Program-made: the position numbers and the translations under genes
Assembly (NCBI GenBank): GCA_001790095.1
Contig: MGBH01000001.1
Location: 930,001 to 962,000, forward strand
Length of the DNA: 32,000 nt
Direction of reading: 5' to 3'
DNA from: Candidatus Saccharimonadota bacterium
GTDB lineage: Bacteria > Patescibacteriota > Microgenomatia > UBA1406 > GWC2-37-13
Notes under the pieces: generated by a model
Database searches by the model: none
Told to the model about the DNA's origin: nothing
What the model saw: the letters and a program-made list of their open reading frames with translations, nothing else
Part shown: positions 1 through 32,000 of the stretch, piece by piece
How positions within the stretch are numbered: the first letter of the stretch is position 1
How the letters are laid out: each line of letters begins with the position of its first letter

Positions 1-1065
1 ATTGAGCTACCTGCATCAAATGGTTCCATATCAGGAAGTAATGTTGATGGGGCTCCCGATACAACAGCCGCAACAAACACAAATGGTTTTGATTTAAACG
101 GTATGACCAATGCAAATGTAACCTGTCCTAACGGAGCTTTTGCCGCTGGAACACTTACAGCAGGAGCTGGAGGCATAGGAGCTCCACATATCGTAAGTTG
201 TAATTACTCAGGTGCTGTTGGTATACCAGCCGGTGCTAATTTAAGTATCGTAATCGGATCTGGAACAAAACCCCTAGTGAATCCTGCCCCTATAAACACA
301 GGTCACACACAGGGACTTGCAGACGTCTATCCTATGACGATCTATACTAAAGATGCCGCCAATGGTACTGGTAATAATATTGAGTCAATCCAAGTACGAG
401 CAGCGCCTATTGAGGGAGTGTTGGTGACAGCTACTGTTGATGAGACGTTAAGCTTTCAAATATCAGGTGTTGCTGTCGGATCAACCTCATTCTGTGGAGT
501 TGCGCACACGGCCGGTCTTACCACAACCGCAACATCAGTCCCTTGGGGAATTGTTAACTCAAACTACACCGCAGACAAAAATGAAGCAGTGCAGCAATTG
601 ACCGTCACAACTAACGCTCCAACCGGTTATAACGTATATGCAGAGGAAAATGATCAGATGGGAAAAGATGGCGTAACATGTACGGGAGCAGCCCCTTCTG
701 TTGGAGAGTATACGTTTGGATCTAATACGTGTATCAGAGATTATGCCAACGCTGCAACTCATACTTCGGCCACTGATTGGACTGCGGCTCCTGGATCAAA
801 CTATGGTTTCGGATACACTCTAGCCAATCAATCTGGCACTGACGCGAGATTTTTATACAATAATGGCGGTGCTTATATGGCAAAACAGTTTGCCGATCAA
901 GAAAATTCAGAAAGCAAATATGATACTAATGCCGATCTTATGTATAATGTGGGACCAGTCAGCGGATCGTCTGTTTACGTCTGTTATCGTATCCATGTAC
1001 CAGCCACACAGCCTGCCGGATTTTACTTTAACAAGTTGAAATATACCGCTGTTGCAAAGTTCTAG
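1..1065 (+). CDS. Secreted T/G/A/N-rich beta-rich surface protein, 5'-truncated by the window edge
   Basis: Frame 1 is open from nt 1 through the first ATG at 103 (IELPASNGSISGSNVDG...). The 320-aa ORF in the track is therefore probably the C-terminal part of a gene that starts upstream. There are no hydrophobic helices. Beta-strand-like patterns are present (LSFQISGVAV, QQLTVTTNAPTGYNVYA) and the protein ends ...FYFNKLKYTAVAKF. Two further exported proteins follow on the same strand. The product is inferred from composition only. Confidence 0.6.
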   Translation: MELPASNGSISGSNVDGAPDTTAATNTNGFDLNGMTNANVTCPNGAFAAGTLTAGAGGIGAPHIVSCNYSGAVGIPAGANLSIVIGSGTKPLVNPAPINTGHTQGLADVYPMTIYTKDAANGTGNNIESIQVRAAPIEGVLVTATVDETLSFQISGVAVGSTSFCGVAHTAGLTTTATSVPWGIVNSNYTADKNEAVQQLTVTTNAPTGYNVYAEENDQMGKDGVTCTGAAPSVGEYTFGSNTCIRDYANAATHTSATDWTAAPGSNYGFGYTLANQSGTDARFLYNNGGAYMAKQFADQENSESKYDTNADLMYNVGPVSGSSVYVCYRIHVPATQPAGFYFNKLKYTAVAKF

Positions 1066-1090
1066 ATAGTAGTTTAAATAATGATTGGCA

Positions 1091-1118
1091 GTTAGTAGTT
1101 AGTAGTTAGTAGTTAGTA
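1091..1118. repeat. Perfect tandem heptanucleotide repeat (GTTAGTA)x4 in the 57-nt spacer before the next start codon
   Basis: Read directly: gttagta gttagta gttagta gttagta at 1091-1097, 1098-1104, 1105-1111 and 1112-1118. The array ends 4 nt before ATG 1123. Confidence 0.95.
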
Positions 1119-1122
1119 AAAT

Positions 1123-2139
1123 ATGAAAAAAATTAAAAATATATTGATTGCTTTTGCCTTTGCCATTGTATTATCTGTATCATTAATACTTTCTACTAAC
1201 TATTCACACGCTCAAGACATCCTTCCCCTTACAGTTGGCCCAGCAAGACAACAAATCACGGTTAATCCGGGTGAACAAGCTGCTTTTTCTATTAAATTCT
1301 ATAATGAAAGCGATTCTCCACTGACAGGCATCGTAAGAGTGGCTGATTTTGTAGTACAAGATAAGGACGGATCGCCCCGCATAGTAGATGATGTTTCACA
1401 AGGCTCACCGAAGTTTTCCGCATCTGCATGGGTCACGCTTCCATACGACCGCATGTCAATACCATCCAATGACAAAGTGACTGTACAGGCTAGTTTAGCT
1501 GTTCCTCAAGACGCTCGTCCAGGAGGTCGCTATATTGCCGTATATTTTGAACCTTCCATCCCTGTTCCACAAGCAGTGGGCAGTGAAACGGTCGGTCAAG
1601 GCATATCTCCACGCATCGCTTCTCTTCTTTATGTAAGAGTATCAGGACCCATCACTGAAAGCGCAATCATCTCAAATTTGTTTGCCAAATCGTTCTATGA
1701 ATATGGACCAATCCAAATAAATGCAGAGATACTTAATAGAGGTGATTATCATATACGTCCTCGCGGAGTCCTGACGCTTGTTGATCCTATAGGTAGCACC
1801 ACTGAACAAACATCTCTTAAAGAAGAAAATATTTTTCCTGATGCTGCACGAGCTTATGAAAATAAATTGGGAACCAAGTGGATGATGGGAAGATATAAAA
1901 TCACCCTTGCCGCCTCTTACGGCGAAAAAGGACAAGCTATTGAAAGGTCTGTATTTGTTTGGGTATTTCCTTGGAGAGTTGCAACCGTTATACTTCTCTC
2001 AATCATCATTGTGATTCTTCTTATCACGGGTATGTATAAGAGGCTTGTTACGAAAGAATCAAGTCTTGAAGAAGAAATTTCAAAGGAAAGAGAAGAGATT
2101 GAGAAATTAAAAGAAGAACTCAAAAAAAGAAAGGAATAA
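1123..2139 (+). CDS. Cell-surface protein with DUF916/DUF3324 (CscA / WxL-interacting protein)-like layout
   Basis: It has a signal peptide (MKKIKNILIAFAFAIVLSVSLILSTNYSHA/QD) and a beta-rich ectodomain of about 270 aa. A single C-terminal TM helix (VATVILLSIIIVILLITGMY) is followed by a K/E-rich tail (EEEISKEREEIEKLKEELKKRKE). Motifs ITVNPGEQAAFSIKFYNESDSPL and QDARPGGRYIAVYFEP resemble that family as I remember it. No search was done. Confidence 0.75.
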   Translation: MKKIKNILIAFAFAIVLSVSLILSTNYSHAQDILPLTVGPARQQITVNPGEQAAFSIKFYNESDSPLTGIVRVADFVVQDKDGSPRIVDDVSQGSPKFSASAWVTLPYDRMSIPSNDKVTVQASLAVPQDARPGGRYIAVYFEPSIPVPQAVGSETVGQGISPRIASLLYVRVSGPITESAIISNLFAKSFYEYGPIQINAEILNRGDYHIRPRGVLTLVDPIGSTTEQTSLKEENIFPDAARAYENKLGTKWMMGRYKITLAASYGEKGQAIERSVFVWVFPWRVATVILLSIIIVILLITGMYKRLVTKESSLEEEISKEREEIEKLKEELKKRKE

Positions 2140-2157
2140 TTCGCACCCCATACTCCT

Positions 2158-3231
2158 ATGAAGCATTTTTTCTTCTTTATTATCTTTTGTTATATCTTTC
2201 TTTTTATTTCAAGTCACCAGATACATGCATATACAATTGGTCCCGTTGAAGATGTCACCGTGTCTGCCTACATCGGCATTACACCTCCCCCACCTACCAT
2301 TACACCCCTCATTATCCCAACCCCTATACAAAAGCCCGCTGAGGGTAGATTCAGTCTATTTGGATACTCTTCTCCAGGAGCGAAGATCAGCATCAACAAC
2401 CCTGGAATGTATAGTGACACTATAGCTGATAATAAAGGTTATTATGAATTTCGAAATTTTTTTTCTACCTTTCTCATTGAAGATCTATGTCTGACCTCAC
2501 AGGACCAGTTTGGTCGTGTCACTATGCCCCTATGTATCCCTCCTATCCCATCAGAAAAGGACTCCTCTATCGGACCCATCATCATGCCTCCGACTTTATC
2601 GTTGAATAATAACAATTTTTTTTCAGGCGATCAGATCACAGCCTCAGGTCAGACAGTACCAAGTACTAATATCGAACTATCAATGTTCACAGACGAAACA
2701 AAAACATCACTTCGATCTCTTTTCCAAGATAAAGATAAACCTTTTTCAAAGAAACTCTTTCTTGCATATCTTATGTTCAAAAAAAAACTAAATCCTATTC
2801 CCATAAGCTATGCTGCCTCTTTGCCGAAAAAAAATATTGTCGTTGACAATAAGGGTAACTTTTCACTCGTTCTTTCTTCTGATGACCCTCAGTATTATCG
2901 TACATTTGCACAGACCATCTTTGAAAAAGCATTCTCTCAGAAAAGTATCACTCTAAACTATGATATTTTTCCAGGGTGGTTTATACTCATGAAGTTTATA
3001 TTAGGATTTTTGCTCAGTCTTAAATCAAGGTTGCTTGAGATTGTTTTTTTGCTGCAGATATTTATCATCGCTTACTACCTAATCCATCACCATCTCCAAC
3101 CGTATAAAATTGCTCGTAAAAGGGCTCTTGCGCTCATAGATCATCCTCTCCCTATGAAGATTGAAGGACAACTGCTACTTCAAGAAAAGGAGTTAGTTCT
3201 TGAAGAACACGCAATAGAAAAATACAGATAA
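2158..3231 (+). CDS. Exported hypothetical protein with Pro-rich linker, Ig-like stretches and C-terminal membrane helices
   Basis: It has a signal peptide (MKHFFFFIIFCYIFLFISSHQIHA/YT) and a Pro-rich linker (TPPPPTITPLIIPTPIQKP). A beta-sandwich-like stretch follows (FSLFGYSSPGAKISINNPGMYSDTIADNKGYYEF). Two hydrophobic helices lie near the C-terminus (GWFILMKFILGFLLSL, LLEIVFLLQIFIIAYYLI). Confidence 0.65.
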   Translation: MKHFFFFIIFCYIFLFISSHQIHAYTIGPVEDVTVSAYIGITPPPPTITPLIIPTPIQKPAEGRFSLFGYSSPGAKISINNPGMYSDTIADNKGYYEFRNFFSTFLIEDLCLTSQDQFGRVTMPLCIPPIPSEKDSSIGPIIMPPTLSLNNNNFFSGDQITASGQTVPSTNIELSMFTDETKTSLRSLFQDKDKPFSKKLFLAYLMFKKKLNPIPISYAASLPKKNIVVDNKGNFSLVLSSDDPQYYRTFAQTIFEKAFSQKSITLNYDIFPGWFILMKFILGFLLSLKSRLLEIVFLLQIFIIAYYLIHHHLQPYKIARKRALALIDHPLPMKIEGQLLLQEKELVLEEHAIEKYR

Positions 3232-3234
3232 TCT

Positions 3235-3663
3235 TTAGTAAAATACCAGATAAGCTTTCTGAGGGAGGGTAATACTGTCAACTTTGACATCGAGATAAAA
3301 CTCTCCGTTAATCCCCTCGCTCTTGGTTGCGATATCAAAATATGCTTTTCCTAGATTGTCAGTATTGGGTGCTGTTGCAACAATAGTCAAATTCTCATTA
3401 TCAACACTACCCACAAACACTGTTTTTCCCGCAACTCCTAGTCCTTGACCATTTAATATGAATACAGTGACACGGATTTGTTGTTTACCATCTCCTTTTG
3501 CCTTTCTTGGATCACTTATCACATAGGAGTTCTCCGGCGAAAAGGAATTGTTGATGACGCTTGCTCTTCCACTCATATACCGCGCTTCATAAAAAAAGAA
3601 AAGTCCAGAAAAGAACATGAGAACGATAATAAAAATGAGCGAGGCTATTATAAACTTCTGCAT
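3235..3663 (-). CDS. Small membrane-anchored protein with one bacterial Ig-like (Big_1-like) domain
   Basis: An N-terminal anchor (FIIASLIFIIVLMFFSGLFFF) is followed by a beta domain of about 100 aa (QQIRVTVFILNGQGLGVAGKTVFV...GKAYFDIATKSEG...YLDVKV). The gene is convergent with the previous gene, with a 3-nt gap. Confidence 0.6.
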   Translation of the reverse strand: MQKFIIASLIFIIVLMFFSGLFFFYEARYMSGRASVINNSFSPENSYVISDPRKAKGDGKQQIRVTVFILNGQGLGVAGKTVFVGSVDNENLTIVATAPNTDNLGKAYFDIATKSEGINGEFYLDVKVDSITLPQKAYLVFY

Positions 3664-4180
3664 ATATAGATGTTACTCAATATAAAAAATTATTTCAATA
3701 AATAAAAAAAATGGTAATAAAGCTAACAAAACACAAATTTATCATAGATTAAATACGGTCATGGCAATCTAAGCAAAAACGAAATTATTTTAGCAAATAA
3801 TATATTCAATTGCTTAAAATGATAATAATTTGAGCCTAAAATTATTAATTTAGGGCTTTTATATGCTTTAATCCAAAACTAAATTTACACATAGAGCCTT
3901 CATATGCTTTATGTATCGCAACACCAATACAGCCTTAATCACTAAATGAGGCAAAACTACTTGTATAAAATTAAACTCAATTAAATATACATGAAGTATT
4001 TCGGGTAATATCATAATGGTATATTTGTACTATGGGTTATATGATATACTTTGATATGTATGAGTATGTTAATTTTGTCTGCGGTTATTATTTTAAATAC
4101 GATTAAATTATATTACAGGTCTATATGAGTATTTCACGTAAGTATGAAATAACTATATCATAATATATACTAAATAGCTC

Positions 4181-4210
4181 TTGACAAACTTATTATTATT
4201 GTTTTATTCT
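4181..4210 (+). promoter_or_regulatory. Sigma70-type promoter candidate giving a leaderless or near-leaderless mRNA
   Basis: TTGACA lies at 4181-4186, then an 18-nt spacer, then TATTCT at 4205-4210. The ATG at 4217 is 7 nt after the -10 element. No SD motif is present. Confidence 0.35.
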
Positions 4211-4216
4211 TAATGT

Positions 4217-4762
4217 ATGACATCTTTATCTACACACAGGTATAATCTCGATAATCTTGAGGCTTTGTTTCGGGAATTCCTTATAGTTGAAAAAGTTGCA
4301 CCGATAACTTTAAAGAATTATCTTTCCGACCTCAGACACTTTTTCGGATGGTTTGTTTTTTTTCTTCATTCAAAAAAGCACAACATTTTGATTGATCAAA
4401 AAAACGAGAATGATCTTGTAAGCTACATAAATGTTGATATCGTTAACGCATATAAAACATATTTGGAAAGTAATGCTTTACCGGTAAAAACAATAAATAG
4501 AAGACTTTCTACTATCCGCAAATTCTGTACATTGTGCATAAAACAAGGCTGGATGAAGGAAAATCCGGCTAAGAAAGTGATAAATATCGTATCCAGTGTC
4601 CCCTCCTCTGAAAGCTCATCACAGGTTGTAATATCAAAAGATCCAATCAAAGAACTGTTAAACGAGTTTTGTAAGGATCTTACAAGCCAAAACTTAACTT
4701 CACATGAAATCAATCTCGTTCAAAATGATATTGATGAGTTTCTCACCATTATTAATTATTAA
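4217..4762 (+). CDS. Stand-alone phage-integrase N-terminal SAM-like (core-binding) domain protein with no catalytic domain
   Basis: The sequence LEALFREFLIVEKVAPITLKNYLSDLRHFFGWF...IVNAYKTYLESNALPVKTINRRLSTIRKFCTLCIKQGWMKENPAKKV fits the two-part SAM-like core-binding pattern of tyrosine recombinases. The remaining ~60 aa are Ser-rich or helical. No R..HxxR..Y catalytic region is present. Confidence 0.7.
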   Translation: MTSLSTHRYNLDNLEALFREFLIVEKVAPITLKNYLSDLRHFFGWFVFFLHSKKHNILIDQKNENDLVSYINVDIVNAYKTYLESNALPVKTINRRLSTIRKFCTLCIKQGWMKENPAKKVINIVSSVPSSESSSQVVISKDPIKELLNEFCKDLTSQNLTSHEINLVQNDIDEFLTIINY

Positions 4763-4768
4763 TATCTT

Positions 4769-4936
4769 ATGAAAAATGTTTTCATGAGCGCTTTGAATAG
4801 GGCTATAAATGGCCTTAAAGAATGGACTGATCCTGCTGTTGAAGGATCTCCATATGATCCTTTTATAACTTATGCTAAGTACCCTAGCATAAAAAAACAT
4901 CTTTCTTTCCGAAGAAAAATAAGTTGGAGAGTGTAA
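4769..4936 (+). CDS. 55-codon ORF below the track cut-off, in the same frame as 4217..4762
   Basis: Translated by hand: MKNVFMSALNRAINGLKEWTDPAVEGSPYDPFITYAKYPSIKKHLSFRRKISWRV*. It lies in the same frame as the upstream gene, separated by TAA (4760-4762) plus two codons. There is no independent support for expression. Confidence 0.2.
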   Translation: MKNVFMSALNRAINGLKEWTDPAVEGSPYDPFITYAKYPSIKKHLSFRRKISWRV

Positions 4937-4949
4937 GTTTTCCTTTTTC

Positions 4950-7900
4950 ATGATAAAGATAAATACCGACTCTATTTTTCAATTTGTAAAGGCGCTTAAA
5001 AGAAAAAGTGTTCCAAAGAATGAAATTAAGCGCAGGCTTCTTTCTGTGGATAGGTTTATCAAATGGGCTCACCAGAAGAGCTATCTGGCAGATGATACGT
5101 TTAAGCAGATACAAGATGAGATTGCCAAGTTAGCGATTGGAGATCAGAGACTAGAGATTGGTAATCAATTTCCAATCACTAATCGCCAATCGCTAATCTC
5201 TAATTATTCTTTCGGCATCCAGCATTATATTGGTTTTGCTATCATATTTGTCCTCATGGCCATGCTTGGAGCAGGGCTTTATAATCAGTTCTTTAAAAAA
5301 ACACCTACACCGTTTGCATATTCAACTACTCCCCTACAAGGTGCTCGTGTCATTTCATTTCAAGGAAGATTGACTGATAGTTTGGGTAATCCCATCATCG
5401 CCCCCATCGATATCACCTACAATTTTTATACTGCACCATCTGGAGGATCTCCTATCGCCGGCTCTACTCGCGTATGTACGGCCAATCCTGATCAAGATGG
5501 AGTTTTTGCCAATCTCATAGGAGATGACAGCGGTCCTAGCTGTTCAACTCAACTTCCAGCTAACATTTTTACCGAAAATTCTGAAGTATTTCTTGGCGTC
5601 ACGATCGGATCAGAGATAACTGAGATGAGTCCTAGACAACAGATTGCGAACGTAGGATATGCCATGAATGCAGAGACACTTCAAGGCCTGCCTCCTGGCA
5701 CAACCGCATCATCAATTCCATTTATCAGTGCGCAAGGTGACCTGCTTATCGCAGCCTCAACTCCTGGTATACGTTCAACATATACGACAGCAAATTTTGT
5801 TATATCCAGTGCTCAAGCAACTACTATCCAATCAGCAAATGGAGGGGATATTACATTCAACGCAACAGATGGAGGCACACTTCGTTTTAATACTTTTAAT
5901 GGAACTTTAAACGAACGGATGACTATTACTCCCTATGGAAACGTGGGGATAAGCAATACCAATCCACGAGCTTCTCTTGATGTCATAGGAGATGCCTCTC
6001 TTTCAGGCAATCTTGTCTTTAATGGTCTAACCTCTCAGATCAGACAATTAAATGGCGGCAATTTATCTTTTGTTACATCCCCTGGTGGAGATCTTGGAGT
6101 CTCAACCAAAATGACACTCCTTAATAACGGAAATCTTGGTATTGGAACAACTGTTCCTATCTATAAACTTGATGTTGCAGGTGCTGCTTCAATCGCAGGC
6201 AATCTTATGACTGGCGGACAGATGCAGCTCGGAAGATTTGTAGCAGATCCGACAGCAGTTGGATCAGGGTCTATGTACTTTAATACAACAAACAACACTA
6301 TCTACTACTATAACGGAACTGACTGGACACAGGTCGGATCTGGTGGAGGCGGAGGTGACAATGTATGGCAACGGGTACTTGATGGAGTGGTCATACCTAA
6401 AATAGCTGCTGATGCACTTAATCTCGGCAACTCTGCAACAGCCTCAGCTACCGTGCACTTAGCTGGAAAAACAGGAGATAATTCATTTATAAATACGGGT
6501 AATTTTGGCATTGGGACGACAGGACCTGCTATGAAGCTGGATCTTGGAACAGGGTATTCAACAAACAACTCAACATTCAGAACAGGAACATATGAATTAC
6601 AACCATATGCATTAAACAACGCTTTTCTTGCGGAAAATGCTTATTATAACGGTTCTACCTGGACAAGGAGAAATACTGGATATGCCGAAGGATTTCAGTT
6701 TTTTAATGGTCAGACTTTATTCTTCAATAACACCAGTGGAACTGGTAGTTTTTCTGCAACTTATCCGTTCAAGACCGATTCTGGCAACTCCGGATCAGTA
6801 GCTCTCGGAGGAAATATTAATACAGCAACAGGTAATTATAGTGGTTCATCAATGGTTGTTTTAGGTACTGGCAACGTCGGAATTGGCACTACCTCTCCCC
6901 TTGAAAAACTTGATGTCCGTGGTAATGCCACAGTATCTGGATATCTCACGATCGGACAGAGTGGAGCTTTAAGAAGTCAGTATGGTCCTCTTAACTTAGC
7001 ATATAAGTCTGGAGTGAACTCATGGACTACGGGAATGGTGCTTAAGGATGGAAGTGGTAATGTAGGGATTGGAACTACTAATCCAGAAACCAAATTACAT
7101 GTATATACCAGTACCGCAATAGGAACATATCGAGATATTTATGCAAAACAAATTATTGACGATGCAGATGCAAGACTCCAAATTAGATCGGGTGATACGG
7201 GCAACTATGGCTCAGGATTAATTCTCTCAACAGCGGATAAAAGCTGGGCAATGATGGCACAAGCAAGCTCAGATAATAATAATTTTTATATAGGCTATAA
7301 ATCAAGCGCAACCGATGAAGATATAATGGCTGGTTCATCAAAGCACTTTACTATCAATACCTCTGGAAATGTTGGAATCGGGACAACAAATCCCCTTGAA
7401 AAACTTGATGTCCGTGGTAATGCCACAGTATCTGGATATCTCACGATCGGACAGAGTGGAGCTTTAAGAAGTCAGTATGGTCCTCTTAACTTAGCATATA
7501 AGTCTGGAGTGAACTCATGGACTACGGGGATGGTATTGCAGGATAGTACAGGCAATGTTGGAATCGGGACATTAAATCCTACTTCTTTTAAACTTGAGGT
7601 TGCAGGTGACATAGGCCCTGAAGCAGATAATACTCGTGATTTAGGTTCTGCATCACGCTATTGGAATACTATCTACGTAAATAATATCGTGGGAAGTGGA
7701 GCTTTGGGATATTGGCAGATAGATAGTAATGTTCTTCATCCTGCTAATCAATGGGCGTCTGTTGTTGATTTAGCAATTGGTGGAACATCTACTTCATCTG
7801 CTAAATTTCAAGTATACGGAAGTGGTACCAATGCAGGAACAGCATCTTCATCAGGACAACTCACTTTCAACAATAATTCAGGAACGCATTATGTCAACTC

Positions 7901-10900
7901 ACTTTGGAACCGTCCCCTATCCTTCCGCACTTCCCCTGGTGGAGATACAGGACTGACAGATAGATTATATATTGCAGCAAATGGCAATGTGGGAGTGGGG
8001 ACGACAAATCCAGTGGCAAAACTGGATATTAAAGGAACTTTCTCCTCTGAAGTTGGATATTCATCTTACACTGGCGATGGTGTTTGGAATGCAAATGCTC
8101 GACCTTCTAAAATTATTACGCCGAATTTGCATGAATTGCGATTTGGTTACTCTGATGCAGGAGGAGGTCAATATTATCCATCTATCGGTTTTGCAGCAAA
8201 TAGTACTGCCGTAAATGATTCTCTATTAATTCTCCAGTCAAGAGTCGCTTTAGGTACACCAGAATCATACAATCGATGGCAAGTAAGCGGAGGGGGAACA
8301 ATCAGCTGGGGTGCAGGAAGTGGTGCGGTTGATACAAACCTCTATCGCGTTGCAGCTAATATATTAGGCACCGATGACACACTATATGTAGGCGGCAATA
8401 TAGGCATCGGTACAACTTCCCCCCTTGAAAAACTTGATGTCACAGGCAATGCATCTGCCTCAGGATATGTCACGGTCGGACAAGCAGGAGCTTTAAGAAG
8501 TCAATATGGTCCGCTTAATCTTGCATACAAATCAGGATTAAATACCTGGACAACGGGGATGGTGTTAAAGGATGGAACGGGATATGTGGGGATTGGAACA
8601 ATTAATCCAACGTATTTATTAGATGTATCAGGCGGATCTGGAATTGTGGGAAGATTTAGCGGAAGAGTGATTGGAGGCGATGCAGTTGCTTCAAATGAAT
8701 TCGTAACGTTCGGTCAGTTGGCTGGAGGATCAGGACAGTATTGGCAAAGATCAGGAGAAGCTTTATCACCAAGCAATATTTGGAACTCAATAAATGTGGG
8801 AGCAACTGCAACAGCATCTGCTTATGTACATCTTGCAGGTACTCCGAATGAAAACTCATTTGTAAATACAGGAAATTTTGGCATTGGAACTATCTCTCCT
8901 GTTGCTAAACTTGATGTAGTAGGTAATGCAAGCATCTCCGCTTCTTTATCTTATAGAAGTGGAGCCCCAAATTATGTAAATGTATTAGGTAACCAACCTC
9001 TATCATTCCGAACTTCACCAGGAGGTGACGCAGGATTAACTGATAGATTTACTCTCTTGGCAAATGGAAATATAGGTATAGGAACAACAGCGCCTGCTAC
9101 AAAACTTGACATCGACACAAGTTCAAATACAACCGGATTGCGACTTCGCGGATTAGCGGAAACTGTTGAGATATCAGATATCTATGTTGGATCAAATGGC
9201 ACATTCATATTAGATAATACAGTCGGAACAGGTAGTAGTGGATATATTGATCTTCGTCCTGAAGATAATGATTATGGCATGGTCCTTCGTGAATCCGACG
9301 GTACAGGAACAGGCTCATTTGCCAATTTTTATGTCGTTGACGCTGCTACAGACTACATGAATATTATCGTCAATGGAGCTCAATCAACAACAGGATTGGT
9401 TGTAAATGCAAACGGAAATGTGGGGATAAACAATACTTCCCCCCTTGAAAAACTTGATGTCACAGGCAATGCATCTGCCTCAGGATATGTCACGGTCGGA
9501 CAAGCAGGAGCTTTAAGAAGTCAATATGGTCCTCTTAACTTAGCATATAAGTCTGGAGTGAACTCATGGACTACGGGGATGGTTCTTCAGGATGGGACAG
9601 GAAACGTGGGGATTGGGACAACAAATCCAGTGGCAAAATTACAGGTCTATCCTGGATATACCACAGGAACATACAATGGTATCAATGTATCTGGCGGGAC
9701 AACAGGTGGAACTTATAACGCTTTCTCAACGGATGCATTTGTAAACAGTGGAGCTGGAACAGTTACCGGTTTATCGATCACCAGCAGGATACAAAACGCC
9801 GCTACTTCTTCTAATGCATACGGCATTAATGCTACTGTATATAAGGGTAGCGGTTCAACCGGAACGACAACTGCTATTTATGGAGCTAATTTAAGAGTTC
9901 TAAACTCAAGTAGTGATGTTATTACAGATACTTACGGTCTAAAAATAGCTGACATCTCAAATTCCGGAACCATGAGCAATACTTATGGAGTGTATGTAGG
10001 AGACATTACTGCTGGAACCCAAACCAATACCCCATTCTCATTTTATGCATCTGACGCAAACGCATTAAATTACTTTGCTGGAAATGTCGGAATAGGTTCA
10101 TCTGCTCCCACCTCCTTCAAACTTGAGGTTGCAGGTGACATAGGCCCTGATGCTGATGGTACTCGGGATATTGGTTCACCCTCCAGGTACTATGACACCG
10201 TCTATGCAAACAATGTGGTAGGACTTGGTGCTCTGGGATACTGGTCAAGAGGTACGGGCGTATTGTTTCCTTCAACCACCACTGATGGAGTAGCTGCGAC
10301 AGGTTCAGCAACCACCGTTGCAACATTCACCGCCTCAGGGACAAATGATGCAGCACGTTTGGGAGGATCAGCTAACTATATAACCGTATCCCCCAGTGGA
10401 GATCTTTCATTCACCGGAGCTAATGCTGATGCGATCAATAAAGTATCAGGGACGTTAAATATAAACACAACCAATAACCAGGCGATAACTACCGGGACTG
10501 GTCAGGTCACCTTGGCGGGTAATGTGGATGCCACCAACGGACTTGATGTGACTACCGCTAACCTTACGGTTGGAGGAGCAAACTTTACCGTGGTTCCGGG
10601 TACGGGAAATATCACAACAGCGGGTACTGTTTCCATTGCAACCGGTCAATCATACACAGGAGCAGGCACCGTAACCCTCTCCTCTGCTGCTGCATCGAGT
10701 CTTACCATCAACTCAGGAACAACCGGTGCCATAGCTATTGGGAATGATGCATCTGCCGAAACAATTGGTCTGGGTACTGGTGCGGCAGCAAAAACAATAA
10801 CCATAGGCAATACCACAGGCGCAACCGCACTCAATCAACGGGTGGGTACAGGGAACTATACTCTTGACGGAGTTGCTGGATCAACCTATGCGTTTGGTGC

Positions 10901-13900
10901 ATCAACAACCACTGGCACCATGACAATCGGAGGCACAGCACAGACAGGACTTCTCACTTTGGGACAAAGCTCTGGTACCAATATTGTTGCTATTGGATCA
11001 GGTACAGGAGCAACAACCGTACAGATAGCAAACGGCGCAACAAACGGAAAAACAGTACAGATTGCAACAGGAGCTGTTGCAAATACCGTTTCTATGGGAT
11101 CAACCACGGGCGCATCTGCTACTACTCTTAATGCTGGATCAGGGAATCTTACCCTAAATGCCACATCCGGCAATGTAGCACTTCAAACTACTACAGCCGG
11201 AAATATTACCCTTACGCCAGGAGGCACCGGAGACATAAACATCACGGCTGATGCCGACTCATTTGTAAATATTGCAGGCCTCACAGACAGCACTGGCACC
11301 AGTCTTTGTCTTGATGGTTCAAGCAATCTTATTACTTGTGCAGGAGGAGGCACAGGCAATACATTGCAGGCTGCATATGATAATGGAAATACCATCACCA
11401 CAACCACTGCAAGAAATATTGCATTTACTTTAGGAGAAGTTGCAACACCTACTTCCCTTACTCTTGAAAATCAAGACACAGCCGGAACAAATGCGCAGCG
11501 AATCTTTAATTCCATTGCTTCAGGAACATTGACTAATGGACTTCTGGTTGAACAAACAGGAGCGGGTACCATGACCAGCGGAATAAATATAACACAAACC
11601 GCCGGAACTATATCAAGCGGTCTTACTTTCACTGGGATAACCAATGATATTACAACCGGTGCAAACCAACACCTGGCCCTTATGCCAAATGGAACTGGCA
11701 ATGTGGGTATAGGAACAACAAGTCCTGCTTATAACTTAGAGATCGAGGACGTTGGTGATGCTGCGATATATTTAGAAGCTGATTCCGCCGGAACTGGATC
11801 AGAAGATAATAATGCGTTTATTAAACTGAGTCAAGATGGTTTGCTTGTACAATCAATATTTGGAACTGTAGGCAATGCTGGATATGATCCAGAAAATGTC
11901 GCATATACTAATACCTTAGCTAACGCAACACTCCTGGGAACCTTAGACAATAATGGAGCGCTTCAGTTTGGGACAAACGACGCAGTCCGTATGACAATTG
12001 CAGCAACTGGAAACGTAGGTATTGGGACAACTTCTCCCACTCTTTTTAACCTTCAAGTAACAGGCAATATAGGCCCAACTACTACAAACAACTATGATCT
12101 TGGATTAACAGGTACCAGATGGAGAACAGGATATTTTGGAACTTCTCTTGACTCTCCTTCTTTAACCTATGCAGGTACTCTTGCATTGTCTGCAACAGGA
12201 GCAAATATAATAACGATGTCAACCAATGGATCTGAGAGATGGAGAGTTGCATCCAATGGAGTACTTCAGTCAAACGGTGCACAAACCATACAGACCTCAA
12301 CCGGTAATCTTACTCTTGCAACAGCTGCAGGAAACGGACATATACTTCTTTCTCCAAATGGGACGGGAAATGTGGGGGTGGGGACAACAACACCCACATC
12401 TTTCAAACTTGAAGTTGCCGGTAATATCGGACCTGATAGCGATATTACCAGAAATATAGGAGCATACAATAAGCGAATTGCCAATACATACACAGGAGTA
12501 ATTGATGAAAGCATATTTACCCAGGCAGGTGAAAATGCCATCAAGAATTCTGATCGTTACAATGGTGGACCGGGTGGATGGGGTACTGCGGCAAACTATT
12601 CTGAGGCTGTTGTGGTTGGGCCACAAGGAACAGAGGTACGAGCAATTACAAATTCAACTCCATTGAGCACGGCCGGATTATTAACTGATTATTTACCCGT
12701 TGATCCGAAAAAAGCATATCTGCTTGAATACTGGATCAAGCAGGATGACATAAGTGCAGGAACTGGAACAAATTATATTGGACGTGAAGAATATACAAGC
12801 GGTAAAGCTAATAATGACCAGGGAACCGGCCCGTACACGTGGGGCGGTCAAAAACCCCCTGCAGCAAATACATGGTATCATGTATATGGAATTATTCCTC
12901 CGCATGACTCAGGCGCTGAAGTAAGTCACACAGCAACAAACAGTACGATCACTCCTGGAACTGAGTATAAATTTTGGAGTTCATACACTGCCTATATCAG
13001 GGTTAAGATATATTTAAACTACAACCAACCAAATCCTTCACAGGTCTGGGTAACAGGAGTTGCACTTCGTCCCCTTTCAAGTGGCGGTGTTAATTCTTTT
13101 TTTGCTACACCAGGTGATGCCTCAACCTCGGGAAATCTTGCGTTTGTTACTGGGAAAACAGAAAGACTTACCATCACCTCTAACGGTAATGTTGGTATTG
13201 GTACTACTGCTCCTGCTACAGGCGCAAAATTGGATGTATATGGCGGACCTATCCGGCTTGGAGCAAATACTAGTGCAAACAACCAATTAAATACGACCGC
13301 CGGAAGTGCACCATCAGGAGACCTATATTGGGGCTCTCGAACAATCTGTGATGATTCGGGAAACTGCGGCACAGCCGGAGTGTCGCCTGATTCACTAGAC
13401 TATACAGAATTCCTAGATACCATGACTCTTGATGCAAATCTTATCTTGAATCAAACAACCTACACCTGGACGCAGAACTTTACCGGGACAACGACCACGG
13501 GCTACACTTACAATGCTAACTCTCTCACATCAGGTAAAGCTCTTAGTATCGCTTCTTCTGCTACTGCATTTACCGGCACATTAGCGCAAGTTTCTTTAAC
13601 AGGCAATAACGCCGCCAATACGGGTACCATATTTAAAGCATCTTCAAACGGAGCTTTAAATACCGGCACTGTTGCTATGATTACCAATCTGGGAGCCGGA
13701 ACATCATTTAGAGTAAATGATGAGACAGGAGATGCTGACACTACTCCATTTTTAATCGATGCAGGTGGCAATGTAGGAATAGGTACTACTTCACCTGTTT
13801 CTAAACTTCTTCTTGACGATGTTACTCCAACTATAACGGGATGGCAGAGTCTTACCATAAGAAGCACCGATGCTTTAGCTATAGATAAAGGAGGAACAAT

Positions 13901-16900
13901 CGGTTTTGGAGGCAAGTATACCTCAGGAGGCACATATGCAACATGGGCAGGTATAGCTGGATTGAAAGAAAATGCAACAGATTCAAATACTTCAGGATAT
14001 TTATCGCTGCGGACAAGAGCAAACGGAGGAAACCTAACAGAACAAATGAGAATTGCAAGTAACGGCAATGTCGGCATCGGCACTACAAACCCTTCTCTTT
14101 TTAAACTTCAAGTAACAGGCAATATAGGCCCAACTACTACAAACAACTATGATCTTGGATTAACAGGTACCAGATGGAGAACAGGATATTTTGGAACTTC
14201 TCTTGACTCTCCTTCTTTAACCTATGCAGGTACTCTTGCATTGTCTGCAACAGGAGCAAATATAATAACGATGTCAACCAATGGATCTGAGAGATGGAGA
14301 GTTGCATCCAATGGAGTACTTCAGTCAAACGGTGCACAAACCATACAGACCTCAACCGGTAATCTTACTCTTGCAACAGCTGCAGGAAACGGACATATAC
14401 TTCTTTCTCCAAATGGGACGGGAAATGTGGGTATAGGAACGACGGCGCCAAGCAATCCCCTTGCAGTCATCTCTACCACTACTCCTCAGCTTCGTGTTGG
14501 TTATGACAACACAACCAATTACTTCACATCGGCAGTTGCTTCAAACGGATCAGTCACGTTTAACGCTAATGGAGCATCTGCCGCCTTTACTTTTTCAGAT
14601 CCTACTACAATATCCTCAACCGCAAATCCTGGGCTCACTGTAGGTAACGGTACGACGGGTTATCTGAAAATCGGCGGTTCAACCATATCTGATGCTGCAG
14701 GAAACCTCACATTAGATAGTGACAGTGGTACTATCAGCGCTTCAGATATTTTAAACATGGGTTGGAACGCCATAACTGGCGCATGGATAGGAGATGCTGA
14801 TTCTTATGGAGGCGGAGGATATAACAATATCGCAAATCATAACAATAATCTTATCCGAGCGGATGAAAAGGAAACCGTTACCATGAATAATGGTTGTGAT
14901 GCAGGATCAATCGCTAATATGTTTGATGGTGACCCTTCAACTATTTGTCAACTCACTGATGCTGCACCCAATGAGATCATTACTATAGATATGGGAAGCT
15001 ATGAGCATTATTGGACAGGGTTTGAGATCATGTGGACATATGATCGAGGTACTAACAACGTAACAATAGAAAAATACTGGGATCCTGACTCAACAGGTGG
15101 CTGTGATACGTGGGCAACCATTTATAGCGGAGCAGCTACAGGATACTCTACAAAAGTAAATGCGCCAGGCAATTATATATGTCAGTACCGCATCACAATA
15201 ACTGGTACGCCAGATGTTGCAAATGATGTTCGTATCGGAGACATACGAGGGTTCCAATATTATAACGACCAGAAAAATGATCTATATGCCGATATTACCG
15301 GCGCTACTTTTTACGGTGCAGTACAAGTTGGAACATCTACGACGAACAGAGACCTTGATGTATATGGCAATGTCGGCATAGTCTCCAGTAACACCACCGG
15401 TACCACAACCAGTAGTAGTCTTGGTCTTTCTGCCAACTCCCTCACAACCGGAACAGGTTTGTACGCTGCTTCATCTACCCTAACCTCAGGTAAATTAGTA
15501 GATCTTCAGGTGAGTGGGACTGCTGCAGCTGCATCTCAAACAGGACTTAATATTCTAACTGCCGGTGCCAATGGTACTGCGGGTATCACTTCTTATGGTG
15601 CACAAATATCAAATACCCATACAGGTACTACCTCTACTAATGTTGCCCTCTATCTCAATGCCTCAGGGGGTACTACAGCAAACTATGGTTTGATTGTAAA
15701 CGCTGGTAATGTGGGTATCGGAACGACAGCACCGGGAGCAAAACTTGACGTGTATAATCCATCAGGCACCACCCTTGCTTTAGCAGCCCAGGTCCAAAAC
15801 CTTAATAATGCAACTGGTCAAAATGGGCTTCTTGTCAATGTCGCCCGTGTGACTACAGATGATGCCACATACGGACTCAATGTCCAAGGAGGCGGCACAA
15901 GCCGACTTTACGTGAGAGGTGACGGATTTGTGGGTATTGGTACTACCGCCCAATCAGCCAACTGGCCTACTGATCTGCTTTTTATAAACGGTGAATTTAC
16001 TGCTGACAAATTCAATGATTCAGGAAGCAATAACCGCTATATTGATCCCAATGGCACCTCACGAATAAGCTATCTTGAGATGAGAAACGATCTCACCTTT
16101 ATTGACGCCGGCAATGCCGGCATCGGTAAAATCAACTCAAACGGAAGTTCTGTTATTATTGAAGGCCCTACTGGAGGCACAACAGACCTCTGTGTTGAGG
16201 ATCCTGATACTGGAACAGGCGGAGAATGTGACGGTAAAATCGACGCAGGTACCATCGACCCTCCCTACACTATAAATGGGAAAAAATATGCTACATACAT
16301 GGCCTCCATGACAGGGGTCAAAGAAGAAACTACCGATACCGTACATATTGAGTCAAAGATAGCAGAAGGCAGATATGCGTATGTTATTGACTTTAATAAT
16401 CAACCCATTGGATCTGACTTATGGCTTTTTAGTAAAACAACTCATCTTAAAGATAACCTAGATCATATGAGCGTTCTTCTCACTCCAACTGATGATACAC
16501 GGACGTGGTACAAAGTAGATAACACCGGAGATCATCTCACCCTTATTCTTTATTCTTCACGACCAACACAGATATCATATCGACTTACTGCTCCACGCTT
16601 CAATGCTGAAAATTTTGCCAATATTAGACCAGATAATGCTCCTGGCGGATTCTTGATAAACGATCCCGATATCATAGGTTCCCCCTATACTATCACTGAA
16701 GTTGGATCTTTAACCGATACGCATCATATAGCTTCAACTCAACCAACCAATACCTCGCTTGAAAGCTTAAGAGAGACAATATATCAAGTTGTGCACAACA
16801 CAAGCGGAGAAATGATAGAAGAGGTAGCAGTTTTCAACAAAATATTGATAGGTAAAATCCAGGCTGGTTTTGTGGAAGCACAAAATGCTGTTGTGACCAA

Positions 16901-18263
16901 CGTATTAAACGCTTCACATATCGTATCTGAAAATATTTCAAGCTATTCGCTACAAGTCACAAAACTTTTTGTAAACGAAAAGATAATCAGCCCGATCGTT
17001 GAGACTACAGATCTGTCAGCCTCAGGTACTGCAACTCTTGCGACTATAAAGACCGATACCATCAAACCGCAAGAACAAAATGTCACGATAGACCTCAATA
17101 CTTCTTCAGACAAAGGTACATTTGCCAAGCTCATCGTAAACGGTATCAACAATATAACTGTTGCATCTATTGATGAAGCAGGTAACGCTACGTTTGCAGG
17201 CTCCCTGACTAGCGTATCAGTGATCAGTGATCAGCTGTCAGTAAATGATGCAACCATATCAGGAAGTCTAACTGCCAATGAGGCCAGTCTTTCGGGTAAA
17301 CTCATTGCGAAAGAGATTGTATCTGATAATATCAGCGAGCTTACGGAAAGAACCGCCGCGGTTGAGGAGCAAAGCGGGAAAACCGCGGAGGTTAATGAGG
17401 TTTTGAGCAACAGTATTAATCAGGTTCAACAGGATCTTGCGGCGATAAAAAACCTACCTCTCCCTAACCCCGCCTATTATCAAAATTTGAGTGACTACCC
17501 TGTTGCAACTGTTTCTTCACTTCTTGCTCAATCAATTCAGACAGAAGATCTTACTGCGACTGGCAATGTAAACCTTTACAAAGCCTCAATCGCTGATTCC
17601 CTCACGGCCGGAACTATTTTTATGCAGGATAACTCTATCCTCTCTCTTTCATGGGAGCTCAAACTTTCAGCTCTTGCTCAGATCACTCTTTTTGACGGAA
17701 GTGTGGTCATCGCAAAAAATGGAAACATTACTACAAAAGGAGAACTCATCGCTGAGGGAGGAGTCCGGACGGATGAAATACAATCAATCGATGGAAAAAA
17801 AGACATCGCTATCAAACTAAATTCTCAATTGTCAAATTCCAATGAAAATTCATTGAAAAATGCAAAATTGAAAATTGAAAATTCCGAAGGCATGGATGTT
17901 GCCTCAATCGATGCCTCAGGCGCAGCCCGTCTCAACAGTTTAGCCTTCACTCATATATCTACCAACTCTGCTATCATTGCTGATTCAGGAGAACGCACTG
18001 TGGATGATGAAATCATCCCGGCTATTGAAACCAATGCTGAGGTGGCAGGTACCGGAGTCCTGCCCGTGGATGCACCGGAGATTATAATATACAATAATAG
18101 TGTTACGGCAGATTCTCTCATCTATCTGACTCCGATTGGTGAAACGCCAATCAATCAGCTCACGGTTGTGAAAAAGGAGATACATGGCCGTCCATATTTC
18201 TCAGTCTCATCCGGTACTACTCTCCATCCAGAGATCAAGTTTAATTGGTTGATTATAAACTAG
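4950..18263 (+). CDS. Giant (4437 aa) N-terminally membrane-anchored surface protein with tail-fibre-like repeats and lectin-like modules
   Basis: A single uninterrupted ORF. About 90 aa form a cytoplasmic head, followed by one TM helix (YIGFAIIFVLMAMLGAGLYNQFF, ~5226-5290). By my count there are about 25 copies of the motif GNVGIGTTxPxxKLDV/KLEV, often followed by G(D/N)IGPxxDxTRDLGSxSxRW. That signature is typical of phage tail-fibre-domain proteins. The protein also contains a G/T/A-rich beta-helix-like tract (~10260-11300), a CBM-like module, a discoidin-like module and a long C-terminal stalk. Confidence 0.9.
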   Translation: MIKINTDSIFQFVKALKRKSVPKNEIKRRLLSVDRFIKWAHQKSYLADDTFKQIQDEIAKLAIGDQRLEIGNQFPITNRQSLISNYSFGIQHYIGFAIIFVLMAMLGAGLYNQFFKKTPTPFAYSTTPLQGARVISFQGRLTDSLGNPIIAPIDITYNFYTAPSGGSPIAGSTRVCTANPDQDGVFANLIGDDSGPSCSTQLPANIFTENSEVFLGVTIGSEITEMSPRQQIANVGYAMNAETLQGLPPGTTASSIPFISAQGDLLIAASTPGIRSTYTTANFVISSAQATTIQSANGGDITFNATDGGTLRFNTFNGTLNERMTITPYGNVGISNTNPRASLDVIGDASLSGNLVFNGLTSQIRQLNGGNLSFVTSPGGDLGVSTKMTLLNNGNLGIGTTVPIYKLDVAGAASIAGNLMTGGQMQLGRFVADPTAVGSGSMYFNTTNNTIYYYNGTDWTQVGSGGGGGDNVWQRVLDGVVIPKIAADALNLGNSATASATVHLAGKTGDNSFINTGNFGIGTTGPAMKLDLGTGYSTNNSTFRTGTYELQPYALNNAFLAENAYYNGSTWTRRNTGYAEGFQFFNGQTLFFNNTSGTGSFSATYPFKTDSGNSGSVALGGNINTATGNYSGSSMVVLGTGNVGIGTTSPLEKLDVRGNATVSGYLTIGQSGALRSQYGPLNLAYKSGVNSWTTGMVLKDGSGNVGIGTTNPETKLHVYTSTAIGTYRDIYAKQIIDDADARLQIRSGDTGNYGSGLILSTADKSWAMMAQASSDNNNFYIGYKSSATDEDIMAGSSKHFTINTSGNVGIGTTNPLEKLDVRGNATVSGYLTIGQSGALRSQYGPLNLAYKSGVNSWTTGMVLQDSTGNVGIGTLNPTSFKLEVAGDIGPEADNTRDLGSASRYWNTIYVNNIVGSGALGYWQIDSNVLHPANQWASVVDLAIGGTSTSSAKFQVYGSGTNAGTASSSGQLTFNNNSGTHYVNSLWNRPLSFRTSPGGDTGLTDRLYIAANGNVGVGTTNPVAKLDIKGTFSSEVGYSSYTGDGVWNANARPSKIITPNLHELRFGYSDAGGGQYYPSIGFAANSTAVNDSLLILQSRVALGTPESYNRWQVSGGGTISWGAGSGAVDTNLYRVAANILGTDDTLYVGGNIGIGTTSPLEKLDVTGNASASGYVTVGQAGALRSQYGPLNLAYKSGLNTWTTGMVLKDGTGYVGIGTINPTYLLDVSGGSGIVGRFSGRVIGGDAVASNEFVTFGQLAGGSGQYWQRSGEALSPSNIWNSINVGATATASAYVHLAGTPNENSFVNTGNFGIGTISPVAKLDVVGNASISASLSYRSGAPNYVNVLGNQPLSFRTSPGGDAGLTDRFTLLANGNIGIGTTAPATKLDIDTSSNTTGLRLRGLAETVEISDIYVGSNGTFILDNTVGTGSSGYIDLRPEDNDYGMVLRESDGTGTGSFANFYVVDAATDYMNIIVNGAQSTTGLVVNANGNVGINNTSPLEKLDVTGNASASGYVTVGQAGALRSQYGPLNLAYKSGVNSWTTGMVLQDGTGNVGIGTTNPVAKLQVYPGYTTGTYNGINVSGGTTGGTYNAFSTDAFVNSGAGTVTGLSITSRIQNAATSSNAYGINATVYKGSGSTGTTTAIYGANLRVLNSSSDVITDTYGLKIADISNSGTMSNTYGVYVGDITAGTQTNTPFSFYASDANALNYFAGNVGIGSSAPTSFKLEVAGDIGPDADGTRDIGSPSRYYDTVYANNVVGLGALGYWSRGTGVLFPSTTTDGVAATGSATTVATFTASGTNDAARLGGSANYITVSPSGDLSFTGANADAINKVSGTLNINTTNNQAITTGTGQVTLAGNVDATNGLDVTTANLTVGGANFTVVPGTGNITTAGTVSIATGQSYTGAGTVTLSSAAASSLTINSGTTGAIAIGNDASAETIGLGTGAAAKTITIGNTTGATALNQRVGTGNYTLDGVAGSTYAFGASTTTGTMTIGGTAQTGLLTLGQSSGTNIVAIGSGTGATTVQIANGATNGKTVQIATGAVANTVSMGSTTGASATTLNAGSGNLTLNATSGNVALQTTTAGNITLTPGGTGDINITADADSFVNIAGLTDSTGTSLCLDGSSNLITCAGGGTGNTLQAAYDNGNTITTTTARNIAFTLGEVATPTSLTLENQDTAGTNAQRIFNSIASGTLTNGLLVEQTGAGTMTSGINITQTAGTISSGLTFTGITNDITTGANQHLALMPNGTGNVGIGTTSPAYNLEIEDVGDAAIYLEADSAGTGSEDNNAFIKLSQDGLLVQSIFGTVGNAGYDPENVAYTNTLANATLLGTLDNNGALQFGTNDAVRMTIAATGNVGIGTTSPTLFNLQVTGNIGPTTTNNYDLGLTGTRWRTGYFGTSLDSPSLTYAGTLALSATGANIITMSTNGSERWRVASNGVLQSNGAQTIQTSTGNLTLATAAGNGHILLSPNGTGNVGVGTTTPTSFKLEVAGNIGPDSDITRNIGAYNKRIANTYTGVIDESIFTQAGENAIKNSDRYNGGPGGWGTAANYSEAVVVGPQGTEVRAITNSTPLSTAGLLTDYLPVDPKKAYLLEYWIKQDDISAGTGTNYIGREEYTSGKANNDQGTGPYTWGGQKPPAANTWYHVYGIIPPHDSGAEVSHTATNSTITPGTEYKFWSSYTAYIRVKIYLNYNQPNPSQVWVTGVALRPLSSGGVNSFFATPGDASTSGNLAFVTGKTERLTITSNGNVGIGTTAPATGAKLDVYGGPIRLGANTSANNQLNTTAGSAPSGDLYWGSRTICDDSGNCGTAGVSPDSLDYTEFLDTMTLDANLILNQTTYTWTQNFTGTTTTGYTYNANSLTSGKALSIASSATAFTGTLAQVSLTGNNAANTGTIFKASSNGALNTGTVAMITNLGAGTSFRVNDETGDADTTPFLIDAGGNVGIGTTSPVSKLLLDDVTPTITGWQSLTIRSTDALAIDKGGTIGFGGKYTSGGTYATWAGIAGLKENATDSNTSGYLSLRTRANGGNLTEQMRIASNGNVGIGTTNPSLFKLQVTGNIGPTTTNNYDLGLTGTRWRTGYFGTSLDSPSLTYAGTLALSATGANIITMSTNGSERWRVASNGVLQSNGAQTIQTSTGNLTLATAAGNGHILLSPNGTGNVGIGTTAPSNPLAVISTTTPQLRVGYDNTTNYFTSAVASNGSVTFNANGASAAFTFSDPTTISSTANPGLTVGNGTTGYLKIGGSTISDAAGNLTLDSDSGTISASDILNMGWNAITGAWIGDADSYGGGGYNNIANHNNNLIRADEKETVTMNNGCDAGSIANMFDGDPSTICQLTDAAPNEIITIDMGSYEHYWTGFEIMWTYDRGTNNVTIEKYWDPDSTGGCDTWATIYSGAATGYSTKVNAPGNYICQYRITITGTPDVANDVRIGDIRGFQYYNDQKNDLYADITGATFYGAVQVGTSTTNRDLDVYGNVGIVSSNTTGTTTSSSLGLSANSLTTGTGLYAASSTLTSGKLVDLQVSGTAAAASQTGLNILTAGANGTAGITSYGAQISNTHTGTTSTNVALYLNASGGTTANYGLIVNAGNVGIGTTAPGAKLDVYNPSGTTLALAAQVQNLNNATGQNGLLVNVARVTTDDATYGLNVQGGGTSRLYVRGDGFVGIGTTAQSANWPTDLLFINGEFTADKFNDSGSNNRYIDPNGTSRISYLEMRNDLTFIDAGNAGIGKINSNGSSVIIEGPTGGTTDLCVEDPDTGTGGECDGKIDAGTIDPPYTINGKKYATYMASMTGVKEETTDTVHIESKIAEGRYAYVIDFNNQPIGSDLWLFSKTTHLKDNLDHMSVLLTPTDDTRTWYKVDNTGDHLTLILYSSRPTQISYRLTAPRFNAENFANIRPDNAPGGFLINDPDIIGSPYTITEVGSLTDTHHIASTQPTNTSLESLRETIYQVVHNTSGEMIEEVAVFNKILIGKIQAGFVEAQNAVVTNVLNASHIVSENISSYSLQVTKLFVNEKIISPIVETTDLSASGTATLATIKTDTIKPQEQNVTIDLNTSSDKGTFAKLIVNGINNITVASIDEAGNATFAGSLTSVSVISDQLSVNDATISGSLTANEASLSGKLIAKEIVSDNISELTERTAAVEEQSGKTAEVNEVLSNSINQVQQDLAAIKNLPLPNPAYYQNLSDYPVATVSSLLAQSIQTEDLTATGNVNLYKASIADSLTAGTIFMQDNSILSLSWELKLSALAQITLFDGSVVIAKNGNITTKGELIAEGGVRTDEIQSIDGKKDIAIKLNSQLSNSNENSLKNAKLKIENSEGMDVASIDASGAARLNSLAFTHISTNSAIIADSGERTVDDEIIPAIETNAEVAGTGVLPVDAPEIIIYNNSVTADSLIYLTPIGETPINQLTVVKKEIHGRPYFSVSSGTTLHPEIKFNWLIIN
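5161..5206 (+). repeat. Degenerate heptanucleotide array (CYAATCN-type units) inside the cytoplasmic head of the giant ORF
   Basis: Units read as gtaatca(5161-5167) ... ccaatca(5172-5178) ctaatcg(5179-5185) ccaatcg(5186-5192) ctaatct(5193-5199) ctaatta(5200-5206). The region is translated as GNQFPITNRQSLISNY. Confidence 0.7.
6896..7033 (+). repeat. Cassette copy 1 (138-bp perfect direct repeat with 7391-7528)
   Basis: Compared base by base, with an offset of 495 nt (165 codons). It encodes SPLEKLDVRGNATVSGYLTIGQSGALRSQYGPLNLAYKSGVNSWTTG. Flanks diverge immediately on both sides. Confidence 0.95.
7391..7528 (+). repeat. Cassette copy 2 (138-bp perfect direct repeat with 6896-7033)
   Basis: See copy 1. 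The two are identical over 138 bp. Confidence 0.95.
8415..8512 (+). repeat. Cassette copy 3 (98-bp perfect direct repeat with 9435-9532)
   Basis: The offset is 1020 nt (340 codons). It encodes SPLEKLDVTGNASASGYVTVGQAGALRSQYGP. This is a variant of the same cassette as copies 1 and 2. Confidence 0.95.
9435..9583 (+). repeat. Cassette copy 4, mosaic: 5' part identical to copy 3, 3' part identical to copy 2
   Basis: 9435-9532 is identical to 8415-8512. 9525-9583 is identical to 7476-7534 (59 bp), whereas copy 3 differs there (ccgcttaatcttgcatacaaatcagg). The crossover falls within the shared tatggtcc. Confidence 0.9.
12051..12376 (+). repeat. 326-bp perfect direct repeat, copy A (with 14106-14431)
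   Basis: The offset is 2055 nt (685 codons). Identity was checked line by line and is supported by the identical antisense ORFs 12082..12300 and 14137..14355 in the track. It encodes LQVTGNIGPTTTNNYDLGLTGTRWRTGYFGTSLDSPSLTYAGTLALSATGANIITMSTNGSERWRVASNGVLQSNGAQTIQTSTGNLTLATAAGNGHILLSPNGTGNVG. Confidence 0.97.
12531..13075 (+). other. CBM4_9-like / jelly-roll carbohydrate-binding module within the giant protein
   Basis: The stretch ENAIKNSDRYNGGPGGWGTAANYSEAVVVGPQGTEVRAI...DPKKAYLLEYWIKQDD...NTWYHVYGIIPP...YIRVKIYLNY...VWVTGVALRP breaks the fibre-repeat pattern. It has the W / sG..v / Y.l..W.k / W..v spacing of CBM-type sandwiches. Recognition is by eye. Confidence 0.4.
14106..14431 (+). repeat. 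326-bp perfect direct repeat, copy B
   Basis: See copy A. There is one mismatch at 12050/14105 and the next at 12377/14432. Flanking sequence is clearly diverged. Confidence 0.97.
14821..15265 (+). other. F5/8 type C (discoidin/CBM32)-like module within the giant protein
   Basis: The stretch AGSIANMFDGDPSTICQL...EIITIDMGSYEHYWTGFEIMWTYDRGTNNVTIEKYW...CDTWATIYSG...YRITITG fits the a.n.fDGd..T.W...i.iDLG....i..i.i.W pattern of discoidin domains. Confidence 0.5.
17832..17883 (+). repeat. Copy of the dispersed heptamer-based module, in-frame in the giant ORF (SNSNENSLKNAKLKIEN)
   Basis: tcaaattccaatga (17832-17845) is 14/14 identical to the reverse complement of 28628-28641. aaattcattgaaaaatgcaaaattgaaaattgaaaatt (17846-17883) matches the reverse complement of 28575-28612 at 36/38. 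Confidence 0.9.
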
Positions 18264-18283
18264 TTTTACATCATTTGAGATGG

Positions 18284-18395
18284 TAGTCTGGATTCCCACC
18301 TTCGTGGGAATGACAGTACAAAGCAGGAATGATAATCAGGAATGATAATACAGAACTAATAGAAGTCATCCCTGCGTAGGCAGGGATCCAGTCTA
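18284..18395. repeat. 112-bp twin-hairpin element with 31-bp imperfect terminal inverted repeats and an internal 13-bp tandem duplication
   Basis: Hairpin 1 is ATTCCCAC(18292-18299)-cttc-GTGGGAAT(18304-18311). Hairpin 2 is ATCCCTGC(18368-18375)-gtag-GCAGGGAT(18380-18387). Arms 18284-18314 and the reverse complement of 18365-18395 match at 23/31, with compensatory stem changes. caggaatgataat occurs twice in tandem (18324-18336, 18337-18349). The motif GGAATGA(C/T)A occurs three times. Confidence 0.85.
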
Positions 18396-18411
18396 TTAAA
18401 ACATCTTTCCC

Positions 18412-18441
18412 TTGACAATTATATCGCAACTATATTACATT
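18412..18441 (+). promoter_or_regulatory. Sigma70-type promoter candidate for the second fibre gene, with a very short leader
   Basis: TTGACA lies at 18412-18417, then an 18-nt spacer, then TACATT at 18436-18441. The ATG at 18452 is 10 nt after the -10 element. No SD motif is present. Confidence 0.3.
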
Positions 18442-18451
18442 GATACTATAC

Positions 18452-21400
18452 ATGAAAAACTCCCTCAAACCTCATCAAGATTTCATGAGGTTCAAAATAT
18501 ATTCATATATGAGACATGTTGTTGTTTTACTTACCTTTTTTTTGCTTTTTGGATTTTTTACATATAAATTGATTGTCTTTGTCAAAGAAACTTATGCAGT
18601 AGTCGGAGATCTCGATATCGTCGGATCAGCCACTACCATTGAAGTACTATCAACTAAAACAGGATCACTCACCCTTGACACAACAGCATGTAAAAATCTA
18701 CAGGGCGTTCCTCGCCCCCTCTTAAAAGCCGCTAGCACCATCGGAGGAATTGACTGTGACACTTCTATAACCATAGCCGCAGCTGGAGCACTCACCGCAG
18801 GCACTTATAACGGTCAGACCATATCATCAGCTTCAAATTTGACAGGCAGTCTTACGGTTGCAAGCGGACTTACAGTATCAGCCGGCGCCATAACGCTTCC
18901 TGATAATTCCATTGCTTCTGCTGATGTGAACTTTAACTATGCAGCCGCTGCAAGCAAAGGAGGAGCGGCAACTGATTTATCTTGTACTAATTGTGTCGCG
19001 CTTACAACAGAAACCGCCGGTAATTATATCGCCACAATTACCGGTAACGGCCAAGTTGGGGTAGCGGGCTCAGGAGCAGAGAATGCTGCTGCTACACTCA
19101 GTATCGTTGCTGACTCAATTGGCGACACCCAGCTTGCCTATAACACAGGACAACACTTAACCACAACGAACGCTCCCACTTTTGCAGGAGGAACATTTAC
19201 CAGTACTGTTAATATGGCAGATACAAAGTATCTTTTTATGGGAGATGCAAGTGCTGGTAATTATTTTGGTTCAAATGGTACTTATCTAACCATGTATAAC
19301 GGTGGAGCGTCAGGTCTTTCTTTTTACGTCCAACAAAGCATACCTATTACATATATCTATTCGCCAAACATTTTTTTTGGCCTTGCAGCTGGAGGTACTT
19401 CGATACACACCCGAGGATCTACGGTCAATTTCGGTGAAACTGGCAATATAGGAGTAGAGAATTTTTATATGAGTTCAGCTGAAAGATTGAACTTTTTTTA
19501 TTCCAATGGAAGCACTGCCACTCAGGTCGGCGATATATCTGCATCTGATGCTTCTTGGTTTCGTATCAATCAAAATACGGTAAAGAATATCTTTACGCCC
19601 CAATATATTCGAGCTGATTCCGGATTGTTTGTCAAAAGTACCTCCTATGGTATAAGCTCTAATGGAATTCTGTTAAATGGTTCTTTATCTGGCACCTACT
19701 CAAACGCTCTTACTCTTAGTAGTGCTTCAAATGCATATTCAGGAGCTTCTCTTGCAGTAAGTGGTAATATAACGAGTTCTGCTGGAGATTTAACCATATC
19801 TGGTGGAAATATCTCAATTACTAATAATGCCGGTGGTGTTGATTTCAACGATGCTAATTCTTACTGGCTCCGCACCGCTACAAACCACGGCTTATACTGG
19901 GATACCACCAACAATACTTGGGAATGGCACTCTGCAGGTGTTGACAAATGGCGTGTTGACCTAAGTGGAAATACTGTTCAAGCTGGTGATCTCACTGTTT
20001 CTGGAACAGGTAATAGCTCTTTTGCTGGCAACGTCTACTTAACTGGCAATGTGGCTGTAGCTGGCATGTCTGCCATCCCTGCTACGTACAACAATACTAA
20101 TATTCTACCCAATCCCAGCTTTGAAGTGGCTACCAGCACTAACTACGACGGGTGGGCAGGTTCTGCCAGTGGCGGAACCGTCACTAGAACATCTAATGGG
20201 ATTTCCAATCACGATGGCGCCTATGGAATGGAACTGAATGTGACAACGGCAGGAACCGGCACTACCAATATTAATTCCACTCGACAACCGATTAGTCCAT
20301 CGACTACATATACGCTTTCAACCTGGGCTAAGGTTAATACTGCTTGTGGAGATGGCTTTCACCTTCGCGCCTACTGGATGAATGCAGCGGGAGCCTATAT
20401 TTCTGTCTCTGATCCTTACAGTAATTCTGGTGCCGTCACCACCTCATGGAATCTATATAAAGGAAATGTCACTTCTCCTGCCACTGCCTATAGTGTAAGA
20501 ATCTATATTTATAATAACCTGCCAACCAATGCCTGTACCCTCTATGTTGATCAGGTATCATTCAGACCAATGATTGACGCTGATGTACTCGTTAACGGCA
20601 ACGTGGGTATCGGCACAACAGTTCCAGCTGACAAACTTCATACTACAGGCTCTATAAGAGTAAATGGCGCAATAGCAAATGGACTTAAGTTCACATCCAA
20701 TGGAACCACAAGTTCAGATCATCTTCTTACCACACGAGGGGGCACAAGCTGGTTATATCTGAGAAATTGGGCAGATGACACATATAAAAACTTGGCAGTA
20801 GGTACGCTATACGGCGCAACCAGCATCACAGTGCCTGGTACATCAGATAGCTATATCATGGGAGACGTCGGTATTGGTACGACAGCTCCTGCGAATAAAC
20901 TCCATGTTAATGGTAATATAAGCCTAAGCACCAATATAAAGTTTACAGGAGGCGTTCCTACACTAGAAACTGCATTCGATGATTTTATATTTAAAATGGA
21001 TACGGATGCAACCAGTGGAAATGGTAGATTTGGCTTTTTTCAAGGAGCAACAGAAATGGTCGTGTTCAAAGGTAGCGGTAACGTCGGTATTGGTACAACA
21101 GCTCCTGCGAATAAACTCCATGTTAATGGTCAAATCAGATGGTATGGACGAAGCTACGTTGACTTTACGAATAATTACATGGATCAGGCGAGTCCTTACA
21201 TTGAAGTTAGAAATGGATTTACCGGTGGACTTTTCGGTATAACTGCATATGCTTCTTCTCTAAGGTTCAAAAAAAATATTACTCCGCTTGAGGTTGATTC
21301 GAATAAGATCTACGATCTCCGTCTTGTGTCATTTAACTGGAAGTCCCAAGAAGATGGTCAAATCAAGGCAATGGGCATGATTGCAGAGGAAGTAGACAAA

Positions 21401-21832
21401 ATACTTCCGCAAGTAGTAGCCTACGATAAAGAAGGTCCCCATCATATTGATTATGGTCTTTTGTCAGTGCTTACCATCAAAGAACTTAAAAAGCTGAATC
21501 ATGATATTGGTTTGACGAGCACGGGAGATATTCATATGATTGAAGATTCAAATGGCGGATATGATTTGAAAACCAAAGATGATACATTTTTTACCCGAAT
21601 AGGCGCTTTTGCTGAATTAGTTGCGGCGAAAATGCAGGCGGGTGTTATAGAGACCAAAAAGTTGCTCATCAACGGAGTTGATCTTATGAAAAAAATAACT
21701 GATCTTGAAAACCATAATGATGCCCTGCAGCAACAAGTGGACAAACTTAAACAGGAAAACACTGCTTTGAAAAATCAACAGACAAATCTAGAAAAACGTT
21801 TGGAAGTATTAGAGCAAAAGATAAGAAACTAA
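18452..21832 (+). CDS. N-terminally anchored tail-fibre-like protein with CBM-like module and Peptidase_S74 intramolecular-chaperone domain
   Basis: The track ORF starts at TTG 18440. I prefer ATG 18452 (MKNSLKPHQDF...). The protein has a TM anchor (VVVLLTFFLLFGFFTYKLIVFV) and three GNVGIGTTxPAxKLH motifs. It also has a CBM-like module, the S74 signature ASSLRFKKNITPL...MGMIAEEV...IDYGLLSVLTIKELKKL, and a C-terminal coiled coil (DLENHNDALQQQVDKLKQENTALKNQQTNLEKRLEVLEQK). Confidence 0.88.
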   Translation: MKNSLKPHQDFMRFKIYSYMRHVVVLLTFFLLFGFFTYKLIVFVKETYAVVGDLDIVGSATTIEVLSTKTGSLTLDTTACKNLQGVPRPLLKAASTIGGIDCDTSITIAAAGALTAGTYNGQTISSASNLTGSLTVASGLTVSAGAITLPDNSIASADVNFNYAAAASKGGAATDLSCTNCVALTTETAGNYIATITGNGQVGVAGSGAENAAATLSIVADSIGDTQLAYNTGQHLTTTNAPTFAGGTFTSTVNMADTKYLFMGDASAGNYFGSNGTYLTMYNGGASGLSFYVQQSIPITYIYSPNIFFGLAAGGTSIHTRGSTVNFGETGNIGVENFYMSSAERLNFFYSNGSTATQVGDISASDASWFRINQNTVKNIFTPQYIRADSGLFVKSTSYGISSNGILLNGSLSGTYSNALTLSSASNAYSGASLAVSGNITSSAGDLTISGGNISITNNAGGVDFNDANSYWLRTATNHGLYWDTTNNTWEWHSAGVDKWRVDLSGNTVQAGDLTVSGTGNSSFAGNVYLTGNVAVAGMSAIPATYNNTNILPNPSFEVATSTNYDGWAGSASGGTVTRTSNGISNHDGAYGMELNVTTAGTGTTNINSTRQPISPSTTYTLSTWAKVNTACGDGFHLRAYWMNAAGAYISVSDPYSNSGAVTTSWNLYKGNVTSPATAYSVRIYIYNNLPTNACTLYVDQVSFRPMIDADVLVNGNVGIGTTVPADKLHTTGSIRVNGAIANGLKFTSNGTTSSDHLLTTRGGTSWLYLRNWADDTYKNLAVGTLYGATSITVPGTSDSYIMGDVGIGTTAPANKLHVNGNISLSTNIKFTGGVPTLETAFDDFIFKMDTDATSGNGRFGFFQGATEMVVFKGSGNVGIGTTAPANKLHVNGQIRWYGRSYVDFTNNYMDQASPYIEVRNGFTGGLFGITAYASSLRFKKNITPLEVDSNKIYDLRLVSFNWKSQEDGQIKAMGMIAEEVDKILPQVVAYDKEGPHHIDYGLLSVLTIKELKKLNHDIGLTSTGDIHMIEDSNGGYDLKTKDDTFFTRIGAFAELVAAKMQAGVIETKKLLINGVDLMKKITDLENHNDALQQQVDKLKQENTALKNQQTNLEKRLEVLEQKIRN
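20098..20570 (+). other. CBM4_9-like carbohydrate-binding module
   Basis: The stretch NILPNPSFEVATSTNYDGWAGSASGGTVTRTSN..HDGAYGMELNV...STTYTLSTWAKV...TSWNLYKGNVTSPATAYSVRIYIYNN...LYVDQVSFRP matches the classic N.sFE....gW ... G..sl.v ... Y.ls.W.k ... dd.s. pattern. Confidence 0.55.
21251..21510 (+). other. Peptidase_S74 (endosialidase/tail-spike C-terminal intramolecular chaperone) domain
   Basis: A-S-S-L-R-F-K-K-N-I aligns with the family motif S-D-R-R-L-K-E-N-I. The candidate nucleophile Ser is at 21254-21256, and the Lys five residues later is at 21269-21271. The downstream pattern GMIAEEVDKILPQVV...IDYGLLSVLTIKELKKL matches the rest of the domain. Confidence 0.7.
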
Positions 21833-21896
21833 TTTACATTTATCTTCCGCCGCCACCATCATGCATGTACAAAATCATAAATATCACCATAAATGT

Positions 21897-22733
21897 ATGA
21901 ATGAACTAAAAATAAAAATTCTTATTGTTGTCACCCTCTTTTTTCTTATATTGCTAGGTGTAGACGTATTTTTTGGAGACTCATTCCGATCTTTGTTTTC
22001 AAAAAAAACAAAAGTATCGCCTGATGTTTTAATGGTAACTAAACCTATCCATTCACTCATTGGAAAAGTAGTTAAGATCGAAAAAGATAAGCTAACTATT
22101 TCGCATGAGTCAACTAATACAGTCAATGCTCCACTTACCAATTTTACAGTCAAAGTCCCAAAAAACTTCCTTGTGAGCGTCACGTTTCATCCTATCCCCT
22201 ATCATTTCTCACAAACAGATCCTATCCAACAGATTCCTTTTATCAAATATCAAGACCTTGAGCTCGGGGAGATCGTTGTAATTCAAACTAATGATGACCT
22301 ACGTATTACAACGGGCAAAATCCCTCTTGCAAGTCAGATAAGCATCGTAAGTTCTTCCAATTTCATCCTTGGTGAGATCCTTTCTATCACAGATCATGTT
22401 CTTTCTGTTAAGGGCCGTGCACAACTCATGCCGACTGATATATCCACCACAGTAGAACAAGAGTTTACCAGAGAAAAGCTATATTCAGTGCAGGTTGACC
22501 AAAACACTGAAATATCATATGTTCCATCAGAACCATCCTCGACACTTTTATCAAGCGAACCACCAGCTCCCCCTCCTCCAAAACAAGCTTCATTTGCCGA
22601 TCTTAAACCCGGGATGACTCTTTATATATATACAAATAAGAACGTTTTGAAGAGTCCATCTGTTCTGGCCCTTCGTATTGAACCTTTTGGACTACCCGCT
22701 ACTACCTCTGTAGAAGACACTGAAAACAAATAA
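21897..22733 (+). CDS. Membrane-anchored hypothetical protein with Pro-rich segment
   Basis: The track ORF starts at 21861. ATG 21897 (MNELKIKILIVVTLFFLILLGVDVFF) gives a more typical N-terminal anchor. There are two similar beta-barrel-like segments (LIGKVVKIEKDKLTISHES; ILGEILSITDHVLSVKGRAQL) and an EPPAPPPPK linker. No family was recognised. Confidence 0.55.
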   Translation: MNELKIKILIVVTLFFLILLGVDVFFGDSFRSLFSKKTKVSPDVLMVTKPIHSLIGKVVKIEKDKLTISHESTNTVNAPLTNFTVKVPKNFLVSVTFHPIPYHFSQTDPIQQIPFIKYQDLELGEIVVIQTNDDLRITTGKIPLASQISIVSSSNFILGEILSITDHVLSVKGRAQLMPTDISTTVEQEFTREKLYSVQVDQNTEISYVPSEPSSTLLSSEPPAPPPPKQASFADLKPGMTLYIYTNKNVLKSPSVLALRIEPFGLPATTSVEDTENK

Positions 22734-22754
22734 ATATATATCATATATTGTATT

Positions 22755-23438
22755 ATGGACAGATCAAATAAAAAAGAAGCCGCTGTTACTCTTCTGGAGA
22801 TCATGATGATTGTGGCCATAATTACTCTTCTTGTTGTAGCGGTTATATCTCTTCTTGATCCTGTTGAGCAAATTGCACGTTCAAGAGATACTAAGCGCAA
22901 ACAAGACCTCAACGTGTTGCAAAAAAAATTTGAGGAATGGTATAACGATAAAGGATGTTACCCACGACTTAGTGAGGTCGCCTATACATCAAGTATCTCA
23001 GGTCTGGCGGGCAAAATCTGTTCAACCAAAGATGACTCTCCCAATCTCACCTATTTTACAGACAACATCATCTGTGATCCACAATCTCCTTTTTATGAAT
23101 ATCTCTATGTGACAACAGGAGCCTCAACCTGTCCAACTGCGTATGTCGTTTATTCGCGTCTTGCCGCAACATACGTGCGTGAAAATGACGTATATGACTG
23201 CGGGCCCCATGGCTGCGGAATTGCGCCTTCCTACGGATACGACTATCTTGTATCAAGTCCAAACGCCGTAATCTCTGTATCTGATGATTTTTACTGTTTT
23301 GATCGAAGTAGCCGCTGTACCAGTTGCGGCACTTATGAATCATGCGTAAATGCAATGTATGATCAAGTATGCATAACTATCTACGCTTCAAAATACCTAT
23401 GCTGTCAAGCAGAGCCAGGAGCTGGATACTGCCCTTGA
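22755..23438 (+). CDS. Type IV pilin/pseudopilin-like protein with a Cys-rich globular domain
   Basis: The N-terminus MDRSNKKEAA/VTLLEIMMIVAIITLLVVAVISLL has a short charged leader. Glu is at +5 of the predicted mature end and is followed by a hydrophobic helix, a prepilin-type pattern. Ala-Val replaces the canonical Gly-Phe. The C-terminal ~160 aa contain 14 Cys. Confidence 0.55.
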   Translation: MDRSNKKEAAVTLLEIMMIVAIITLLVVAVISLLDPVEQIARSRDTKRKQDLNVLQKKFEEWYNDKGCYPRLSEVAYTSSISGLAGKICSTKDDSPNLTYFTDNIICDPQSPFYEYLYVTTGASTCPTAYVVYSRLAATYVRENDVYDCGPHGCGIAPSYGYDYLVSSPNAVISVSDDFYCFDRSSRCTSCGTYESCVNAMYDQVCITIYASKYLCCQAEPGAGYCP

Positions 23439-23463
23439 CAATCCCCTCTCCTTTTCCTACACT
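23435..23463 (+). promoter_or_regulatory. Sigma70-type promoter candidate overlapping the pilin stop codon
   Basis: TTGACA lies at 23435-23440 and contains stop TGA 23436-23438. A 17-nt spacer follows, then TACACT at 23458-23463, then ~40 nt to ATG 23503. Confidence 0.35.
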
Positions 23464-23502
23464 AAATAGATACAAAATATCAGTTATTAATTCCTCTTTT
23501 TT

Positions 23503-25536
23503 ATGGAGCAAGAAACAAGTTTACTAAAAAGTATTAAATCGACCGCATTATATGTCATAATATTTCTCTTCCCTCTTTTTTTTCTTCCGTTTACTCAAGA
23601 ATATTTTTTGACCGGTAAAGTATATTTTTTATTATTTGGATCACTGCTTCTTCTTGTTTTAGCTACTCTTGAGTTTCTCGTCACAAAAAAATTTATTTGG
23701 GAAAAAAAACCTTTTGACAACACCGTAATCCTGTTTTTCATCACGATCGTGCTTTCTACCATCATATCATCACCCAATAAAATCCAAGCCATACTCAACC
23801 CAACGCTTGGCATCATGCCTTTATTTTCTTTTTTAATCCTTTATTTTTTTATATCACGAGAAAAAAACACAACTATTAAAAATGCTCTTGTCTATCTGTC
23901 CTCGTGTGTGGTGGCGCTTGTTTCCATCGTCATTTTTTTCAATCCGTTCAAACAAGCAGAACTACCAGTTATATTTGATTTTTTAAAGAACCCAGGCTTT
24001 TCTCCCCTTGGCAATTCGCTTGATGCTATATTTTTTCTTGGTTTTGCCGCAGTCCTTGCTGCATCTTCAATCTTTTCAAAGACAAACAAATCTCAAACAG
24101 AACGCATCCTTTCTTTTGGAAGCTTTACTCTCTCTCTTTCCGCAATAGGTTTTCTCATTTTTTCGTTGGTAAAGACAAAGGATGCATTTATTCTTCCCCC
24201 TTTTAATCTCTCTTGGTACGGTGCAGTTGAAACACTCAAACAACCTCTCACTGCTCTTTTTGGGGTTGGTGTTGATAATTATGCCAGTATGTTCACGCGC
24301 GTAAAAGATACTGCATATAATGCATCAAACATGTGGCAGATCAGCGCATTCAACGCCTCTCGATCAACATTTCTTCATATTCCAACAGAGCTTGGTATGT
24401 TTGGTGCTGTCGCGTTTGGCTTACTCATACTTCAGATCATCAGACACGGGTTTGCTATCCAAAAACAACACGGAAATAAATACGTGTTTCTCCCGATACT
24501 TTTTTTCCTGATTATTACTCTACTTTTTCCTCCATCATTAACTGTGTTTTTTCTTCTTTTTCTCATCCTAAGCGGAGTAGGAACCCATGAAAAACACGAA
24601 GAAACCGCTGCCTTTACCCTTGACACAGGTAAAATATTGCCTTTGTATGGATCTTTTATAATCATATCCCTTCTTTTCATTGGAGCTCTTGGATATCTTG
24701 GAGGCAGATCATATGCGGCAGAAGTCTATTTCAAACGCTCACTAGATGGTTTTGCAAAAAACAACGCAAAATATGTTTATGAAAATATGCGAATGGCTGT
24801 CATAACCAATCCTTTTATCGAGCGATTCCGTTCCAATTTTTCACAAACCAACCTTTTATTAGCCAATAATATTGCAGCAAAAGCTGCCGACCCCGCAAAT
24901 GCTTCGGCAGACAAACAAACAGATTCGACCAACACCAATACTTTATCTGATCAAGACAGACAAACTATCTCTCAAGCTCTACAGGCCGCAATTGAGGAAG
25001 CAAAAGCAGCGGTTACACTCAATCCTCAAAAAGCCGTAAATTGGGAGAATTTGGCCAACATATACCGCAACATCATGAACGTTGCTCAAGGAGCCGATAG
25101 CTGGACTATATCAGCATATCAACGAGCAATTATCCTTGATCCCCAAAATCCAAGCCATAGAGTCAATCTTGGTGGAATAATGCTTTCATTCAAGAACTAC
25201 GATGAGGCTGCGAAGCTGTTTGAGCAAGCAATTGCGATAAAGCCTGACTGGCCAAATGCATATTACAATCTTGGATGGGCAGCCTACCAAAAAAAAGACT
25301 ATCAAAAAGCAGCTCAAGCCATGCAAAGCACCGTCTCTCTTCTTGACCCAAAAAAAGATGAGGCAGACTATAAAAAAGCAATGGCAGATTTGGAAGAATT
25401 TAAAAAAATGCTTCCTGAAGAGGAGGCAACAGAAGCAGCCACAACGCCTTCAAAGTTAAGTGTTCCAACTCCCTCTTCTTTGGAGATCGAACCCAAAATC
25501 AAGCTGCCAAATGAGGCAAGCCCGGAAGCTAAATAG
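23503..25536 (+). CDS. Polytopic membrane protein of the O-antigen ligase/Wzy_C family with C-terminal TPR repeats
   Basis: The first ~400 aa contain about 10 or more hydrophobic helices. The loop motif NASRSTFLHIPTELGMFGAVAFGLLIL resembles the Wzy_C H..yl....E.G..G motif. The C-terminus has TPR-like repeats (NWENLANIYRN..., AYQRAIILDPQNPSHRVNLGGIMLSFKNYDEAAKLFEQAIAIKPDWPNAYYNLGWAAYQKKDYQKAAQAMQSTVSLLDP). Confidence 0.7.
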   Translation: MEQETSLLKSIKSTALYVIIFLFPLFFLPFTQEYFLTGKVYFLLFGSLLLLVLATLEFLVTKKFIWEKKPFDNTVILFFITIVLSTIISSPNKIQAILNPTLGIMPLFSFLILYFFISREKNTTIKNALVYLSSCVVALVSIVIFFNPFKQAELPVIFDFLKNPGFSPLGNSLDAIFFLGFAAVLAASSIFSKTNKSQTERILSFGSFTLSLSAIGFLIFSLVKTKDAFILPPFNLSWYGAVETLKQPLTALFGVGVDNYASMFTRVKDTAYNASNMWQISAFNASRSTFLHIPTELGMFGAVAFGLLILQIIRHGFAIQKQHGNKYVFLPILFFLIITLLFPPSLTVFFLLFLILSGVGTHEKHEETAAFTLDTGKILPLYGSFIIISLLFIGALGYLGGRSYAAEVYFKRSLDGFAKNNAKYVYENMRMAVITNPFIERFRSNFSQTNLLLANNIAAKAADPANASADKQTDSTNTNTLSDQDRQTISQALQAAIEEAKAAVTLNPQKAVNWENLANIYRNIMNVAQGADSWTISAYQRAIILDPQNPSHRVNLGGIMLSFKNYDEAAKLFEQAIAIKPDWPNAYYNLGWAAYQKKDYQKAAQAMQSTVSLLDPKKDEADYKKAMADLEEFKKMLPEEEATEAATTPSKLSVPTPSSLEIEPKIKLPNEASPEAK

Positions 25537-25549
25537 ATAGTAGTAAGAT

Positions 25550-25884
25550 ATGGAAAAGATCGTGTCATTTTCTGATTTGATTGCATGGAAAAAAGCACAT
25601 CTTTTCCATCAGAAGAAAAATTTTGTCTCATTGATCAGTTACGAAGAGCAGCAGTAACTATTACAAGCAATATTGCAGAAGGCTTCAATAGAAAAACACC
25701 ACTAGATAAGATTCATTTTTACTATACTGCCATATCTTCTGTTAGCGAAATACAAAGCCAGTTATATATAGCCCATGACCTACAATATATCACTGTAAAG
25801 ACATTTAGTAATCTTATGAGCGAGTCTGTAGAGATTCATAAACTAATCAATGGTCTTATTAAATATATGAAAAACCATACTTAA
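25550..25884 (+). pseudogene. Four-helix-bundle protein (23S rRNA intervening-sequence protein family) disrupted by a deletion and frameshift
   Basis: Frame 2 from ATG 25550 gives MEKIVSFSDLIAWKKAH, the family N-terminus, then runs out of frame to a stop at 25655-25657. Frame 1 (track ORF 25585..25884) carries the rest: FPSEEKFCLIDQLRRAAVTITSNIAEGFNRK...SEIQSQLYIAHDLQYI. WKKAH ends at 25600 and FPSEE starts at 25603, so the ~13 residues that normally separate them are missing. A truncated 99-aa product from ATG 25585 remains possible. Confidence 0.5.
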
Positions 25885-25907
25885 TACTCCCTACTTTCTA
25901 CTATCTA

Positions 25908-26990
25908 CTATCTTAAGTAGCTCTGTGGATTCTGAAGAACTCCTCCTAATCTTATTTCAAAATGAAGATGTGTTCCGGTTGATCGGCCGGTTGAACCCAT
26001 GGATCCGATCTGAACTCCCTGGGCTACGGCTTGACCTGAGGAGACGCTGATCGATGAAAGATGAGCATAAAGTGTCTGGAAACCGTTTGCATGGTCAATG
26101 ACAATATGACATCCATATCCATACTGCATACAACCTGCAAAAGTGACCGTCCCTGTGTCTGAGGCTAAGACAGGAGGTGCGGCGTTATTTGCTACGTCAA
26201 GAGCCATATGATACCAGATCGGATACTGTGTGATTATTCCGTTGGTTGGCCATATGAAGTTTGAGGTACCCTTTACGCCAGCTTGTACCTGCGCATAGGT
26301 GGGAGCTTGAGCAAAGTATTTTGGCTTTTCTTCTTCAATCACTCCGTCAGGCACATACAATACTTGCCCAACCTGTAAACCAAAGGTATCAGGATCCGTA
26401 AATTCATTAAAGATAAAGTTCACAATGTTTTGGGCTGTGGTATTATACTTCTTTGCGATCGTATAGACTGTGTCTCCTGACGCTACTTTATGCACAACAC
26501 CTGTGATGGGAGGAACTTTAAGGATTTGGTCTGGTTTTATAACATCAGTCTTGAGATTGTTAGCCCATTTGATAGTATCGATTGAGACACTAAACTTACG
26601 TGCGATGGACATGAGCGTATCTCCTGATACTACTCTATAGTCTACGATTTTATCACGAGGTTTGGATGAGATGACAGTTGACAGCACATTATCATATGGA
26701 TTATAGGAGACTACCGTCGCTTGATTTTGCGGTTGATACCGATCGTTTAAGAAGGGCACAAAGGGATTGTTTTCAGCGATTATGGGACCAGCTATCACAC
26801 CAGCTGCAACAAGAACAAAAAAAGACGTATTAAGAAATGACGATGAGTATTTACCACGCTTTACCACAAGAAGAGCCACTACAATATCTTTTGCTCCTTC
26901 AAATCCATGCCCAAACTGCAGGATCCGTGAAAATAGGTAACGTTTAAAAAAATTTACATACTCTGCCAACTCCTGCATAATGGTCATCAT
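25908..26990 (-). CDS. LysM-LysM-M23 family murein endopeptidase, membrane-anchored
   Basis: It has a TM helix (FFVLVAAGVIAGPIIA) and two LysM repeats (YRVVSGDTLMSIARKFSVSIDTIKWANNL...ILKVP; HKVASGDTVYTIAKKYNTTAQNIVNF...VLYVP). M23 motifs are present: HMALDV...GYGCHIVIDHANGFQTLYAHLS...GSMGSTGRSTGTHLHFEI. A possible SD (AGAGG) precedes the start. Confidence 0.9.
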   Translation of the reverse strand: MMTIMQELAEYVNFFKRYLFSRILQFGHGFEGAKDIVVALLVVKRGKYSSSFLNTSFFVLVAAGVIAGPIIAENNPFVPFLNDRYQPQNQATVVSYNPYDNVLSTVISSKPRDKIVDYRVVSGDTLMSIARKFSVSIDTIKWANNLKTDVIKPDQILKVPPITGVVHKVASGDTVYTIAKKYNTTAQNIVNFIFNEFTDPDTFGLQVGQVLYVPDGVIEEEKPKYFAQAPTYAQVQAGVKGTSNFIWPTNGIITQYPIWYHMALDVANNAAPPVLASDTGTVTFAGCMQYGYGCHIVIDHANGFQTLYAHLSSISVSSGQAVAQGVQIGSMGSTGRSTGTHLHFEIRLGGVLQNPQSYLR

Positions 26991-27002
26991 AGAAGACCTC
27001 TA

Positions 27003-28322
27003 TTATACCATTTTTGCCAGGATTCGTTCGATAGCTACCTCAAACGCTGCCTGTTTAAGCGGCAGTTTTTTTGCCACTGATTTCTTCCAGATGATATCAA
27101 GAGCCTCTTCCATCATTTTTTTCAGCCTTTTGTTTACTTTTTCCTCCCTCCACGTCTCACCTTTCATGTTTTGATACCATTCAAGGTAGGATACAGTCAC
27201 TCCTCCACTGTTTGCCAACACATCAGGTACGATCACAACTCCTTGTTTTGTAAGATATTCATAGGCTTCCTCAGTCACCGGTCCGTTTGCCATCTCAACA
27301 ACTATCTTTGCTTTAATTTTCTTCATGTTTTGTGCATTTATTACATTTTCAAGCGCTGCAGGAACCAATATATCTACAGGAAGTTCTAGTAACTCCTCAT
27401 TAGATATTGTTTTTCCGTATGCTATATTACATACTGATCCTTTGCAGTAACAGCCAGCTACGCTTCCTTTTTCTTTTTTACATTTTAAGGTTGCATCCAC
27501 ATCAAGTCCTTCTTTCACATAGACTCCCCCCTTTGAATCGGAAAGAGCTACGATCGTAAATTTTTCTTCTTCTGCAAGACGAGCAAAATAGTACCCCACA
27601 TTTCCAAATCCCTGCACTGCAATTTTCAATGATTGTGTATTGGAATTTGCCTGTGATTTGTGGTTTGTGGTTTGAGTTTTGAGTTTTGAAAGCAGAGCTT
27701 TTAATATTATAACCCCTCCTCTTCCCGTAGCCTCTGTTCGACCCAACGTACCTCCTAAATCAAGCGGCTTCCCGGTAAAAGTAGCCCATAACTGGCTTTT
27801 CGTATAATGGGTTTTTCTTGCCTGTTGAATCTTCACATACTCATCCACCATCCATCTCATGATCTGCGGATTAGTGTTGACATCGGGAGCTGGCACATCA
27901 TACTCTGGTCCAACAAAGGACGAAATCGCACGAGCATATGCTCTTGATATTCGTTCAAGCTCGCCCCCAGACACTGTCTTGGGATCAAAGATCACTCCTC
28001 CCTTGCCTCCACCGTACGGAATACCTGCTACTGCACATTTTATCGTCATGAGTGTTGCTAGGGCTCTTACCTCATCTCTGTTTACATTGGGGTGGAATCG
28101 AATTCCCCCTTTATAAGGGCCAAGGGCGTTATTATGCTCTATCCTATAGGCGGTAAATATTTTTTCTGTTCCATCATCCATAGTCACTGAAAAATGCAAT
28201 TCATGTACTGCATCAGATTCAAGAAGCCTGTCTATCGTTGCATCCGGAAGTTTGAGACCCTTTGCCGTTTTAGTTATAACCCCAAGAGCCGACTCGAGCA
28301 TTTTTTTGCCAGTGTTGGACAT
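27003..28322 (-). CDS. gdhA: Glutamate dehydrogenase (Glu/Leu/Phe/Val dehydrogenase family)
   Basis: It has the catalytic-Lys motif GPYKGGIRFHP, then GIPYGGGKGG and DVPAPDVNT, and the Rossmann motif VQGFGNVGYYFA. The stop lies 12 nt before the M23 gene start. Confidence 0.9.
   Translation of the reverse strand: MSNTGKKMLESALGVITKTAKGLKLPDATIDRLLESDAVHELHFSVTMDDGTEKIFTAYRIEHNNALGPYKGGIRFHPNVNRDEVRALATLMTIKCAVAGIPYGGGKGGVIFDPKTVSGGELERISRAYARAISSFVGPEYDVPAPDVNTNPQIMRWMVDEYVKIQQARKTHYTKSQLWATFTGKPLDLGGTLGRTEATGRGGVIILKALLSKLKTQTTNHKSQANSNTQSLKIAVQGFGNVGYYFARLAEEEKFTIVALSDSKGGVYVKEGLDVDATLKCKKEKGSVAGCYCKGSVCNIAYGKTISNEELLELPVDILVPAALENVINAQNMKKIKAKIVVEMANGPVTEEAYEYLTKQGVVIVPDVLANSGGVTVSYLEWYQNMKGETWREEKVNKRLKKMMEEALDIIWKKSVAKKLPLKQAAFEVAIERILAKMV
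27618..27688 (-). repeat. Heptamer-based module in-frame in gdh (KTQTTNHKSQANSNTQSLKIA)
   Basis: On the plus strand, tgcaattttcaatga (27618-27632) is 15/15 identical to 28594-28608 in trxB, and attggaatttg (27639-27649) is 11/11 identical to 28630-28640. Five tandem heptads follow: tgatttg tggtttg tggtttg agttttg agttttg (27654-27688). Confidence 0.85.
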
Positions 28323-28416
28323 ATATGTTAATAATTAATAATTATAAGCAGAAGTGCCGATATGTTTTTTATGCGACTTGGGAATAAAAGGGTTCCCACC
28401 GAGCAAAAAAAATATA

Positions 28417-29478
28417 TCAAACTTCTGAATTTGCTTCTAACCAGTTTTCAACATCTAAAGCCGCACCCACACCCATACCAGCAGCTACAGCTGCCTGACG
28501 ATAAATATGATCGACACAATCTCCAGCTGCAAATACACCCCTGACAGATGTTGCGGTTTGATAATCCATATCAAAATTTTCAGTTTTCAATTTTGCAATT
28601 TTCAATGAATTTTCAGTTTTTAATTGATCATTGGAATTTGATTGATAATTGGATCTTGATAATTGAAAATTAATAAGTGCTGCTCGCTGTGTTGTCACTA
28701 TATAGCCTTTATCATCAAATTTAACCATATCTTTAAATAAATCCGTATCTGGTTTATGGCCGATAGCAACGAACAGCCCGTCAATTTTTAATTGTCGGTC
28801 GGTTGAAACTAGCTGAGAACTGATTTCAGCCGATTTCAACCGTACTCCTTCTACTCTGTTTTGTCCTAAGACTTCTTCAATCGTACTGTTCCATATAATC
28901 TCAATTTTGGTATTTTCTTTTACCCGCTTTTGCATTATTTTGGATGCACGGAAATCCGAACGTCTGTGGATAATAAACACTTTTGATGCGAACTTAGTGA
29001 GAGTAAGAGCTTCTTCAAGCGCTGTATCTCCACCACCAGCCACACCAACTATTTTGTTTTTGAAGAAAAATCCATCGCAGGTTGCACATGCAGAGACTCC
29101 CTTACCTCGCAGTCGCTGTTCGCTGGCAAGTCCAAGCCATAATGCTTTTGCGCCTGTTGCGATGATAACGGATTTGGTTTTAATCGCTTGAACCAGTTTG
29201 TCTGATTGATCAAATTTGACCAGCTGTACATTTTCATCGATGATATGTGCGCCGAACTTTACGGCTTGTTTGCGCATCTTGTCAATAAGTTCTGAGCCAA
29301 GAATATTTTCATGTCCGGGATAGTTTTCCACTTCAGATGTAAGCACCAACTGTCCTCCTGGCGGAGATCCTGCATATATGATAGGTGCAAGGCCCGCTCG
29401 CCCCAGATATATTCCAGCAGATAATCCAGCAGCCCCTCCCCCTATGATAACTACGTCTTTTAGATCTGACTGTTTCAT
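28417..29478 (-). CDS. trxB: Thioredoxin-disulfide reductase carrying an internal insertion
   Basis: It has the FAD motif VVIIGGGAAGLSAG, the redox-active CATCDG, the NADPH motif GVAGGGDTALEEA...HRRSDFRA, and C-terminal GVFAAGDCVDHIYRQAAVAAGMG. At 353 aa it is longer than the ~310-320 aa usual for the family. Confidence 0.92.
   Translation of the reverse strand: MKQSDLKDVVIIGGGAAGLSAGIYLGRAGLAPIIYAGSPPGGQLVLTSEVENYPGHENILGSELIDKMRKQAVKFGAHIIDENVQLVKFDQSDKLVQAIKTKSVIIATGAKALWLGLASEQRLRGKGVSACATCDGFFFKNKIVGVAGGGDTALEEALTLTKFASKVFIIHRRSDFRASKIMQKRVKENTKIEIIWNSTIEEVLGQNRVEGVRLKSAEISSQLVSTDRQLKIDGLFVAIGHKPDTDLFKDMVKFDDKGYIVTTQRAALINFQLSRSNYQSNSNDQLKTENSLKIAKLKTENFDMDYQTATSVRGVFAAGDCVDHIYRQAAVAAGMGVGAALDVENWLEANSEV
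28566..28680 (-). repeat. Heptamer-based palindromic module in-frame in trxB, about 115 nt
   Basis: Heptads attgata attggat cttgata attgaaa attaata lie at 28641-28675, and TGAAAAY-type units lie at 28575-28612. An internal inverted repeat CAATGA...TCATTG is present. The module is stop-free in the coding frame and translates to INFQLSRSNYQSNSNDQLKTENSLKIAKLKTENFDMDY. Confidence 0.85.
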
Positions 29479-29525
29479 ATTTGGTTTTCTAGGTGATAAT
29501 ACTATATATTAAAAAAAAATACAAA

Positions 29526-29753
29526 TCACAGGTTTATTGCCCTTTCAATCATCTTTTCCACCTTGCTTACGTCTTTCTCAGGTAAAAACTCGCACATATC
29601 AGAAACGACAATCTCTTTGGAAAGACCATCGATCGCTTTCTTGATGGCAGATATTTGTTGTAGAACATCACTACACTCTCTTTTTTCCTTTACCATGCGC
29701 TGTATTCCTTTTAATTGTCCAATCACACGGTTAATTCGTTGATCTAAGTCCAT
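29526..29753 (-). CDS. CsoR/RcnR/FrmR-family (DUF156) transcriptional repressor, His-less x-C-x-C type
   Basis: The 75-aa protein reads RINRVIGQLKGIQRMVKEKRECSDVLQQISAIKKAIDGL...SDMCEF. This is the family pattern R..R..GQ..g...M.e....C.dvl.Q..A...A. Cys occupy positions 27 and 54, and Val sits where the Cu-ligand His of CsoR would be (4 residues before the second Cys). Confidence 0.8.
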   Translation of the reverse strand: MDLDQRINRVIGQLKGIQRMVKEKRECSDVLQQISAIKKAIDGLSKEIVVSDMCEFLPEKDVSKVEKMIERAINL

Positions 29754-29792
29754 GAATAACGTTTTATAATTGGTAACTTCCTTTTACTCTCG

Positions 29793-29840
29793 CCCCCCTA
29801 TACTCAGTACTAGTATAGAGTATACAATATTAAATTTCAA
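29793..29840 (-). promoter_or_regulatory. Promoter plus candidate CsoR-family operator for the csoR-like/trxB operon
   Basis: On the minus strand, TTGAAA (plus 29835-29840) is followed by a 17-nt spacer and TATACT (plus 29812-29817). The inverted repeat CTATACT(29798-29804)-N7-AGTATAG(29812-29818) overlaps the -10 element. It abuts a C6/G6 tract (29793-29798), the G/C tract flanked by AT-rich arms typical of CsoR/RcnR operators. Confidence 0.5.
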
Positions 29841-29900
29841 GTATCAATTCTCAATTTTCAAACAATTGCCAATTTGGCAAATGAGAATCGAAAATTATCC
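29841..29900. repeat. Intergenic low-complexity segment related to the heptamer module, with a 15-nt palindrome
   Basis: attctcaatt (29847-29856) is identical to 17821-17830 next to the giant-gene copy. aattttc and gaaaatt motifs are present. The perfect palindrome TTGCCAAtTTGGCAA lies at 29866-29880. Confidence 0.6.
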
Positions 29901-29902
29901 AC

Positions 29903-30496
29903 TTACCTTTTTATAAGAAGCTTAATAATAAGCAGGGAGGTATCTATGAATATTTTTATATCCTTCCCGAACGAAGGATTCTTCGCGTACTCGACATCCA
30001 TTTTCATCCATTTATCAAATGGAATATCGTGAGCCCCCTTCACGATCCATTCGCTTGTCATACCGGGAAGCACAGAAAAACGTGCCTGGTATTGCTTTGG
30101 GATCAGAAGCGCCTCCTCCATGGGGAGCGGACGCGGACCAATCAAACTCATCTCACCCCGCATAACATTGATAAGCTGTAAGATCTCATCAAGGGCATAA
30201 TGAGAGAGTTTTTTTCCTACTTTTGTGTATCTTGGGTCATGACGAATCTTAAATACCGGCCCATCAACTTCGTTGAGATGAAGAAGCTTTTTTTGTTGCT
30301 TTTCTGCTCCAACTACCATAGTCCGGATTTTATAGAGAGTAAAGGGTTTTTTACCCTTTCCCATCCGCTTTTGTGTAAATATAAACGGGCCCTTAGAATC
30401 AAGTTTGACTATAATATACAATACACAAAGGACTGGGATCAGGAAAATTAATCCGCAAAAAGCTATGATGCGATAGAGAAAATAACGAAGCGCCAT
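29903..30496 (-). CDS. Small monotopic phosphoglycosyl (sugar-1-phosphate) transferase, bacterial sugar transferase family (PglC/WbaP C-terminal type)
   Basis: It has an N-terminal re-entrant helix (IIAFCGLIFLIPVLCVLYIIV). Motifs present are GPFIFTQKRMGKGKKPFTLYKIRTM, DPRYTKVGKKLSHYALDEILQLINVMRGEMSLIGPRPLP. Confidence 0.88.
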   Translation of the reverse strand: MALRYFLYRIIAFCGLIFLIPVLCVLYIIVKLDSKGPFIFTQKRMGKGKKPFTLYKIRTMVVGAEKQQKKLLHLNEVDGPVFKIRHDPRYTKVGKKLSHYALDEILQLINVMRGEMSLIGPRPLPMEEALLIPKQYQARFSVLPGMTSEWIVKGAHDIPFDKWMKMDVEYAKNPSFGKDIKIFIDTSLLIIKLLIKR

Positions 30497-30499
30497 GAC

Positions 30500-31855
30500 T
30501 TATCCTTTATTCAGACTTTCCAAAAATTCTTTATTATCTTTGGTCTTGGAAAGCTTGTTGATAAGCGCGGTTAGTCTCTCCTCAGGAGTAAGAAGTGACA
30601 ACATGCGACGCAAGGTATTGATACGCACCTGTGTCTCCGCATCAAAAAGCAACTCTTCATGACGAGTACCTGATTTTTCTACATCTATGGCTGGATACAG
30701 ACGCTTGTCAGCAAAACCACGATCAAGATGAATCTCCATATTGCCGGTACCTTTAAATTCTTCATATATGAGATCATCCATCCGTGATTCTGTCTTTATA
30801 AGAGCGGTTCCAATGATGGTAAGACTTCCCCCTTCTTCACAGTTGCGTGCAGCTCCTAAGAATTTTTTAGCGGGAAAAAGCGCTGCCTGATCAAATCCAC
30901 CAGACATGCTCCGCCCGGTACCGCGTCCACCATTGCGTGTATCTACCGAAAGATTGAGCGCACGAGCTAATCGTGTAATTGAATCAAGCAGGATGACTAC
31001 GTCATCACCCATCTCAACCATGCGGCGGGCACGGTCAAGGGCAAGATGTGCCACCTTGACTTGCTGGCGAGGAGACTCATCAAAGTTTGATGCTGCTACC
31101 TCTCCTTTGATAAATCTCTTTATCTCTGTTACTTCCTCTGGCCTCTCACCGATGAGGATGGCCATAAGGCGAGCTTTTGGATAATTTTGTGCAATAGCCT
31201 CGGCCATTTCCTTCAAAAAGGTCGTTTTTCCGGCTTTTGGCTGAGAGACAATAAGAGCTCTCTGTCCAAATCCAACAGGAGAAATAAGATCAATTATGCG
31301 CATAGCCAACACTTCCTTTTTTGTTTCAAGTTTTATCTGTTTATTGGGATGCAAAGAAGTAAGGCTGTCAAAATTTTTTCTTTGTCTGCTTTGTTCTTCA
31401 GTAAGTTCAACTCCGTTTATCTTTTTGATAAGAAGAAGCGAATGAAACCGTTCGCCTTCTTTTGAAGGCCGCGCTAATCCTTCAACCAAATCTCCTTTTC
31501 GCAACCAAAATCTGCGGATCTGAGAGGTTGAGACATAGATATCGGCGTCTGGATTGATAGCATAATCTTTTCTTAAAAAACCATATCCGCCAAATGTGAT
31601 ATCCAGTATTCCTTTTGCTTCATAACTCATCTTCAAATCCTCTTTTAGTCGCTCTTCAAGTGGCGTGTCTTTTTGAGGTTCTTTTGACGCTACAGGAGTT
31701 ACCTCTTTTTTAACATGAGGCTTTTTGACTGTTAAGGGCATTTCCTCAGGAATAATAATAGGCTTTTCCTCATAGGCTTCAAGCATCGAGGAGACATCAA
31801 GAGAAGATGTAGGAGCGGTTTTTTTCTCCGCCGCTGTTTTTCTTTTTGTGAACAT
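30500..31855 (-). CDS. rho: Transcription termination factor Rho
   Basis: It has an RNA-binding OB region (GYGFLR...[14 protein letters not shown]) and Walker [23 protein letters not shown]. Further motifs are [16 protein letters not shown], and C-terminal [14 protein letters not shown]...RLYPAIDV. Confidence 0.93.
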
Positions 31856-32000
31856 AAATAAATGAATAAATAATAAAGAGATTTATCATCAAACCTCAAA
31901 TCTATCCCTCATATATACATGAGATGATGATAGCTTTGAATCTTGAAGGAATCATTTTATGTCCAAATAGTATCGAAAAACCATGATAAAAACAAAAGAA

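What the first reader, a model, noticed from the sequence alone, without database searches (positions are those of the whole stretch)
4217..25536. Locus-level hypothesis: an attachment apparatus combining anchored fibres, a pilin and a glycosylation enzyme
On one strand, with short gaps, the locus encodes the following in order:
- a SAM-like domain protein
- the giant fibre
- the S74 fibre
- an anchored Pro-rich protein
- a Cys-rich type IV pilin-like protein
- a Wzy_C/TPR membrane protein

All are envelope or surface components, and three TTGACA-type promoters are spaced through the block. A PglC-type initiating sugar transferase lies 4.4 kb further on.

The combination of phage-derived fibre modules, lectin domains, a pilin and a possible O-oligosaccharyltransferase is not a system I can name. 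It would fit a dedicated cell-cell adhesion machine.
Basis: inference. Interest (0 to 1): 0.6.

Follow-up and report, generated by a model that had tools for sequence, protein, structure and literature searches.

The report
Conserved cell-surface fibre gene cluster
An uncultured ultra-small groundwater bacterium (Candidatus Roizmanbacteria) carries a gene cluster, conserved across its relatives, for membrane-anchored fibres that resemble phage tail fibres, plus a pilin-like protein and a distant relative of sugar-attaching membrane enzymes. It is most likely equipment for grabbing other cells, but the glycosylation part is only weakly supported.

Summary
The window is NCBI MGBF01000001.1:930001-962000, from a Rifle groundwater Roizmanbacteria (CPR) genome.

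**Confirmed**
- All the ORFs, the SAM-like domain, the S74 domain, the TPR repeats and the three intergenic TTGACA sites are present.

**Weaker than stated**
- Pfam does not detect Wzy_C in the window protein. Only sub-threshold hits appear, in 11 of about 90 relatives.
- The "lectin" and "Pro-rich" labels are marginal.
- PglC lies on the other strand among housekeeping genes and is seldom conserved there.

- The genes are syntenic in relatives. Two independent anchor sets of 80 loci each show the same order: SAM-like, giant fibre, variable anchored proteins, pilin-like, then the TPR membrane protein.
- The SAM-like domain is fused to the giant in 20 of 57 testable loci.

**Caveat**
- The unrelated housekeeping neighbours (M23, GDH, TrxR, Rho) are equally syntenic.
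- The TPR membrane protein separates from the fibre/pilin cassette when the region rearranges.

**Closest knowns**
- Bdellovibrio MAT fibres, which were the only meaningful PDB sequence hits.
- pilA-tfpO/pglL pairs.
- Omnitrophota giant genes next to pilin-like genes.

**Verdict:** a new variant of known surface-adhesin kinds. The unexplained feature is a cytoplasmic integrase-type SAM-like module on the giant fibres.

The parts
103..3663 (.). Conserved upstream surface-protein block, outside the finding. It holds g01 (103-1065 +), g02 (1123-2139 +, N- and C-terminal TM segments), g03 (2158-3231 +) and a Big_1-like anchored protein (3235-3663 -).
   Evidence: Big_1 1.2e-7. g02 has a weak WxLIP_PGBD hit, E 0.037. 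Big1(-) lies directly upstream of the SAM-like gene in 52 of 55 testable loci, and g01-g03 recur upstream.
4181..4210 (+). Promoter-like site TTGACA-N18-TATTCT, ending 7 nt before the SAM-like ATG.
4217..4762 (+). Soluble protein made only of an integrase-type SAM-like (core-binding) domain. It has no catalytic domain and no TM segment.
   Evidence: Pfam PF13102 1.3e-10 and PF02899 2.6e-8. XerC/XerD N-terminal region only, far below cut-off. Fused to, or directly upstream of, a giant or other large (>=500 aa) protein in 52 of 57 testable loci.
4950..18263 (+). Giant 4,437-aa N-terminally anchored fibre protein of the non-S74 type.
   Evidence: PHROG tail fibre 9942 1.9e-28. PDB hits to Bdellovibrio MAT fibres 8ol4 9.5e-6 and 8ond 1.8e-3. 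18 NVGIGTT-type motifs; composition T 13%, G 12.7%.
4959..5111 (+). Cytoplasmic half SAM-like segment at the giant's N-terminus (aa 4-54).
   Evidence: BLASTP against the SAM-like protein aa 71-121, E 2e-4. Pfam SAM_1 0.022.
5226..5282 (+). Single TM segment of the giant (aa 93-111), in a conserved HY(I/L)GF..GAGLYN context.
16767..18260 (+). Conserved C-terminal module of about 500 aa of the giant (aa ~3940-4437).
   Evidence: Found in 30-34 of the related genome loci. 558 clusters at E<=1e-3 among 1.84 billion representatives, always at the extreme C-terminus of proteins of about 1,000-7,448 aa. It follows an internal S74 domain in the orthologues of L060, L036 and L149.
18292..18387 (+). 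Two GC-rich hairpins without a T-run in the spacer between the giant and the S74 fibre (18292-18311 and 18368-18387).
   Evidence: Not a repeated element in the fetched loci.
18412..18441 (+). Promoter-like site TTGACA-N18-TACATT upstream of the S74 fibre gene (ATG at 18452).
18440..21832 (+). N-terminally anchored S74-type fibre, 1,130 aa from the TTG start or 1,126 aa from the ATG at 18452. Features: TM aa 23-41 (18506-18562), CBM-like aa 554-710 (20099-20569), S74 aa 939-993 (21254-21418), C-terminal coiled coil aa ~1077-1130.
   Evidence: PF13884 1.7e-11. PHROG tail fibre 4.5e-11. PDB 8ond Bd2133 2.4e-5. SSLRFK Ser-Lys pair. CBM E 0.034.
21861..22733 (+). Small N-terminally anchored protein of unknown family, with a PPAPPPP run near the C-terminus.
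   Evidence: No family found. TM aa 20-38. Homologues at 26-34% identity in 12 related loci, always inside the cassette.
22755..23438 (+). Cys-rich type IV pilin-like protein (227 aa, 14 Cys).
   Evidence: N-terminal AAVTLLE plus hydrophobic helix. Relatives have GFTLxE and at least 10 conserved Cys. PDB TcpA 1.3e-3 and PilA 0.075. NCBIfam PilA/GspG sub-threshold. Directly downstream of the giant in most relatives.
23435..23463 (+). Promoter-like site TTGACA-N17-TACACT, overlapping the pilin stop codon and upstream of the TPR membrane protein gene.
23503..25536 (+). Membrane protein with about 10-11 TM segments and a C-terminal TPR domain (aa ~480-635, 24940-25407). The region aa ~170-305 (24010-24417) corresponds to the Wzy_C-like stretch seen in relatives.
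   Evidence: TPR families down to 3.6e-11. AlphaFold models: pLDDT 76.4 for the full length and 81.5 for the membrane domain. Wzy_C sub-threshold in 9/73 and 2/19 relatives; best is P0112 at 1.4e-4, residues 176-312 against profile positions 23-148 of 149.
25585..25884 (+). Four-helix-bundle / 23S-rRNA-IVS (Avd-like) protein. Probably a hitch-hiker and not part of the system.
   Evidence: PF05635 8.9e-28. It sits at different positions in relatives.
29903..30496 (-). PglC-type initiating sugar transferase. Probably not part of the unit.
   Evidence: PF02397 1.3e-51. Opposite strand, between Rho and CsoR. Present in 11 of 80 related loci.

Best explanation
This is a lineage-wide chromosomal surface-fibre locus of Candidatus Roizmanbacteria (CPR/Patescibacteria). 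It is not a prophage.

**Proposed mechanism**
- The locus makes fibres homologous to phage tail fibres. Instead of sitting on a virion, they are held in the cell membrane by a single N-terminal TM segment, and the remaining 1,000-4,300 residues are exported.
- The 1,130-aa fibre should trimerise with the help of its C-terminal S74 intramolecular-chaperone domain and then cut that domain off at Ser939. This would expose a mature tip, with a CBM-like domain about 230 residues upstream of the cleavage site.
- The 4,437-aa fibre lacks the protease motif and should keep its conserved 500-aa C-terminal module. I infer this module to be the folding or trimerisation nucleus.
- On the cytoplasmic side, the giant carries half of an integrase-type SAM-like domain. 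It is partnered with, and in many relatives fused to, a complete SAM-like domain. I read this as a docking or assembly module of unknown partner.
- A Cys-rich type IV pilin-like protein travels with the giant. It either presents the fibres or helps pass them through the wall.
- The neighbouring TPR membrane protein is a very divergent member of the O-antigen-ligase (Wzy_C) superfamily, with its conserved loop and TPR domain outside the cell. It plausibly transfers a lipid-linked glycan onto the pilin and/or the Thr/Ser-rich fibres, as TfpO/PglL do for pilins encoded next to them.
- The overall function would be recognition of, and attachment to, a host cell.

**Shown:** gene content, domain matches, membrane anchors, conservation of gene order, and the gene fusion.

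**Inferred:** trimeric fibre structure, autocleavage, surface exposure, the adhesion role, glycosylation and topology.
For: **Source and lineage**
- The source is the NCBI contig MGBF01000001.1, and relatives are named Roizmanbacteria.

**Fibre homology**
- PHROG tail-fibre families hit at 1.9e-28 and 4.5e-11.
- The PDB sequence hits of both fibres are Bdellovibrio MAT fibres 8ond, 8ol4 and 8oml. Those fibres are experimentally shown to be trimeric surface and prey-handling adhesins, with S74 and non-S74 subtypes (PMC10769870).
- S74 domain 1.7e-11, with the Ser-Lys pair present.
- Each of the four proteins after the SAM-like gene has one N-terminal TM segment.

**Not a prophage**
- No capsid, terminase or tail genes are present.
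- The chromosomal position, next to M23-GDH-TrxR-Rho, is the same in most (43-62) of the 80 genomes.

**Synteny**
- A pilin-like gene lies directly upstream of the TPR membrane protein gene in 31 of 68 testable loci, by tblastn at 1e-5.
- The giant's C-terminal module is found in 16 of 25 loci with full flanks.
- The giant-(fibre)-(small anchored protein)-pilin cassette stays together where the region is rearranged (L010, L057).

**SAM-like link**
- The domain is fused to the giant in 20 loci and sits directly upstream in 32, of 57 testable. The fusion was confirmed by Pfam in L141 (SAM_1 1.1e-9).

**Evolutionary rate**
- Fibre and small anchored proteins are 26-34% identical to those of the closest relative. 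Housekeeping neighbours are 63-85% identical. This fits an interaction surface under diversifying pressure.

**Wzy_C relationship**
- It is the only non-repeat Pfam family hit by several family members.
- The hits are collinear and cover nearly the whole profile.
- The best scores come from the minority that has His at position 287.

**Precedent for the pairing**
- 21 of 31 pglL homologues, and pilO, lie next to pilin genes (PMC3643930).
Against: - The unrelated downstream genes M23, GDH, TrxR, CsoR and Rho are as syntenic as the fibre genes. Conserved order therefore partly reflects low rearrangement in this clade.
- The TPR membrane protein is far more conserved (45-65% identity) than the fibres. 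It has its own promoter-like site. It stays with M23/GDH when the region is rearranged. It also occurs without fibres nearby (L071, L075).
- No Wzy_C hit reaches Pfam's cut-off: the best is 22 bits against 31.7.
- hhalign against an enterobacterial WaaL alignment gives a probability below 1%.
- Foldseek against the PDB finds nothing at E<=0.001.
- The His that is essential in WaaL/PglL is Arg in the window protein.
- No PglL_A motif was found. No T4P machinery genes are in the window.
- There are no expression, localisation or structural data for the fibres.
Confidence: 0.55

Rival explanations
1. There are two unrelated neighbours rather than one machine. The SAM-like, giant, fibre and pilin cassette is a surface-fibre unit. 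The TPR membrane protein is a core envelope enzyme, for example a ligase or polymerase for a wall or membrane glycopolymer, that merely sits beside it. PglC serves general glycan synthesis.
For: - The TPR membrane protein is highly conserved and is always beside M23/GDH/TrxR.
- In L010, L040, L045, L057 and L062 it lies between GDH and M23, on the opposite strand to the pilin and giant genes.
- In L071 and L075 it occurs with no fibre within 10 kb.
- It has a separate promoter-like site at 23435.
- The Wzy_C superfamily includes polymerases and ligases as well as protein O-OTases (PMC3643930).
Against: - The gene stays adjacent to the pilin or giant gene down to 35-39% identity (L141, L078, L073, L063).
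- In most loci it is co-directional with them, with gaps of 20-130 bp.
- pilin-OTase adjacency is a known functional pairing.
Confidence: 0.3
2. This is an export apparatus rather than an adhesion pilus. The pilin-like protein is a pseudopilin that helps push or thread the giant fibres through the cell wall, using the cell's T4P/T2SS-like machinery encoded elsewhere. The fibres remain the only adhesins.
For: - The pilin-like gene follows the giant gene directly in L064, L036, L060, L092, L133, L141 and L149.
- Homologues are annotated as PulG/GspG-type pseudopilins.
- Omnitrophota giant genes are likewise flanked by T2SS-like genes and small genes with class III signal peptides (bioRxiv 10.1101/2023.11.21.568195).
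Against: - No secretion ATPase, platform or secretin-like gene lies in the window or in the 10-kb flanks of relatives.
- L073, L078 and L063 have a giant but no pilin-like gene in between.
- The N-terminal TM anchors suggest ordinary Sec insertion.
Confidence: 0.2
3. The block is a degraded prophage or a tailocin-like remnant, and its tail-fibre genes happen to be retained.
For: PHROG tail-fibre hits and an S74 domain. A SAM-like integrase fragment sits at the left edge. The GC content of the giant gene (41-49%) is above that of its flanks (30-40%).
Against: - No other phage gene is present.
- No tRNA gene or att-like repeat was found.
- The chromosomal site and order are the same in most of the 160 related loci.
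- The fibres carry N-terminal TM anchors.
- The SAM-like domain is fused in frame to the fibre in 20 loci.
- No close relative was found in IMG/VR.
- The higher GC is explained by the Gly/Thr/Ala-rich composition.
Confidence: 0.03
4. The fibres form a structural envelope layer. They make a protective or spacing coat, in an S-layer or sheath role, rather than a host-recognition device.
For: - The proteins are very large, repetitive and Thr/Gly/Ser/Asn-rich.
- The C-terminal module is conserved across the clade. A host-specific tip would be expected to vary more.
- The neighbouring upstream block has WxL-interacting-protein-like and Big_1-like wall-associated proteins.
Against: - The closest characterised relatives are adhesins.
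- The shaft length and the second fibre are highly variable between close relatives.
- A CBM-like domain and an S74-exposed tip are typical of receptor-binding proteins.
Confidence: 0.12

Closest known systems
Bdellovibrio bacteriovorus MAT (mosaic adhesive trimer) fibres, S74 and non-S74 subfamilies (Caulton et al. 2024, PMC10769870)
   Same: - These are bacterial chromosomal homologues of phage tail fibres or spikes, used on the cell surface by a bacterium that lives off other bacteria.
- Both subtypes occur side by side: an S74-terminated fibre with a Ser-Lys autoprotease, and non-S74 fibres with other tips.
- The shaft has repeated V-G-x-G..P...L-type capping-loop motifs.
- There is direct sequence similarity: 8ond 2.4e-5 and 8ol4 9.5e-6.
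   Different: - MAT fibres are about 1,000 aa, have a cleavable signal peptide followed by a conserved 130-aa beta-rich N-domain, and act in a diderm.
- Here the fibres have an uncleaved-looking N-terminal TM anchor. One is 4,437 aa. The giant has a cytoplasmic SAM-like module and a clade-specific 500-aa C-terminal module.
- The conserved MAT N-domain was not tested.
Phage endosialidase / tail-spike C-terminal intramolecular chaperone (Peptidase_S74)
   Same: The Pfam S74 domain is above threshold, with the catalytic Ser and Lys five residues apart in an SxxRxKxNI context.
   Different: - The motif is SSLRFK rather than SDxxxK.
- About 135 further residues, including a coiled coil, follow the S74 domain (aa 939-993).
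- The protein is membrane-anchored, not virion-borne.
- Cleavage was not demonstrated.
pilA-tfpO (pilO) and pilin-pglL pairs: Wzy_C-type O-oligosaccharyltransferases encoded next to their pilin substrate (PMC3643930)
   Same: A pilin-like gene is followed immediately, on the same strand, by a polytopic membrane protein with a Wzy_C-like region. Most invariant residues lie in a large loop that I infer to be extracytoplasmic.
   Different: - Wzy_C is only sub-threshold.
- The WaaL H338 / PglL H349 equivalent is Arg in 87% of the family, including the window protein.
- No PglL_A/B motifs are present.
- A C-terminal TPR domain is added.
- The organism has no LPS.
- Glycosylation is untested.
Omnitrophota giant genes with neighbouring T2SS/T4P-like genes and small class III signal-peptide genes (West-Roberts et al. 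2023 preprint)
   Same: A very large surface protein, proposed to mediate prey or host adhesion in an ultra-small host-dependent bacterium, is encoded beside pilin-like genes.
   Different: Those proteins are much larger, have different domain content (dockerin, peptidases, SecA-like) and lie next to a secretion system of more than 10 genes. None of that is present here.
Saccharibacteria type IV pili and surface adhesins used for episymbiosis (PMC12206443, PMC11665869)
   Same: Both are CPR bacteria. Pilins and surface adhesins have been experimentally tied to host binding, and pilin O-glycosylation has been predicted.
   Different: That is a different CPR lineage. Its pilins are encoded with pil machinery genes, and no phage-fibre-like or SAM-like-fused giants have been described there.

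Membership tests
Peptidase_S74 / intramolecular chaperone auto-processing domain | Pfam PF13884 match above the gathering score | tested here: met
   44.6 bits against a cut-off of 22, E 1.7e-11, aa 939-993 of the 18440-21832 product.
Peptidase_S74 / intramolecular chaperone auto-processing domain | Catalytic Ser-Lys dyad (SDxxxK) | tested here: met
   S939-S-L-R-F-K944. Asp is replaced by Ser. Relatives have SDIRLK, SDVRLK and SSRRYK.
Peptidase_S74 / intramolecular chaperone auto-processing domain | Autoproteolytic release of the C-terminal domain after trimerisation | not testable with these tools
   Needs expression of the C-terminal fragment and an S939A control.
Bdellovibrio-type MAT fibre family | Sequence similarity of the beta-helical shaft to solved MAT fibres | tested here: met
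   8ond Bd2133 at 2.4e-5 (S74 fibre aa 726-900) and 1.8e-3 (giant). 8ol4 at 9.5e-6 (giant aa 618-696).
Bdellovibrio-type MAT fibre family | Conserved ~130-aa beta-rich domain immediately after a signal peptide (PMC10769870) | not tested
   The N-termini here are TM anchors. The giant additionally has a cytoplasmic SAM-like segment. No comparison with the MAT N-domain was made.
Bdellovibrio-type MAT fibre family | Homotrimeric fibre displayed on the cell surface | not testable with these tools
Needs multimer modelling or EM.
Type IV pilin / pseudopilin | Class III signal: short basic leader, G/A cleavage site, Glu at +5, hydrophobic alpha-1 helix | tested here: met
   MDRSNKKEAA|VTLLEIMMIVAIITLLVV has Glu at +5 if cleavage follows the second Ala. 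Nine of 11 relatives have (G/A)(F/Y/M)T(L/I/F)xE. PDB TcpA and PilA align from mature residue 2.
Type IV pilin / pseudopilin | Pfam N_methyl or NCBIfam pilin model above cut-off | tested here: not met
   N_methyl 14.4 bits against 21.2. PilA_Myxo 23.9 against 400 and GspG 21.1 against 88.85. Two relatives carry a precomputed PF07963.
Type IV pilin / pseudopilin | Encoded with, or processed by, prepilin peptidase and assembly ATPase/platform | tested here: not met
   No pilB/C/D/M-like gene lies in the window or in the 10-kb flanks of relatives. The rest of the genome was not examined.
O-antigen ligase superfamily (Pfam Wzy_C, PF04932) | Pfam Wzy_C match above the gathering score (31.7 bits) | tested here: not met
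   The window protein has no hit at E<=10. None of the 120 closest homologues has a precomputed Wzy_C hit. The best relative scores 22.2 bits, E 1.4e-4.
O-antigen ligase superfamily (Pfam Wzy_C, PF04932) | Remote homology supported across the family | tested here: inconclusive
   - For: 9/73 plus 2/19 members hit Wzy_C at E<=0.05. It is the only non-repeat family hit by several members, and the hits are collinear (protein 176-312 against profile 23-148/149).
- Against: hhalign against a 32-sequence WaaL alignment gives a probability below 1%, and a profile search of PDB sequences finds no WaaL or PglL.
O-antigen ligase superfamily (Pfam Wzy_C, PF04932) | Conserved Arg, Arg and His of the periplasmic loops (E. 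coli WaaL R215, R288, H338; PMC3643930) | tested here: not met
   By motif and hhalign register, H338 corresponds to position 287, which is Arg in the window protein. Across the family it is R 87%, H 5%, S 5%. Equivalents of R215 and R288 could not be assigned.
O-antigen ligase superfamily (Pfam Wzy_C, PF04932) | WaaL/PglL-like fold | tested here: inconclusive
PglL/TfpO-type protein O-oligosaccharyltransferase | Adjacent co-directional pilin gene | tested here: met
   The gap in the window is 64 bp. A pilin-like gene lies within 1.5 kb upstream on the same strand in 31 of 68 testable loci.
PglL/TfpO-type protein O-oligosaccharyltransferase | PglL_A (PF15864) motif | tested here: not met
   Not among the Pfam hits of the window protein or of 92 relatives. 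PilO also lacks it (PMC3643930).
PglL/TfpO-type protein O-oligosaccharyltransferase | Transfer of an Und-PP-linked glycan to Ser/Thr of a protein | not testable with these tools
   Needs glycoproteomics or heterologous reconstitution.
Tyrosine recombinase / phage integrase | C-terminal catalytic domain (Phage_integrase, R-H-R-Y) | tested here: not met
   Only the N-terminal SAM-like domain is matched. XerC/XerD models match profile positions up to about 96-126 of about 290-300, far below cut-off. Orthologues are of the same short type or are fused to the fibre.
Diversity-generating retroelement (considered because of the Avd-like gene) | Reverse transcriptase plus a TR/VR repeat pair next to Avd | tested here: not met
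   No RT gene lies among the window ORFs. The direct repeats are only intragenic fibre-module duplications. The Avd model scores 22.9 bits against a cut-off of 80, and the gene fits the generic four-helix-bundle family.
Prophage / tailocin | Capsid, terminase, tail tube/sheath or baseplate genes; att sites | tested here: not met
   PHROG hits are tail fibre only. There is no tRNA gene. The chromosomal context is conserved in most of the 160 related loci.

The most novel reading that the evidence does not exclude
The giant fibre may be a transmembrane coupling device, not just an adhesin. Its N-terminus carries an integrase-type SAM-like (DNA core-binding) module in the cytoplasm, as one and a half copies. 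These are either fused to the fibre or supplied by the upstream gene. The module is joined through one TM helix to a host-contacting fibre of 1,000-7,000 residues. Host contact could then be relayed to the inside of the cell, for example by sequestering or releasing a DNA-binding module. The logic would be reminiscent of MyRF, which also combines an S74 domain, a membrane anchor and a DNA-binding domain. Alternatively, the module could tether the nucleoid or incoming DNA at the contact site. In parallel, a TPR-fused Arg-variant branch of the Wzy_C superfamily would be a new class of protein O-glycosyltransferase acting on pilins and fibres in bacteria that lack LPS.
Probability: 0.1. Interest if true: 0.8.

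Novelty: new variant of a known kind. Interest (0 to 1): 0.55.

Why it matters
**Why it matters**
- All cultivated Patescibacteria live attached to other microbes, yet outside Saccharibacteria the molecules that find and hold the host are unknown.
- This locus offers concrete candidates that are conserved across the clade. The fibres have solved relatives with a known prey-recognition role. A CBM-like domain and an S74-exposed tip could be expressed and tested for binding. Their variable shafts and second fibres could help predict host range from metagenomes.

**What is left unexplained**
- A cytoplasmic integrase-type SAM-like domain is systematically fused to, or paired with, giant surface fibres. 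I found no description of this in the searchable literature.
- A 500-aa C-terminal module family of 558 clusters has no annotation.
- A TPR-bearing family only distantly related to O-antigen ligases could be a protein glycosylation enzyme in organisms that lack LPS.

**What it does not show**
- It does not, on present evidence, establish a single new "machine".

Tried and rejected
**Searches that found nothing useful**
- Foldseek of the full-length TPR membrane protein model against the PDB returned only TPR proteins.
- Foldseek of the membrane-domain model returned nothing at E<=0.001.
- hhalign of the family against E. coli WaaL alone and against a 32-sequence WaaL alignment was not significant.
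- A profile search of PDB sequences with the membrane domain found no relevant hit.
- NCBIfam on the membrane domains found nothing relevant.
- An IMG/VR scan with the S74 fibre C-terminal half found no relative.
- Rfam and tRNA scans of the window were empty.
- PDB sequence searches with two putative lectin-like segments of the giant found nothing.
- BLASTP of the post-S74 tail against the giant's C-terminal module showed no similarity.
- The two spacer hairpins are not a repeated element in the fetched loci.

**Technical failures**
- The first SAM-like alignment was too diverse for a collection scan.
- A 110-sequence Pfam scan exceeded the size limit.

**Readings rejected**
- Prophage or tailocin, and DGR: see the membership tests.
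- PglC as part of the unit: it is on the opposite strand, in a housekeeping run, and found in 11 of 80 loci.
- The generic promoter and terminator scan as evidence: its counts are at chance level.

Full report
**Source.** The 677-aa product of 23503-25536 is encoded identically on NCBI GCA_001790045.1 contig MGBF01000001.1 (1.217 Mb) at 953503-955536. The window is therefore MGBF01000001.1:930001-962000. The same sequence occurs in a Rifle (ANAN16) ENA scaffold and in a JGI metagenome. Homologues are named Candidatus Roizmanbacteria, Microgenomates or Patescibacteria. The window has no tRNA gene and no Rfam match.

**Check of the observation.** The six ORFs exist on the + strand with gaps of 187, 176, 28, 21 and 64 bp.
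- *4217-4762.* This is an integrase-type SAM-like domain and nothing else: Pfam PF13102 1.3e-10 and PF02899 2.6e-8. The XerC/XerD models match only their N-terminal third. There is no TM segment.
- *4950-18263.* This encodes 4,437 aa with no Pfam or NCBIfam family. It gives strong PHROG tail-fibre hits (1.9e-28 and 6.6e-18). It has one TM segment at aa 93-111, 18 NVGIGTT-type motifs and a Thr/Gly/Ala/Ser/Asn-rich composition.
- *18440-21832.* This has Peptidase_S74 at aa 939-993 (1.7e-11). The catalytic spacing is S939-SLRF-K944, and there is an N-terminal TM segment. Public gene calls start at the ATG at 18452.
- *21861-22733.* This has an N-terminal TM segment and no known family. At 7.6% Pro with one PPAPPPP run, it is hardly "Pro-rich".
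- *22755-23438.* This has a class III-like leader (…KKEAA|VTLLE…), 14 Cys, sub-threshold pilin model hits and weak PDB hits to TcpA and PilA, starting at mature residue 2. Its relatives carry the canonical GFTLxE and at least 10 conserved Cys.
- *23503-25536.* This has about ten hydrophobic segments and a clear TPR domain. Pfam Wzy_C is not detected, even at E<=10 on aa 1-460.
- *Promoter-like sites.* The three TTGACA sites are real, at 4181, 18412 and 23435. All three are intergenic and sit directly before genes. The window count is 6 against 2.5 expected. The generic promoter and terminator scan is at chance level.
- *PglC.* The protein is real (1.3e-51) but lies on the minus strand, within Rho-PglC-CsoR-TrxR-GDH.
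- *"Lectin" domains.* The only support is one marginal CBM similarity (E 0.034, aa 554-710 of the S74 fibre). Two other candidate segments gave nothing.

I anchored on the TPR membrane protein and fetched 80 loci from different species-level genomes, at 37-65% identity. tblastn of all window proteins and ORF maps of 27 loci show a recurrent layout.
- The order is: Big1-like(-) | SAM-like, then giant, then a variable insert, then pilin-like, then the TPR membrane protein, then M23.
- The insert may hold S74-type or other 600-1,500-aa anchored proteins, the small anchored protein, a four-helix-bundle gene, or nothing.
- A pilin-like gene lies within 1.5 kb upstream on the same strand in 31 of 68 testable loci.
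- The giant's C-terminal module occurs in 16 of 25 loci with at least 8 kb on both sides.
- In L073, L078 and L063 the giant gene abuts the TPR membrane protein gene. In L064, L036 and L060 only the pilin gene intervenes.

I then anchored independently on the SAM-like protein in metagenome contigs: 222 confirmed loci, of which 80 were kept.
- The SAM-like domain is fused in frame to the giant in 20 loci. It is followed within 2.5 kb by a giant or other large protein in 32 more. That is 52 of 57 testable loci.
- One fusion (L141) was confirmed by Pfam (SAM_1 1.1e-9).
- L141 shows the whole mini-locus (giant with fused SAM, pilin, TPR membrane protein) with the TPR membrane protein at only 35% identity to the window's.
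- Where the giant ends inside the locus, a pilin-like gene follows in L092, L133, L141 and L149.

The adjacency is therefore not fortuitous, and the gene fusion is direct evidence that the SAM-like protein and the giant work together.

**Limits of the synteny argument.**
- M23, GDH, TrxR, CsoR and Rho, which have no plausible link to fibres, are conserved beside the TPR membrane protein gene just as often, in 62, 49, 47, 49 and 43 of 80 loci. This clade evidently rearranges little.
- In L010, L040, L045, L057 and L062 the TPR membrane protein gene sits between GDH and M23, on the strand opposite to the pilin and giant genes. The giant-(fibre)-(small protein)-pilin cassette stays together there.
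- In L071 and L075 the TPR membrane protein gene has no fibre genes within 10 kb.
- It is also much more conserved (59-64% to the closest relatives) than the fibres and the small anchored protein (26-34%), and it has its own promoter-like site.
- The robust unit is SAM-like, giant, accessory anchored proteins and pilin. The link to the TPR membrane protein is looser.
- PglC is found in only 11 of 80 loci.

**What the fibres are.**
- Sequence searches of the PDB with both fibres return, apart from spurious antibody matches, only Bdellovibrio proteins: 8ond (Bd2133), 8ol4/8onf and 8oml.
- These are the mosaic adhesive trimer (MAT) fibres. They are homotrimeric homologues of phage tail spikes on the predator surface and in the invasion vesicle.
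- They have 13 S74-terminated and 8 non-S74 members, with demonstrated S74 self-cleavage and a V-G-x-x..P...L capping-loop motif (PMC10769870).
- The window repeats this logic, with one S74 fibre and one non-S74 giant carrying the related NVGIGTTxPxxKL motif.
- Orthologous giants in L060, L036 and L149 contain a canonical internal S74 domain (SDIRLK, SDVRLK) immediately before the conserved C-terminal module. The window giant has no S[DSE]x[RK]xK motif.
- The C-terminal module (aa ~3940-4437) defines a family of 558 clusters (E<=1e-3) among 1.84 billion representatives. It always lies at the extreme C-terminus of proteins of about 1,000-7,448 aa.
- Phage fibres fold from C-terminal chaperone domains, and in some orthologues this module lies beyond the cleavage site. 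I therefore infer a folding or trimerisation role rather than a host-specific tip. That is inference.
- A prophage origin of the locus is excluded by the conserved chromosomal context, the TM anchors, the absence of any other phage gene and the absence of close relatives in IMG/VR.

**The SAM-like module.** Giant aa 4-54 resemble the second half of the SAM-like protein (BLASTP 2e-4; Pfam 0.022). A conserved TM segment follows. With the positive-inside rule and a single TM segment, this module is cytoplasmic and the fibre is outside. I found no paper that mentions integrase SAM-like domains in connection with CPR. Its role (docking or assembly, regulation, or DNA contact) is unknown.

**The TPR membrane protein.**
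- None of its 120 closest homologues has a precomputed Wzy_C hit.
- Scanning family members one by one, Wzy_C is nevertheless the only non-repeat family hit repeatedly: 2 of 19 (best 0.0088) and 9 of 73 (best 1.4e-4).
- I predicted that the minority with His at alignment position 287 would score best. Four of the five His-bearing members tested do: P0112 1.4e-4, P0115 1.5e-4, P0090 1.8e-3 and P0076 6.5e-3; the fifth, P0049, gave no Wzy_C hit at E<=0.1. The hits cover residues 176-312 against profile positions 23-148 of 149. All remain below the 31.7-bit cut-off.
- Position 287 is Arg in 87% of the family, including the window protein. By motif and by hhalign register it corresponds to WaaL H338, one of three residues conserved in WaaL and PglL (PMC3643930).
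- I conclude that it is probably (about 0.7) a very divergent branch of the Wzy_C superfamily. Its activity (protein O-OTase, ligase or polymerase) is open.
- Most invariant residues lie in the loop at aa 225-301. The two predicted beta-strands (63-67 and 370-374) must share a side of the membrane. With the positive-inside rule, this puts that loop and the TPR domain outside the cell. That topology is inference.
- The pilin-then-Wzy_C-like gene order matches pilA-pilO, and 21 of 31 pglL loci. This is the best argument for glycosylation of the pilin or the fibres.

**Transcription units (inferred).** The three promoter-like sites, and two GC-rich hairpins without a T-run in the spacer between the giant and the S74 fibre, suggest three units: SAM-like with the giant; S74 fibre, small protein and pilin; and the TPR membrane protein with the four-helix-bundle gene.

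**Comparison and novelty.** Bacterial use of phage-fibre homologues as adhesins is known from Bdellovibrio. Giant adhesin genes beside pilin-like genes are known from Omnitrophota. Pilin-OTase pairs are known. Pili and adhesins are known to drive CPR episymbiosis in Saccharibacteria. The following appear to be new:
- The combination of these elements as a conserved Roizmanbacteria locus.
- The N-terminal membrane anchoring of the fibres.
- The cytoplasmic SAM-like module, fused or paired.
- The C-terminal module family.
- The TPR-fused, Arg-variant Wzy_C-like family.

I class it as a new variant of a known kind, with interest 0.55.

Noticed in passing
window 103-3663: Three co-directional surface-type proteins (g01, g02 and g03) and a divergent Big_1-like anchored protein are as conserved beside the SAM-like gene as the finding itself. 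Big1(-) lies directly upstream in 52 of 55 loci. g02 weakly resembles the WxL-interacting-protein peptidoglycan-binding domain (E 0.037).
   Followed up: partly
window 25585-25884: This four-helix-bundle / 23S-rRNA-IVS protein weakly resembles DGR Avd, but no reverse transcriptase or TR/VR pair is present. In relatives the gene sits at different places: between giant and fibre, before the pilin gene, or between GDH and TrxR. It behaves like a small mobile hitch-hiker. A PD-(D/E)XK PDDEXK_3 domain appears at the equivalent spot in L092 (17289-18410).
   Followed up: partly
L060:3567-8804, L036:901-8523, L149:10677-19793: The orthologous giants carry a canonical internal S74 domain (SDxRLK) about 50-70 residues before the conserved 500-aa C-terminal module. 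In those species the module would be cut off with the chaperone. The window giant lacks the motif.
   Followed up: partly
window 11991-12290 and 14046-14345 (also 6853-9673): Inside the giant gene there is a 300-nt duplication at 93% identity, 2,055 nt apart, and four copies of a 277-nt module at 68-77% identity. This points to recent intragenic module duplication. Public gene calls for the same gene differ (4,437 aa in NCBI, 2,416 aa in the ENA scaffold, and a 2,557-aa representative), perhaps because the repeats are hard to assemble.
   Followed up: no
window 18292-18311 and 18368-18387: Two perfect 8-bp-stem GC-rich hairpins without a T-run lie in the spacer between the giant and the S74 fibre, just upstream of the TTGACA site at 18412. 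They could be a terminator, attenuator or processing site. They are not a repeated element in the fetched loci.
   Followed up: partly
window 4001-5000 versus 5001-18000: GC is 30.5% around the SAM-like gene and its upstream spacer, against 41-49% within the giant gene. This is most simply explained by the Gly/Thr/Ala-rich coding of the giant rather than by foreign origin.
   Followed up: no
window 28417-29478 and 27003-28322 (minus strand): The thioredoxin-reductase-like and glutamate-dehydrogenase-like proteins each seem to contain a low-complexity Asn/Ser/Gln/Lys-rich insertion (for example NFQLSRSNYQSNSNDQLKTENSLKIAKLKTENF in TrxR). Pfam matches Pyr_redox_2 in two stretches. This was not compared with relatives.
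   Followed up: no
L045:13274-19603, L062:13216-20898, L055:13071-21965: In the rearranged clade, giant TM proteins of 2,100 to more than 2,960 aa lie next to M23 and the pilin gene but do not match the window giant by BLASTP at 1e-4. A different or very diverged fibre type occupies the same slot.
   Followed up: no

What the first reader, a model, noticed from the sequence alone, without database searches (positions are those of the whole stretch)
4950..18263. 4437-aa membrane-anchored protein built from phage-tail-fibre-type repeats
The ORF is uninterrupted. It has a ~90-aa cytoplasmic head and a single TM helix.

The exterior carries about 25 GNVGIGTTxPxxKL(D/E/H)V motifs. Many are followed by G(D/N)IGPxxDxTRDLGSxSxRW..(I/V)Y, the signature I associate with tail-fibre-domain proteins.

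It also has a G/T/A-rich beta-helix-like tract (10260-11300), two lectin-like modules and a ~900-aa C-terminal stalk. No capsid, portal, terminase, sheath or tube genes are nearby, so this looks like a cellular adhesin made from fibre parts rather than a prophage fibre.

In an organism of this genome style, a cell-anchored fibre tens of nanometres long is a natural candidate for host or partner-cell attachment.
Basis: partly seen in the sequence, partly recalled or inferred. Interest (0 to 1): 0.7.

Follow-up and report, generated by a model that had tools for sequence, protein, structure and literature searches.

The report
Giant membrane-anchored fibre of a Roizmanbacterium
A tiny, probably host-dependent groundwater bacterium encodes a 4437-residue surface fibre, rooted in its own membrane and built from the parts that phages and the predator Bdellovibrio use to grab other cells, which makes it a concrete candidate for how such bacteria attach to partners.

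Summary
Window 4950-18263 (+) is one open 4437-codon frame with a roughly 90-aa N-terminal head, a single hydrophobic helix and 25 GNVGIGTTxPxxKL motifs.

- **Source:** identical protein in Candidatus Roizmanbacteria genomes, on five contigs longer than 1 Mb.
- **Shaft:** a profile of its own repeats matches only Bdellovibrio mosaic adhesive trimer (MAT) fibres in the PDB (Bd2133, E 1e-25). Phage tail-fibre families also match.
- **Head:** half of an integrase core-binding (SAM-like) domain.
- **Post-helix domain:** the next 130 aa weakly resemble the MAT N-domain.
- **Inserts:** one is a divergent CBM32/discoidin-like module; the other is unresolved.
- **C-terminal module:** about 780 aa, conserved, with a phage receptor-binding-type beta-sandwich, a long helix and a terminal beta domain.
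- **Not a prophage:** 80 Microgenomates loci share flanking cellular genes and both protein ends. The middle ~3000 aa vary freely, with complete orthologues of 1237-3272 aa.
- **Upstream SAM-like gene:** either separate (53 loci) or fused to the fibre (23 loci), never both.

Best reading: a trimeric, glycan-binding attachment fibre more than 100 nm long. This is a new variant of the MAT/tail-fibre kind. Its function is inferred, not shown. A 326-nt exact internal repeat leaves the copy number unverified.

The parts
4217..4762 (+). Stand-alone 181-aa protein with a complete integrase N-terminal SAM-like (core-binding) domain. It is the trans partner or split-off counterpart of the fibre's cytoplasmic head.
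   Evidence: Pfam Phage_int_SAM_5 E 1.3e-10 and Phage_int_SAM_1 E 2.6e-8. It is a separate upstream gene in 53 related loci and fused into the fibre ORF in 23, never both.
4950..5207 (+). Cytoplasmic head of the giant protein (aa 1-86). It corresponds to the second half of a SAM-like/core-binding domain, plus a linker.
   Evidence: Weak hits to XerD/XerC N-terminal regions (E 0.009-0.03) and Phage_int_SAM_1 (E 0.11). 15 of 24 family members hit XerC N-terminus, best 1.2e-13. UniRef names the protein 'Core-binding (CB) domain-containing protein'. Alignment A1.
5208..5294 (+). Single transmembrane helix (aa about 87-115), acting as a signal-anchor.
   Evidence: It is the only hydropathy peak above 1.6 in 4437 aa. 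It is conserved in position in alignment A1.
5307..5699 (+). Conserved beta-rich domain just outside the membrane (aa about 120-250), weakly MAT-N-like. Its signature is SFQGRLTD ... PRQQIANVGYA.NAETLQG.
   Evidence: Holds most of the invariant and near-invariant columns of A1. NCBIfam NF053851 Bdello_MAT_N scores 18.6 bits against a cut-off of 60, E 0.0012; 15 of 24 relatives match, best 1.6e-5.
5847..10256 (+). Shaft I: 15 capping-loop motifs with beta-helix-type modules. Includes four copies of a roughly 90-aa unit that are 63-80% identical.
   Evidence: Repeat profile against PDB hits MAT fibres at E 9.8e-26. PHROG tail-fibre families at E 4e-15.
10257..11354 (+). T/G/A-rich repetitive tract (aa 1770-2135); fold unverified.
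   Evidence: Composition and self-similarity of 33-37% identity between units about 90 aa apart. No match in PDB, Pfam, PHROG or NCBIfam.
11355..12461 (+). Shaft II, with motifs at aa 2250, 2354 and 2473. Contains the first copy of the near-identical internal duplication.
12051..12376 (+). First copy of a 326-nt exact direct repeat. The second copy is at 14106-14431, 2055 nt (685 codons) downstream.
   Evidence: The flanks are about 93% identical.
12462..13133 (+). Insert module 1 (aa 2505-2728): a globular-looking orphan domain of unresolved fold.
   Evidence: No hit in Pfam, PHROG or PDB beyond the flanking motif, or in the word-indexed search of 5.8 billion proteins. It is absent from the 80 related loci. 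Its last strand weakly resembles the CBM_4_9 domain of the neighbouring S74 fibre (E 0.009).
13134..14732 (+). Shaft III, with motifs at aa 2746, 2940, 3039 and 3158. Contains the second repeat copy.
14733..15335 (+). Insert module 2 (aa 3262-3462): a divergent CBM32 / F5-F8 type C (discoidin)-like carbohydrate-binding module.
   Evidence: Only 34 relatives among 1.84 billion representatives; the five I read in full (P0153-P0155, P0158, P0181) are, with one exception (P0181), fibre proteins. Family profile against PDB: CBM32 4a3z E 1.8e-4, discoidin domains 4zz5/2rva E 9e-3. 6 of 23 members weakly hit F5_F8_type_C models.
15336..16232 (+). Shaft IV, with motifs at aa 3473, 3586 and 3659.
   Evidence: PHROG tail fibre family, E 0.0012.
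16233..16664 (+). Domain D1 (aa 3762-3905): a conserved beta-sandwich of phage receptor-binding-protein type. In many shorter relatives it is the very C-terminus.
   Evidence: About 50% identity to dozens of proteins. AF2 pLDDT above 90. Foldseek: cyanophage Pam1 tailspike RBD 7eea, prob 1.0, E 0.08; phage tail proteins, H-type lectin and RBP sandwich in BFVD, best E 4e-4.
16665..17993 (+). C-terminal extension (aa 3906-4348), with a 42-residue helix at aa 4126-4167 (nt 17325-17450). Mostly low-confidence extended beta segments.
   Evidence: AF2 model. Conserved in 23 related loci and in collagen-like proteins of other Microgenomates.
17994..18260 (+). Terminal beta domain (aa 4349-4437, ending FNWLIIN), related to the K1-lyase_C tailspike end domain.
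   Evidence: AF2 pLDDT 85-94. Homologues P0040 and P0055 hit PF24146 K1-lyase_C at this position (E 1e-5 and 4e-7). The giant itself reaches only E 0.16.
18452..21832 (+). Paralogous shorter fibre: N-terminal TM helix, CBM_4_9 domain, three capping-loop motifs and a C-terminal Peptidase_S74 chaperone followed by a helical, coiled-coil-like tail (only sub-threshold Pfam hints). It is 1126 aa from the ATG at 18452, or 1130 aa from a TTG at 18440.
   Evidence: PF13884 E 1.7e-11 at aa 939-993. CBM_4_9 E 5e-8, above the cut-off. Sequence read. Shares repeats with the giant at E 2e-10.

Best explanation
This is a chromosomal, vertically inherited surface fibre of a Candidatus Roizmanbacteria bacterium (Microgenomates, CPR).

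Architecture and assembly:
- Each chain is held in the cytoplasmic membrane by one N-terminal helix.
- Half of an integrase core-binding (SAM-like) domain lies in the cytoplasm. A separate full SAM-like protein is encoded just upstream.
- About 4300 residues lie outside the cell.
- By homology with Bdellovibrio MAT fibres and phage tail fibres, three chains are expected to intertwine into a beta-helical fibre punctuated by GNVGIGTTxP..KL capping loops.
- The conserved C-terminal module (RBP-type beta-sandwich, long helix, terminal beta domain) probably sets the trimer register and forms the distal end.
- At the MAT rise of about 0.4 Angstrom per residue, the fibre would be roughly 100-170 nm long.

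Proposed function:
- Lineage-specific inserts, one CBM32/discoidin-like and one orphan, together with the RBP-type sandwich would bind glycans on a partner or host cell.
- The freely varying middle would tune reach and specificity.

Shown here: the ORF, the anchor helix by hydropathy, the repeat homology, the domain matches, the synteny, and the pattern of conserved ends with a variable middle. Inferred: trimerisation, length, surface exposure, glycan binding and the attachment role.
For: - ORF, TM helix and motifs.
- Identical 4437-aa protein under four NCBI accessions of Candidatus Roizmanbacteria, on five contigs longer than 1 Mb.
- Repeat profile hits only MAT fibres in the PDB (E 9.8e-26 to 6e-8). 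The single-sequence search gave the same hits.
- MAT capping-loop motif and fibre dimensions: PMC10769870.
- Phage tail-fibre families and genes.
- N-domain weakly MAT-N-like in 15 of 24 relatives.
- CBM32/discoidin-like insert.
- D1 has an RBP-type sandwich fold, plus a long helix and a confident terminal domain. K1-lyase_C is found in homologues at the same end.
- 404 relatives in GTDB species genomes; among the 80 loci kept, mostly Roizmanbacteria/Microgenomates. Complete orthologues are 1237-3272 aa and five run beyond 3600 aa.
- Flanking cellular genes are shared: upstream genes in 54-66 of the 80 loci (the SAM-like query hit 79, but part of those hits are the fibre's own head); downstream d227 in 12, TPR in 8, M23 and GDH in 3 each, where the stored flank reached that far.
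- Only the N-terminal ~420 aa and the C-terminal ~500-850 aa are conserved.
- No relatives of either end in IMG/VR.
- No virion genes in the window.
Against: - No experiment or proteome shows that the protein is made, trimeric or exposed on the surface.
- AF2 was run on monomers only, and most of the C-terminal extension was low-confidence (mean pLDDT 66).
- The fold matches for D1 have weak E-values (0.08 in the PDB, 4e-4 in BFVD).
- Unlike MAT fibres, the distal end is the conserved part and the middle is the variable part. That fits a structural or folding role at least as well as a variable receptor-binding tip.
- Insert module 1 and the T/G/A-rich tract have no detectable relatives.
- The host of Roizmanbacteria, and even their episymbiotic lifestyle, are inferred from other CPR lineages.
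- A 326-nt exact internal repeat means the copy number of a 685-codon unit is not verified.
Confidence: 0.6

Rival explanations
1. It is an envelope or coat fibre with a mainly structural role, such as a spacer, a surface-layer-like fibrillar coat, or a means of cell-cell cohesion within the species, rather than a host-recognition adhesin. The conserved C-terminal module would bind a conserved self component or serve only as the folding nucleus.
For: - It sits at a single conserved syntenic locus across the lineage.
- The distal end is conserved while the middle varies.
- The same C-terminal module caps collagen-like and other shafts in Gottesman-, Woese-, Levy- and Collierbacteria.
- Its neighbours are envelope genes: a pilin-like protein, a 10-TM plus TPR membrane protein, an M23/LysM peptidase and a sugar transferase.
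Against: - Its closest characterised relatives, MAT fibres and phage fibres, are recognition devices (PMC10769870).
- A CBM32-like module and an RBP-type sandwich suggest ligand binding.
- Rapid turnover of the middle region and lineage-specific inserts fit an arms race or host switching better than a housekeeping coat.
Confidence: 0.2
2. It is a domesticated or remnant prophage tail fibre, or part of a tailocin-like element, and not a cellular gene.
For: The shaft repeats, the second signature and the end domains are shared with phage fibres and tailspikes. The adjacent gene carries a Peptidase_S74 chaperone typical of phage fibres. The upstream gene has an integrase-type SAM-like domain.
Against: - There are no capsid, portal, terminase, tube, sheath or baseplate genes in 32 kb, and no tRNA.
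- No integrase catalytic domain is present; only the core-binding part is.
- The same cellular flanks recur in dozens of genomes.
- The N-terminal membrane anchor is conserved in 404 genomic relatives.
- Neither end is found in 2.9 million viral contigs.
Confidence: 0.03
3. The length is partly an assembly artefact. Repeats caused a false join or a wrong copy number, so the true gene is shorter, longer or split.
For: A 326-nt exact direct repeat, 2055 nt apart, is longer than a short read. Most relatives in public data are truncated at contig ends, showing that such genes break assemblies. Cluster mates of 1090-2557 aa are fragments.
Against: - The identical 4437-aa product occurs on five contigs longer than 1 Mb, under four accessions.
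- The flanks of the two repeat copies differ (about 93% identity), so two copies exist and A-R-U-R-B is the only path that uses each once.
- The repeat spacing is a multiple of 3, so any copy-number error keeps the frame.
- All other repeats are only 60-80% identical at the DNA level.
- Orthologues of 2500-3270 aa, and some beyond 3600 aa, have the same two ends.
Confidence: 0.07
4. The fibre is primarily a transmembrane signalling or DNA-handling device. Contact at the outside is relayed to a cytoplasmic DNA-binding-type (core-binding) head, which works together with the upstream SAM-like protein. This would be analogous to membrane-tethered one-component regulators.
For: The cytoplasmic head is conserved and of a DNA-binding fold class. 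The complete SAM-like domain is either fused or encoded immediately upstream, in a mutually exclusive pattern (53 against 23 loci, 0 with both). comEA/comEC lie a few kb upstream in the source contig.
Against: No DNA binding has been tested. The head of this protein is only half a domain, with weak scores. Helical bundles often serve purely as protein-protein adaptors. The proximity of the competence genes may be coincidental.
Confidence: 0.1

Closest known systems
Mosaic adhesive trimer (MAT) fibres of Bdellovibrio bacteriovorus (Bd2133, Bd1334, Bd3182, Bd2439; Caulton et al. 2024, PMC10769870)
   Same: The same repeated capping-loop / beta-helix element: the repeat profile hits only these structures in the PDB, at E 1e-25 to 6e-8. 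Both are cell-borne rather than virion-borne. There is a weak match to the MAT N-domain in the equivalent position. S74-terminated and non-S74 paralogues lie side by side. Carbohydrate-binding and RBP-type end modules are present. The organism is expected to live off other cells.
   Different: It is four times longer (4437 aa against about 1000 aa). It is anchored by a cytoplasmic core-binding-type head plus a TM helix instead of a signal peptide. It comes from a CPR bacterium, presumably without an outer membrane (my knowledge of CPR envelopes, not tested), rather than a Gram-negative predator. The distal module is the conserved part and the middle is variable, the reverse of the MAT logic of a conserved base and a swapped tip. 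The NCBIfam MAT-N score is far below its cut-off.
Phage tail fibres and tailspikes with the Peptidase_S74 intramolecular chaperone (T5 pb1 4UW8, K1F endosialidase 3GW6; cyanophage fibres)
   Same: The shaft repeats, the DNTxDLGSxSxRWxxxY signature (P-SCSP1u gp28, E 7e-4), the RBP-type sandwich and the K1-lyase_C-type end. PHROG tail-fibre hits. The neighbouring gene carries S74 itself.
   Different: The giant has no S74 domain and no virion attachment domain. It is not in a phage genome. It has a membrane anchor.
Collagen-like and other fibre proteins of Microgenomates that share the C-terminal module (for example 'Triple helix repeat-containing collagen', Candidatus Gottesmanbacteria, P0008)
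   Same: The C-terminal roughly 780 aa (D1 plus extension plus terminal domain) are 30-48% identical over their full length.
   Different: Their shafts are collagen triple helix (PF01391), glycine-rich or short. Several are fragments. No SAM-like head was detected in those I scanned with Pfam, except P0028; several are N-terminally truncated, so this is unsettled.
Trimeric autotransporter adhesins and giant Gram-positive adhesins (for example YadA/BadA, Ebh). This comparison rests on my own knowledge and was not tested here.
   Same: They are long, repetitive, surface-anchored fibres whose length varies by repeat gain and loss, and they are used for attachment.
   Different: No sequence or fold match was found. 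Their anchors differ (a C-terminal outer-membrane barrel or an LPXTG/C-terminal TM), and so do their repeat folds.
Giant genes of Omnitrophota (West-Roberts et al. 2023 preprint, 10.1101/2023.11.21.568195)
   Same: These are very large, mostly extracellular proteins of ultrasmall bacteria, proposed to act on other cells. Discoidin-type modules occur in some of them.
   Different: Those are longer than 30,000 aa, with many TM helices and SecA-like domains. None of these features is present here.

Membership tests
MAT superfamily (Caulton et al. 2024) | Fibre shaft of beta-helix modules bounded by capping loops with the consensus V-G-G/N-pi-x-x-P-x-x-x-L | tested here: met
   25 motifs. The profile of 23 repeat segments hits Bd2133 at 9.8e-26, Bd1334 at 3.5e-17, Bd3182 at 1.5e-11 and Bd2439 at 6e-8, and nothing else in the PDB. 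The consensus is taken from PMC10769870.
MAT superfamily (Caulton et al. 2024) | Conserved beta-rich domain of about 130 aa immediately after the export signal | tested here: inconclusive
   A conserved 130-aa domain is in the right place (A1). NCBIfam NF053851 Bdello_MAT_N gives only 18.6 bits against a cut-off of 60, over profile positions 120-147. 15 of 24 relatives match weakly, best E 1.6e-5.
MAT superfamily (Caulton et al. 2024) | N-terminal cleavable signal peptide, with the protein retained on the outer surface of a diderm | tested here: not met
   An 86-aa folded-type head precedes the only hydrophobic helix, at aa 87-115. The organism is a CPR bacterium.
MAT superfamily (Caulton et al. 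2024) | C-terminus is either an S74 chaperone or a variable adhesive tip domain | tested here: inconclusive
   The giant has no S74. It has an RBP-type sandwich and a K1-lyase_C-like end domain, but this end is conserved rather than variable among orthologues. The neighbouring paralogue ends in S74.
MAT superfamily (Caulton et al. 2024) | Homotrimer with meandering chains; surface display; binding to prey epitopes | not testable with these tools
   Only monomer AF2 was available. No expression or binding data exist.
Phage tail fibre / tailspike with Peptidase_S74 (PF13884) | C-terminal S74 intramolecular chaperone with the SDxxxK motif | tested here: not met
   The giant has no PF13884 hit, either whole or in tiles. 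The neighbour at 18452-21832 does: E 1.7e-11, with ASSLRFKKNI in place of SDxxxK.
Phage tail fibre / tailspike with Peptidase_S74 (PF13884) | Encoded within a phage or prophage alongside virion genes | tested here: not met
   Cellular genes lie on both sides. Synteny is conserved across Microgenomates. The conserved ends have no relatives in IMG/VR.
Tyrosine recombinase / integrase (the source databases call it 'Core-binding domain-containing protein') | Core-binding (SAM-like) N-domain followed by the catalytic Phage_integrase domain | tested here: not met
   Only a partial core-binding-type segment is present at aa 3-57, with weak scores. No catalytic domain was found in the giant or in the upstream 181-aa protein.
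CBM32 / F5-F8 type C (discoidin) domain (insert module 2) | Sequence match to the family models or to solved members | tested here: inconclusive
   The giant's own module has no Pfam hit. The family profile hits CBM32 4a3z at E 1.8e-4 over about 130 residues, and discoidin domains at 9e-3. 6 of 23 relatives hit F5_F8_type_C models, best 4e-4, below the cut-offs.
Omnitrophota-type giant genes | Longer than 30,000 aa, many TM helices, SecA DEAD-like domains | tested here: not met
   The giant is 4437 aa with one TM helix and no SecA hit.

The most novel reading that the evidence does not exclude
The conserved cytoplasmic core-binding (integrase SAM-like) head, completed either in cis or by the gene immediately upstream, would make this a new class of transmembrane device. 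An extracellular fibre more than 100 nm long would be mechanically or allosterically coupled to a DNA-binding-type module inside the cell. That could report host contact to the chromosome, or tether or hand over DNA at the contact site; comEA/comEC lie a few kb away.
Probability: 0.1. Interest if true: 0.85.

Novelty: new variant of a known kind. Interest (0 to 1): 0.6.

Why it matters
How CPR/Patescibacteria find and hold on to other cells is largely unknown outside a few cultivated Saccharibacteria, where type IV pili are implicated.

This locus provides a conserved, easily recognised candidate for a whole class, the Roizmanbacteria and related Microgenomates. The candidate is a membrane-rooted fibre homologous to the prey-recognition fibres of Bdellovibrio and to phage receptor-binding fibres.

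- It extends the MAT/tail-fibre toolkit to a CPR bacterium, presumably one without an outer membrane, and to a new anchoring mode.
- The pattern of conserved ends and a free-running middle, with rare carbohydrate-binding inserts, offers a handle for predicting host range from genomes.
- The cis/trans SAM-like head is an unexplained feature that invites experiment.
- In the held literature, no paper names both MAT fibres and CPR lineages, and none both Peptidase_S74 and CPR.

Tried and rejected
- **Full-length homology search:** it timed out, so I searched the C-terminal module, the N-terminus and the two insert modules separately.
- **Pfam:** nothing above threshold on the whole protein or on 10 tiles. 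NCBIfam gave only weak hits.
- **Insert modules:** a concatenated query found nothing in the word-indexed database. Module 1 stayed orphan after Pfam, PHROG and PDB searches.
- **T/G/A-rich tract:** no PDB hit and no clear periodicity, so 'beta-helix-like' is unverified.
- **C-terminal extension as a degenerate S74 chaperone tail:** pairwise BLAST against the neighbour's post-S74 region was not significant. Rejected.
- **Diversity-generating retroelement:** a bAvd-like / 23S-IVP gene lies at 25585-25884, but no reverse-transcriptase domain was found in the ORFs I scanned with Pfam and no template/variable repeat pair in the window. Not pursued.
- **Polymorphic toxin / contact-dependent inhibition:** the C-terminus is conserved and not toxin-like. 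Rejected.
- **Promoter and terminator scans** around the gene were uninformative.


Full report
**1. The observation**

- Window 4950-18263 (+) is one uninterrupted ATG-to-stop frame of 4437 aa.
- The only hydropathy peak lies at aa 87-115. It follows an 86-aa head with 16 K+R against 9 D+E.
- A relaxed form of the GNVGIGT motif occurs 25 times between aa 330 and 3659. In 1000 shuffles of the protein the mean count was 0.05 and the maximum 1.
- The second signature, G(D/N)IGP..D.T(R/Y)D(L/I)G...RW..Y, follows only 5 of the 25 motifs. 'Many' is therefore an overstatement.
- The T/G/A-rich tract is real: aa 1770-2135 is 21% T, 17% G and 14% A, with internal copies about 90 aa apart. Nothing confirms its fold.

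**2. Source and reliability**

- The exact protein is on record under four NCBI accessions (OGK62849.1 and others) of Candidatus Roizmanbacteria bacteria. It lies on five contigs longer than 1 Mb; the window corresponds to about 920-952 kb of MGBF01000001.1.
- UniRef calls it a 'Core-binding (CB) domain-containing protein'.
- At the DNA level the repeats are 60-80% identical, with one exception. A 326-nt exact direct repeat (12051-12376 = 14106-14431) lies 2055 nt, or 685 codons, apart.
- The flanks of the two copies differ, so both copies exist, and any copy-number error would keep the frame. Only spanning reads can settle the copy number.
- Orthologues with the same two ends reach 3272 aa complete, and more than 3600 aa where my 10-kb flank ended. 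A multi-thousand-residue product is therefore normal for this family.

**3. What the shaft is**

- A single-sequence search of the PDB found only Bdellovibrio 'cell wall surface anchor family' proteins. These are the mosaic adhesive trimer (MAT) fibres of Caulton et al. 2024 (PMC10769870).
- A profile built from 23 of the giant's own motif-centred segments hits Bd2133 (E 9.8e-26, three stretches), Bd1334 (3.5e-17), Bd3182 (1.5e-11) and Bd2439 (6e-8). It hits nothing else among 177,635 PDB sequences.
- In those crystal structures the motif forms the capping loops of trimeric, intertwined beta-helix modules, which are structural homologues of the T5 and K1F tail fibre and tailspike.
- Tiles of the giant also match PHROG tail-fibre families (phrog_9942 at E 4e-15, phrog_18345 at 9e-9). 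They match cyanophage 'tail fiber' and 'chaperone of endosialidase' genes by tblastn at 27-35% identity, E 4e-7.
- A profile of the second signature matches the fibre gp28 of cyanophage P-SCSP1u (GHLRPASNNTYDLGTSSDRWRNVY, E 7e-4). It matches two tail spikes (E 0.025, 0.068) and K5 lyase (E 0.14) only weakly.

**4. The N-terminal end**

- Relatives of aa 1-330 are almost all from Roizmanbacteria or Microgenomates. Most are cut at contig ends.
- In alignment A1 the head aligns with the second half of an integrase N-terminal SAM-like (core-binding) domain. Several relatives carry the whole domain.
- 15 of 24 members hit the XerC N-terminus, best E 1.2e-13. No catalytic integrase domain is present anywhere in them.
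- After the helix comes a well-conserved domain of about 130 aa (SFQGRLTD ... PRQQIANVGYA.NAETLQG).
- That domain gives a short, sub-threshold match to NCBIfam Bdello_MAT_N: 18.6 bits against a cut-off of 60. 15 of 24 relatives match, best E 1.6e-5. This is suggestive of the MAT N-domain but not proof.

**5. The inserts**

- Module 2 (aa 3262-3462) has only 34 relatives among 1.84 billion representative proteins. Of the five I read in full, four (P0153-P0155, P0158) are fibre proteins carrying the same motif, two of them ending in S74 and one a 2821-aa SAM-head fibre; the fifth (P0181) is an unrelated repetitive protein.
- The profile of that family matches CBM32 of a Clostridium GH89 enzyme (4a3z, E 1.8e-4). 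It also matches discoidin domains of a Paenibacillus glucanase (E 9e-3).
- 6 of 23 members weakly hit F5_F8_type_C models. 'Lectin-like' is therefore reasonable for module 2.
- Module 1 (aa 2505-2728) has no detectable relative. Only its last strand resembles the bona fide CBM_4_9 domain of the neighbouring S74 fibre.
- Neither module occurs in the 80 related loci. Both are lineage-specific insertions.

**6. The C-terminal module**

- The last roughly 780 aa have 141 relatives. Several are the ends of collagen-like, glycine-rich, S74-containing or SAM-headed proteins from several Microgenomates groups.
- The module has sub-parts. D1 (aa 3762-3905, about 50% identity) is the very C-terminus of many shorter proteins.
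- The remainder, aa 3906-4437, is an extension found in a subset of relatives.
- P0028 (889 aa) is a 'mini' version of the giant: head, helix, N-domain and first 460 aa joined directly to the last 450 aa.
- AF2 with a 67-sequence alignment gave three confident elements: D1, a 42-residue helix (aa 4126-4167) and a terminal beta domain (aa 4349-4437).
- D1 modelled alone (pLDDT 84) resembles the receptor-binding domain of the cyanophage Pam1 tailspike (7eea, prob 1.0, rmsd 3.5 Angstrom over 90 columns, E 0.08).
- In BFVD, D1 resembles phage tail proteins, an H-type lectin domain, an 'RBP sandwich domain' and K1-lyase_C proteins, best E 4e-4.
- Homologues hit Pfam K1-lyase_C at the position of the giant's last domain. 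The giant itself reaches only E 0.16.

**7. Cellular, not viral**

- A pattern scan of one genome per GTDB species found 404 relatives of the N-terminal region. The 80 loci kept are mostly Roizmanbacteria or Microgenomates.
- Upstream, three secreted or membrane proteins of 320-357 aa and a small Big_1 protein recur in 54-66 of the 80 loci. The SAM-like query hit 79, but part of those hits are the fibre's own head.
- The C-terminal module is found in all 23 loci where the gene end was captured.
- The downstream pilin-like gene recurs in 12 loci, the 10-TM + TPR gene in 8, and M23/LysM and glutamate dehydrogenase in 3 each. These are the loci where the stored flank reached that far.
- The window holds no virion genes and no tRNA.
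- Neither D1 nor the N-terminal region has a relative in 2.9 million IMG/VR contigs, by the same kind of scan.
- Among ten complete orthologues, only the first ~420 aa and the last ~500-850 aa align. Giant aa 703-1489, 1568-2249 and 2494-3584 have no counterpart at 40% identity or above.

**8. The upstream SAM-like gene**

- The 181-aa product of 4217-4762 has a complete SAM-like domain.
- In 53 related loci such a gene lies separately just upstream of a fibre with a half head. In 23 loci the full domain is fused to the fibre. No locus has both.
- This mutual exclusion argues that the small protein and the fibre head work together.
- What a DNA-binding-type fold does at the cytoplasmic foot of a fibre is not explained by anything I found.

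**9. Mechanism proposed**

Shown here:
- One ORF with a single hydropathic helix.
- MAT and tail-fibre homology of the shaft.
- The module matches, the conserved ends with a variable middle, and the conserved cellular synteny.

Inferred:
- The chain is exported with its N-terminus retained in the membrane.
- Three chains trimerise. The conserved C-terminal module, which is exported last, probably sets the register, as C-terminal domains do in phage fibres.
- The neighbouring paralogue uses an S74 chaperone for this step.
- The fibre projects about 100-170 nm. This scales from 370 aa = 142-150 Angstrom in Bd2133 (PMC10769870) to about 4300 extracellular residues, of which not all need be fibrous.
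- The CBM32-like insert, module 1 and the RBP-type sandwich bind surface glycans of another cell.
- Repeat gain and loss at the capping-loop motifs generates the length and content variation.

The main reservation is that the distal end is conserved, unlike in MAT fibres. A structural or coat role, or a conserved ligand, remains a serious alternative.

**10. Comparison and novelty**

- The protein works like, and shares its shaft with, MAT fibres and phage fibres. It fails or leaves open three MAT criteria: no signal peptide, a sub-threshold N-domain match, and no variable tip. It also lacks S74.
- It is best filed as a new variant of the MAT/tail-fibre-derived cellular fibre. The variant is CPR-specific and giant, and it is anchored by a core-binding-type head plus a TM helix.
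- Large surface proteins in CPR have been noted in general (PMC13059738).
- In the held literature no paper names both MAT fibres and CPR lineages, and none both Peptidase_S74 and CPR. The other searches turned up no description of this fibre family either.

Noticed in passing
window 17843-17883 (+) and 28575-28615 (-): A 41-nt sequence, 95% identical, lies in frame in two unrelated genes. In the giant it codes ..SNSNENSLKNAKLKIENSEG... In thioredoxin reductase it codes ..SNSNDQLKTENSLKIAKLKTENFD.., just before the conserved TSVRGVFAAGD motif. It has the same orientation relative to each coding strand. This looks like a short in-frame insertion element, in the manner of Rickettsia palindromic elements. 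The pattern was absent from the 80 related loci.
   Followed up: partly
window 12051-12376 and 14106-14431: A 326-nt exact direct repeat lies inside the giant gene, 2055 nt (685 codons) apart, within a duplication that is otherwise about 93% identical. It reflects recent duplication or gene conversion, and is the one place where the assembly cannot be checked without reads.
   Followed up: partly
window 4217-4762 compared with L002-L081: The complete SAM-like domain is either a separate upstream gene (53 loci) or fused to the fibre (23 loci), never both. This is a fission/fusion pattern linking the two proteins.
   Followed up: yes
window 22755-23438 and 23503-25536: The 227-aa protein starts with a type IV pilin-like N-terminus (..AVTLLEIMMIVAIITLL..). 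The 677-aa protein after it has about 10 TM helices followed by TPR repeats, which is reminiscent of O-antigen-ligase or pilin-glycosylase-type proteins. Both recur downstream of the fibre in related loci.
   Followed up: partly
window 103-3663: Four conserved upstream genes have no Pfam family except a weak Big_1 hit. One is a 320-aa protein with no TM helix, two are proteins of 338 and 357 aa with a signal-like N-terminus and a C-terminal TM helix, and one is a small TM + Big_1 protein on the opposite strand. They recur in 54-66 of the 80 related loci and may form a surface complex with the fibre.
   Followed up: partly
window 25585-25884: A 99-aa protein of the 23S rRNA intervening-sequence family has a weak bAvd-like hit. 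bAvd is the accessory protein of diversity-generating retroelements. No reverse-transcriptase domain turned up in the ORFs I scanned, and no template/variable repeat pair was found in the window.
   Followed up: partly
L001 1323-3615 (source contig, about 3.7-1.4 kb before the window start): comEA-like (SLBB, HHH_3) and comEC-like (Competence, Lactamase_B) DNA-uptake genes lie a few kb upstream of the fibre locus.
   Followed up: no
window 18452-21832: The neighbouring S74 fibre has ASSLRFKKNI where the family consensus is SDxxxK, that is Ser instead of Asp at the second position. It also carries a CBM_4_9 domain that scores above the Pfam cut-off, at aa about 558-695 counted from the TTG at 18440. 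Its start is ATG 18452 (1126 aa, as in NCBI) rather than the upstream TTG at 18440.
   Followed up: partly
L004, L006, L008-L010 and many others: Many genome records titled 'uncultured Gammaproteobacteria bacterium' (TPA assemblies) carry this Microgenomates-type locus with the same flanking genes. Their organism labels look wrong.
   Followed up: no
P0003, P0055 and other hits: Several proteins that share the C-terminal module begin with a fragment of an intein splicing domain (PF14890, profile positions 75-155). This suggests inteins or truncated gene calls within fibre genes of related organisms.
   Followed up: no

Follow-up and report, generated by a model that had tools for sequence, protein, structure and literature searches.

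Two copies of a 326-nt sequence, identical base for base, lie within a single giant gene of an uncultured member of Candidatus Roizmanbacteria (CPR), in a window of 32,000 nucleotides, which is the whole stretch of DNA analysed here. This arrangement raises the question of how the two copies came to be identical and of what their pairing means for the gene. The original prediction had seen in them a recent gene conversion between otherwise diverged paralogous modules and, at the same time, a built-in switch for the deletion or duplication of 685 codons.

Architecture of the giant fibre gene

Two adjoining fibre genes define the locus:

4950..18263, + strand: giant ORF of 4437 aa, tail-fibre-like surface protein (source assembly cited: GCA_001790045.1)
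18440..21832, + strand: second fibre gene, with a Peptidase_S74 intramolecular chaperone domain (PF13884, E 2e-11)

The N-terminus of the giant ORF contains an integrase-SAM-like/core-binding segment and one predicted transmembrane (TM) helix at about aa 93-111; downstream of the helix there are about 24 modules, bounded by motifs of the type GNVGIGTTxPxxKLxV (24 instances of GNVGIG in the ORF). The protein matches PHROG tail-fibre families (phrog_9942, E 3e-17 / 8e-20; phrog_18345, E 7e-14) and its homologues are named "tail fiber domain-containing protein" by their sources. A Pfam and NCBIfam search with the whole protein and six segments of it returned no family match, and the GNVGIGTT-type motif string was unmatched in a literature search. 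Since a domain search found the S74 intramolecular chaperone domain to be absent from the giant ORF, the giant protein would be of the non-S74 type. The gene product is a predicted membrane-anchored, tail-fibre-like protein with a putative TM helix, and we infer that it is an extracellular fibre or adhesin.

Elsewhere in the 32-kb window no tRNA genes were found, and a 99-aa ORF at 25585-25884 is 23S_rRNA_IVP-like or weakly bAvd-like. A further contig, L081, is 100% identical over window positions 14979-20015 and then has a different C-terminal part.

The 326-nt repeat is a whole module

The repeat, hereafter R, and its surroundings are organised as follows:

12009..12050, + strand: generic GNVGIGTTSPTLFN motif upstream of R copy 1 (copy-2 counterpart at 14064-14105)
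12051..12376, + strand: R copy 1, one whole fibre module, a 326-nt perfect repeat encoding LQVTGNIGPTTTNNYDLG...SPNGTGNV
12366..12398, + strand: generic GNVG(V/I)GTT motif where the identity tract ends, stopping after GNV|G (counterpart at 14421-14453)
12377..14105, + strand: unique inter-repeat segment of 1729 nt, which a deletion by R x R recombination would remove together with one R
14106..14431, + strand: R copy 2, without a mismatch to copy 1, from which it is offset by 685 codons in the downstream direction

The copies match at 326 of 326 bases with an offset of 2055 nt, as first described, and the flanking peptides quoted in that description are also correct (TTSPTLFN and TTNPSLFK upstream, VGVGTTTPTSF and VGIGTTAPSNP downstream). 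No exact repeat in the window is longer than R, and those that follow it in length measure 138, 98, 59 and 53 nt; by our own arithmetic, the chance expectation of such a repeat in 32 kb is about 10^-187. Positions 12041-12049 are likewise identical in the two copies, extending the tract to 336 nt with one mismatch, at 12050 (N/K). Beyond this, in-register identity drops to random levels (about 25-30%) more than about 60 nt upstream and more than about 15 nt downstream of R.

The nature of these borders bears on the claim of diverged paralogous modules. The upstream motif flanks of the two copies are 0.60 identical at the nucleotide level, vs 0.58-0.63 with the other 22 GNVGIG instances, and the downstream flanks are unrelated, neither being found among the other's eight best matches (all at least 0.44). 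Because the flanks share only the generic similarity of the motif, the R tract corresponds to a whole motif-bounded module, and the picture of an identity tract embedded in older, diverged paralogues does not hold. Recent copying of R is nevertheless supported, as judged from the sequences, since its copies are 100% identical whereas other paralogous modules of the giant gene share 68-77% of their nucleotides. In contigs from metagenomes and from GTDB genomes, the R peptide finds only distant relatives, with no more than 86% aa identity in the C-terminal half.

The segment between the copies encodes a collar-type motif, a beta-rich module of about 195 aa and three more motif-bounded modules. 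The beta-rich module (12492-13079) has one homologue (P0003, 56% identical). A discrete module is thus present where a CBM-like one had been proposed, but its assignment to the carbohydrate-binding type gains no backing from Pfam or NCBIfam, where it has no match; its AF2 model (pLDDT 44.6) is too low in confidence to use.

Two other identities were considered for R and rejected. An apparent match to designed PQQ-type propellers (PDB Cake/Scone, E 1e-10) falls to E of about 2-6 for a single blade, the totals being inflated by the perfectly repeated targets. The pair does not behave as the TR/VR of a diversity-generating retroelement either: it has zero mismatches, the copies are mid-gene and the window contains no RT.

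Recurrence of the arrangement across assemblies

The identical 4437-aa protein, with the same two-copy order of R, is found in five source contigs at NCBI. Other assemblies of the population also contain every one of the four junctions (L1/R, R/R1, L2/R, R/R2), and different assemblies, from at least four samples, have yielded the two-copy arrangement. L080 and L083 have both copies contiguous and with no Ns. L079 and L084 have copy 2 whole and copy 1 broken internally, 55 nt and 99 nt from its edges; a contig break inside one copy is the usual behaviour of k-mer assemblers at a true repeat. The notion that the genome has a single R, duplicated by assembly, draws on the generic risk of metagenome assembly and on nothing specific to this locus. 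Against it, the sequence on either side of each copy is peculiar to that copy, the 1.7-kb spacer between them is unique in-frame coding sequence and the arrangement recurs in the samples mentioned above; pure assembly duplication is effectively refuted and its probability is negligible.

A subtler artefact deserves more attention, namely that two real copies differ slightly and were homogenised by bubble collapse, node reuse or the filling of a gap in copy 1 with reads from both copies. In a de Bruijn assembly a node common to both copies is walked twice and small bubbles are removed, and for this reason a few real differences between the R copies may have been masked. In fact, L079 has a 100-N gap in place of the inner part of copy 1 (window 12106-12321), L084 begins 99 nt before the end of copy 1, and the assemblers disagree elsewhere in the giant gene, at the following unit:

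10080..10627, + strand: 548-nt unit beginning at the first codon of a GNVGIG motif, single in the window

In sibling assemblies this unit is doubled, its copies being 996 nt (332 codons) apart and in frame, giving a 4769-aa product. A patch of 22 differences at 10298-10370 is private to the window, and this 73-nt patch and the 996-nt unit differ by assembly: the window has version V of the patch and one unit, while L079, L080 and L083, which from their 100-N gaps and 55-nt overhangs are probably SPAdes assemblies, have V' and two units. Confirmation of the 4437-aa form comes from the five NCBI contigs alone, the other four assemblies inspected carrying the extra unit, whole or gapped. The difference is either real length variation or assembly collapse, and since it tracks the assembly source, collapse is suggested. 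Repeat-rich giant genes of metagenome-assembled genomes (MAGs) can therefore vary by hundreds of codons with the assembler (4437 vs 4769 aa), so claims on the identity and copy number of repeats need read-level or long-read confirmation.

For R itself, however, no second version of the 326 nt was found in any assembly (among them the source genomes, three ENA scaffolds and a JGI contig), whereas V and V' both surfaced for the other repeat, and the contigs that break do so at k-mer distance from 12051 and 12376, which reproduces the sharp borders there. On balance we regard homogenisation of differing copies by the assemblers as unlikely.

An unlikely selected length switch

If the pair were a selected in-frame switch, recombination between the copies would toggle a 685-codon block, including a binding module, in and out of the fibre. 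The arithmetic of this proposal is right, and perfect direct repeats of 326 bp, 1.7 kb apart, are a good substrate for homologous deletion, so that their length and spacing would suit it; moreover, the neighbouring repeat pair differs by one in-frame unit between assemblies (4437 vs 4769 aa). That last difference, as said, follows the assembly source. Either copy begins at codon position 1 of the ORF, and in-frame spacing is uninformative because any two copies read alike in one ORF give an offset that is a multiple of 3; similar repeats are common in relatives, which argues against a special architecture. At the consensus level, neither an L1-R-R2 nor an L2-R-R1 junction occurs in the five source contigs or in L079, L080, L083 and L084. 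The comparison with siblings that had been suggested for finding length variants returned the same two-copy order in all of them, that is a uniform single-allele structure, again at consensus level, a pattern that the original prediction itself had listed as counting against it. A constructed deletion-allele protein had no exact match in a collection of 15 billion sequences, which is a weak negative. The built-in switch thus found no junction in its favour, and we rate it as very unlikely.

Recombination among the other modules of the gene

A second family of modules in the same ORF, D1, records past exchange more fully:

6853..9673, + strand: four D1 modules forming a conversion mosaic (6853-7129, 7348-7624, 8377-8653, 9397-9673)

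Perfect tracts shared among them measure 138 nt (6896/7391), 98 nt (8415/9435), 59 nt (7476/9525) and 53 nt (6981/9525). Module D1d agrees with D1c over a run of 19 informative sites and with D1a/b over the 13 that follow; the maximum chi-square of this mosaic is 25.1, a value reached in 0 of 2000 permutations (p<0.0005), and L079 and L080, which are independent assemblies, have the same sequence in this region. Non-reciprocal exchange between modules of the giant gene is therefore demonstrable in the D1 family. The mosaic test needs at least three paralogues, and D1 has four copies, R two.

This bears on the claim of recent gene conversion, of which the recency stands and to which D1 lends a precedent in the same gene; conversion proper is inseparable, at R, from duplicative insertion of a cassette or unequal exchange, because there are only two copies and the flanks hold no diverged remainder of an older paralogue, a point that counts against any firm choice of conversion. 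Under the insertion alternative, a segment consisting of R and the 1.7-kb unique stretch entered a single-R gene by homologous recombination at R, either by Campbell-type integration of an excised R-U circle or by exchange with a paralogous fibre gene, both of which leave R-U-R. It would account for a tract that is a whole module with nothing homologous beyond, and it is in keeping with the presence or absence of the 996-nt unit between assemblies and with fibre genes that, as in L081, look mosaic between strains of this population. Yet homologue, contig and exact-protein searches found no donor gene or single-R allele, and the present-day sequence that it predicts is the same as that predicted by conversion, so nothing favours insertion specifically; we give it a low probability, similar to that of homogenisation by the assemblers.

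Related loci and the motif at tract ends

Of roughly 75 related loci, about 6 likewise contain perfect in-frame repeats of 100-809 nt within a gene (365 nt in L016; 385, 381 and 320 nt in L017; 809 nt in L061; 475 nt in L070; 139 nt in L057; 120 nt in L018). The offset is a multiple of 3 for every perfect repeat of at least 100 nt, the sole exceptions in these loci being two 46-nt repeats of L058. Tract ends lie within about 36 nt of the motif in 13 of 20 independent cases, vs about 19-26% expected (binomial p 8e-6 to 3e-4). Related genes commonly contain long, perfect, in-frame repeats that end close to the motif, so the R repeat is typical of its family; taken by itself, it is an ordinary case of a modular surface protein undergoing concerted evolution. 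That tract ends cluster at the motif could reflect selection for intact modules and not a mechanism of recombination.

Proposed explanation

The explanation that we consider probable is that R is a whole module recently copied within the gene by non-reciprocal recombination, with junctions in the GNVGIGTTxPxxKL motif. One complete structural module would have been copied very recently between two positions of the giant gene, by gene conversion or cassette replacement. The junctions would fall in the conserved motif that delimits the modules, which may serve as short homology. Identity of the motif flanks today is about 60-65%, which is too low for classical RecA-dependent exchange; the junctions would consequently have needed microhomology, unless the original flanks were overwritten afterwards. 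Once formed, the R pair would be a passive substrate on which homologous recombination might occasionally delete or duplicate 685 codons in frame, such a length change being presumably a by-product of concerted evolution and not a selected switch.

A broader proposal, which we put forward tentatively and hold to be possible but doubtful, is that the sequence coding for GNVGIGTTxPxxKL is the recombination anchor of a cassette system shuffling giant fibre modules in Patescibacteria (CPR).

Comparison with known systems

The prevailing view is that CPR bacteria live attached to the cells of a host, and giant tail-fibre-like proteins on their surface are plausible organelles for this attachment. 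The modules of these proteins seem to be cassettes, bounded by motifs, that are copied and are homogenised by conversion; if this is true, cassette copying would be a concrete and testable route to the diversification of CPR adhesins.

The alpha C protein/Rib family of group B streptococci has identical in-frame tandem repeats, whose deletion changes the size of the protein. As here, the repeats are nucleotide-identical and in frame in the gene of a surface protein, and recombination between them alters its length while the frame is kept; there, however, they are tandem with documented size variants, whereas here they are dispersed around a 1.7-kb unique spacer and no variant at R was found. 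Cassette-type gene conversion is represented by pilS to pilE in Neisseria and by the MgPa repeats of Mycoplasma genitalium. Both share with our locus non-reciprocal copying, between short conserved bounds, into an expressed gene for a surface protein; in contrast, donor and recipient here belong to one ORF and both are predicted to be expressed, with no silent cassettes or signs of programmed variation.

The mosaic adhesive trimer (MAT) fibres of Bdellovibrio bacteriovorus are encoded by the cell and exist in S74 and non-S74 forms (Caulton et al. 2024, PMC10769870). Like them, our proteins would be surface-displayed, phage-tail-fibre-like and mosaic in domain content, the non-S74 giant gene adjoining an S74 gene. 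The similarity of the motif region to MAT chains is marginal (8ojn, E 1e-3; Bd2133 8ond, E 0.04), and the MAT capping-loop motif V-G-G/N-pi-x-x-P-x-x-x-L resembles V-G-I-G-T-T-x-P-x-x-K-L, with registers one residue apart. The two differ in organism, in size (4437 aa here) and in the N-terminal TM anchor present here.

A parallel in mechanism concerns the tail-fibre adhesins of T-even phages, where the His boxes of gp37 and the glycine-rich motifs of gp38 mediate the swapping and duplication of modules (Trojet et al. 2011, PMC3157838, and Tetart et al. 1996 and 1998 cited therein). In both cases the variable parts of a fibre or adhesin are set off by short glycine-rich motifs that are conserved, and whole segments between motifs are duplicated or exchanged, tract ends here falling at GNVGIGTT far above chance; the differences are that here the gene is a cellular CPR gene of 13 kb with another motif, and that recombination at the motif is deduced from tract ends only. 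If the motif does act as an anchor, modules would be copied, swapped, gained and lost within and between giant fibre proteins, and the R repeat, the 332-codon difference and the strain-specific replacement of the C-terminal part of the neighbouring fibre gene would be outcomes of one process, active in one aquifer population, a cellular counterpart of T-even adhesin shuffling that diversifies attachment to the host.

The repeat and the gene that carries it

The longest exact repeat of the window, which we call R, is 326 nt long (the next are 138, 98, 59 and 53 nt) and lies twice within one giant, tail-fibre-like open reading frame. As the original prediction had it, the two copies are identical at 326/326 positions, and the flanking peptides that it quoted are correct. 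Its 685-codon offset is right as arithmetic (2055 nt = 3 x 685), but its being in frame is uninformative, because an in-frame offset is automatic for two copies read in one ORF.

Features of the window discussed here
4950-18263 (+): giant ORF, 4437 aa
6853-9673 (+): D1 modules, a second module family of the giant gene, starting at 6853 (D1a), 7348 (D1b), 8377 (D1c) and 9397 (D1d)
12051-12376 (+): R copy 1, inside ORF 4950-18263, starting at codon position 1
14106-14431 (+): R copy 2, inside ORF 4950-18263, starting at codon position 1
18440-21832 (+): second fibre gene, with the Peptidase_S74 intramolecular chaperone domain of tail fibres

The identical 4437-aa protein is encoded on five NCBI contigs longer than 1 Mb, including MGBF01000001.1 of GCA_001790045.1 (Candidatus Roizmanbacteria, CPR/Patescibacteria, RIFOXY series of the Rifle aquifer), and the genes near the giant ORF (Rho, glutamate dehydrogenase, a thioredoxin-reductase-like gene and a LysM-M23 peptidase) are ordinary cellular ones. 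The protein matched no Pfam or NCBIfam family; it matches the PHROG tail-fibre families phrog_9942 (E 3e-17 to 8e-20) and phrog_18345 (E ~1e-13), and has 609 detectable homologues, mostly in Patescibacteria, some of them named "tail fiber domain-containing protein" by their sources. At its N-terminus (4950-5300) a short integrase-SAM-like/core-binding segment is followed by one hydrophobic (TM) helix, and the rest consists of modules divided by 24 motifs of the type GNVGIGTTxPxxKLxV, an organization from which we infer a membrane-anchored extracellular fibre.

The N-terminal segment would place a domain of DNA-binding type at the cytoplasmic end of such a putative fibre. A separate 181-aa ORF upstream (4217-4762) also has an integrase-SAM-like/core-binding domain (PF13102, PF02899), and a homologous protein, P0094, bears fibre modules although its annotation reads site-specific integrase. 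In the second fibre gene, a 33-nt perfect in-frame repeat (20882-20914 and 21098-21130, in the TAPANKLHVNG motif region) is a small-scale case of motif-associated identity. A 99-aa ORF at 25585-25884 (+) has precomputed matches to 23S_rRNA_IVP and, at a weak level, to the DGR accessory protein bAvd, which is a four-helix bundle; the window holds no reverse transcriptase.

R as a fibre module

Tract R starts a few codons past one motif (TTSPT/LFNLQV...) and ends inside the next (...NGTGNV/G), and it is one complete fibre module. Its N-terminal half is of collar type (GNIGP...YDLG...RWR...Y), while its C-terminal half, ERWRxxSxGxLQSNGAQTIQTSTGNLTLATAxGNGxILLSPNGTGNVGIGTT, is strongly conserved across many relatives. 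An AF2 model built on 20 sequences is beta-rich at only moderate confidence (pLDDT 71.6), and it has no significant match in the PDB, where phage tail fibres rank top.

Two RWR-centred segments lie ~45 aa apart within R (12120-12370), GTRWRTGYFG... and GSERWRVASNG.... Their alignments to single PQQ-type beta-propeller blades, including those of the designed Cake and Scone, are weak and, at per-blade E values of ~2-6, not significant; if the likeness were true, a trimer with two R blades per chain would give a six-bladed ring.

Between the two copies, the module that had been called CBM-like is a discrete beta-rich module of ~195 aa (12492-13079). It matched no Pfam or NCBIfam family; its AF2 model is unusable (pLDDT 44.6), and its sole clear homologue, in the protein P0003 (56% identity), likewise directly follows a motif.

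The two-copy arrangement of R across assemblies

Besides the five NCBI contigs, the same population is represented by four further assemblies (L079, L080, L083 and L084). In L080 (SAMN03842448) and L083 (SAMN03842442) both copies of R are contiguous, free of Ns and match the window at 100%. In L079 (SAMN03842443) copy 2 is whole and a 100-N gap stands in place of 12106-12321, the contigs reaching 55 nt into copy 1 from either edge; L084 (JGI 3300025087) opens with the last 99 nt of copy 1 and continues through copy 2. The breaks in L079 and L084 are the behaviour of a k-mer assembler at a genuine repeat, and they confirm the border positions of R. All four two-copy junction types are supported by these assemblies, and an artefact made from a single copy is excluded. 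It is possible that assembly collapsed a few true differences between the copies, but an alternative version of R was found in none of the assemblies.

Extent of homology around R

Positions 12041-12049 are also identical in both contexts, which extends the homology to 336 nt with a lone mismatch at 12050 (Asn/Lys). Over ~60 nt upstream the identity in register is ~65%, with a third-codon-position pattern, and there is partial similarity in register over ~15 nt downstream; farther out on both sides it is random (~25-30%). The original prediction had taken the surroundings to be diverged paralogous modules. When the motif regions flanking both copies were compared with all 24 motif instances of the gene, the upstream flanks proved alike only at the motif background (0.60 identical vs 0.58-0.63), and the downstream flanks were each closest to other motif instances and not to one another. 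Neither copy is bordered by the remains of an older R-type module in diverged form, and R spans the full specific homology. Because it does so, conversion of a pre-existing paralogue is inseparable from duplicative insertion or cassette replacement.

Intragenic conversion in the D1 modules

The four D1 copies are only 67-77% identical in nucleotides overall, yet perfect tracts of 138, 98, 59 and 53 nt link them in pairs that are mutually incompatible. In the 5' half of D1d, 19 informative sites in a row agree with D1c; in its 3' half, the next 13 in a row agree with D1a/b (maximum chi-square 25.1, reached by 0/2000 permutations). L079 and L080, which are independent assemblies, have the D1 region base for base, so the mosaic is not the product of one assembler. 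Conversion is therefore plausible in the giant gene, where R is the longest and newest among several tracts of intragenic transfer.

In the protein P0125, from an SRR3989339 assembly, the upstream part of the fourth D1 copy (~9397-9530) is joined to the downstream flank of the third (8510-8650); the crossover sits on the 98-nt perfect tract common to both, after which the product ends. P0125 differs from the window at three amino acids, and the join reflects a tandem duplication variant or else a mis-join or loop at the repeat.

R is real and recent, and is best explained as a whole module copied within its gene, which codes for a modular tail-fibre-like surface protein and in which intragenic conversion is demonstrable. 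Of the recent conversion originally proposed, the recency stands and so does the activity of conversion in this gene, as seen in D1; for R itself, conversion is not separable from cassette insertion.

No deletion or duplication junction seen at R

A deletion/duplication switch had been proposed at R. Neither the deletion junction (left flank of copy 1, R, right flank of copy 2) nor the duplication junction (left flank of copy 2, R, right flank of copy 1) occurs in the five NCBI contigs or in L079, L080, L083 and L084. Such junctions are absent too among the listed contig places carrying upstream or downstream neighbour genes, a check that covers the displayed representatives of places grouped by mostly sharing the same neighbours. 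As a weak negative, a constructed deletion-allele protein had no exact match in a collection of 15 billion sequences. The two-copy structure is uniform at the consensus level across assemblies, and the comparison with siblings, proposed as a check, gave the same R order throughout and no length variant at R. A 326-bp perfect direct repeat is a substrate for occasional homologous deletion, and rare deletion variants must for this reason arise; there is no sign that R-mediated deletion is selected or used, and the proposed switch is not supported.

A 332-codon unit that differs between assemblies

The gene product in L083 has 4769 aa (4437 + 332), owing to an extra in-frame unit of 996 nt (332 codons) relative to window 10080-10627. 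Two 548-nt units stand 996 nt apart there with only 2 differing sites; the first codon of each is exactly that of a GNVGIG motif, and the ~450 nt of coding sequence between them are absent from the window. L079 and L080 have the same two-unit layout, with one unit present as a gap.

Unit region by assembly
Window: 10080-10627
L083: 1-2120
L080: 8824-10040
L079: 7161-8370

The window's single unit carries 22 clustered differences (10298-10370) found in none of L079, L080 and L083. The true gene probably has two units, one with the window's version of this patch and one with that of the sibling scaffolds, collapsed differently by each assembler. Collapse is favoured because the difference follows the origin of the assembly: only the five NCBI contigs confirm the 4437-aa form, and the four other inspected assemblies have the extra unit whole or gapped. 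It is also possible that one-unit and two-unit alleles coexist in the population. On either explanation the window may be 996 nt too short, and repeat-bounded, in-frame unit differences are the characteristic uncertainty or variation of this giant gene.

Another pointer to mosaicism is L081, a JGI contig of a different sample, 100% identical to window 14979-20015. Beyond 20015, after ...SGTGN, in-frame RTX-like GGxGxD (calcium-binding) repeats (L081 5038-5836) take the place of the window's C-terminal portion of the second fibre gene; the cause is a tip swap at strain level or a chimeric contig. Two contigs of different assemblies both begin at exactly window 14979.

Motif-bounded repeats in related fibre genes

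About 75 related loci, each of at most 12 kb, were fetched with the R peptide.

Perfect direct repeats within the fibre ORF of related loci
L016: 365 and 180 nt
L017: 385, 381, 320 and 293 nt
L061: 809 nt
L070: 475 nt
L057: 139 nt
L018: 120 nt

Perfect in-frame repeats of 120-809 nt are seen in unrelated Patescibacteria and other MAGs (L016/L064, L017, L061, L070, L057, L018 and L065), and many begin or end at the GNVGIGTT motif. Two 46-nt repeats in L058 aside, all repeats of these loci have offsets divisible by 3. Tract ends lie within 30 nt of a motif in 19/34 cases, vs 19% expected; with one pair per family, 13/20 lie within ~36 nt (binomial p 8e-6 to 3e-4). Motif-proximal ends could also result from selection that keeps modules intact. 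R is typical of its gene family, in whose sequences perfect intragenic repeats are not unusual. A more interesting lead than R is the family-wide pattern of cassettes bounded by motifs, along with the disagreement of assemblies over 332 codons.

Among described analogues, those closest to the giant fibre are Bdellovibrio's mosaic adhesive trimer (MAT) fibres (PMC10769870), to which its sequence similarity is marginal only (8ojn E 1e-3, Bd2133 E 0.04). The motif-proximal tract ends resemble the motif-bounded segment exchange of T-even adhesins (PMC3157838).

What the first reader, a model, noticed from the sequence alone, without database searches (positions are those of the whole stretch)
17815..17890. 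Third in-frame copy of the module in the stalk of the giant protein, on the opposite strand to the trxB and gdh copies
17832-17883 matches the reverse complement of the trxB module, apart from a 15-nt segment present only in trxB (28613-28627). It translates to SNSNENSLKNAKLKIEN.

The flanking attctcaatt (17821-17830) recurs in the intergenic copy at 29847-29856. In this copy CAATGA-aaat-TCATTG forms a tight hairpin.

Sharing between a surface protein and cytoplasmic enzymes excludes a functional protein motif as the explanation. It points to a DNA-level element.
Basis: seen in the sequence. Interest (0 to 1): 0.55.

Follow-up and report, generated by a model that had tools for sequence, protein, structure and literature searches.

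The report
Small palindromic repeat inside protein genes

Summary
Window 17820-17886 belongs to a dispersed repeat of about 65-105 nt: (CAATTAT)n, CAAATTCCAAT, a loop of 0-23 nt, then TCATTGAAAAWTGCAAAAYTGAAAAYTGAAAATT.

The source is Candidatus Roizmanbacteria RIFOXYB2_FULL_38_10. I found six copies within 20 kb of 48 kb of contiguous genome.
- Four are in frame in genes: the giant protein, GDH, TrxB and TGT.
- Two fill intergenic spacers of an ABC-transporter operon.

"Opposite strand" is trivial. Every coding copy is sense to its host and in the same frame, and that frame is the only one of six without stop codons.

In TrxB, GDH and TGT the copies sit where solved structures have no matching residues. 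The closest syntenic relative lacks the module in TrxB and GDH.

Related copies in other CPR genomes are mostly intergenic and lie in both orientations. One is translated antisense inside a prepilin peptidase.

A 44-nt block (17843-17886) is identical in a homologue only 43% identical in protein.

Caveats:
- The last 19 nt encode KLKIEN, a conserved strand of the giant protein's C-terminal domain.
- Hairpin stability is not above shuffles.
- No transposase or target-site duplication was found.

Best reading: an RPE-like, non-autonomous selfish DNA element. I found no description of it in CPR in the paper library searched.

The parts
17820..17886 (+). Giant-protein copy of the repeat, a short-loop variant. 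It holds a degenerate left arm (17820-17832), the core CAAATTCCAAT (17833-17843), the small hairpin CAATGA-aaat-TCATTG (17840-17855) and the right arm (17850-17883). It reads in frame as NSQLSNSNENSLKNAKLKIENS.
17843..17886 (+). A 44-nt block identical to the homologous site of a protein only 43% identical, from another metagenome (locus L092). The inner 31 nt are also identical in locus L094.
17865..17883 (+). The end of the right arm, AAATTGAAAATTGAAAATT. It encodes KLKIEN, which coincides with the conserved strand preceding xGxEVASIDASGSA in the C-terminal domain family.
4950..18263 (+). Host ORF of 4437 aa, the giant surface-type protein. Its last ~287 aa form a conserved C-terminal domain (551 cluster representatives at E <= 0.001, no Pfam match).
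28570..28673 (-). TrxB copy, the most complete coding copy in the window (~104 nt). It reads in frame as NFQLSRSNYQSNSNDQLKTENSLKIAKLKTENFD. It shares 78 nt at 88% identity with the intergenic ABC2 copy.
27618..27649 (-). GDH copy, short or decayed: CAAATTCCAAT-acacaa-TCATTGAAAATTGCA, reading ANSNTQSLKIA. The last ATTGCA is native GDH sequence (IAVQG).
27650..27689 (-). Direct heptads (AAACTCA x2, AACCACA x2, AATCACA) just upstream of the GDH copy. They are part of the ~13-aa insertion relative to the closest orthologue.
29825..29885 (.). Intergenic heptad-rich imperfect palindrome between the Bac_transf and CsoR-like genes. It is only a weak match to the family (10-15 nt), so it is a distant relative or a separate family.

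Best explanation
The segment is one copy of a small, non-autonomous, A/T-rich repeat built from inverted heptads. The layout is a left arm (CAATTAT)n-CAAATTCCAAT, a variable loop, and a right arm TCATTGAAAAWTGCAAAAYTGAAAAYTGAAAATT. The repeat has spread at the DNA level through this Roizmanbacteria genome and through other CPR lineages.

Copies land, or are copied, both between genes and inside genes. Inside genes, only copies in the single stop-free frame and orientation, and in permissive surface loops or linkers, survive. This is why the giant protein, GDH, TrxB and TGT all carry the same N/S/K/L-rich peptide (..NSN..NSLK..KLK.EN).

In the giant protein the element occupies the variable linker of the conserved C-terminal domain. 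Its right arm supplies, or has merged with, the conserved KLKIEN strand.

**Shown:** dispersal; homology of the copies; coding and non-coding locations; insertion relative to solved structures and to the closest relative; the frame explanation; nucleotide identity across species.

**Inferred:** that the element is selfish and neutral; that it moves. The enzyme or recombination route is unknown. One possibility is copying into sites that resemble its own arms, because in GDH (ATTGCA) and in the giant protein (AAATTGAAAATTGAAAAT) the junction coincides with native look-alike sequence.
For: **Copies in the source genome.** Six copies lie within 20 kb of 48 kb of contiguous genome, with pairwise matches of up to 78 nt at 88%.
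- Two are intergenic. One fills the spacer between two ABC2 genes. One lies between ABC_tran and the next gene.
- All coding copies use the only open frame of the six.

**Insertion relative to solved structures.**
- TrxB residues 264-307 correspond to about 3 residues in 5uth.
- GDH has about 11 extra residues against 8zmu.
- TGT residues 188-225 correspond to 8 residues in 10fb.

**Empty sites.** The closest syntenic relative (L091; GDH 75% identical) lacks the module in both TrxB and GDH.

**Insertion hotspots.** The same GDH loop and TrxB loops carry unrelated insert families in other Microgenomates.

**Relatives in other CPR genomes.**
- Related copies are mostly outside ORFs and lie in both orientations relative to flanking genes.
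- Two Nealsonbacteria copies of ~132 nt have sharp ends and an 11-nt terminal inverted repeat.
- One copy is translated antisense inside a prepilin peptidase.

**Nucleotide identity.** 44 of 44 nt are identical with L092 although flanking DNA has diverged. 31 nt are identical in three divergent homologues, while the neighbouring conserved motif uses varied codons.

**Protein model.** In the AlphaFold model of TrxB the core is confident (mean pLDDT 87.9). The module part (about residues 281-300) is low-confidence (58-67).
Against: - No transposase was found in the 48 kb.
- No target-site duplication is recognisable.
- No presence/absence polymorphism was seen among near-identical strains.
- Folding energies are not better than shuffles for most copies.
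- In the giant protein the segment has the same length as the linker of the closest homologue, so it is a replacement and not a clear insertion.
- The KLKIEN part is a conserved protein feature, so that part of the DNA match could be maintained by protein-level selection.
- The genome-wide copy number could not be measured. The source genome is in neither scannable collection.
Confidence: 0.7

Rival explanations
1. The sequence arose locally by slippage. Native A/T-rich coding sequence that is already heptad-like (KLKIEN = AAATTGA AAATTGA AAAT in the giant protein; SKLK = ..AAACTCA.. in GDH) expanded by replication slippage. The copies then look alike because of compositional and stop-codon constraints, not because DNA moved between loci.
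For: - 7-nt tandem arrays are common in the window.
- In GDH the insert begins with a duplication of the native heptad AAACTCA.
- Perfect heptad translations (ENFQFSIFNFQ) occur in TrxB orthologues.
- KLKIEN is native to the C-terminal domain family.
Against: - Non-periodic parts are shared too: CAAATTCCAATGA, TTCATTGAAAAWTGCAAAA, and the loop between trxB and the ABC2 spacer. The matches reach 39/41, 78 nt at 88%, and 44/44 across organisms. Convergence cannot produce that.
- The Nealsonbacteria copies have sharp boundaries.
Confidence: 0.12
2. The element is a functional nucleic-acid signal that is kept because it is useful. Candidates are an mRNA hairpin that stabilises or punctuates operon transcripts (as REP/BIME does), a protein-binding array of TGAAAAT heptads, or a recombination hotspot that lets giant surface proteins swap their C-terminal domain.
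For: - A 44-nt block shows 100% nucleotide conservation between divergent homologues.
- Both intergenic copies in the source genome lie inside an operon, in sense orientation.
- The L010 copy sits between rplB and rpsS.
- The ABC_tran spacer copy folds better than shuffles (z = -2.6).
Against: - There is no Rfam match.
- Most copies do not fold better than shuffles.
- Intergenic copies in other genomes lie in both orientations.
- The heptads are not over-represented outside the copies.
- The copies differ in loop and arm length.
Confidence: 0.13
3. It is a shared peptide module, such as a linker or small beta-hairpin, selected at the protein level and moved between genes by recombination.
For: - The same frame and a similar peptide (NSLK..KLK.EN) occur in four proteins here and in TrxB and GDH of other species.
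- The alternating L/I-K pattern looks like a strand.
Against: - Non-coding copies exist.
- One copy is translated antisense in a peptidase.
- The other five frames carry stops, so the shared frame needs no protein-level selection.
- The module part of the TrxB model has low confidence.
- The close relative lacks it in both TrxB and GDH.
Confidence: 0.05

Closest known systems
Rickettsia palindromic elements (RPE; Ogata et al. 2000, as summarised in PMC10969869)
   Same: A small palindromic dispersed repeat found both between genes and in frame inside unrelated housekeeping genes. It has one conserved open frame encoding a conserved peptide. Insertions fall where the host protein tolerates them.
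   Different: A different phylum (CPR/Microgenomates rather than Alphaproteobacteria) and an unrelated sequence. It is shorter (about 65-105 nt here and ~132 nt in Nealsonbacteria, against ~150 bp). It is built from 7-nt units. Several unrelated insert families share the same loops in orthologues.
Bacterial MITEs
   Same: Small and non-coding by origin, with inverted arms and multiple dispersed copies. The Nealsonbacteria copies have sharp ends and an 11-nt terminal inverted repeat.
   Different: No target-site duplication and no parent insertion sequence with matching ends were found. The arms in the source-genome copies are imperfect.
REP/REPIN elements with RAYT (Y1) transposases (PMC3116915)
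   Same: Short imperfect palindromes that often lie in transcribed intergenic spacers of operons.
   Different: REPs are extragenic. No Y1 transposase lies in the 48 kb. The Y1_Tnp gene in the related locus L089 is flanked by a different, GC-rich palindrome.
Cyanobacterial heptamer repeats (STRR) and small dispersed repeats (Elhai et al. 2008; cited from my own knowledge and via PMC3116915, since the paper itself was not readable here). TAACTGA repeats of Beggiatoaceae (PMC4679880; seen here only as a title and abstract excerpt)
   Same: A 7-nt unit architecture, with a small conserved core embedded in heptad arrays. Heptad arrays also lie just upstream of genes (window 1090-1118).
   Different: Different heptads and different taxa. 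As far as I know, in-frame occupation of enzyme loops is not the hallmark of those repeats.

Membership tests
RPE (Rickettsia palindromic elements) | Dispersed palindromic repeat with copies inserted in frame in unrelated ORFs | tested here: met
   Four in-frame copies (giant protein, GDH, TrxB, TGT) and two intergenic copies.
RPE (Rickettsia palindromic elements) | Sequence membership in RPE-1..10 and occurrence in Rickettsia | tested here: not met
   The host is Candidatus Roizmanbacteria. This is an analogue, not a member.
MITE | Terminal inverted repeats | tested here: inconclusive
   The arms are inverted heptads but imperfect in the source genome. An 11-nt perfect terminal inverted repeat, AATTTTCAATT/AATTGAAAATT, is present in the Nealsonbacteria copies.
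MITE | Target-site duplication | tested here: not met
   No duplication is recognisable at the ends of the six copies or of L010/L019. The ends are fuzzy in coding copies, so the test is weak.
MITE | Autonomous parent element with matching ends | not testable with these tools
   Only 48 kb of the 1.22-Mb genome could be read. No transposase lies in it.
REP/REPIN-RAYT | Extragenic location | tested here: not met
   Four of the six copies are inside ORFs.
REP/REPIN-RAYT | Cognate Y1 (RAYT) gene flanked by the repeat | tested here: not met
   There is none in the 48 kb. The Y1_Tnp gene in L089 is flanked by CCAGGTTCTGTCCTTGG palindromes instead.
Known structured RNA (Rfam) | Match to a covariance model at gathering score | tested here: not met
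   0 matches in the window.
Heptamer tandem repeats (STRR-like) | Arrays of 7-nt units | tested here: met
   TRF reports period-7 arrays at 17852-17883, 28575-28606, 28641-28676, 27652-27689 and elsewhere. The sequence relation to the cyanobacterial STRR families was not tested.

The most novel reading that the evidence does not exclude
CPR (Patescibacteria) genomes may harbour a previously undescribed class of heptad-built palindromic mobile elements, in several families (A/T-rich and GC-rich). These would routinely colonise the same permissive loops of essential enzymes (TrxB, GDH, TGT) and the C-terminal domain of giant surface proteins. They would insert without a classical transposase, by copying into sites that resemble their own arms. 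They would then account for much of the length variation of CPR proteins. The 44-nt block conserved at the nucleotide level could double as a recombination point for exchanging surface-protein termini.
Probability: 0.3. Interest if true: 0.72.

Novelty: new variant of a known kind. Interest (0 to 1): 0.55.

Why it matters
If this holds genome-wide, selfish palindromic DNA that lives inside protein-coding genes would no longer be a Rickettsia oddity. It would also occur in the largest uncultivated bacterial radiation.

- It would explain why CPR orthologues of core enzymes differ by 0 to more than 60 residues at fixed loops.
- It would give a practical warning for annotating, aligning and modelling CPR proteins, because low-complexity inserts there are DNA parasites and not domains.
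- It would offer natural markers of permissive insertion sites in TrxB, GDH and TGT.
- The unknown mobilisation route, with no transposase or target duplication seen, is an open mechanistic question.

Tried and rejected
- **Genome-contig scan** with a two-arm pattern. The source genome is not in the collection. Most of the 62 hits are single chance-level matches. Only the CPR hits, and a few from other lineages, were informative.
- **Metagenome-contig scan**. It gave 19 hits and none from the source population, so no genome-wide census was possible.
- **Module-peptide profile** as a protein query. The first attempt was too short. The second found only 5 candidates and 2 weak hits. The word index is unsuited to short low-complexity queries.
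- **Viral-contig scan** for the right arm. No hits.
- **Strain comparison** of L001, L002, L003 and of L087, L088. No polymorphism at module sites.
- **Uptake-signal idea.** The heptads are not over-represented outside the copies, so I rejected it.
- **Replication-oriented (Y1/IS200-type) insertion.** Copies lie on both strands within 20 kb and follow gene direction, and no Y1 gene is nearby, so this is not supported.
- **Hairpin as a strong structure.** Not supported by the z-scores.
- **Look-up of ORF 103-1065** failed because the gene call differs.
- **Elhai et al. 2008** could not be read.
- **Literature searches** for a CPR description of such elements returned nothing relevant.

Full report
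**Origin of the window**

The TrxB protein of the window occurs, identical, on NCBI contig MGBF01000001.1 (1,216,931 bp, assembly GCA_001790045.1). Window position x corresponds to record position 930000+x. A source names the organism Candidatus Roizmanbacteria bacterium RIFOXYB2_FULL_38_10, a member of the Microgenomates within the CPR. The same sequence is present in independent ENA and JGI assemblies, so it is not an assembly artefact. By joining loci L088, the window and L002, I obtained 48,356 bp of contiguous genome.

**The observation**

- The match between 17843-17883 and the reverse complement of 28575-28615 is 39 of 41 nt.
- Shuffle controls rule out chance: 4 hits against 0.27 expected for the 15-mer, and 7 against 0.12 for the 19-mer.
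- The giant ORF is on the + strand, while trxB and gdh are on the - strand. So the "opposite strand" is simply the sense strand of each host.
- All three copies are read in the same frame: NSN...SLK(I/N)A.

**More copies**

A blastn search with the full trxB element found three further copies just beyond the right edge of the window. Positions are given as window-equivalent coordinates.
- One fills the spacer between two ABC2 membrane-protein genes (33094-33192). It is non-coding and matches the trxB copy over 78 nt at 88%.
- One lies between the ABC_tran gene and the next gene (34958-35040).
- One is in frame in tRNA-guanine transglycosylase (38001-38071), read as NDQLKIENSLKNEN.

The six-copy alignment gives this anatomy: (CAATTAT)n, CAAATTCCAAT, a loop of 0-23 nt, then TCATTGAAAAWTGCAAAAYTGAAAAYTGAAAATT. 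The giant copy is a short-loop variant. There are no copies in the 26 kb to the left of 17.8 kb.

**Why the frame is shared**

Translating each copy in all six frames shows that only the "SLK" frame is free of stop codons. This holds even for the non-coding ABC2 spacer copy. The other sense frames and the antisense frames carry 1-5 stops in the full-length copies. Any copy that survives inside a gene must therefore be sense and in this frame. The shared peptide needs no protein-level explanation.

**Insertions in tolerant places**

Compared with solved structures:
- TrxB residues 264-307 face about 3 residues of 5uth.
- GDH has about 11 extra residues just before the GxGxxG strand of 8zmu.
- TGT residues 188-225 face 8 residues of 10fb.

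The AlphaFold model of TrxB is confident overall (mean pLDDT 87.9). The module part, about residues 281-300, scores 58-67.

The closest syntenic relative available (L091; GDH 75% identical) lacks the module in both genes. Its GDH reads SKLKIK-QATIAVQG and its TrxB reads ..ARAGWELMKNQEVKKTLFNTTYQT.

Across 120 Microgenomates GDH orthologues this one loop varies from 0 to more than 60 residues and carries at least three unrelated insert types:
- A/T-rich heptad peptides, such as NSKFEILNSKQTLNPNFKNLQNSLKIRNLKLKI.
- A GC-rich type, FLASELAS..GPVAPRSS..GSLRRSLAQT.
- A type reading VIPNLFRDL..QML.QVQHD.

The GC-rich type also sits at two other sites in TrxB orthologues. These loops are recurrent landing places.

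**Relatives elsewhere**

The two collection scans did not contain the source genome. They did return family-like copies from Nealsonbacteria, Paceibacterota, Parcubacteria, Microgenomates and Saccharibacteria contigs.
- Most lie outside ORFs and in both orientations relative to flanking genes.
- Two Nealsonbacteria copies share about 132 nt with sharp ends and an 11-nt terminal inverted repeat, without an obvious target duplication. One sits between rplB and rpsS.
- In L073 a family member is read antisense as QAIFNEFSINWLFNNWNLIVNWILKIG, exactly between the A24_N_bact and Peptidase_A24 domains of a prepilin peptidase. The same DNA therefore gives a different peptide in a different host.

**The giant-protein copy itself**

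The last 287 residues of the giant protein form a conserved C-terminal domain. It has 551 cluster representatives at E <= 0.001 and no Pfam match. In 102 homologues the stretch between ..TNEIxPI..D..V.L and xGxEVASIDASGSA is a variable linker, but it ends in a conserved strand, KL(K/Q)IxN.
- The last 19 nt of the module (KLKIEN) therefore coincide with native protein sequence.
- The closest homologue (P0244, 67% identical) has a linker of the same length, LNSQLPISNDQRPSTNT. Here the element looks like a replacement patch and not a net insertion.
- At the DNA level, 17843-17886 (44 nt) is identical to the same site of P0272, which is 43% identical in protein and comes from another metagenome. 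The flanks there have diverged.
- 31 nt are identical in three divergent homologues, although the adjacent conserved GDEVASIDASG motif uses varied codons.
- P0253 carries a long left arm of CAATGAT/CAATTAT heptads at this site.

The site is therefore repeatedly occupied or homogenised by the element family. In GDH the junction likewise coincides with native ATTGCA. This hints at copying into sites that resemble the element's own arms. That is inference only.

**What was not found**
- No transposase lies in the 48 kb.
- A Y1 transposase in the related locus L089 is flanked by a different palindrome.
- There is no target duplication.
- There is no strain polymorphism at module sites.
- There is no Rfam match.
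- The heptads are not enriched outside the copies.
- Folding energies are not above shuffles, except for one intergenic copy.

**Comparison with known systems**

The closest analogue is the Rickettsia palindromic element, which inserts in frame into unrelated genes and carries a conserved ORF (PMC10969869). This family behaves like an RPE but is not one: the taxon, the size and the heptad construction all differ. MITE membership is unproven, because no target duplication or parent element was found. REP/RAYT membership fails, because copies are intragenic and no cognate Y1 gene was seen. Full-text searches found no description of such elements in CPR. The library is incomplete, so this is not proof of novelty.

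**Verdict**

It is best classed as a new variant of a known kind of selfish, protein-coding palindromic repeat. Interest is moderate, at 0.55. It would be higher if a genome-wide census and a mobilisation mechanism confirmed a CPR-wide phenomenon.

Noticed in passing
window 5130-5196: A different heptad-built imperfect palindrome (arms of 31 nt, 81% complementary). It lies in frame in the N-terminal cytoplasmic part of the giant ORF, just before the predicted membrane helix. Unlike the module, it folds far better than shuffles (DNA z = -6.4).
   Followed up: partly
window 1090-1118, 25885-25913, 17216-17234: Perfect or near-perfect 7-nt tandem arrays. (AGTTAGT)x4 ends 5 nt before the ATG of ORF 1123. 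CTACTAT repeats lie just after the bAvd-like gene. ATCAGTG repeats lie inside the giant ORF. They recall the heptamer repeats upstream of genes in cyanobacteria and Beggiatoaceae.
   Followed up: no
window 25585-25884 (+); also L092 4763-5194 and L089 10329-11600: A bAvd / 23S_rRNA_IVP four-helix-bundle gene recurs next to giant surface-protein genes in three different CPR loci. No reverse transcriptase was seen in the window.
   Followed up: no
L088 1104-1185 (record 922226-922307, between rplA and rplK): A GC-rich 82-nt palindrome, GTCATTCCCGCGAAGGCGGGAATC...GGATCCCGGCCTCCGCCGGGATGAC. Peptides that look like translations of this kind of element (VIPNLFRDL..QML.QVQHD) occur as in-frame inserts in GDH orthologues. 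The link was not checked at DNA level.
   Followed up: partly
TrxB and GDH orthologues (P0006, P0009, P0033, P0075; P0200, P0238): A second, GC-rich in-frame insert family (FLASELAS..G(P/S)VAPRSS..GSLRRSLAQT). It is found at two different TrxB sites and at the GDH loop in different Microgenomates.
   Followed up: partly
L087 versus L088 (giant gene); L003 versus L002 position 1630: Population variants. In another assembly the giant protein is 4769 aa instead of 4437 aa (a 996-nt indel in the repeat region, plus a patch of clustered substitutions). In one JGI contig a 7-nt deletion (GATGAGG) splits the TGT gene.
   Followed up: partly
L089 7505-8230: A Y1_Tnp (IS200/RAYT-like) gene 1 kb downstream of gdh in a syntenic relative. 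It is flanked by CCAGGTTCTGTCCTTGG perfect palindromes, which looks like a REP/RAYT-type system in CPR.
   Followed up: partly
window 17400-18260 (last 287 aa of the giant ORF): A conserved C-terminal domain shared by hundreds of large CPR proteins (551 cluster representatives at E <= 0.001, 109 at E <= 1e-30). It has no Pfam family.
   Followed up: partly
window 4217-4762: A short ORF (181 aa) with only the N-terminal SAM-like domain of a phage integrase, directly upstream of the giant gene.
   Followed up: no
L063 around 1900-1950: The surface-type protein that carries a family copy reads ..ITGQCVTGDTLLPIL.. just before it. This resembles the N-terminal splicing motif of an intein. It was not checked.
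   Followed up: no

Follow-up and report, generated by a model that had tools for sequence, protein, structure and literature searches.

We consider it probable that the 1126-aa protein described here is a trimeric surface fibre, most plausibly an adhesin, and that its C-terminal 192 aa act as an extended S74 intramolecular chaperone. A preliminary description of this DNA had recognised an S74 domain on a cell-anchored fibre protein, and our analysis confirms that the domain is genuine and that its Ser-Lys dyad is intact. The protein is a further example of a kind that is already known.

Gene and genomic setting

The gene lies in a window of 32,000 nucleotides, the whole stretch of DNA that was analysed (Table 1), and has an alternative in-frame start, a TTG, at 18440. 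Its product is identical to the 1126-aa fibre encoded on GCA_001790045.1 MGBF01000001.1 and to that encoded on a contig of an independent ENA assembly (L002). From N to C terminus it consists of a shaft (aa 50-549), a CBM_4_9 module (aa 550-687), three 'GIGTT' repeats (aa ~705-934) and the chaperone (last 192 aa). The promoter-like site ends 10 nt upstream of the ATG, which would leave a very short leader, and this match to the consensus suggests that the fibre gene can be transcribed apart from the giant ORF before it.

Table 1. Features of the fibre gene and its neighbours, in window coordinates
Feature	Position	Strand	Details or basis
Giant non-S74 fibre paralogue, 4437 aa	4950..18263	+	Shared repeats
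Sigma-70-like promoter consensus match	18412..18441	+	TTGACA, 18 nt spacer, TACATT; 10/12 matches
S74-type fibre gene	18452..21832	+	ATG 18452, stop 21830-21832, 1126 aa
N-terminal hydrophobic segment, aa 23-44	18518..18583	+	Hydropathy
Possible signal-peptidase site T47-Y48-A49/V50	18590-18601	+	Conserved small-x-Ala
N-proximal fibre shaft, aa 50-549	18599..20098	+	Motif-level matches
CBM_4_9 carbohydrate-binding module, aa 550-687	20099..20512	+	PF02018
Three distal fibre repeats, G[ND]VGIGTTxPAxKLH motif	20564..21253	+	Beta-helix homology
Peptidase_S74 core, aa 935-989	21254..21418	+	Pfam PF13884
Segment B, aa 1005-1074	21464..21673	+	Recurrence in relatives
Terminal leucine-zipper coiled coil, aa 1071-1126	21662..21829	+	Heptad analysis
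290-aa membrane protein	21861..22733	+	29 nt downstream of fibre gene

The host locus is part of the chromosome of a tiny groundwater bacterium of Candidatus Roizmanbacteria (CPR/Patescibacteria), not of a phage. A 1.2-Mb contig of GCA_001790045.1 contains the window, whose Rho protein shares 84% identity with a homologue from Roizmanbacteria. Genes flanking the locus code for GDH, a pyridine nucleotide-disulphide oxidoreductase (TrxR-like), an M23 peptidase and Rho. Five other contigs show synteny with the locus (L084, L085 and L088; partly L086 and L087). A homologue of the 290-aa membrane protein lies immediately downstream of the S74-zipper fibre gene in 5/5 loci examined, and L084, which lacks the S74-zipper fibre, also lacks this homologue. 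The membrane protein may be a functional partner of the S74 fibre.

Fibres with S74 domains are familiar from phages, and PHROG tail-fibre families 9942 and 18345 match the distal repeats; an integrase SAM-like fragment (4217-4762) and an Avd-like gene (25585-25884) also lie nearby. It is nonetheless extremely unlikely that the gene is part of a prophage, a tailocin or another phage-derived particle rather than of the cell surface. The window holds no capsid, portal, terminase, tail tube, sheath or baseplate genes, the integrase-like gene has an N-terminal SAM-like domain only and keeps its position in L084, synteny of the locus among housekeeping genes extends to several genomes, and the protein carries an export or anchor segment at its N terminus, of a kind not known from virion fibres. 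Searches of the neighbours in the window against PHROG and Pfam returned no phage structural genes, and this result, together with the synteny between housekeeping genes on several Roizmanbacteria-like contigs, speaks against a phage or prophage tail fibre or tailspike.

The S74 core and its catalytic dyad

The Peptidase_S74 assignment held when it was checked against the profile: PF13884 matches the core over model positions 1-57 of 58 (E 1.7e-11; 44.6 bits, gathering cut-off 22 bits). The catalytic motif reads A934-S935-S936-L937-R938-F939-K940-K941-N942-I943, with the nucleophile Ser935 encoded at 21254-21256 and the general base Lys940 at 21269-21271, the codons named in the preliminary description. 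Both residues are invariant in 15/15 aligned relatives. By analogy with characterised domains, the predicted scissile bond is Ala934/Ser935, and cleavage there would free a fragment of 192 aa, close to the ~190 aa first estimated.

Structural modelling is consistent with this assignment. The S74 core is well defined in an AF2 model of aa 900-1126 (pLDDT 80-92). The best PDB matches of the model are chains of 3GW6, an endosialidase chaperone, and are weak (Foldseek: E ~0.06, TM ~0.2) because the monomer model leaves the long helix splayed. A search of BFVD gave 179 fold matches at E<=1e-3, with S74/ICA tail-fibre, neck-appendage and endosialidase-chaperone proteins dominating the named top matches, and the modelled fold thus appears similar to solved or predicted ICA domains. 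At the sequence level, the T5-like L-shaped tail fibre chaperone 8hqz_d matched with E 0.009. Cleavage in T5 is gated by the upstream 'sensor' residues Asp1239 and Arg1250, for which Arg920 and Glu918 are candidate counterparts only, mapped with low confidence.

An extended C-terminal chaperone

The last 192 aa are a single functional unit made up of the S74 core, a short helix, a beta-hairpin, an amphipathic helix and an 8-heptad zipper. Inserted as a cassette between the core and the terminal zipper is a stretch that we call segment B, which comprises the end of the first helix, the beta-hairpin (~aa 1028-1040) and the amphipathic helix (GAFAELVAAKMQAGVIETKKL); the hairpin and the adjacent linker are modelled at low confidence (pLDDT 40-59). 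AF2 predicts a single helix over aa 1046-1125, with pLDDT 80-95 in the terminal helix. The heptad coiled coil expected at the C terminus is indeed there: 8 uninterrupted heptads have Leu at every d position (LLLLLLLL) and G/I/N/V/N/Q/L/I at the a positions, and in the Pfam scan this region gave weak matches to many coiled-coil families. Canonical chaperones have a trimeric coiled coil at their end, from which folding is nucleated (PMC4690869, PMC8326128). In MyRF, a C-terminal triple coiled coil is the main driver of trimerisation (PMC8326128), and by analogy the terminal zipper is predicted to be the trimerisation nucleus of the chaperone.

The preliminary description had placed the S74 domain inside the protein, followed by ~105 residues ending in a coiled coil. 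More sequence ending in a coiled coil does lie behind the Pfam match, but it amounts to 137 aa, and nothing follows the coiled coil at aa 1126, which puts the S74 module at the C terminus, where phages also have it. The 'internal' reading is mostly an artefact, because the PF13884 model stops after the first ~58 aa of the chaperone. The chaperone of T5 pb1, residues 1263-1396, has a central trimeric coiled coil at its end (PMC4690869), and the piece cleaved off Bd3182 is 141 aa long (PMC10769870); the module studied here is ~40-60 aa longer than these chaperones (133-141 aa). Such an extension is not unique. Across 131 S74 relatives, the distance from the Ser to the C terminus clusters at 88-130 aa (81 proteins), with a second cluster at ~180-202 aa that has the layout found here, namely core, segment B and helix, and at least 10 other metagenomic proteins have the same extended S74 architecture. 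Segment B follows S74 in P0034, P0035, P0037, P0038, P0040, P0042, P0048, P0053, P0069 and P0077, is missing from P0027, which has the closest S74 core, and recurs inside the giant ORF.

Segment B and the zipper also occur together behind a non-S74 domain that has no Ser-Lys motif (P0066, P0079 and others), so the cassette can work without proteolysis. This observation would suit a model in which the S74 module and zipper are never cleaved and stay in place as a foldon-like C-terminal trimerisation or stalk domain, as would the unusual length of the zipper (8 heptads) and the many relatives that have more fibre or large domains after S74, where downstream release is less obviously useful. However, Ser935, Lys940 and the S-x-x-R-x-K-x-N-I motif are strictly conserved, which would be unexpected were catalysis dispensable, and all S74 domains tested so far self-cleave, namely those of T5, K1F, MyRF and Bd3182 (PMC4690869, PMC8326128, PMC10769870). 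We therefore regard permanent retention as unlikely and favour a chaperone that is cut off.

N-terminus, shaft and distal fibre

The hydrophobic segment that had been noted at the N terminus is present, with a mean Kyte-Doolittle hydropathy of 2.27 over 19 aa. It is preceded by a basic 22-aa N terminus and directly followed by the possible signal-peptidase site. It had been taken for a membrane anchor, and judged from its sequence it could equally act as a signal anchor or belong to a cleavable signal peptide as its h-region. The same N-terminal layout, together with a conserved 'KA[VI]AGxLN[IV]' motif, is found in the relatives P0027, P0034, P0038, P0042, P0048 and P0053.

A scan of aa 1-549 against Pfam matched no family, and the shaft motifs NFNYAAxxSKGGAATDLxCxxC and DSIGDTQLAYNTGQHLTTTNAPTFAG are common to other fibre proteins (motif-level matches, P0002-P0020). 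The CBM_4_9 module was detected when its segment was scanned alone (E 4.9e-8; 33.9 bits against a cut-off of 25.9) and was not listed in the full-length scan. Copies of the distal repeat motif lie at aa 716-730, 804-819 and 876-891, with DNA repeat copies at 20593-20646, 20857-20910 and 21073-21126. The region aa 722-896 is homologous to the beta-helix of Bdellovibrio Bd2133 (PDB 8OND, E 2.8e-5), in an alignment that takes in the GNVGIGxTAPxxKLxV loops. Going by this homology and the PHROG matches, a trimeric beta-helical fibre would directly precede the S74 domain.

The giant neighbour and its fused relatives

As had been proposed, the fibre and its giant neighbour share a GNVGIGTTxPxxKLxV repeat, with 11 strict copies in the giant and 2 strict and 1 loose in the fibre. 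The giant begins with a cytoplasmic SAM-like domain of ~92 aa and a TM at aa 93-115, and it carries a segment-B-like helix (nt 16758-16967) and a C-terminal domain of ~480 aa (nt ~16764-18260). A Pfam scan found no S74 core in it, in line with the preliminary description, and a profile of the fibre's module matches it only at the post-S74 hairpin and helix (E 1.7e-9 over the segment-B-like stretch).

At the syntenic locus of GCA_037444855.1, P0144 is the positional orthologue of the giant (N terminus E 2e-92, C terminus E 2e-82) and joins a giant-like N terminus, S74 with segment B and a giant-type C-terminal domain in one gene; no second fibre gene is found at that locus. S74 is truly internal in P0144, as in P0049, P0172, P0068, P0041 and P0081, with 400-630 aa after the Ser. 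This fused gene with its internal S74 points to module shuffling. The two-gene arrangement of a giant-type and an S74-zipper fibre recurs in L085 and L088, giving co-occurrence in at least 3 loci. The fusion and the co-occurrence show that the fibre and the giant share a module history.

The preliminary description had also raised the question of whether the fibre, or its S74 module, folds the S74-less giant in trans, or whether the two build a mixed fibre. Several of the observations above would fit: the giant keeps a post-S74 hairpin and helix yet has no S74 core, P0144 unites the parts of both proteins where a second fibre gene is missing, the gene pair recurs, and fusion and fission patterns of this sort are used to infer functional linkage. 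Nevertheless, we know of no S74 chaperone that acts in trans. The tentacles and catalytic site of solved chaperones work on the upstream beta-helix of the chain to which they belong (PMC4690869), and 8 non-S74 MATs of Bdellovibrio fold with the help of independent tip domains of their own (PMC10769870). Fibre and giant have different sequences immediately upstream of the module, and their shared repeats reach only ~60-70% DNA identity, which makes registration of a heterotrimer unlikely. The fibre also has its own promoter-like site and its own putative export signal, and tip or module swapping would equally yield the fusion and fission pattern. We found no direct support for help in trans or a mixed fibre, swapping accounts for the P0144 fusion and the co-occurrence at least as well, and we consider either arrangement highly unlikely.

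Comparison with phage and eukaryotic chaperones and a proposed mechanism

The phage ICA/CIMCD domains used for comparison (MEROPS S74 / PF13884) were those of the T5 pb1 L-shaped tail fibre (4UW8), the K1F endosialidase (3GW6) and the GA-1 neck appendage (3GUD). Our protein resembles them in the Ser-x4-Lys dyad where the module joins a trimeric beta-helical fibre, in the order of alpha/beta core, beta-hairpin and C-terminal helix of a trimeric coiled coil, and in the C-terminal position of a released module, although trimer and release are predictions here. Unlike them, it is encoded by a cellular rather than a viral gene, and its module is longer (192 aa, as opposed to 133 aa in T5), with an extra helix between core and hairpin and an 8-heptad zipper in place of the ~24-residue helix of T5. 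Since it has a putative export signal, which sets it apart from these phage proteins, folding would be extracytoplasmic. To our knowledge, every phage chaperone characterised so far folds in the cytoplasm. There is precedent for an exported S74 fibre in the Bdellovibrio MATs, which carry signal peptides.

MyRF, a membrane protein of eukaryotes whose ICA domain is truly internal (PMC8326128), is likewise a membrane-associated cellular protein in which S74/ICA and a C-terminal triple coiled coil serve trimerisation and self-cleavage. There, the ICA has a DNA-binding domain before it and a C-terminal TM after it, and cleavage frees the N-terminal part, whereas our fibre has an N-terminal hydrophobic segment and ends with the zipper. 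Classification of the fibre as an internal ICA protein of the MyRF type was ruled out, given that no further domain lies behind the zipper.

We infer a mechanism modelled on T5 pb1, K1F endosialidase, MyRF and Bd3182. The N-terminal hydrophobic segment would take the chain through Sec and would then either stay as a membrane anchor or be removed at T47-Y48-A49/V50. The three C-terminal helices would zip into a trimeric coiled coil, which would register the three chains and template the folding of the upstream triple beta-helix. Once the beta-helix had folded correctly, Lys940-activated Ser935 would cut the Ala934-Ser935 bond, releasing the 192-aa chaperone as a trimer and exposing a mature tip that ends at Ala934. 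Because folding and cleavage need no ATP or partner, such a process could work outside the cell.

Relation to Bdellovibrio fibres and possible function

The closest known system is that of the MAT (mosaic adhesive trimer) fibres of Bdellovibrio bacteriovorus, surface adhesins whose termini are of S74 or non-S74 type (Caulton et al. 2024, PMC10769870), among which self-cleavage of Bd3182 at S782 has been demonstrated experimentally (PMC10769870). Because these fibres are known, a cell-surface fibre ending in S74 already has precedent. MATs are chromosomally encoded, exported trimeric fibres of ~1000 aa from a bacterium that attaches to other bacteria, and our protein, with predicted export and a predicted trimer, is similar. 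The beta-helical repeats have the same capping-loop motif, GNVGIGxTAPxxKLxV (3 copies in the fibre, at least 11 in the giant), the division into an S74 subfamily (Bd3182, with a self-cleaving SDxxxK-type motif) and an other-tip subfamily (Bd2133) mirrors that between fibre and giant, and mosaic 'tip swapping' is seen in both systems.

The two systems also differ. The host is a CPR bacterium (Roizmanbacteria) rather than a Gram-negative predator. MATs have a signal peptide followed by a conserved beta-rich N-terminal domain of ~130 aa; our fibre has a 22-aa basic N terminus and a hydrophobic segment, and the giant begins with a cytoplasmic SAM-like domain and a TM. In addition, CBM_4_9 sits mid-shaft, the chaperone is longer than that of Bd3182 (192 versus 141 aa), with an additional hairpin-helix cassette and a longer zipper, and the fibre, known here from sequence alone, adjoins a 4437-aa giant partner.

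An episymbiotic lifestyle is described for cultivated Patescibacteria (PMC12206443). Together with this lifestyle, the export segment and the CBM_4_9 module suggest that the fibre would be displayed on the cell surface, where it may bind glycans or a host and so mediate adhesion to another cell.

Results

A C-terminal chaperone in the S74-type fiber protein

Our results support the proposal, made in the preliminary description of this locus, that the 1126-aa fiber protein contains a genuine S74 domain. A Pfam scan matches PF13884 (Peptidase_S74) to aa 935–989 (E 1.7e-11; 44.6 bits, gathering score 22), and the Ser and Lys codons of the dyad lie exactly where they had been placed (Table). In an alignment of the protein with 14 relatives, these two residues are among only eight invariant columns. 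An identical protein is encoded on the 1.217-Mb contig MGBF01000001.1 of GCA_001790045.1 and on an independently assembled ENA contig, and thus the ORF is not an assembly artifact; translation could alternatively begin at an in-frame TTG (18440). A six-frame profile scan of the window ruled out any further S74 core, scans for Rfam families and tRNAs came back empty, and a contig scan of genomes with the fiber protein as query returned no relatives.

The same description held that the S74 domain is internal and is followed by a heptad coiled coil. The coiled coil is clear, as the last 56 aa form eight unbroken heptads with Leu at each d position, but the module is C-terminal, since the protein ends with this coiled coil, the element that also ends the chaperones of T5 pb1 and MyRF. 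PF13884 is a 58-position model that spans only the start of the chaperone, about its first third, so that a Pfam match ending ~100–140 aa before the C terminus is normal. The T5 pb1 chaperone (residues 1263–1396, 133 aa) consists, in order, of an alpha/beta hairpin, a long beta-hairpin "tentacle" and a C-terminal helix (1371–1394) that forms a central triple coiled coil and is the proposed starting point of folding (PMC4690869). In MyRF, trimerization is driven mainly by a C-terminal triple coiled coil, and cleavage requires the trimer (PMC8326128). The chaperone of Bd3182, for which self-cleavage has been demonstrated experimentally, extends from S782 to residue 922 (141 aa; PMC10769870). The chaperone studied here is ~40–60 aa longer than those of T5 pb1 and Bd3182. 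Judged from sequence, the supposed internal domain plus coiled coil is ordinary chaperone anatomy in a modestly extended, recurrent variant.

An AF2 model of aa 900–1126 (mean pLDDT 67, core 80–92) contains an alpha/beta core, a helix at aa ~1001–1014, a low-confidence hairpin at aa ~1028–1040 and a single long helix over aa 1046–1125. Its best PDB fold matches are chains of 3GW6, an endosialidase chaperone, although these are weak (E ~0.06). BFVD returned 179 fold matches at E ≤ 1e-3, and the named top matches are mostly S74 or intramolecular chaperone (ICA) tail fibers, neck appendages or endosialidase chaperones. Counterparts of the T5-type upstream cleavage-gating residues could not be mapped in the protein. 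By homology, the protein would be trimeric, self-cleaving and located at the cell surface.

Table. Coordinates of features at the fiber locus (nt of the window unless aa is stated) and of the fused relative P0144
Feature	Position	Strand	Size	Remarks
Three consecutive genes and a Big_1 Ig-like protein gene	103–3231 and 3235–3663	+ and −	320, 338, 357 aa	
SAM-like gene	4217–4762	+	181 aa	
Giant ORF	4950–18263	+	4437 aa	TM aa 93–115
Giant, direct repeat	11991–12290 / 14046–14345	+	300 nt	93% identical
Giant, match to S74 module profile	16758–16967			E 1.7e-9
Spacer hairpin 1	18290–18311			ATTCCCAC-cttc-GTGGGAAT
Spacer hairpin 2	18368–18387			ATCCCTGC-gtag-GCAGGGAT
S74 fiber ORF	ATG 18452 to stop 21830–21832	+	1126 aa	
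Last two GIGTT repeats	20865–20922, 21081–21138		58 nt	93% identical
S74 motif A934-S-S-L-R-F-K-K-N-I	Ser935 21254–21256, Lys940 21269–21271	+		
S74 fiber, chaperone	S935 to residue 1126		192 aa	Protein terminates with coiled coil
Gene of ~280-aa type	21861–22733	+	290 aa	Single TM, directly downstream of S74 fiber
Pilin-like gene	22755–23438	+	227 aa	Downstream of S74 fiber
Four-helix gene	25585–25884	+	99 aa	
P0144, N-terminal part	aa 1–601			Giant aa 1–718, E 2e-92
P0144, repeats + S74 + segment B	aa 879–1276			S74 fiber aa 695–1073, E 7e-32
P0144, C-terminal part	aa 1233–1745			Giant aa 3939–4437, E 2e-82

Similarity to Bdellovibrio surface fibers

The N terminus of the S74 fiber consists of a basic 22-aa head and a 22-aa hydrophobic stretch (aa 23–44), right behind which lies a conserved small-x-Ala site (T47-Y48-A49/V50; VKA/VAGQLNI in relatives). 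The hydrophobic segment may either stay as a signal anchor or be removed as a signal peptide. No family matched aa 50–549, and many "antibody heavy chain" PDB matches to aa 420–510 were taken as compositional or beta-strand noise. Residues 550–687 form a carbohydrate-binding module of type CBM_4_9 (E 4.9e-8; 33.9 bits, cut-off 25.9), and three repeats with a G[ND]VGIGTTxPAxKLH loop follow at aa ~705–934. The last two GIGTT repeats are nearly identical in DNA sequence (Table). In Bd2133, a Bdellovibrio fiber of solved structure, the beta-helix (8OND; E 2.8e-5) matches the three repeats, as do PHROG tail-fiber families.

The closest known system is that of the Bdellovibrio mosaic adhesive trimer (MAT) fibers, which have the capping-loop motif in common with our protein. 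These are 21 chromosomal trimeric surface fibers, 13 terminated by S74 and 8 by other tips, that share a GIGTT-type capping-loop motif (PMC10769870). Because S74-capped MAT fibers are already known in Bdellovibrio, the idea of a cellular fiber with S74 loses most of its novelty, and our protein is best filed as a CPR (Patescibacteria) member of this S74-capped, MAT-like kind.

A recurrent hairpin-helix-zipper cassette

An exhaustive HMMER search with aa 900–1126 yielded 15,600 proteins (E ≤ 1e-3). Among the best 150 of these, 131 match the core, and the distance from Ser to the C terminus is 88–130 aa in 81 (a short class), 131–220 aa in 23 and more than 220 aa, with S74 truly internal, in 27. 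The middle range contains a tight class of ~180–202 aa, including P0034, P0035, P0037, P0038, P0040, P0042, P0048, P0053, P0069 and P0077, that has the same layout as our protein: core, segment B (aa 1005–1074) and coiled coil. Segment B is a hairpin plus the helix AFAExVxxKIxAGxIETKKL (consensus AFAExVxxKIxAGxIETKxL). P0038 and P0034 hold the syntenic position of our fiber in the related loci L085 and L088. The nearest S74 core, at 68% identity, belongs to P0027, which has the same N-terminal signal/TM layout; its first helix runs directly into the coiled coil without segment B, indicating that segment B is an inserted cassette.

Segment B and the coiled coil also occur behind an unrelated non-S74 domain (P0066, P0070, P0079, P0083, P0086, P0125, P0128, P0141, P0168 and P0174) with the motif ...GRVPVKV..NG.I..GDPLT.S..PG.AMKAT..GKALE...SWYDPDVYLTSTGDL. 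Scans of two members (P0066 and P0079) gave no Pfam match for this domain, and P0066 gave no PDB sequence match; the domain may act as another kind of cap or chaperone. The occurrence of segment B and the coiled coil behind it suggests that together they are a portable trimerization unit. Some of the close cores (P0028, P0031; P0026, P0029, P0030) have S74 in tandem, and others of this set have a GNVGIGT fiber repeat after S74, so that the fiber apparently extends past the "chaperone". Separately, P0003, a 1263-aa S74 fiber protein, opens with the C-terminal fragment of a split intein (precomputed PF14890), which suggests that this fiber is put together by protein trans-splicing.

The giant neighbor and a fused relative

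The giant upstream ORF had been described as sharing the repeats but not S74, and indeed it has at least 11 GIGTT repeats and no S74 core was found in it. The profile of the S74 module matches the giant only at the hairpin and helix of segment B (Table). The last ~480 aa of the giant share homology (E 1e-88 to 1e-19) with the regions downstream of S74 and segment B in P0049, P0144, P0172, P0161, P0081, P0068 and P0041, all of which, like P0113, have a Pfam-confirmed internal S74 followed by 400–630 aa. The AF2 model of the C-terminal ~500 aa is poor (pLDDT 44.5), with a confident beta-sandwich only in the last ~80 aa, and a PDB sequence search with the C-terminal domain gave no match. At the other end, the ~92-aa N-terminal domain (its first ~55 aa, 4950–5115), which lies cytoplasmically with respect to the TM, weakly resembles the SAM-like domain of the upstream gene (pairwise E 4e-4).

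P0144 (L084:10001-15238, 1745 aa) is the sole fiber gene at the syntenic locus L084 (GCA_037444855.1, Roizmanbacteria-like). It joins pieces of the giant and of the S74 fiber, and thus both share module history with the fused form. L085 and L088 resemble the window in having an S74-less giant-type gene plus a separate S74-zipper gene. The pattern is one of fusion or fission, yet exactly the same would result from tip or module swapping. The repeats that the giant and the S74 fiber have in common are only 60–70% identical in DNA; there has thus been no recent exchange, and a recent conversion event between the two genes was rejected. Within the giant, a 300-nt direct repeat points to a recent internal duplication or conversion. 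The giant-type gene of L085 is apparently broken (L085:3720-4598): a 1231-aa ORF stops where giant aa 3899 aligns, and small ORFs of 134 and 106 aa match giant aa 3975–4070 and 4163–4271. A pseudogene, a frameshift and an assembly error are all conceivable explanations.

The preliminary description had also asked whether the S74 fiber helps the giant to fold in trans, or whether the two form a mixed fiber. We regard both as improbable: known ICA domains work on the chain to which they belong, and MATs that lack S74 fold without it.

A conserved chromosomal locus

The Rho encoded in the window shares 84% identity with the Rho of a Candidatus Roizmanbacteria MAG, and those of its best matches that are informatively titled all come from Roizmanbacteria, Microgenomates or Patescibacteria. 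The neighboring genes are cellular, encoding glutamate dehydrogenase, a pyridine nucleotide-disulfide oxidoreductase (thioredoxin-reductase-like), a LysM-M23 peptidase, a sugar transferase, Rho and a TPR membrane protein. PHROG scans of the window gave no virion genes; they picked up nothing beyond the SAM-like N-terminal fragment of an integrase and a four-helix protein of Avd-like type. The gene order recurs in L084, L085 and L088 and in part in L086 and L087. By gene content and order, the locus is chromosomal and not a prophage.

The 290-aa protein had no family match; its homologs (279–284 aa) lie directly 3' of the S74-zipper fiber gene in 5/5 loci, and the gene is absent from L084, which likewise has no S74-zipper fiber. 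The cluster is further accompanied by a type-IV-pilin-like protein and by a TPR membrane protein of ~700 aa. It is reasonable to predict that these companion proteins are partners of the fiber, for example in anchoring or assembly.

The pilin-like protein, which is unfused in the window and has the N terminus KKEAAVTLLEIMMIVAIITLLVV, corresponds in L084, L085, L086 and L088 to the C-terminal half of a ~360–420-aa protein with a PDDEXK_3- or IVP-like N-terminal half; the fusion gene lies upstream of the S74 fiber gene in L085, L086 and L088, not in L084. The four-helix protein matches 23S_rRNA_IVP/bAvd and the PHROG "Avd protein of DGR" (E 4e-11), and the window contains no reverse transcriptase. 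Four Avd/IVP-type genes surround the fiber locus in L084, and the pilin-like gene of L085 and L088 carries a fused IVP-like domain. The SAM-like protein is a phage-integrase N-terminal domain alone, without the catalytic domain, and its gene is also kept upstream of the L084 fiber gene. The 188 nt that separate the giant from the S74 fiber contain two GC-rich hairpins, which may mark transcript ends or be repeat elements; the second has a terminator score on the minus strand only. At the start of the window, the 320-, 338- and 357-aa proteins had no family matches, and the latter two have signal-peptide-like N termini; the order of their genes and the Big_1 gene is preserved upstream of the L084 fiber locus at 37–50% identity.

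Discussion

The locus corrects a frequent misreading of Pfam S74 matches that stop short of the C terminus. Many environmental proteins do have a genuinely internal or tandem S74, and new biology should be sought there rather than in the S74 fiber described here.

A more far-reaching reading, which we consider unlikely as a whole, is that the locus records the fission of an ancestral fiber with a truly internal S74. The ancestor would have been of the P0144 type, ordered as anchor, shaft, S74, hairpin-helix and ~500-aa distal domain. The giant would have retained the distal domain and lost the protease core, whereas the smaller fiber would have retained S74 and acquired a leucine zipper. Segment B would then be both the recombination joint and a portable trimerization cassette behind S74 or a non-proteolytic cap. 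In the same scenario, the S74-zipper fiber, the giant and the ~280-aa membrane protein would cooperate in a single CPR host-attachment apparatus whose chaperone folds extracellularly.

CPR bacteria are assumed to spend their lives attached to other microbes, and, type IV pili aside, their attachment proteins are to our knowledge largely unknown. Of greater interest than the S74 fiber itself are the P0144-type fusion genes, in which S74 is truly internal, the putative portable cassette of hairpin, helix and zipper, and the conserved cluster of giant, S74-fiber and 280-aa genes. Our work places phage-tail-fiber-like fibers of MAT type, one S74-capped and one a 4437-aa giant, in a conserved but architecturally variable locus of a Roizmanbacteria genome. 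The two are concrete candidates for host recognition, and the predicted Ser935-dependent self-cleavage offers a simple biochemical handle.

What the first reader, a model, noticed from the sequence alone, without database searches (positions are those of the whole stretch)
27618..27688. The same module family sits in-frame in glutamate dehydrogenase, next to five tandem heptads
The segment between GRG and the Rossmann motif QGFGNVG is 34 residues (GVIILKALLSKLKTQTTNHKSQANSNTQSLKIAV). That is roughly 10 more than in the GDHs I can recall.

The extra DNA shares tgcaattttcaatga (15/15) and attggaatttg (11/11) with the trxB module. It continues into the tandem heptads tgatttg/tggtttg/tggtttg/agttttg/agttttg. 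The shared core is read in the same frame as in trxB (ANSNTQSLKIA versus SNSN..ENSLKIA).

Two adjacent essential-type enzymes carrying the same foreign low-complexity DNA argues against coincidence.
Basis: partly seen in the sequence, partly recalled or inferred. Interest (0 to 1): 0.65.

Follow-up and report, generated by a model that had tools for sequence, protein, structure and literature searches.

The report
Repeat-derived insert in GDH surface loop
The extra 13 residues in this glutamate dehydrogenase are an old, decayed piece of A/T-rich repeat DNA in a surface loop that collects such inserts in related bacteria, and the same repeat family turns out to be spread, often in frame, through many housekeeping genes of candidate-phyla-radiation (CPR) bacteria.

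Summary
The glutamate dehydrogenase (GDH) of this Candidatus Roizmanbacteria genome has a loop 11-13 residues longer than solved GDHs and its closest homologue. It holds five heptads and shares 15/15 and 11/11 nt with the trxB insert.

- The last 6 nt of the 15-mer (ATTGCA) are native GDH codons. About 10 nt of the heptad run are native SKLK codons.
- The loop DNA is colinear with longer loops of sister GDHs, so it looks like an old, truncated insert, not a fresh one.
- Against a profile of the repeat family, the GDH piece alone is not significant (E 0.15). trxB (4e-10) and the giant ORF (1e-9) are clear members.
- The shared reading frame is forced, because only one sense frame lacks stops.

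The larger result is that this GDH loop is an insertion hotspot (25-77 residues in 119 homologues). The trxB/giant module belongs to a CPR-wide 45-100 nt heptad-periodic, partly palindromic element. It sits in frame in loops of LepA, GatB, UvrC, MiaB, Fmt, RecG and others, or directly 5' of start codons. One copy is 44/44 identical between genes whose flanks are 57% identical.

The closest known analogue is the Rickettsia palindromic element. I found no CPR description.

The parts
27003..28322 (-). Glutamate dehydrogenase gene (439 aa), intact
   Evidence: PDB GDH hits at E 1e-108. PF02812 and PF00208 in homologues. AlphaFold2 mean pLDDT 92.9. TM-score 0.90/0.95 and rmsd 1.5 A to Thermococcus profundus GDH.
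27624..27677 (-). Non-native stretch of the loop, codons TQTTNHKSQANSNTQSLK. It replaces about 15 nt (IKQAT) of the closest homologue, a net gain of 39 nt or 13 aa.
   Evidence: Codon-level comparison with L001. Gap of 11 aa against PDB GDHs. pLDDT below 50 only at residues 221-227.
27654..27688 (-). Heptad run. On the coding strand it reads CAAAACT CAAAACT CAAACCA CAAACCA CAAATCA. The first units overlap the native SKLK codons (27678-27689).
   Evidence: Tandem Repeats Finder period-7 arrays. Colinear with the heptad-like loops of L122, L123 and L124, 34/48 nt to L122 by my hand count.
27624..27650 (-). Fragment resembling the dispersed element (GCAAATTCCAAT-ACACAA-TCATTGAAA, peptide ANSNTQSLK)
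   Evidence: Together with the native ATTGCA that follows, 27/33 identical to the giant-ORF copy at 17832-17864, BLAST E 3e-5. Fourth-best hit of the family profile in the window, E 0.15. Sister GDH P0093/L124 has ..NSNSLKISNFKLQIP.. at the same place.
27618..27623 (-). ATTGCA (Ile-Ala of strand beta-A, KIAVQG).
   Evidence: The same ATT GCA/GCG is present in L001, L122 and L124. KIAVQG is also present in Thermococcus GDH.
28575..28671 (-). Clear full element in trxB, an imperfect palindrome of about 98 nt (peptide INFQLSRSNYQSNSNDQLKTENSLKIAKLKTEN)
   Evidence: Family profile E 3.9e-10. Self-complementary at 71% over 98 nt. 84% over 75 nt to the giant-ORF copy, E 2e-14. 21 residues longer than the L001 TrxB loop.
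17820..17884 (+). Clear element copy, in frame, in the 4437-aa ORF (peptide QLSNSNENSLKNAKLKIEN)
   Evidence: Family profile E 1.4e-9. 44/44 nt identical to the copy in the L059 homologue, while the flanks are 56-57% identical.
29826..29896 (-). Weak intergenic copy upstream of the csoR-like gene, trxB and gdh
   Evidence: BLAST E 5e-4 to the trxB and giant copies. Profile E 0.06. Fold z-score -2.3. Its TTGAAA heptad forms a sigma-70-like site, TTGAAA-17-TATACT, 10/12.
28417..29478 (-). Thioredoxin reductase gene (353 aa), host of the reference module
   Evidence: 100% identical to A2334_01670 of Candidatus Roizmanbacteria RIFOXYB2_FULL_38_10.

Best explanation
The GDH segment is an in-frame expansion of a surface loop by 13 residues (39 nt). 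The loop joins the long helix after the GRG motif to strand beta-A of the NAD(P)-binding Rossmann fold. The expansion is made of decayed A/T-rich, heptad-periodic repeat DNA.

Shown:
- This loop is an insertion hotspot across Roizmanbacteria and other Microgenomates GDHs, ranging from 25 to 77 residues.
- In several relatives the loop holds clear copies of a dispersed CPR repeat, read as ..ENSLKI.NLKLKI.. .
- The window's loop DNA is colinear with the proximal part of longer loops in sister GDHs.
- It ends in a 24-32 nt piece that resembles the element copies in trxB and the giant ORF, butted against native ATTGCA.

Inferred:
- An ancestor of this clade acquired repeat DNA in the loop.
- The insert then drifted by heptad slippage and point change.
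- In this lineage it lost its distal part through an in-frame deletion, plausibly between two ATT codons.

How it gets in and why it is tolerated:
- The element is a 45-100 nt sequence with a sharp 3' end (...GAAAATT). It is built of RAAAATT heptads and often has an inverted copy 10-30 nt upstream.
- It spreads or is homogenised at the DNA level by an unidentified copy-and-paste or gene-conversion process. No transposase is present in the window.
- Selection keeps only copies in the single stop-free frame and in permissive surface loops, where the peptide is a largely disordered passenger.
- The GDH fold and catalytic residues are untouched.
For: - Loop excess.
- Hotspot: 119 homologues, 25-77 residues, median 31; 4 carry the element-core peptide and 7 the NSN../NLEF type.
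- Family-profile hits in the GDH loops of other genomes: L002 E 4e-6, L004 E 3e-4.
- Colinearity with L122, L123 and L124, and clade membership of P0001 with P0002, P0003, P0004 and P0093.
- Similarity above chance. The four best profile hits in the 64 kb searched (both strands) are exactly trxB, the giant ORF, the trxB-upstream spacer and the GDH loop.
- Element family: at least 117 genome loci, mostly CPR. Sharp 3' edge and heptad consensus. An upstream inverted copy in 42 of 118 copies versus 0 of 118 downstream.
- Conservation is the same in coding and non-coding copies.
- An identical 34-mer occurs in LepA, GatB and intergenic contexts.
- Hosts confirmed by Pfam.
- Only 2 hits in 2.9 million viral contigs.
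- Surface and disordered: pLDDT below 50 only at residues 221-227, helix 195-219, strand 233-237. Fold intact.
- Frame forced by stop codons.
Against: - Against the family profile the GDH piece alone is not significant (E 0.15, 14 nt aligned).
- 6 of the 15 matching nt, and probably CAGGCA as well, are native.
- The shuffle tests give only p of about 0.005-0.01.
- The closest homologue, P0002, has no insert. Vertical inheritance therefore needs a loss in that lineage, or else independent gains. The tree is neighbour-joining on 395 columns with no support values.
- The deletion-between-ATT step is inferred from one sister sequence.
- The palindromes are not more stable than shuffled sequence in coding copies (z 0.07, -0.9, -1.1).
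- No target-site duplications, transposase or empty/filled allele pair were found, so mobility is inferred and not shown.
Confidence: 0.68

Rival explanations
1. Purely local origin. The loop grew by replication slippage of its own heptad-like SKLK codons in an A/T-rich genome. The matches to trxB are compositional or convergent, helped by the native ATTGCA.
For: The heptad run starts in native codons and ATTGCA is native. The 11-mer alone is at chance level. The family-profile E value is 0.15. Period-7 arrays are common all over the window, including intergenic AGTTAGT x4.
Against: The best non-self hit of the loop in 64 kb falls exactly on another copy of the module, at E 3e-5 and 1-2 of 200 shuffles. 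Sister GDH loops carry clear element copies at the same site. The non-periodic pieces (AATTCCAAT, TCATTG) are shared.
Confidence: 0.2
2. A recent insertion of the same mobile module into GDH and trxB in this genome.
For: 15/15 and 11/11 nt shared with trxB. The trxB and giant copies are 84% identical over 75 nt within one genome.
Against: The GDH loop is colinear with orthologous loops of 62-70% identical GDHs. Only a fragment is present and there is no palindrome. There are no length variants among 18 contigs and 4 accessions.
Confidence: 0.05
3. The insert is an adaptive, peptide-level feature of GDH, for example a regulatory or partner-binding loop that is conserved because of its amino-acid sequence.
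For: The loop is retained without frameshift or strain variation. The helix is predicted to extend into it.
Against: Loop sequence and length are hypervariable among orthologues. The segment has low pLDDT. The same DNA is equally conserved in non-coding copies, so the constraint is not on the peptide.
Confidence: 0.06
4. Assembly or gene-calling artefact.
For: None specific. Low-complexity DNA can be misassembled.
Against: The same 439-aa protein is recovered on 18 contigs from several sources, including a 1.2-Mb contig. The ORF is intact and the model confident.
Confidence: 0.01

Closest known systems
Rickettsia palindromic elements (RPEs)
   Same: Short dispersed repeats that sit in frame inside unrelated housekeeping genes, are read in one frame, lie at positions compatible with the protein fold, and also occur between genes (review PMC10969869). 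Here the hosts are TrxB, LepA, GatB, UvrC, MiaB, Fmt, RsmA, PrmC, RecG, RNase HII and GDH.
   Different: A different phylum. The element is shorter (45-100 versus about 150 bp), strongly heptad-periodic and A/T-rich, and its hairpin is weak. It is conserved across CPR phyla and strongly co-oriented with genes, often abutting start codons. No sequence relationship to RPEs was tested.
Intragenic miniature inverted-repeat elements (MITEs; e.g. enterobacterial RU/ERIC, Correia) and REP/REPIN-RAYT systems
   Same: Small non-autonomous palindromic repeats, sometimes read through as peptide (PMC2759123, PMC3184786, PMC3116915).
   Different: No terminal inverted repeats with target-site duplication were defined and no cognate transposase was found. 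A PF01797 Y1 transposase gene lies near GDH in L002/L003 only.
Cyanobacterial short tandemly repeated heptanucleotide sequences and small dispersed repeats (from my own knowledge: Mazel 1990; Elhai 2008)
   Same: A 7-nt tandem periodicity and very small dispersed units that can lie inside genes.
   Different: Different sequences and taxa. Here a defined composite unit with a sharp 3' end is conserved, not only a heptamer.
Asn/Lys-rich low-complexity inserts in Plasmodium falciparum enzymes (e.g. PMC11260460, listed)
   Same: A/T-driven N/K/S-rich disordered inserts in loops of conserved enzymes.
   Different: Those inserts arise locally by composition and slippage. Here identical 34-44 nt units recur in unrelated genes and genomes.

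Membership tests
Glutamate dehydrogenase (ELFV dehydrogenase family) | N-terminal ELFV domain plus Rossmann domain with the GxGxxG motif and the GGGKGG catalytic-lysine motif | tested here: met
   PDB hits at E 1e-108. Invariant K107, G238, G240 and G243. TM-score 0.90 to 8zmu.
CPR dispersed 'ENSLKI..LKLKI' element (defined here) | Significant match to the profile built from 111 copies in other genomes | tested here: inconclusive
   For the GDH piece: E 0.15, 14 nt aligned. For comparison, trxB gives 4e-10 and the giant ORF 1e-9.
CPR dispersed 'ENSLKI..LKLKI' element (defined here) | Similarity to same-genome copies above chance | tested here: met
   27/33 identical to the giant-ORF copy, BLAST E 3e-5; reached by 1-2 of 200 shuffles.
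CPR dispersed 'ENSLKI..LKLKI' element (defined here) | Sharp 3' end ...TTGAAAAYTGAAAATT and an upstream inverted arm | tested here: not met
   The GDH copy stops at TCATTGAAA followed by native ATTGCA. The loop has no self-complementarity.
Rickettsia palindromic elements | Multi-copy dispersed repeat inserted in frame in unrelated ORFs | tested here: met
   True of the element family: 41 internal same-strand copies, with the host family identified for 10 by Pfam.
Rickettsia palindromic elements | Stable palindrome or hairpin | tested here: inconclusive
   An inverted arm lies upstream in 42 of 118 copies. Folding energy is not better than shuffles in coding copies.
Rickettsia palindromic elements | Sequence homology to RPE-1 to RPE-10 and occurrence in Rickettsia | not tested
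   No RPE sequences were compared. The host is a CPR bacterium.
MITE | Terminal inverted repeats flanked by target-site duplication, and a related transposase in the genome | tested here: inconclusive
   No transposase in the window. Target-site duplications were not looked for systematically. The 5' boundary is variable.
REP/REPIN-RAYT | A single-copy Y1 (RAYT) transposase co-occurring with the repeats | not tested
   PF01797 was seen only in L002/L003. No genome-wide co-occurrence test was possible.
Simple-sequence contingency (phase-variable) locus | Repeat copy-number differences among close strains | tested here: not met
   All cluster members are 439 aa and differ by point substitutions only.
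Known structured RNA family | Rfam covariance-model match | tested here: not met
   No match at gathering scores in the window, and none at E up to 1 in 27400-30000.

The most novel reading that the evidence does not exclude
The ENSLKI..LKLKI element is not junk. It would be a cis-acting sequence shared across CPR and constrained at the nucleotide level, for example a portable promoter or leaderless-start cassette, or a recognition or uptake sequence. It would be kept even where it lies inside coding regions, so that dozens of housekeeping enzymes, including GDH in some lineages, carry its translation as a by-product.

The support is:
- 44/44 nt identity inside genes whose flanks are 57% identical.
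- Equal conservation in coding and non-coding copies.
- A strict co-orientation with genes, and 44 of 86 non-internal copies ending within about 45 nt of a start codon.
- Embedded TTGAAA -35-like boxes.
Probability: 0.25. Interest if true: 0.8.

Novelty: new variant of a known kind. Interest (0 to 1): 0.6.

Why it matters
For GDH itself the consequence is small. The insert is a tolerated, disordered surface loop.

The value lies in what the loop exposes. In CPR bacteria, whose genomes are small and streamlined, a family of short A/T-rich repeats is written into the coding sequence of many essential enzymes and into the DNA directly in front of start codons.

- It gives a second large example of in-frame selfish or functional repeats in reduced genomes, after the Rickettsia palindromic elements.
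- It explains part of the puzzling length variation of conserved CPR proteins.
- It warns against reading such low-complexity inserts as adaptive domains, or as assembly errors.
- It provides markers of permissive loops in enzymes.
- If the nucleotide-level constraint is real, it points to an unrecognised cis-element of CPR gene expression or DNA handling that could be tested with existing metatranscriptomes.

Tried and rejected
- Hairpin stability. RNA folds of the four window copies were no better than shuffles, except weakly for the intergenic copy. I therefore do not claim a structured RNA or DNA.
- Rfam. No family matched.
- Phage vector. The pattern is almost absent from 2.9 million viral contigs: 2 hits, both on contigs of about 1 Mb.
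- Strain-level heptad variation. None was seen.
- Transposase in the window. Only a fragment of an integrase N-terminal domain at 4217-4762.
- 'Same frame' as evidence of common origin. Rejected, because stops close the other two sense frames.
- Adjacency of trxB and gdh as evidence. Rejected, because the synteny is conserved.
- Peptide-level selection. Rejected as the main constraint, because non-coding copies are equally conserved.
- The metagenome scan with the exact 34-mer did not recover the window's own contig, so a whole-genome census of this genome could not be made.
- Literature searches found no description of such elements in CPR. A negative search is not proof of absence.
Full report
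**Where the window comes from.** The trxB product is 100% identical to A2334_01670 of Candidatus Roizmanbacteria bacterium RIFOXYB2_FULL_38_10, a CPR/Microgenomates bacterium. It is found on contigs of up to 1.2 Mb. The GDH is the 439-aa protein annotated next to it (A2334_01665). GC content is 35-47%.

**Checking the observation.**
- The strings and coordinates are exact.
- GDH is 27003..28322 (-) and trxB is 28417..29478 (-).
- The 15-mer TCATTGAAAATTGCA is exact in both genes. A 1-mismatch copy lies at 17850 in the 4437-aa ORF 4950..18263. Chance expectation is 0.27 matches at up to 2 mismatches.
- The 11-mer is exact at 17833, 27639 and 28630, but on its own it is at chance level.
- Tandem Repeats Finder sees two short period-7 arrays in the loop.
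- Against solved GDHs (Thermococcus, Pyrococcus, Thermotoga; E about 1e-108) there is an 11-residue gap exactly at KTQTTNHKSQA. KIAVQG aligns with native GKKIAVQGYG.

**Is it more than chance?**
- A Smith-Waterman search of the 71-nt loop against both strands of the window scores 23, against 16.6 +/- 1.6 for dinucleotide shuffles. One of 200 shuffles reaches it.
- Without the native ATTGCA the score is 18 against 12.9 +/- 1.3, reached by 2 of 200.
- The best non-self BLAST hit is not trxB but the giant-ORF copy: 32 nt at 84% by BLAST (27/33 when extended by one base), E 3e-5. The trxB 15-mer alone gives E 0.055.
- So the resemblance is real but modest.

**What is native and what is extra.** The closest homologue (P0002/L001, 75% identical) reads TCA AAA TTA AAG ATA AAA CAA GCA ACC ATT GCA GTG, which is SKLKIKQATIAV. 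The window reads TCA AAA CTC AAA [ACT ... TTG AAA] ATT GCA GTG.
- ATTGCA, the last 6 nt of the 15-mer, is therefore native. So are the SKLK codons that form most of the two perfect agttttg heptads.
- The non-native stretch is 27624-27677 (54 nt), replacing about 15 nt. The net gain is 39 nt, or 13 residues.

**The loop is a hotspot.** In 119 of the best homologues (all Roizmanbacteria, Microgenomates or Patescibacteria) the TGRGG..QGFGNVG segment ranges from 25 to 77 residues. The median is 31 and 49 are 35 or longer. The window's 38 is at the 65th percentile. The inserts fall into recurring types:
- KSQ.TNPK..QTNSNNQ..NLEFGAWNLE;
- ..NSLKIRNLKLKIP..;
- VIPNLFRDL..MLKQVQHD;
- IASEAKQSH..;
- VGAIFKSPE..DSPLQ.

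These read like translated repeat elements. That reading of the last three types is my recollection and was not tested.

**History of this copy.** With the loop masked, a neighbour-joining tree groups P0001 with P0002 (no insert), P0003, P0004 and P0093.
- At the DNA level the window's KLKTQTTNHKSQANSNTQ is colinear with KIKSQAPNPKKQTNSNNQ of L122, 34/48 nt by my hand count. It is also colinear with L123.
- L124 (P0093) reads ..NPKSKTPNPKQILNSN SLKI SNFKLQIPQDAT IAV, with the native Q(D)ATIAV preserved 3' of the insert.
- The window looks like the same arrangement with the distal part removed, giving ...NSN(TQ)SLKI|AV. I infer an in-frame deletion, possibly between two ATT codons.
- Near-identical strains (18 contigs, 4 accessions) differ only by point substitutions, so the heptads are not currently length-variable.

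**Structure.** AlphaFold2 on 99 homologues gives a mean pLDDT of 92.9. The only segment below 50 is residues 221-227 (HKSQANS). Helix 195-219 runs into the insert and strand 233-237 is KIAVQ. The model superposes on Thermococcus profundus GDH with TM-score 0.90/0.95 and rmsd 1.5 A. By Rossmann-fold topology, which is established knowledge, the N-terminal end of beta-A is on the side opposite the dinucleotide site. The insert is therefore a surface passenger.

**What the trxB/giant module is.**
- The two copies align over 75 nt at 84% (E 2e-14). Each is an imperfect palindrome: 98 nt at 71% and 58 nt at 76%. A weaker fourth copy lies in the spacer at 29826-29896.
Most are labelled CPR (Microgenomates, Parcubacteria, Saccharibacteria, Berkelbacteria), plus an Ignavibacteria genome. 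It found only 2 loci in 2.9 million viral contigs.
- The consensus is ..ATTGAAAATTCATTGAAAATTGAAAATTTAAAATTAAAAATT, with an abrupt loss of conservation after the final AAAATT. It consists of RAAAATT heptads with a CATT interruption.
- An inverted copy lies 10-30 nt upstream in 42 of 118 cases and never downstream.
- A profile built only from these foreign copies finds four hits in the window: trxB (E 4e-10), the giant ORF (1e-9), the spacer (0.06) and the GDH loop (0.15). It also hits the GDH loops of L002 (4e-6) and L004 (3e-4). L004 has three copies in 5.7 kb.

**Where copies sit.**
- Of 128 copies, 41 lie inside same-strand ORFs of at least 100 aa and 5 inside opposite-strand ORFs.
- Of the 86 copies outside such ORFs, 44 have a co-oriented long ORF starting within -45 to +42 nt of the element's 3' end. 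In 15 of these the start lies 30-45 nt inside the element, mostly at the position of its own ATG.
- Divergent gene starts are almost never that close, and no copy sits at the 3' end of an ORF.
- Internal hosts confirmed by Pfam are a MiaB-like enzyme, UvrC, RNase HII, LepA, Fmt, RsmA, a 2-oxoacid:ferredoxin oxidoreductase, RecG, PrmC and GatB. TrxB, TsaD, GT2 enzymes and a P-type ATPase were recognised by eye.
- TrxB of Microgenomates has a clade-wide insertion at the same loop, 31-32 residues without it and 51-86 with it. It has conserved anchors and a hypervariable repeat-like middle.

**Level of constraint.**
- Flank conservation and the sharp 3' edge are the same in internal, 5'-end and intergenic copies.
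- The exact 34-mer TCATTGAAAAWTGCAAAATTGAAAAYTGAAAATT occurs in 12 metagenome loci: in LepA loops, in GatB, and in 7-8 intergenic places. Similarity ends exactly at GAAAATT.
- Between the window's giant ORF and its L059 homologue the module is 44/44 identical, while the flanks are 177/315 and 175/308 identical.
- This is not peptide-level selection. It needs nucleotide-level constraint, concerted evolution or recent copying.

**Frame.** Only one sense frame of the consensus, the trxB copy and the giant copy is stop-free. Two antisense frames are open but encode Phe-rich peptides. The shared reading frame is therefore forced. The strong same-strand bias (41 to 5) is a real feature that remains unexplained.

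**Promoter idea.** The element contains TTGAAA-18-GAAAAT (9/12). The window's spacer copy provides TTGAAA-17-TATACT (10/12) upstream of csoR-trxB-gdh. These are consensus matches only.

**Comparison with what is known.** The nearest analogue is the Rickettsia palindromic element, in-frame repeats in unrelated metabolic genes (PMC10969869). Next come intragenic enterobacterial MITE-like units and REPINs. Five literature searches found no description of such elements in CPR.

**Verdict.** The GDH copy is an old, truncated, weakly diagnostic remnant. The family it points to is a substantial and apparently undescribed feature of CPR genomes.

Noticed in passing
window 17841-17884 versus L059: The element core in the giant ORF is 44/44 nt identical to the copy at the same position in a homologue whose flanking DNA is only 56-57% identical. 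This points to nucleotide-level constraint or concerted evolution.
   Followed up: partly
loci L005-L138 (element copies): About half of the non-internal copies end within 45 nt of the start codon of a co-oriented gene, and 15 ORFs start 30-45 nt inside the element. No copy lies at a gene's 3' end. This could be a portable promoter or leader.
   Followed up: partly
window 5130-5196 (+), inside the giant ORF: A second in-frame inverted repeat (31-nt arms, 81% complementary, AATCGCT heptads) translating to LAIGDQRLEIGNQFPITNRQSLISN. It is apparently another repeat family read through as protein.
   Followed up: no
window 1090-1118 (+): A perfect AGTTAGT x4.1 heptad array in the spacer, ending 4 nt before the ATG at 1123. 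Period-7 or period-14 arrays make up about half of all tandem repeats called in the window.
   Followed up: no
window 27003-28322 (-), GDH residues about 281-298: A clade-specific 9-residue insert relative to solved GDHs (AGCYCKGSVCNIAYG). C281 and C291 are invariant, and C293 and C298 are at least 90% conserved, in 99 CPR homologues. This may be a metal-binding or disulfide motif.
   Followed up: no
window 28417-29478 (-), and TrxB homologues P0121-P0240: Nearly all Microgenomates TrxBs carry a 20-55-residue insertion between GY(I/V).T and TSV.GVFAAGD. It has conserved anchors (R.A.E ... KFDFDYQ) and a repeat-like variable middle. Only a few sequences (P0213, P0239, and the TrxB on L004) lack it.
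   Followed up: partly
L002 7505-8230 and L003 3824-4549: A PF01797 (Y1 transposase, IS200/RAYT-type) gene lies two genes downstream of a GDH whose loop holds a clear element copy. It is a candidate trans-acting enzyme, untested.
   Followed up: no
window 4950-18263 and 18440-21832 (+): A 4437-aa ORF full of GNVGIGTT..KLDV repeats, followed by an 1130-aa ORF with a Peptidase_S74 (endosialidase chaperone) domain. They look like giant surface or fibre-like proteins.
   Followed up: no
window 25585-25884 (+): A free-standing 99-aa 23S rRNA intervening-sequence protein homologue (PF05635, E 9e-28), matching the profile from position 20 onward.
   Followed up: no
GDH homologues P0039, P0046, P0064, P0089, P0063, P0032, P0071, P0076, P0111; also the L099 and L037 host proteins: Other peptide motifs recur in loops of different enzymes: VIPNLFRDL..MLKQVQHD, IASEAKQSH..DKIATS, VGAIFKSPE..DSPLQ and LPAGRQG. 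They look like translations of further dispersed repeat families.
   Followed up: no
L026, L030, L043, L073, L084 (Ignavibacteria RIFOXYC2_FULL_35_21 and one other Ignavibacteria genome): The element pattern also occurs several times in a non-CPR Ignavibacteria genome from the same aquifer, always in short-ORF (intergenic) contexts.
   Followed up: no
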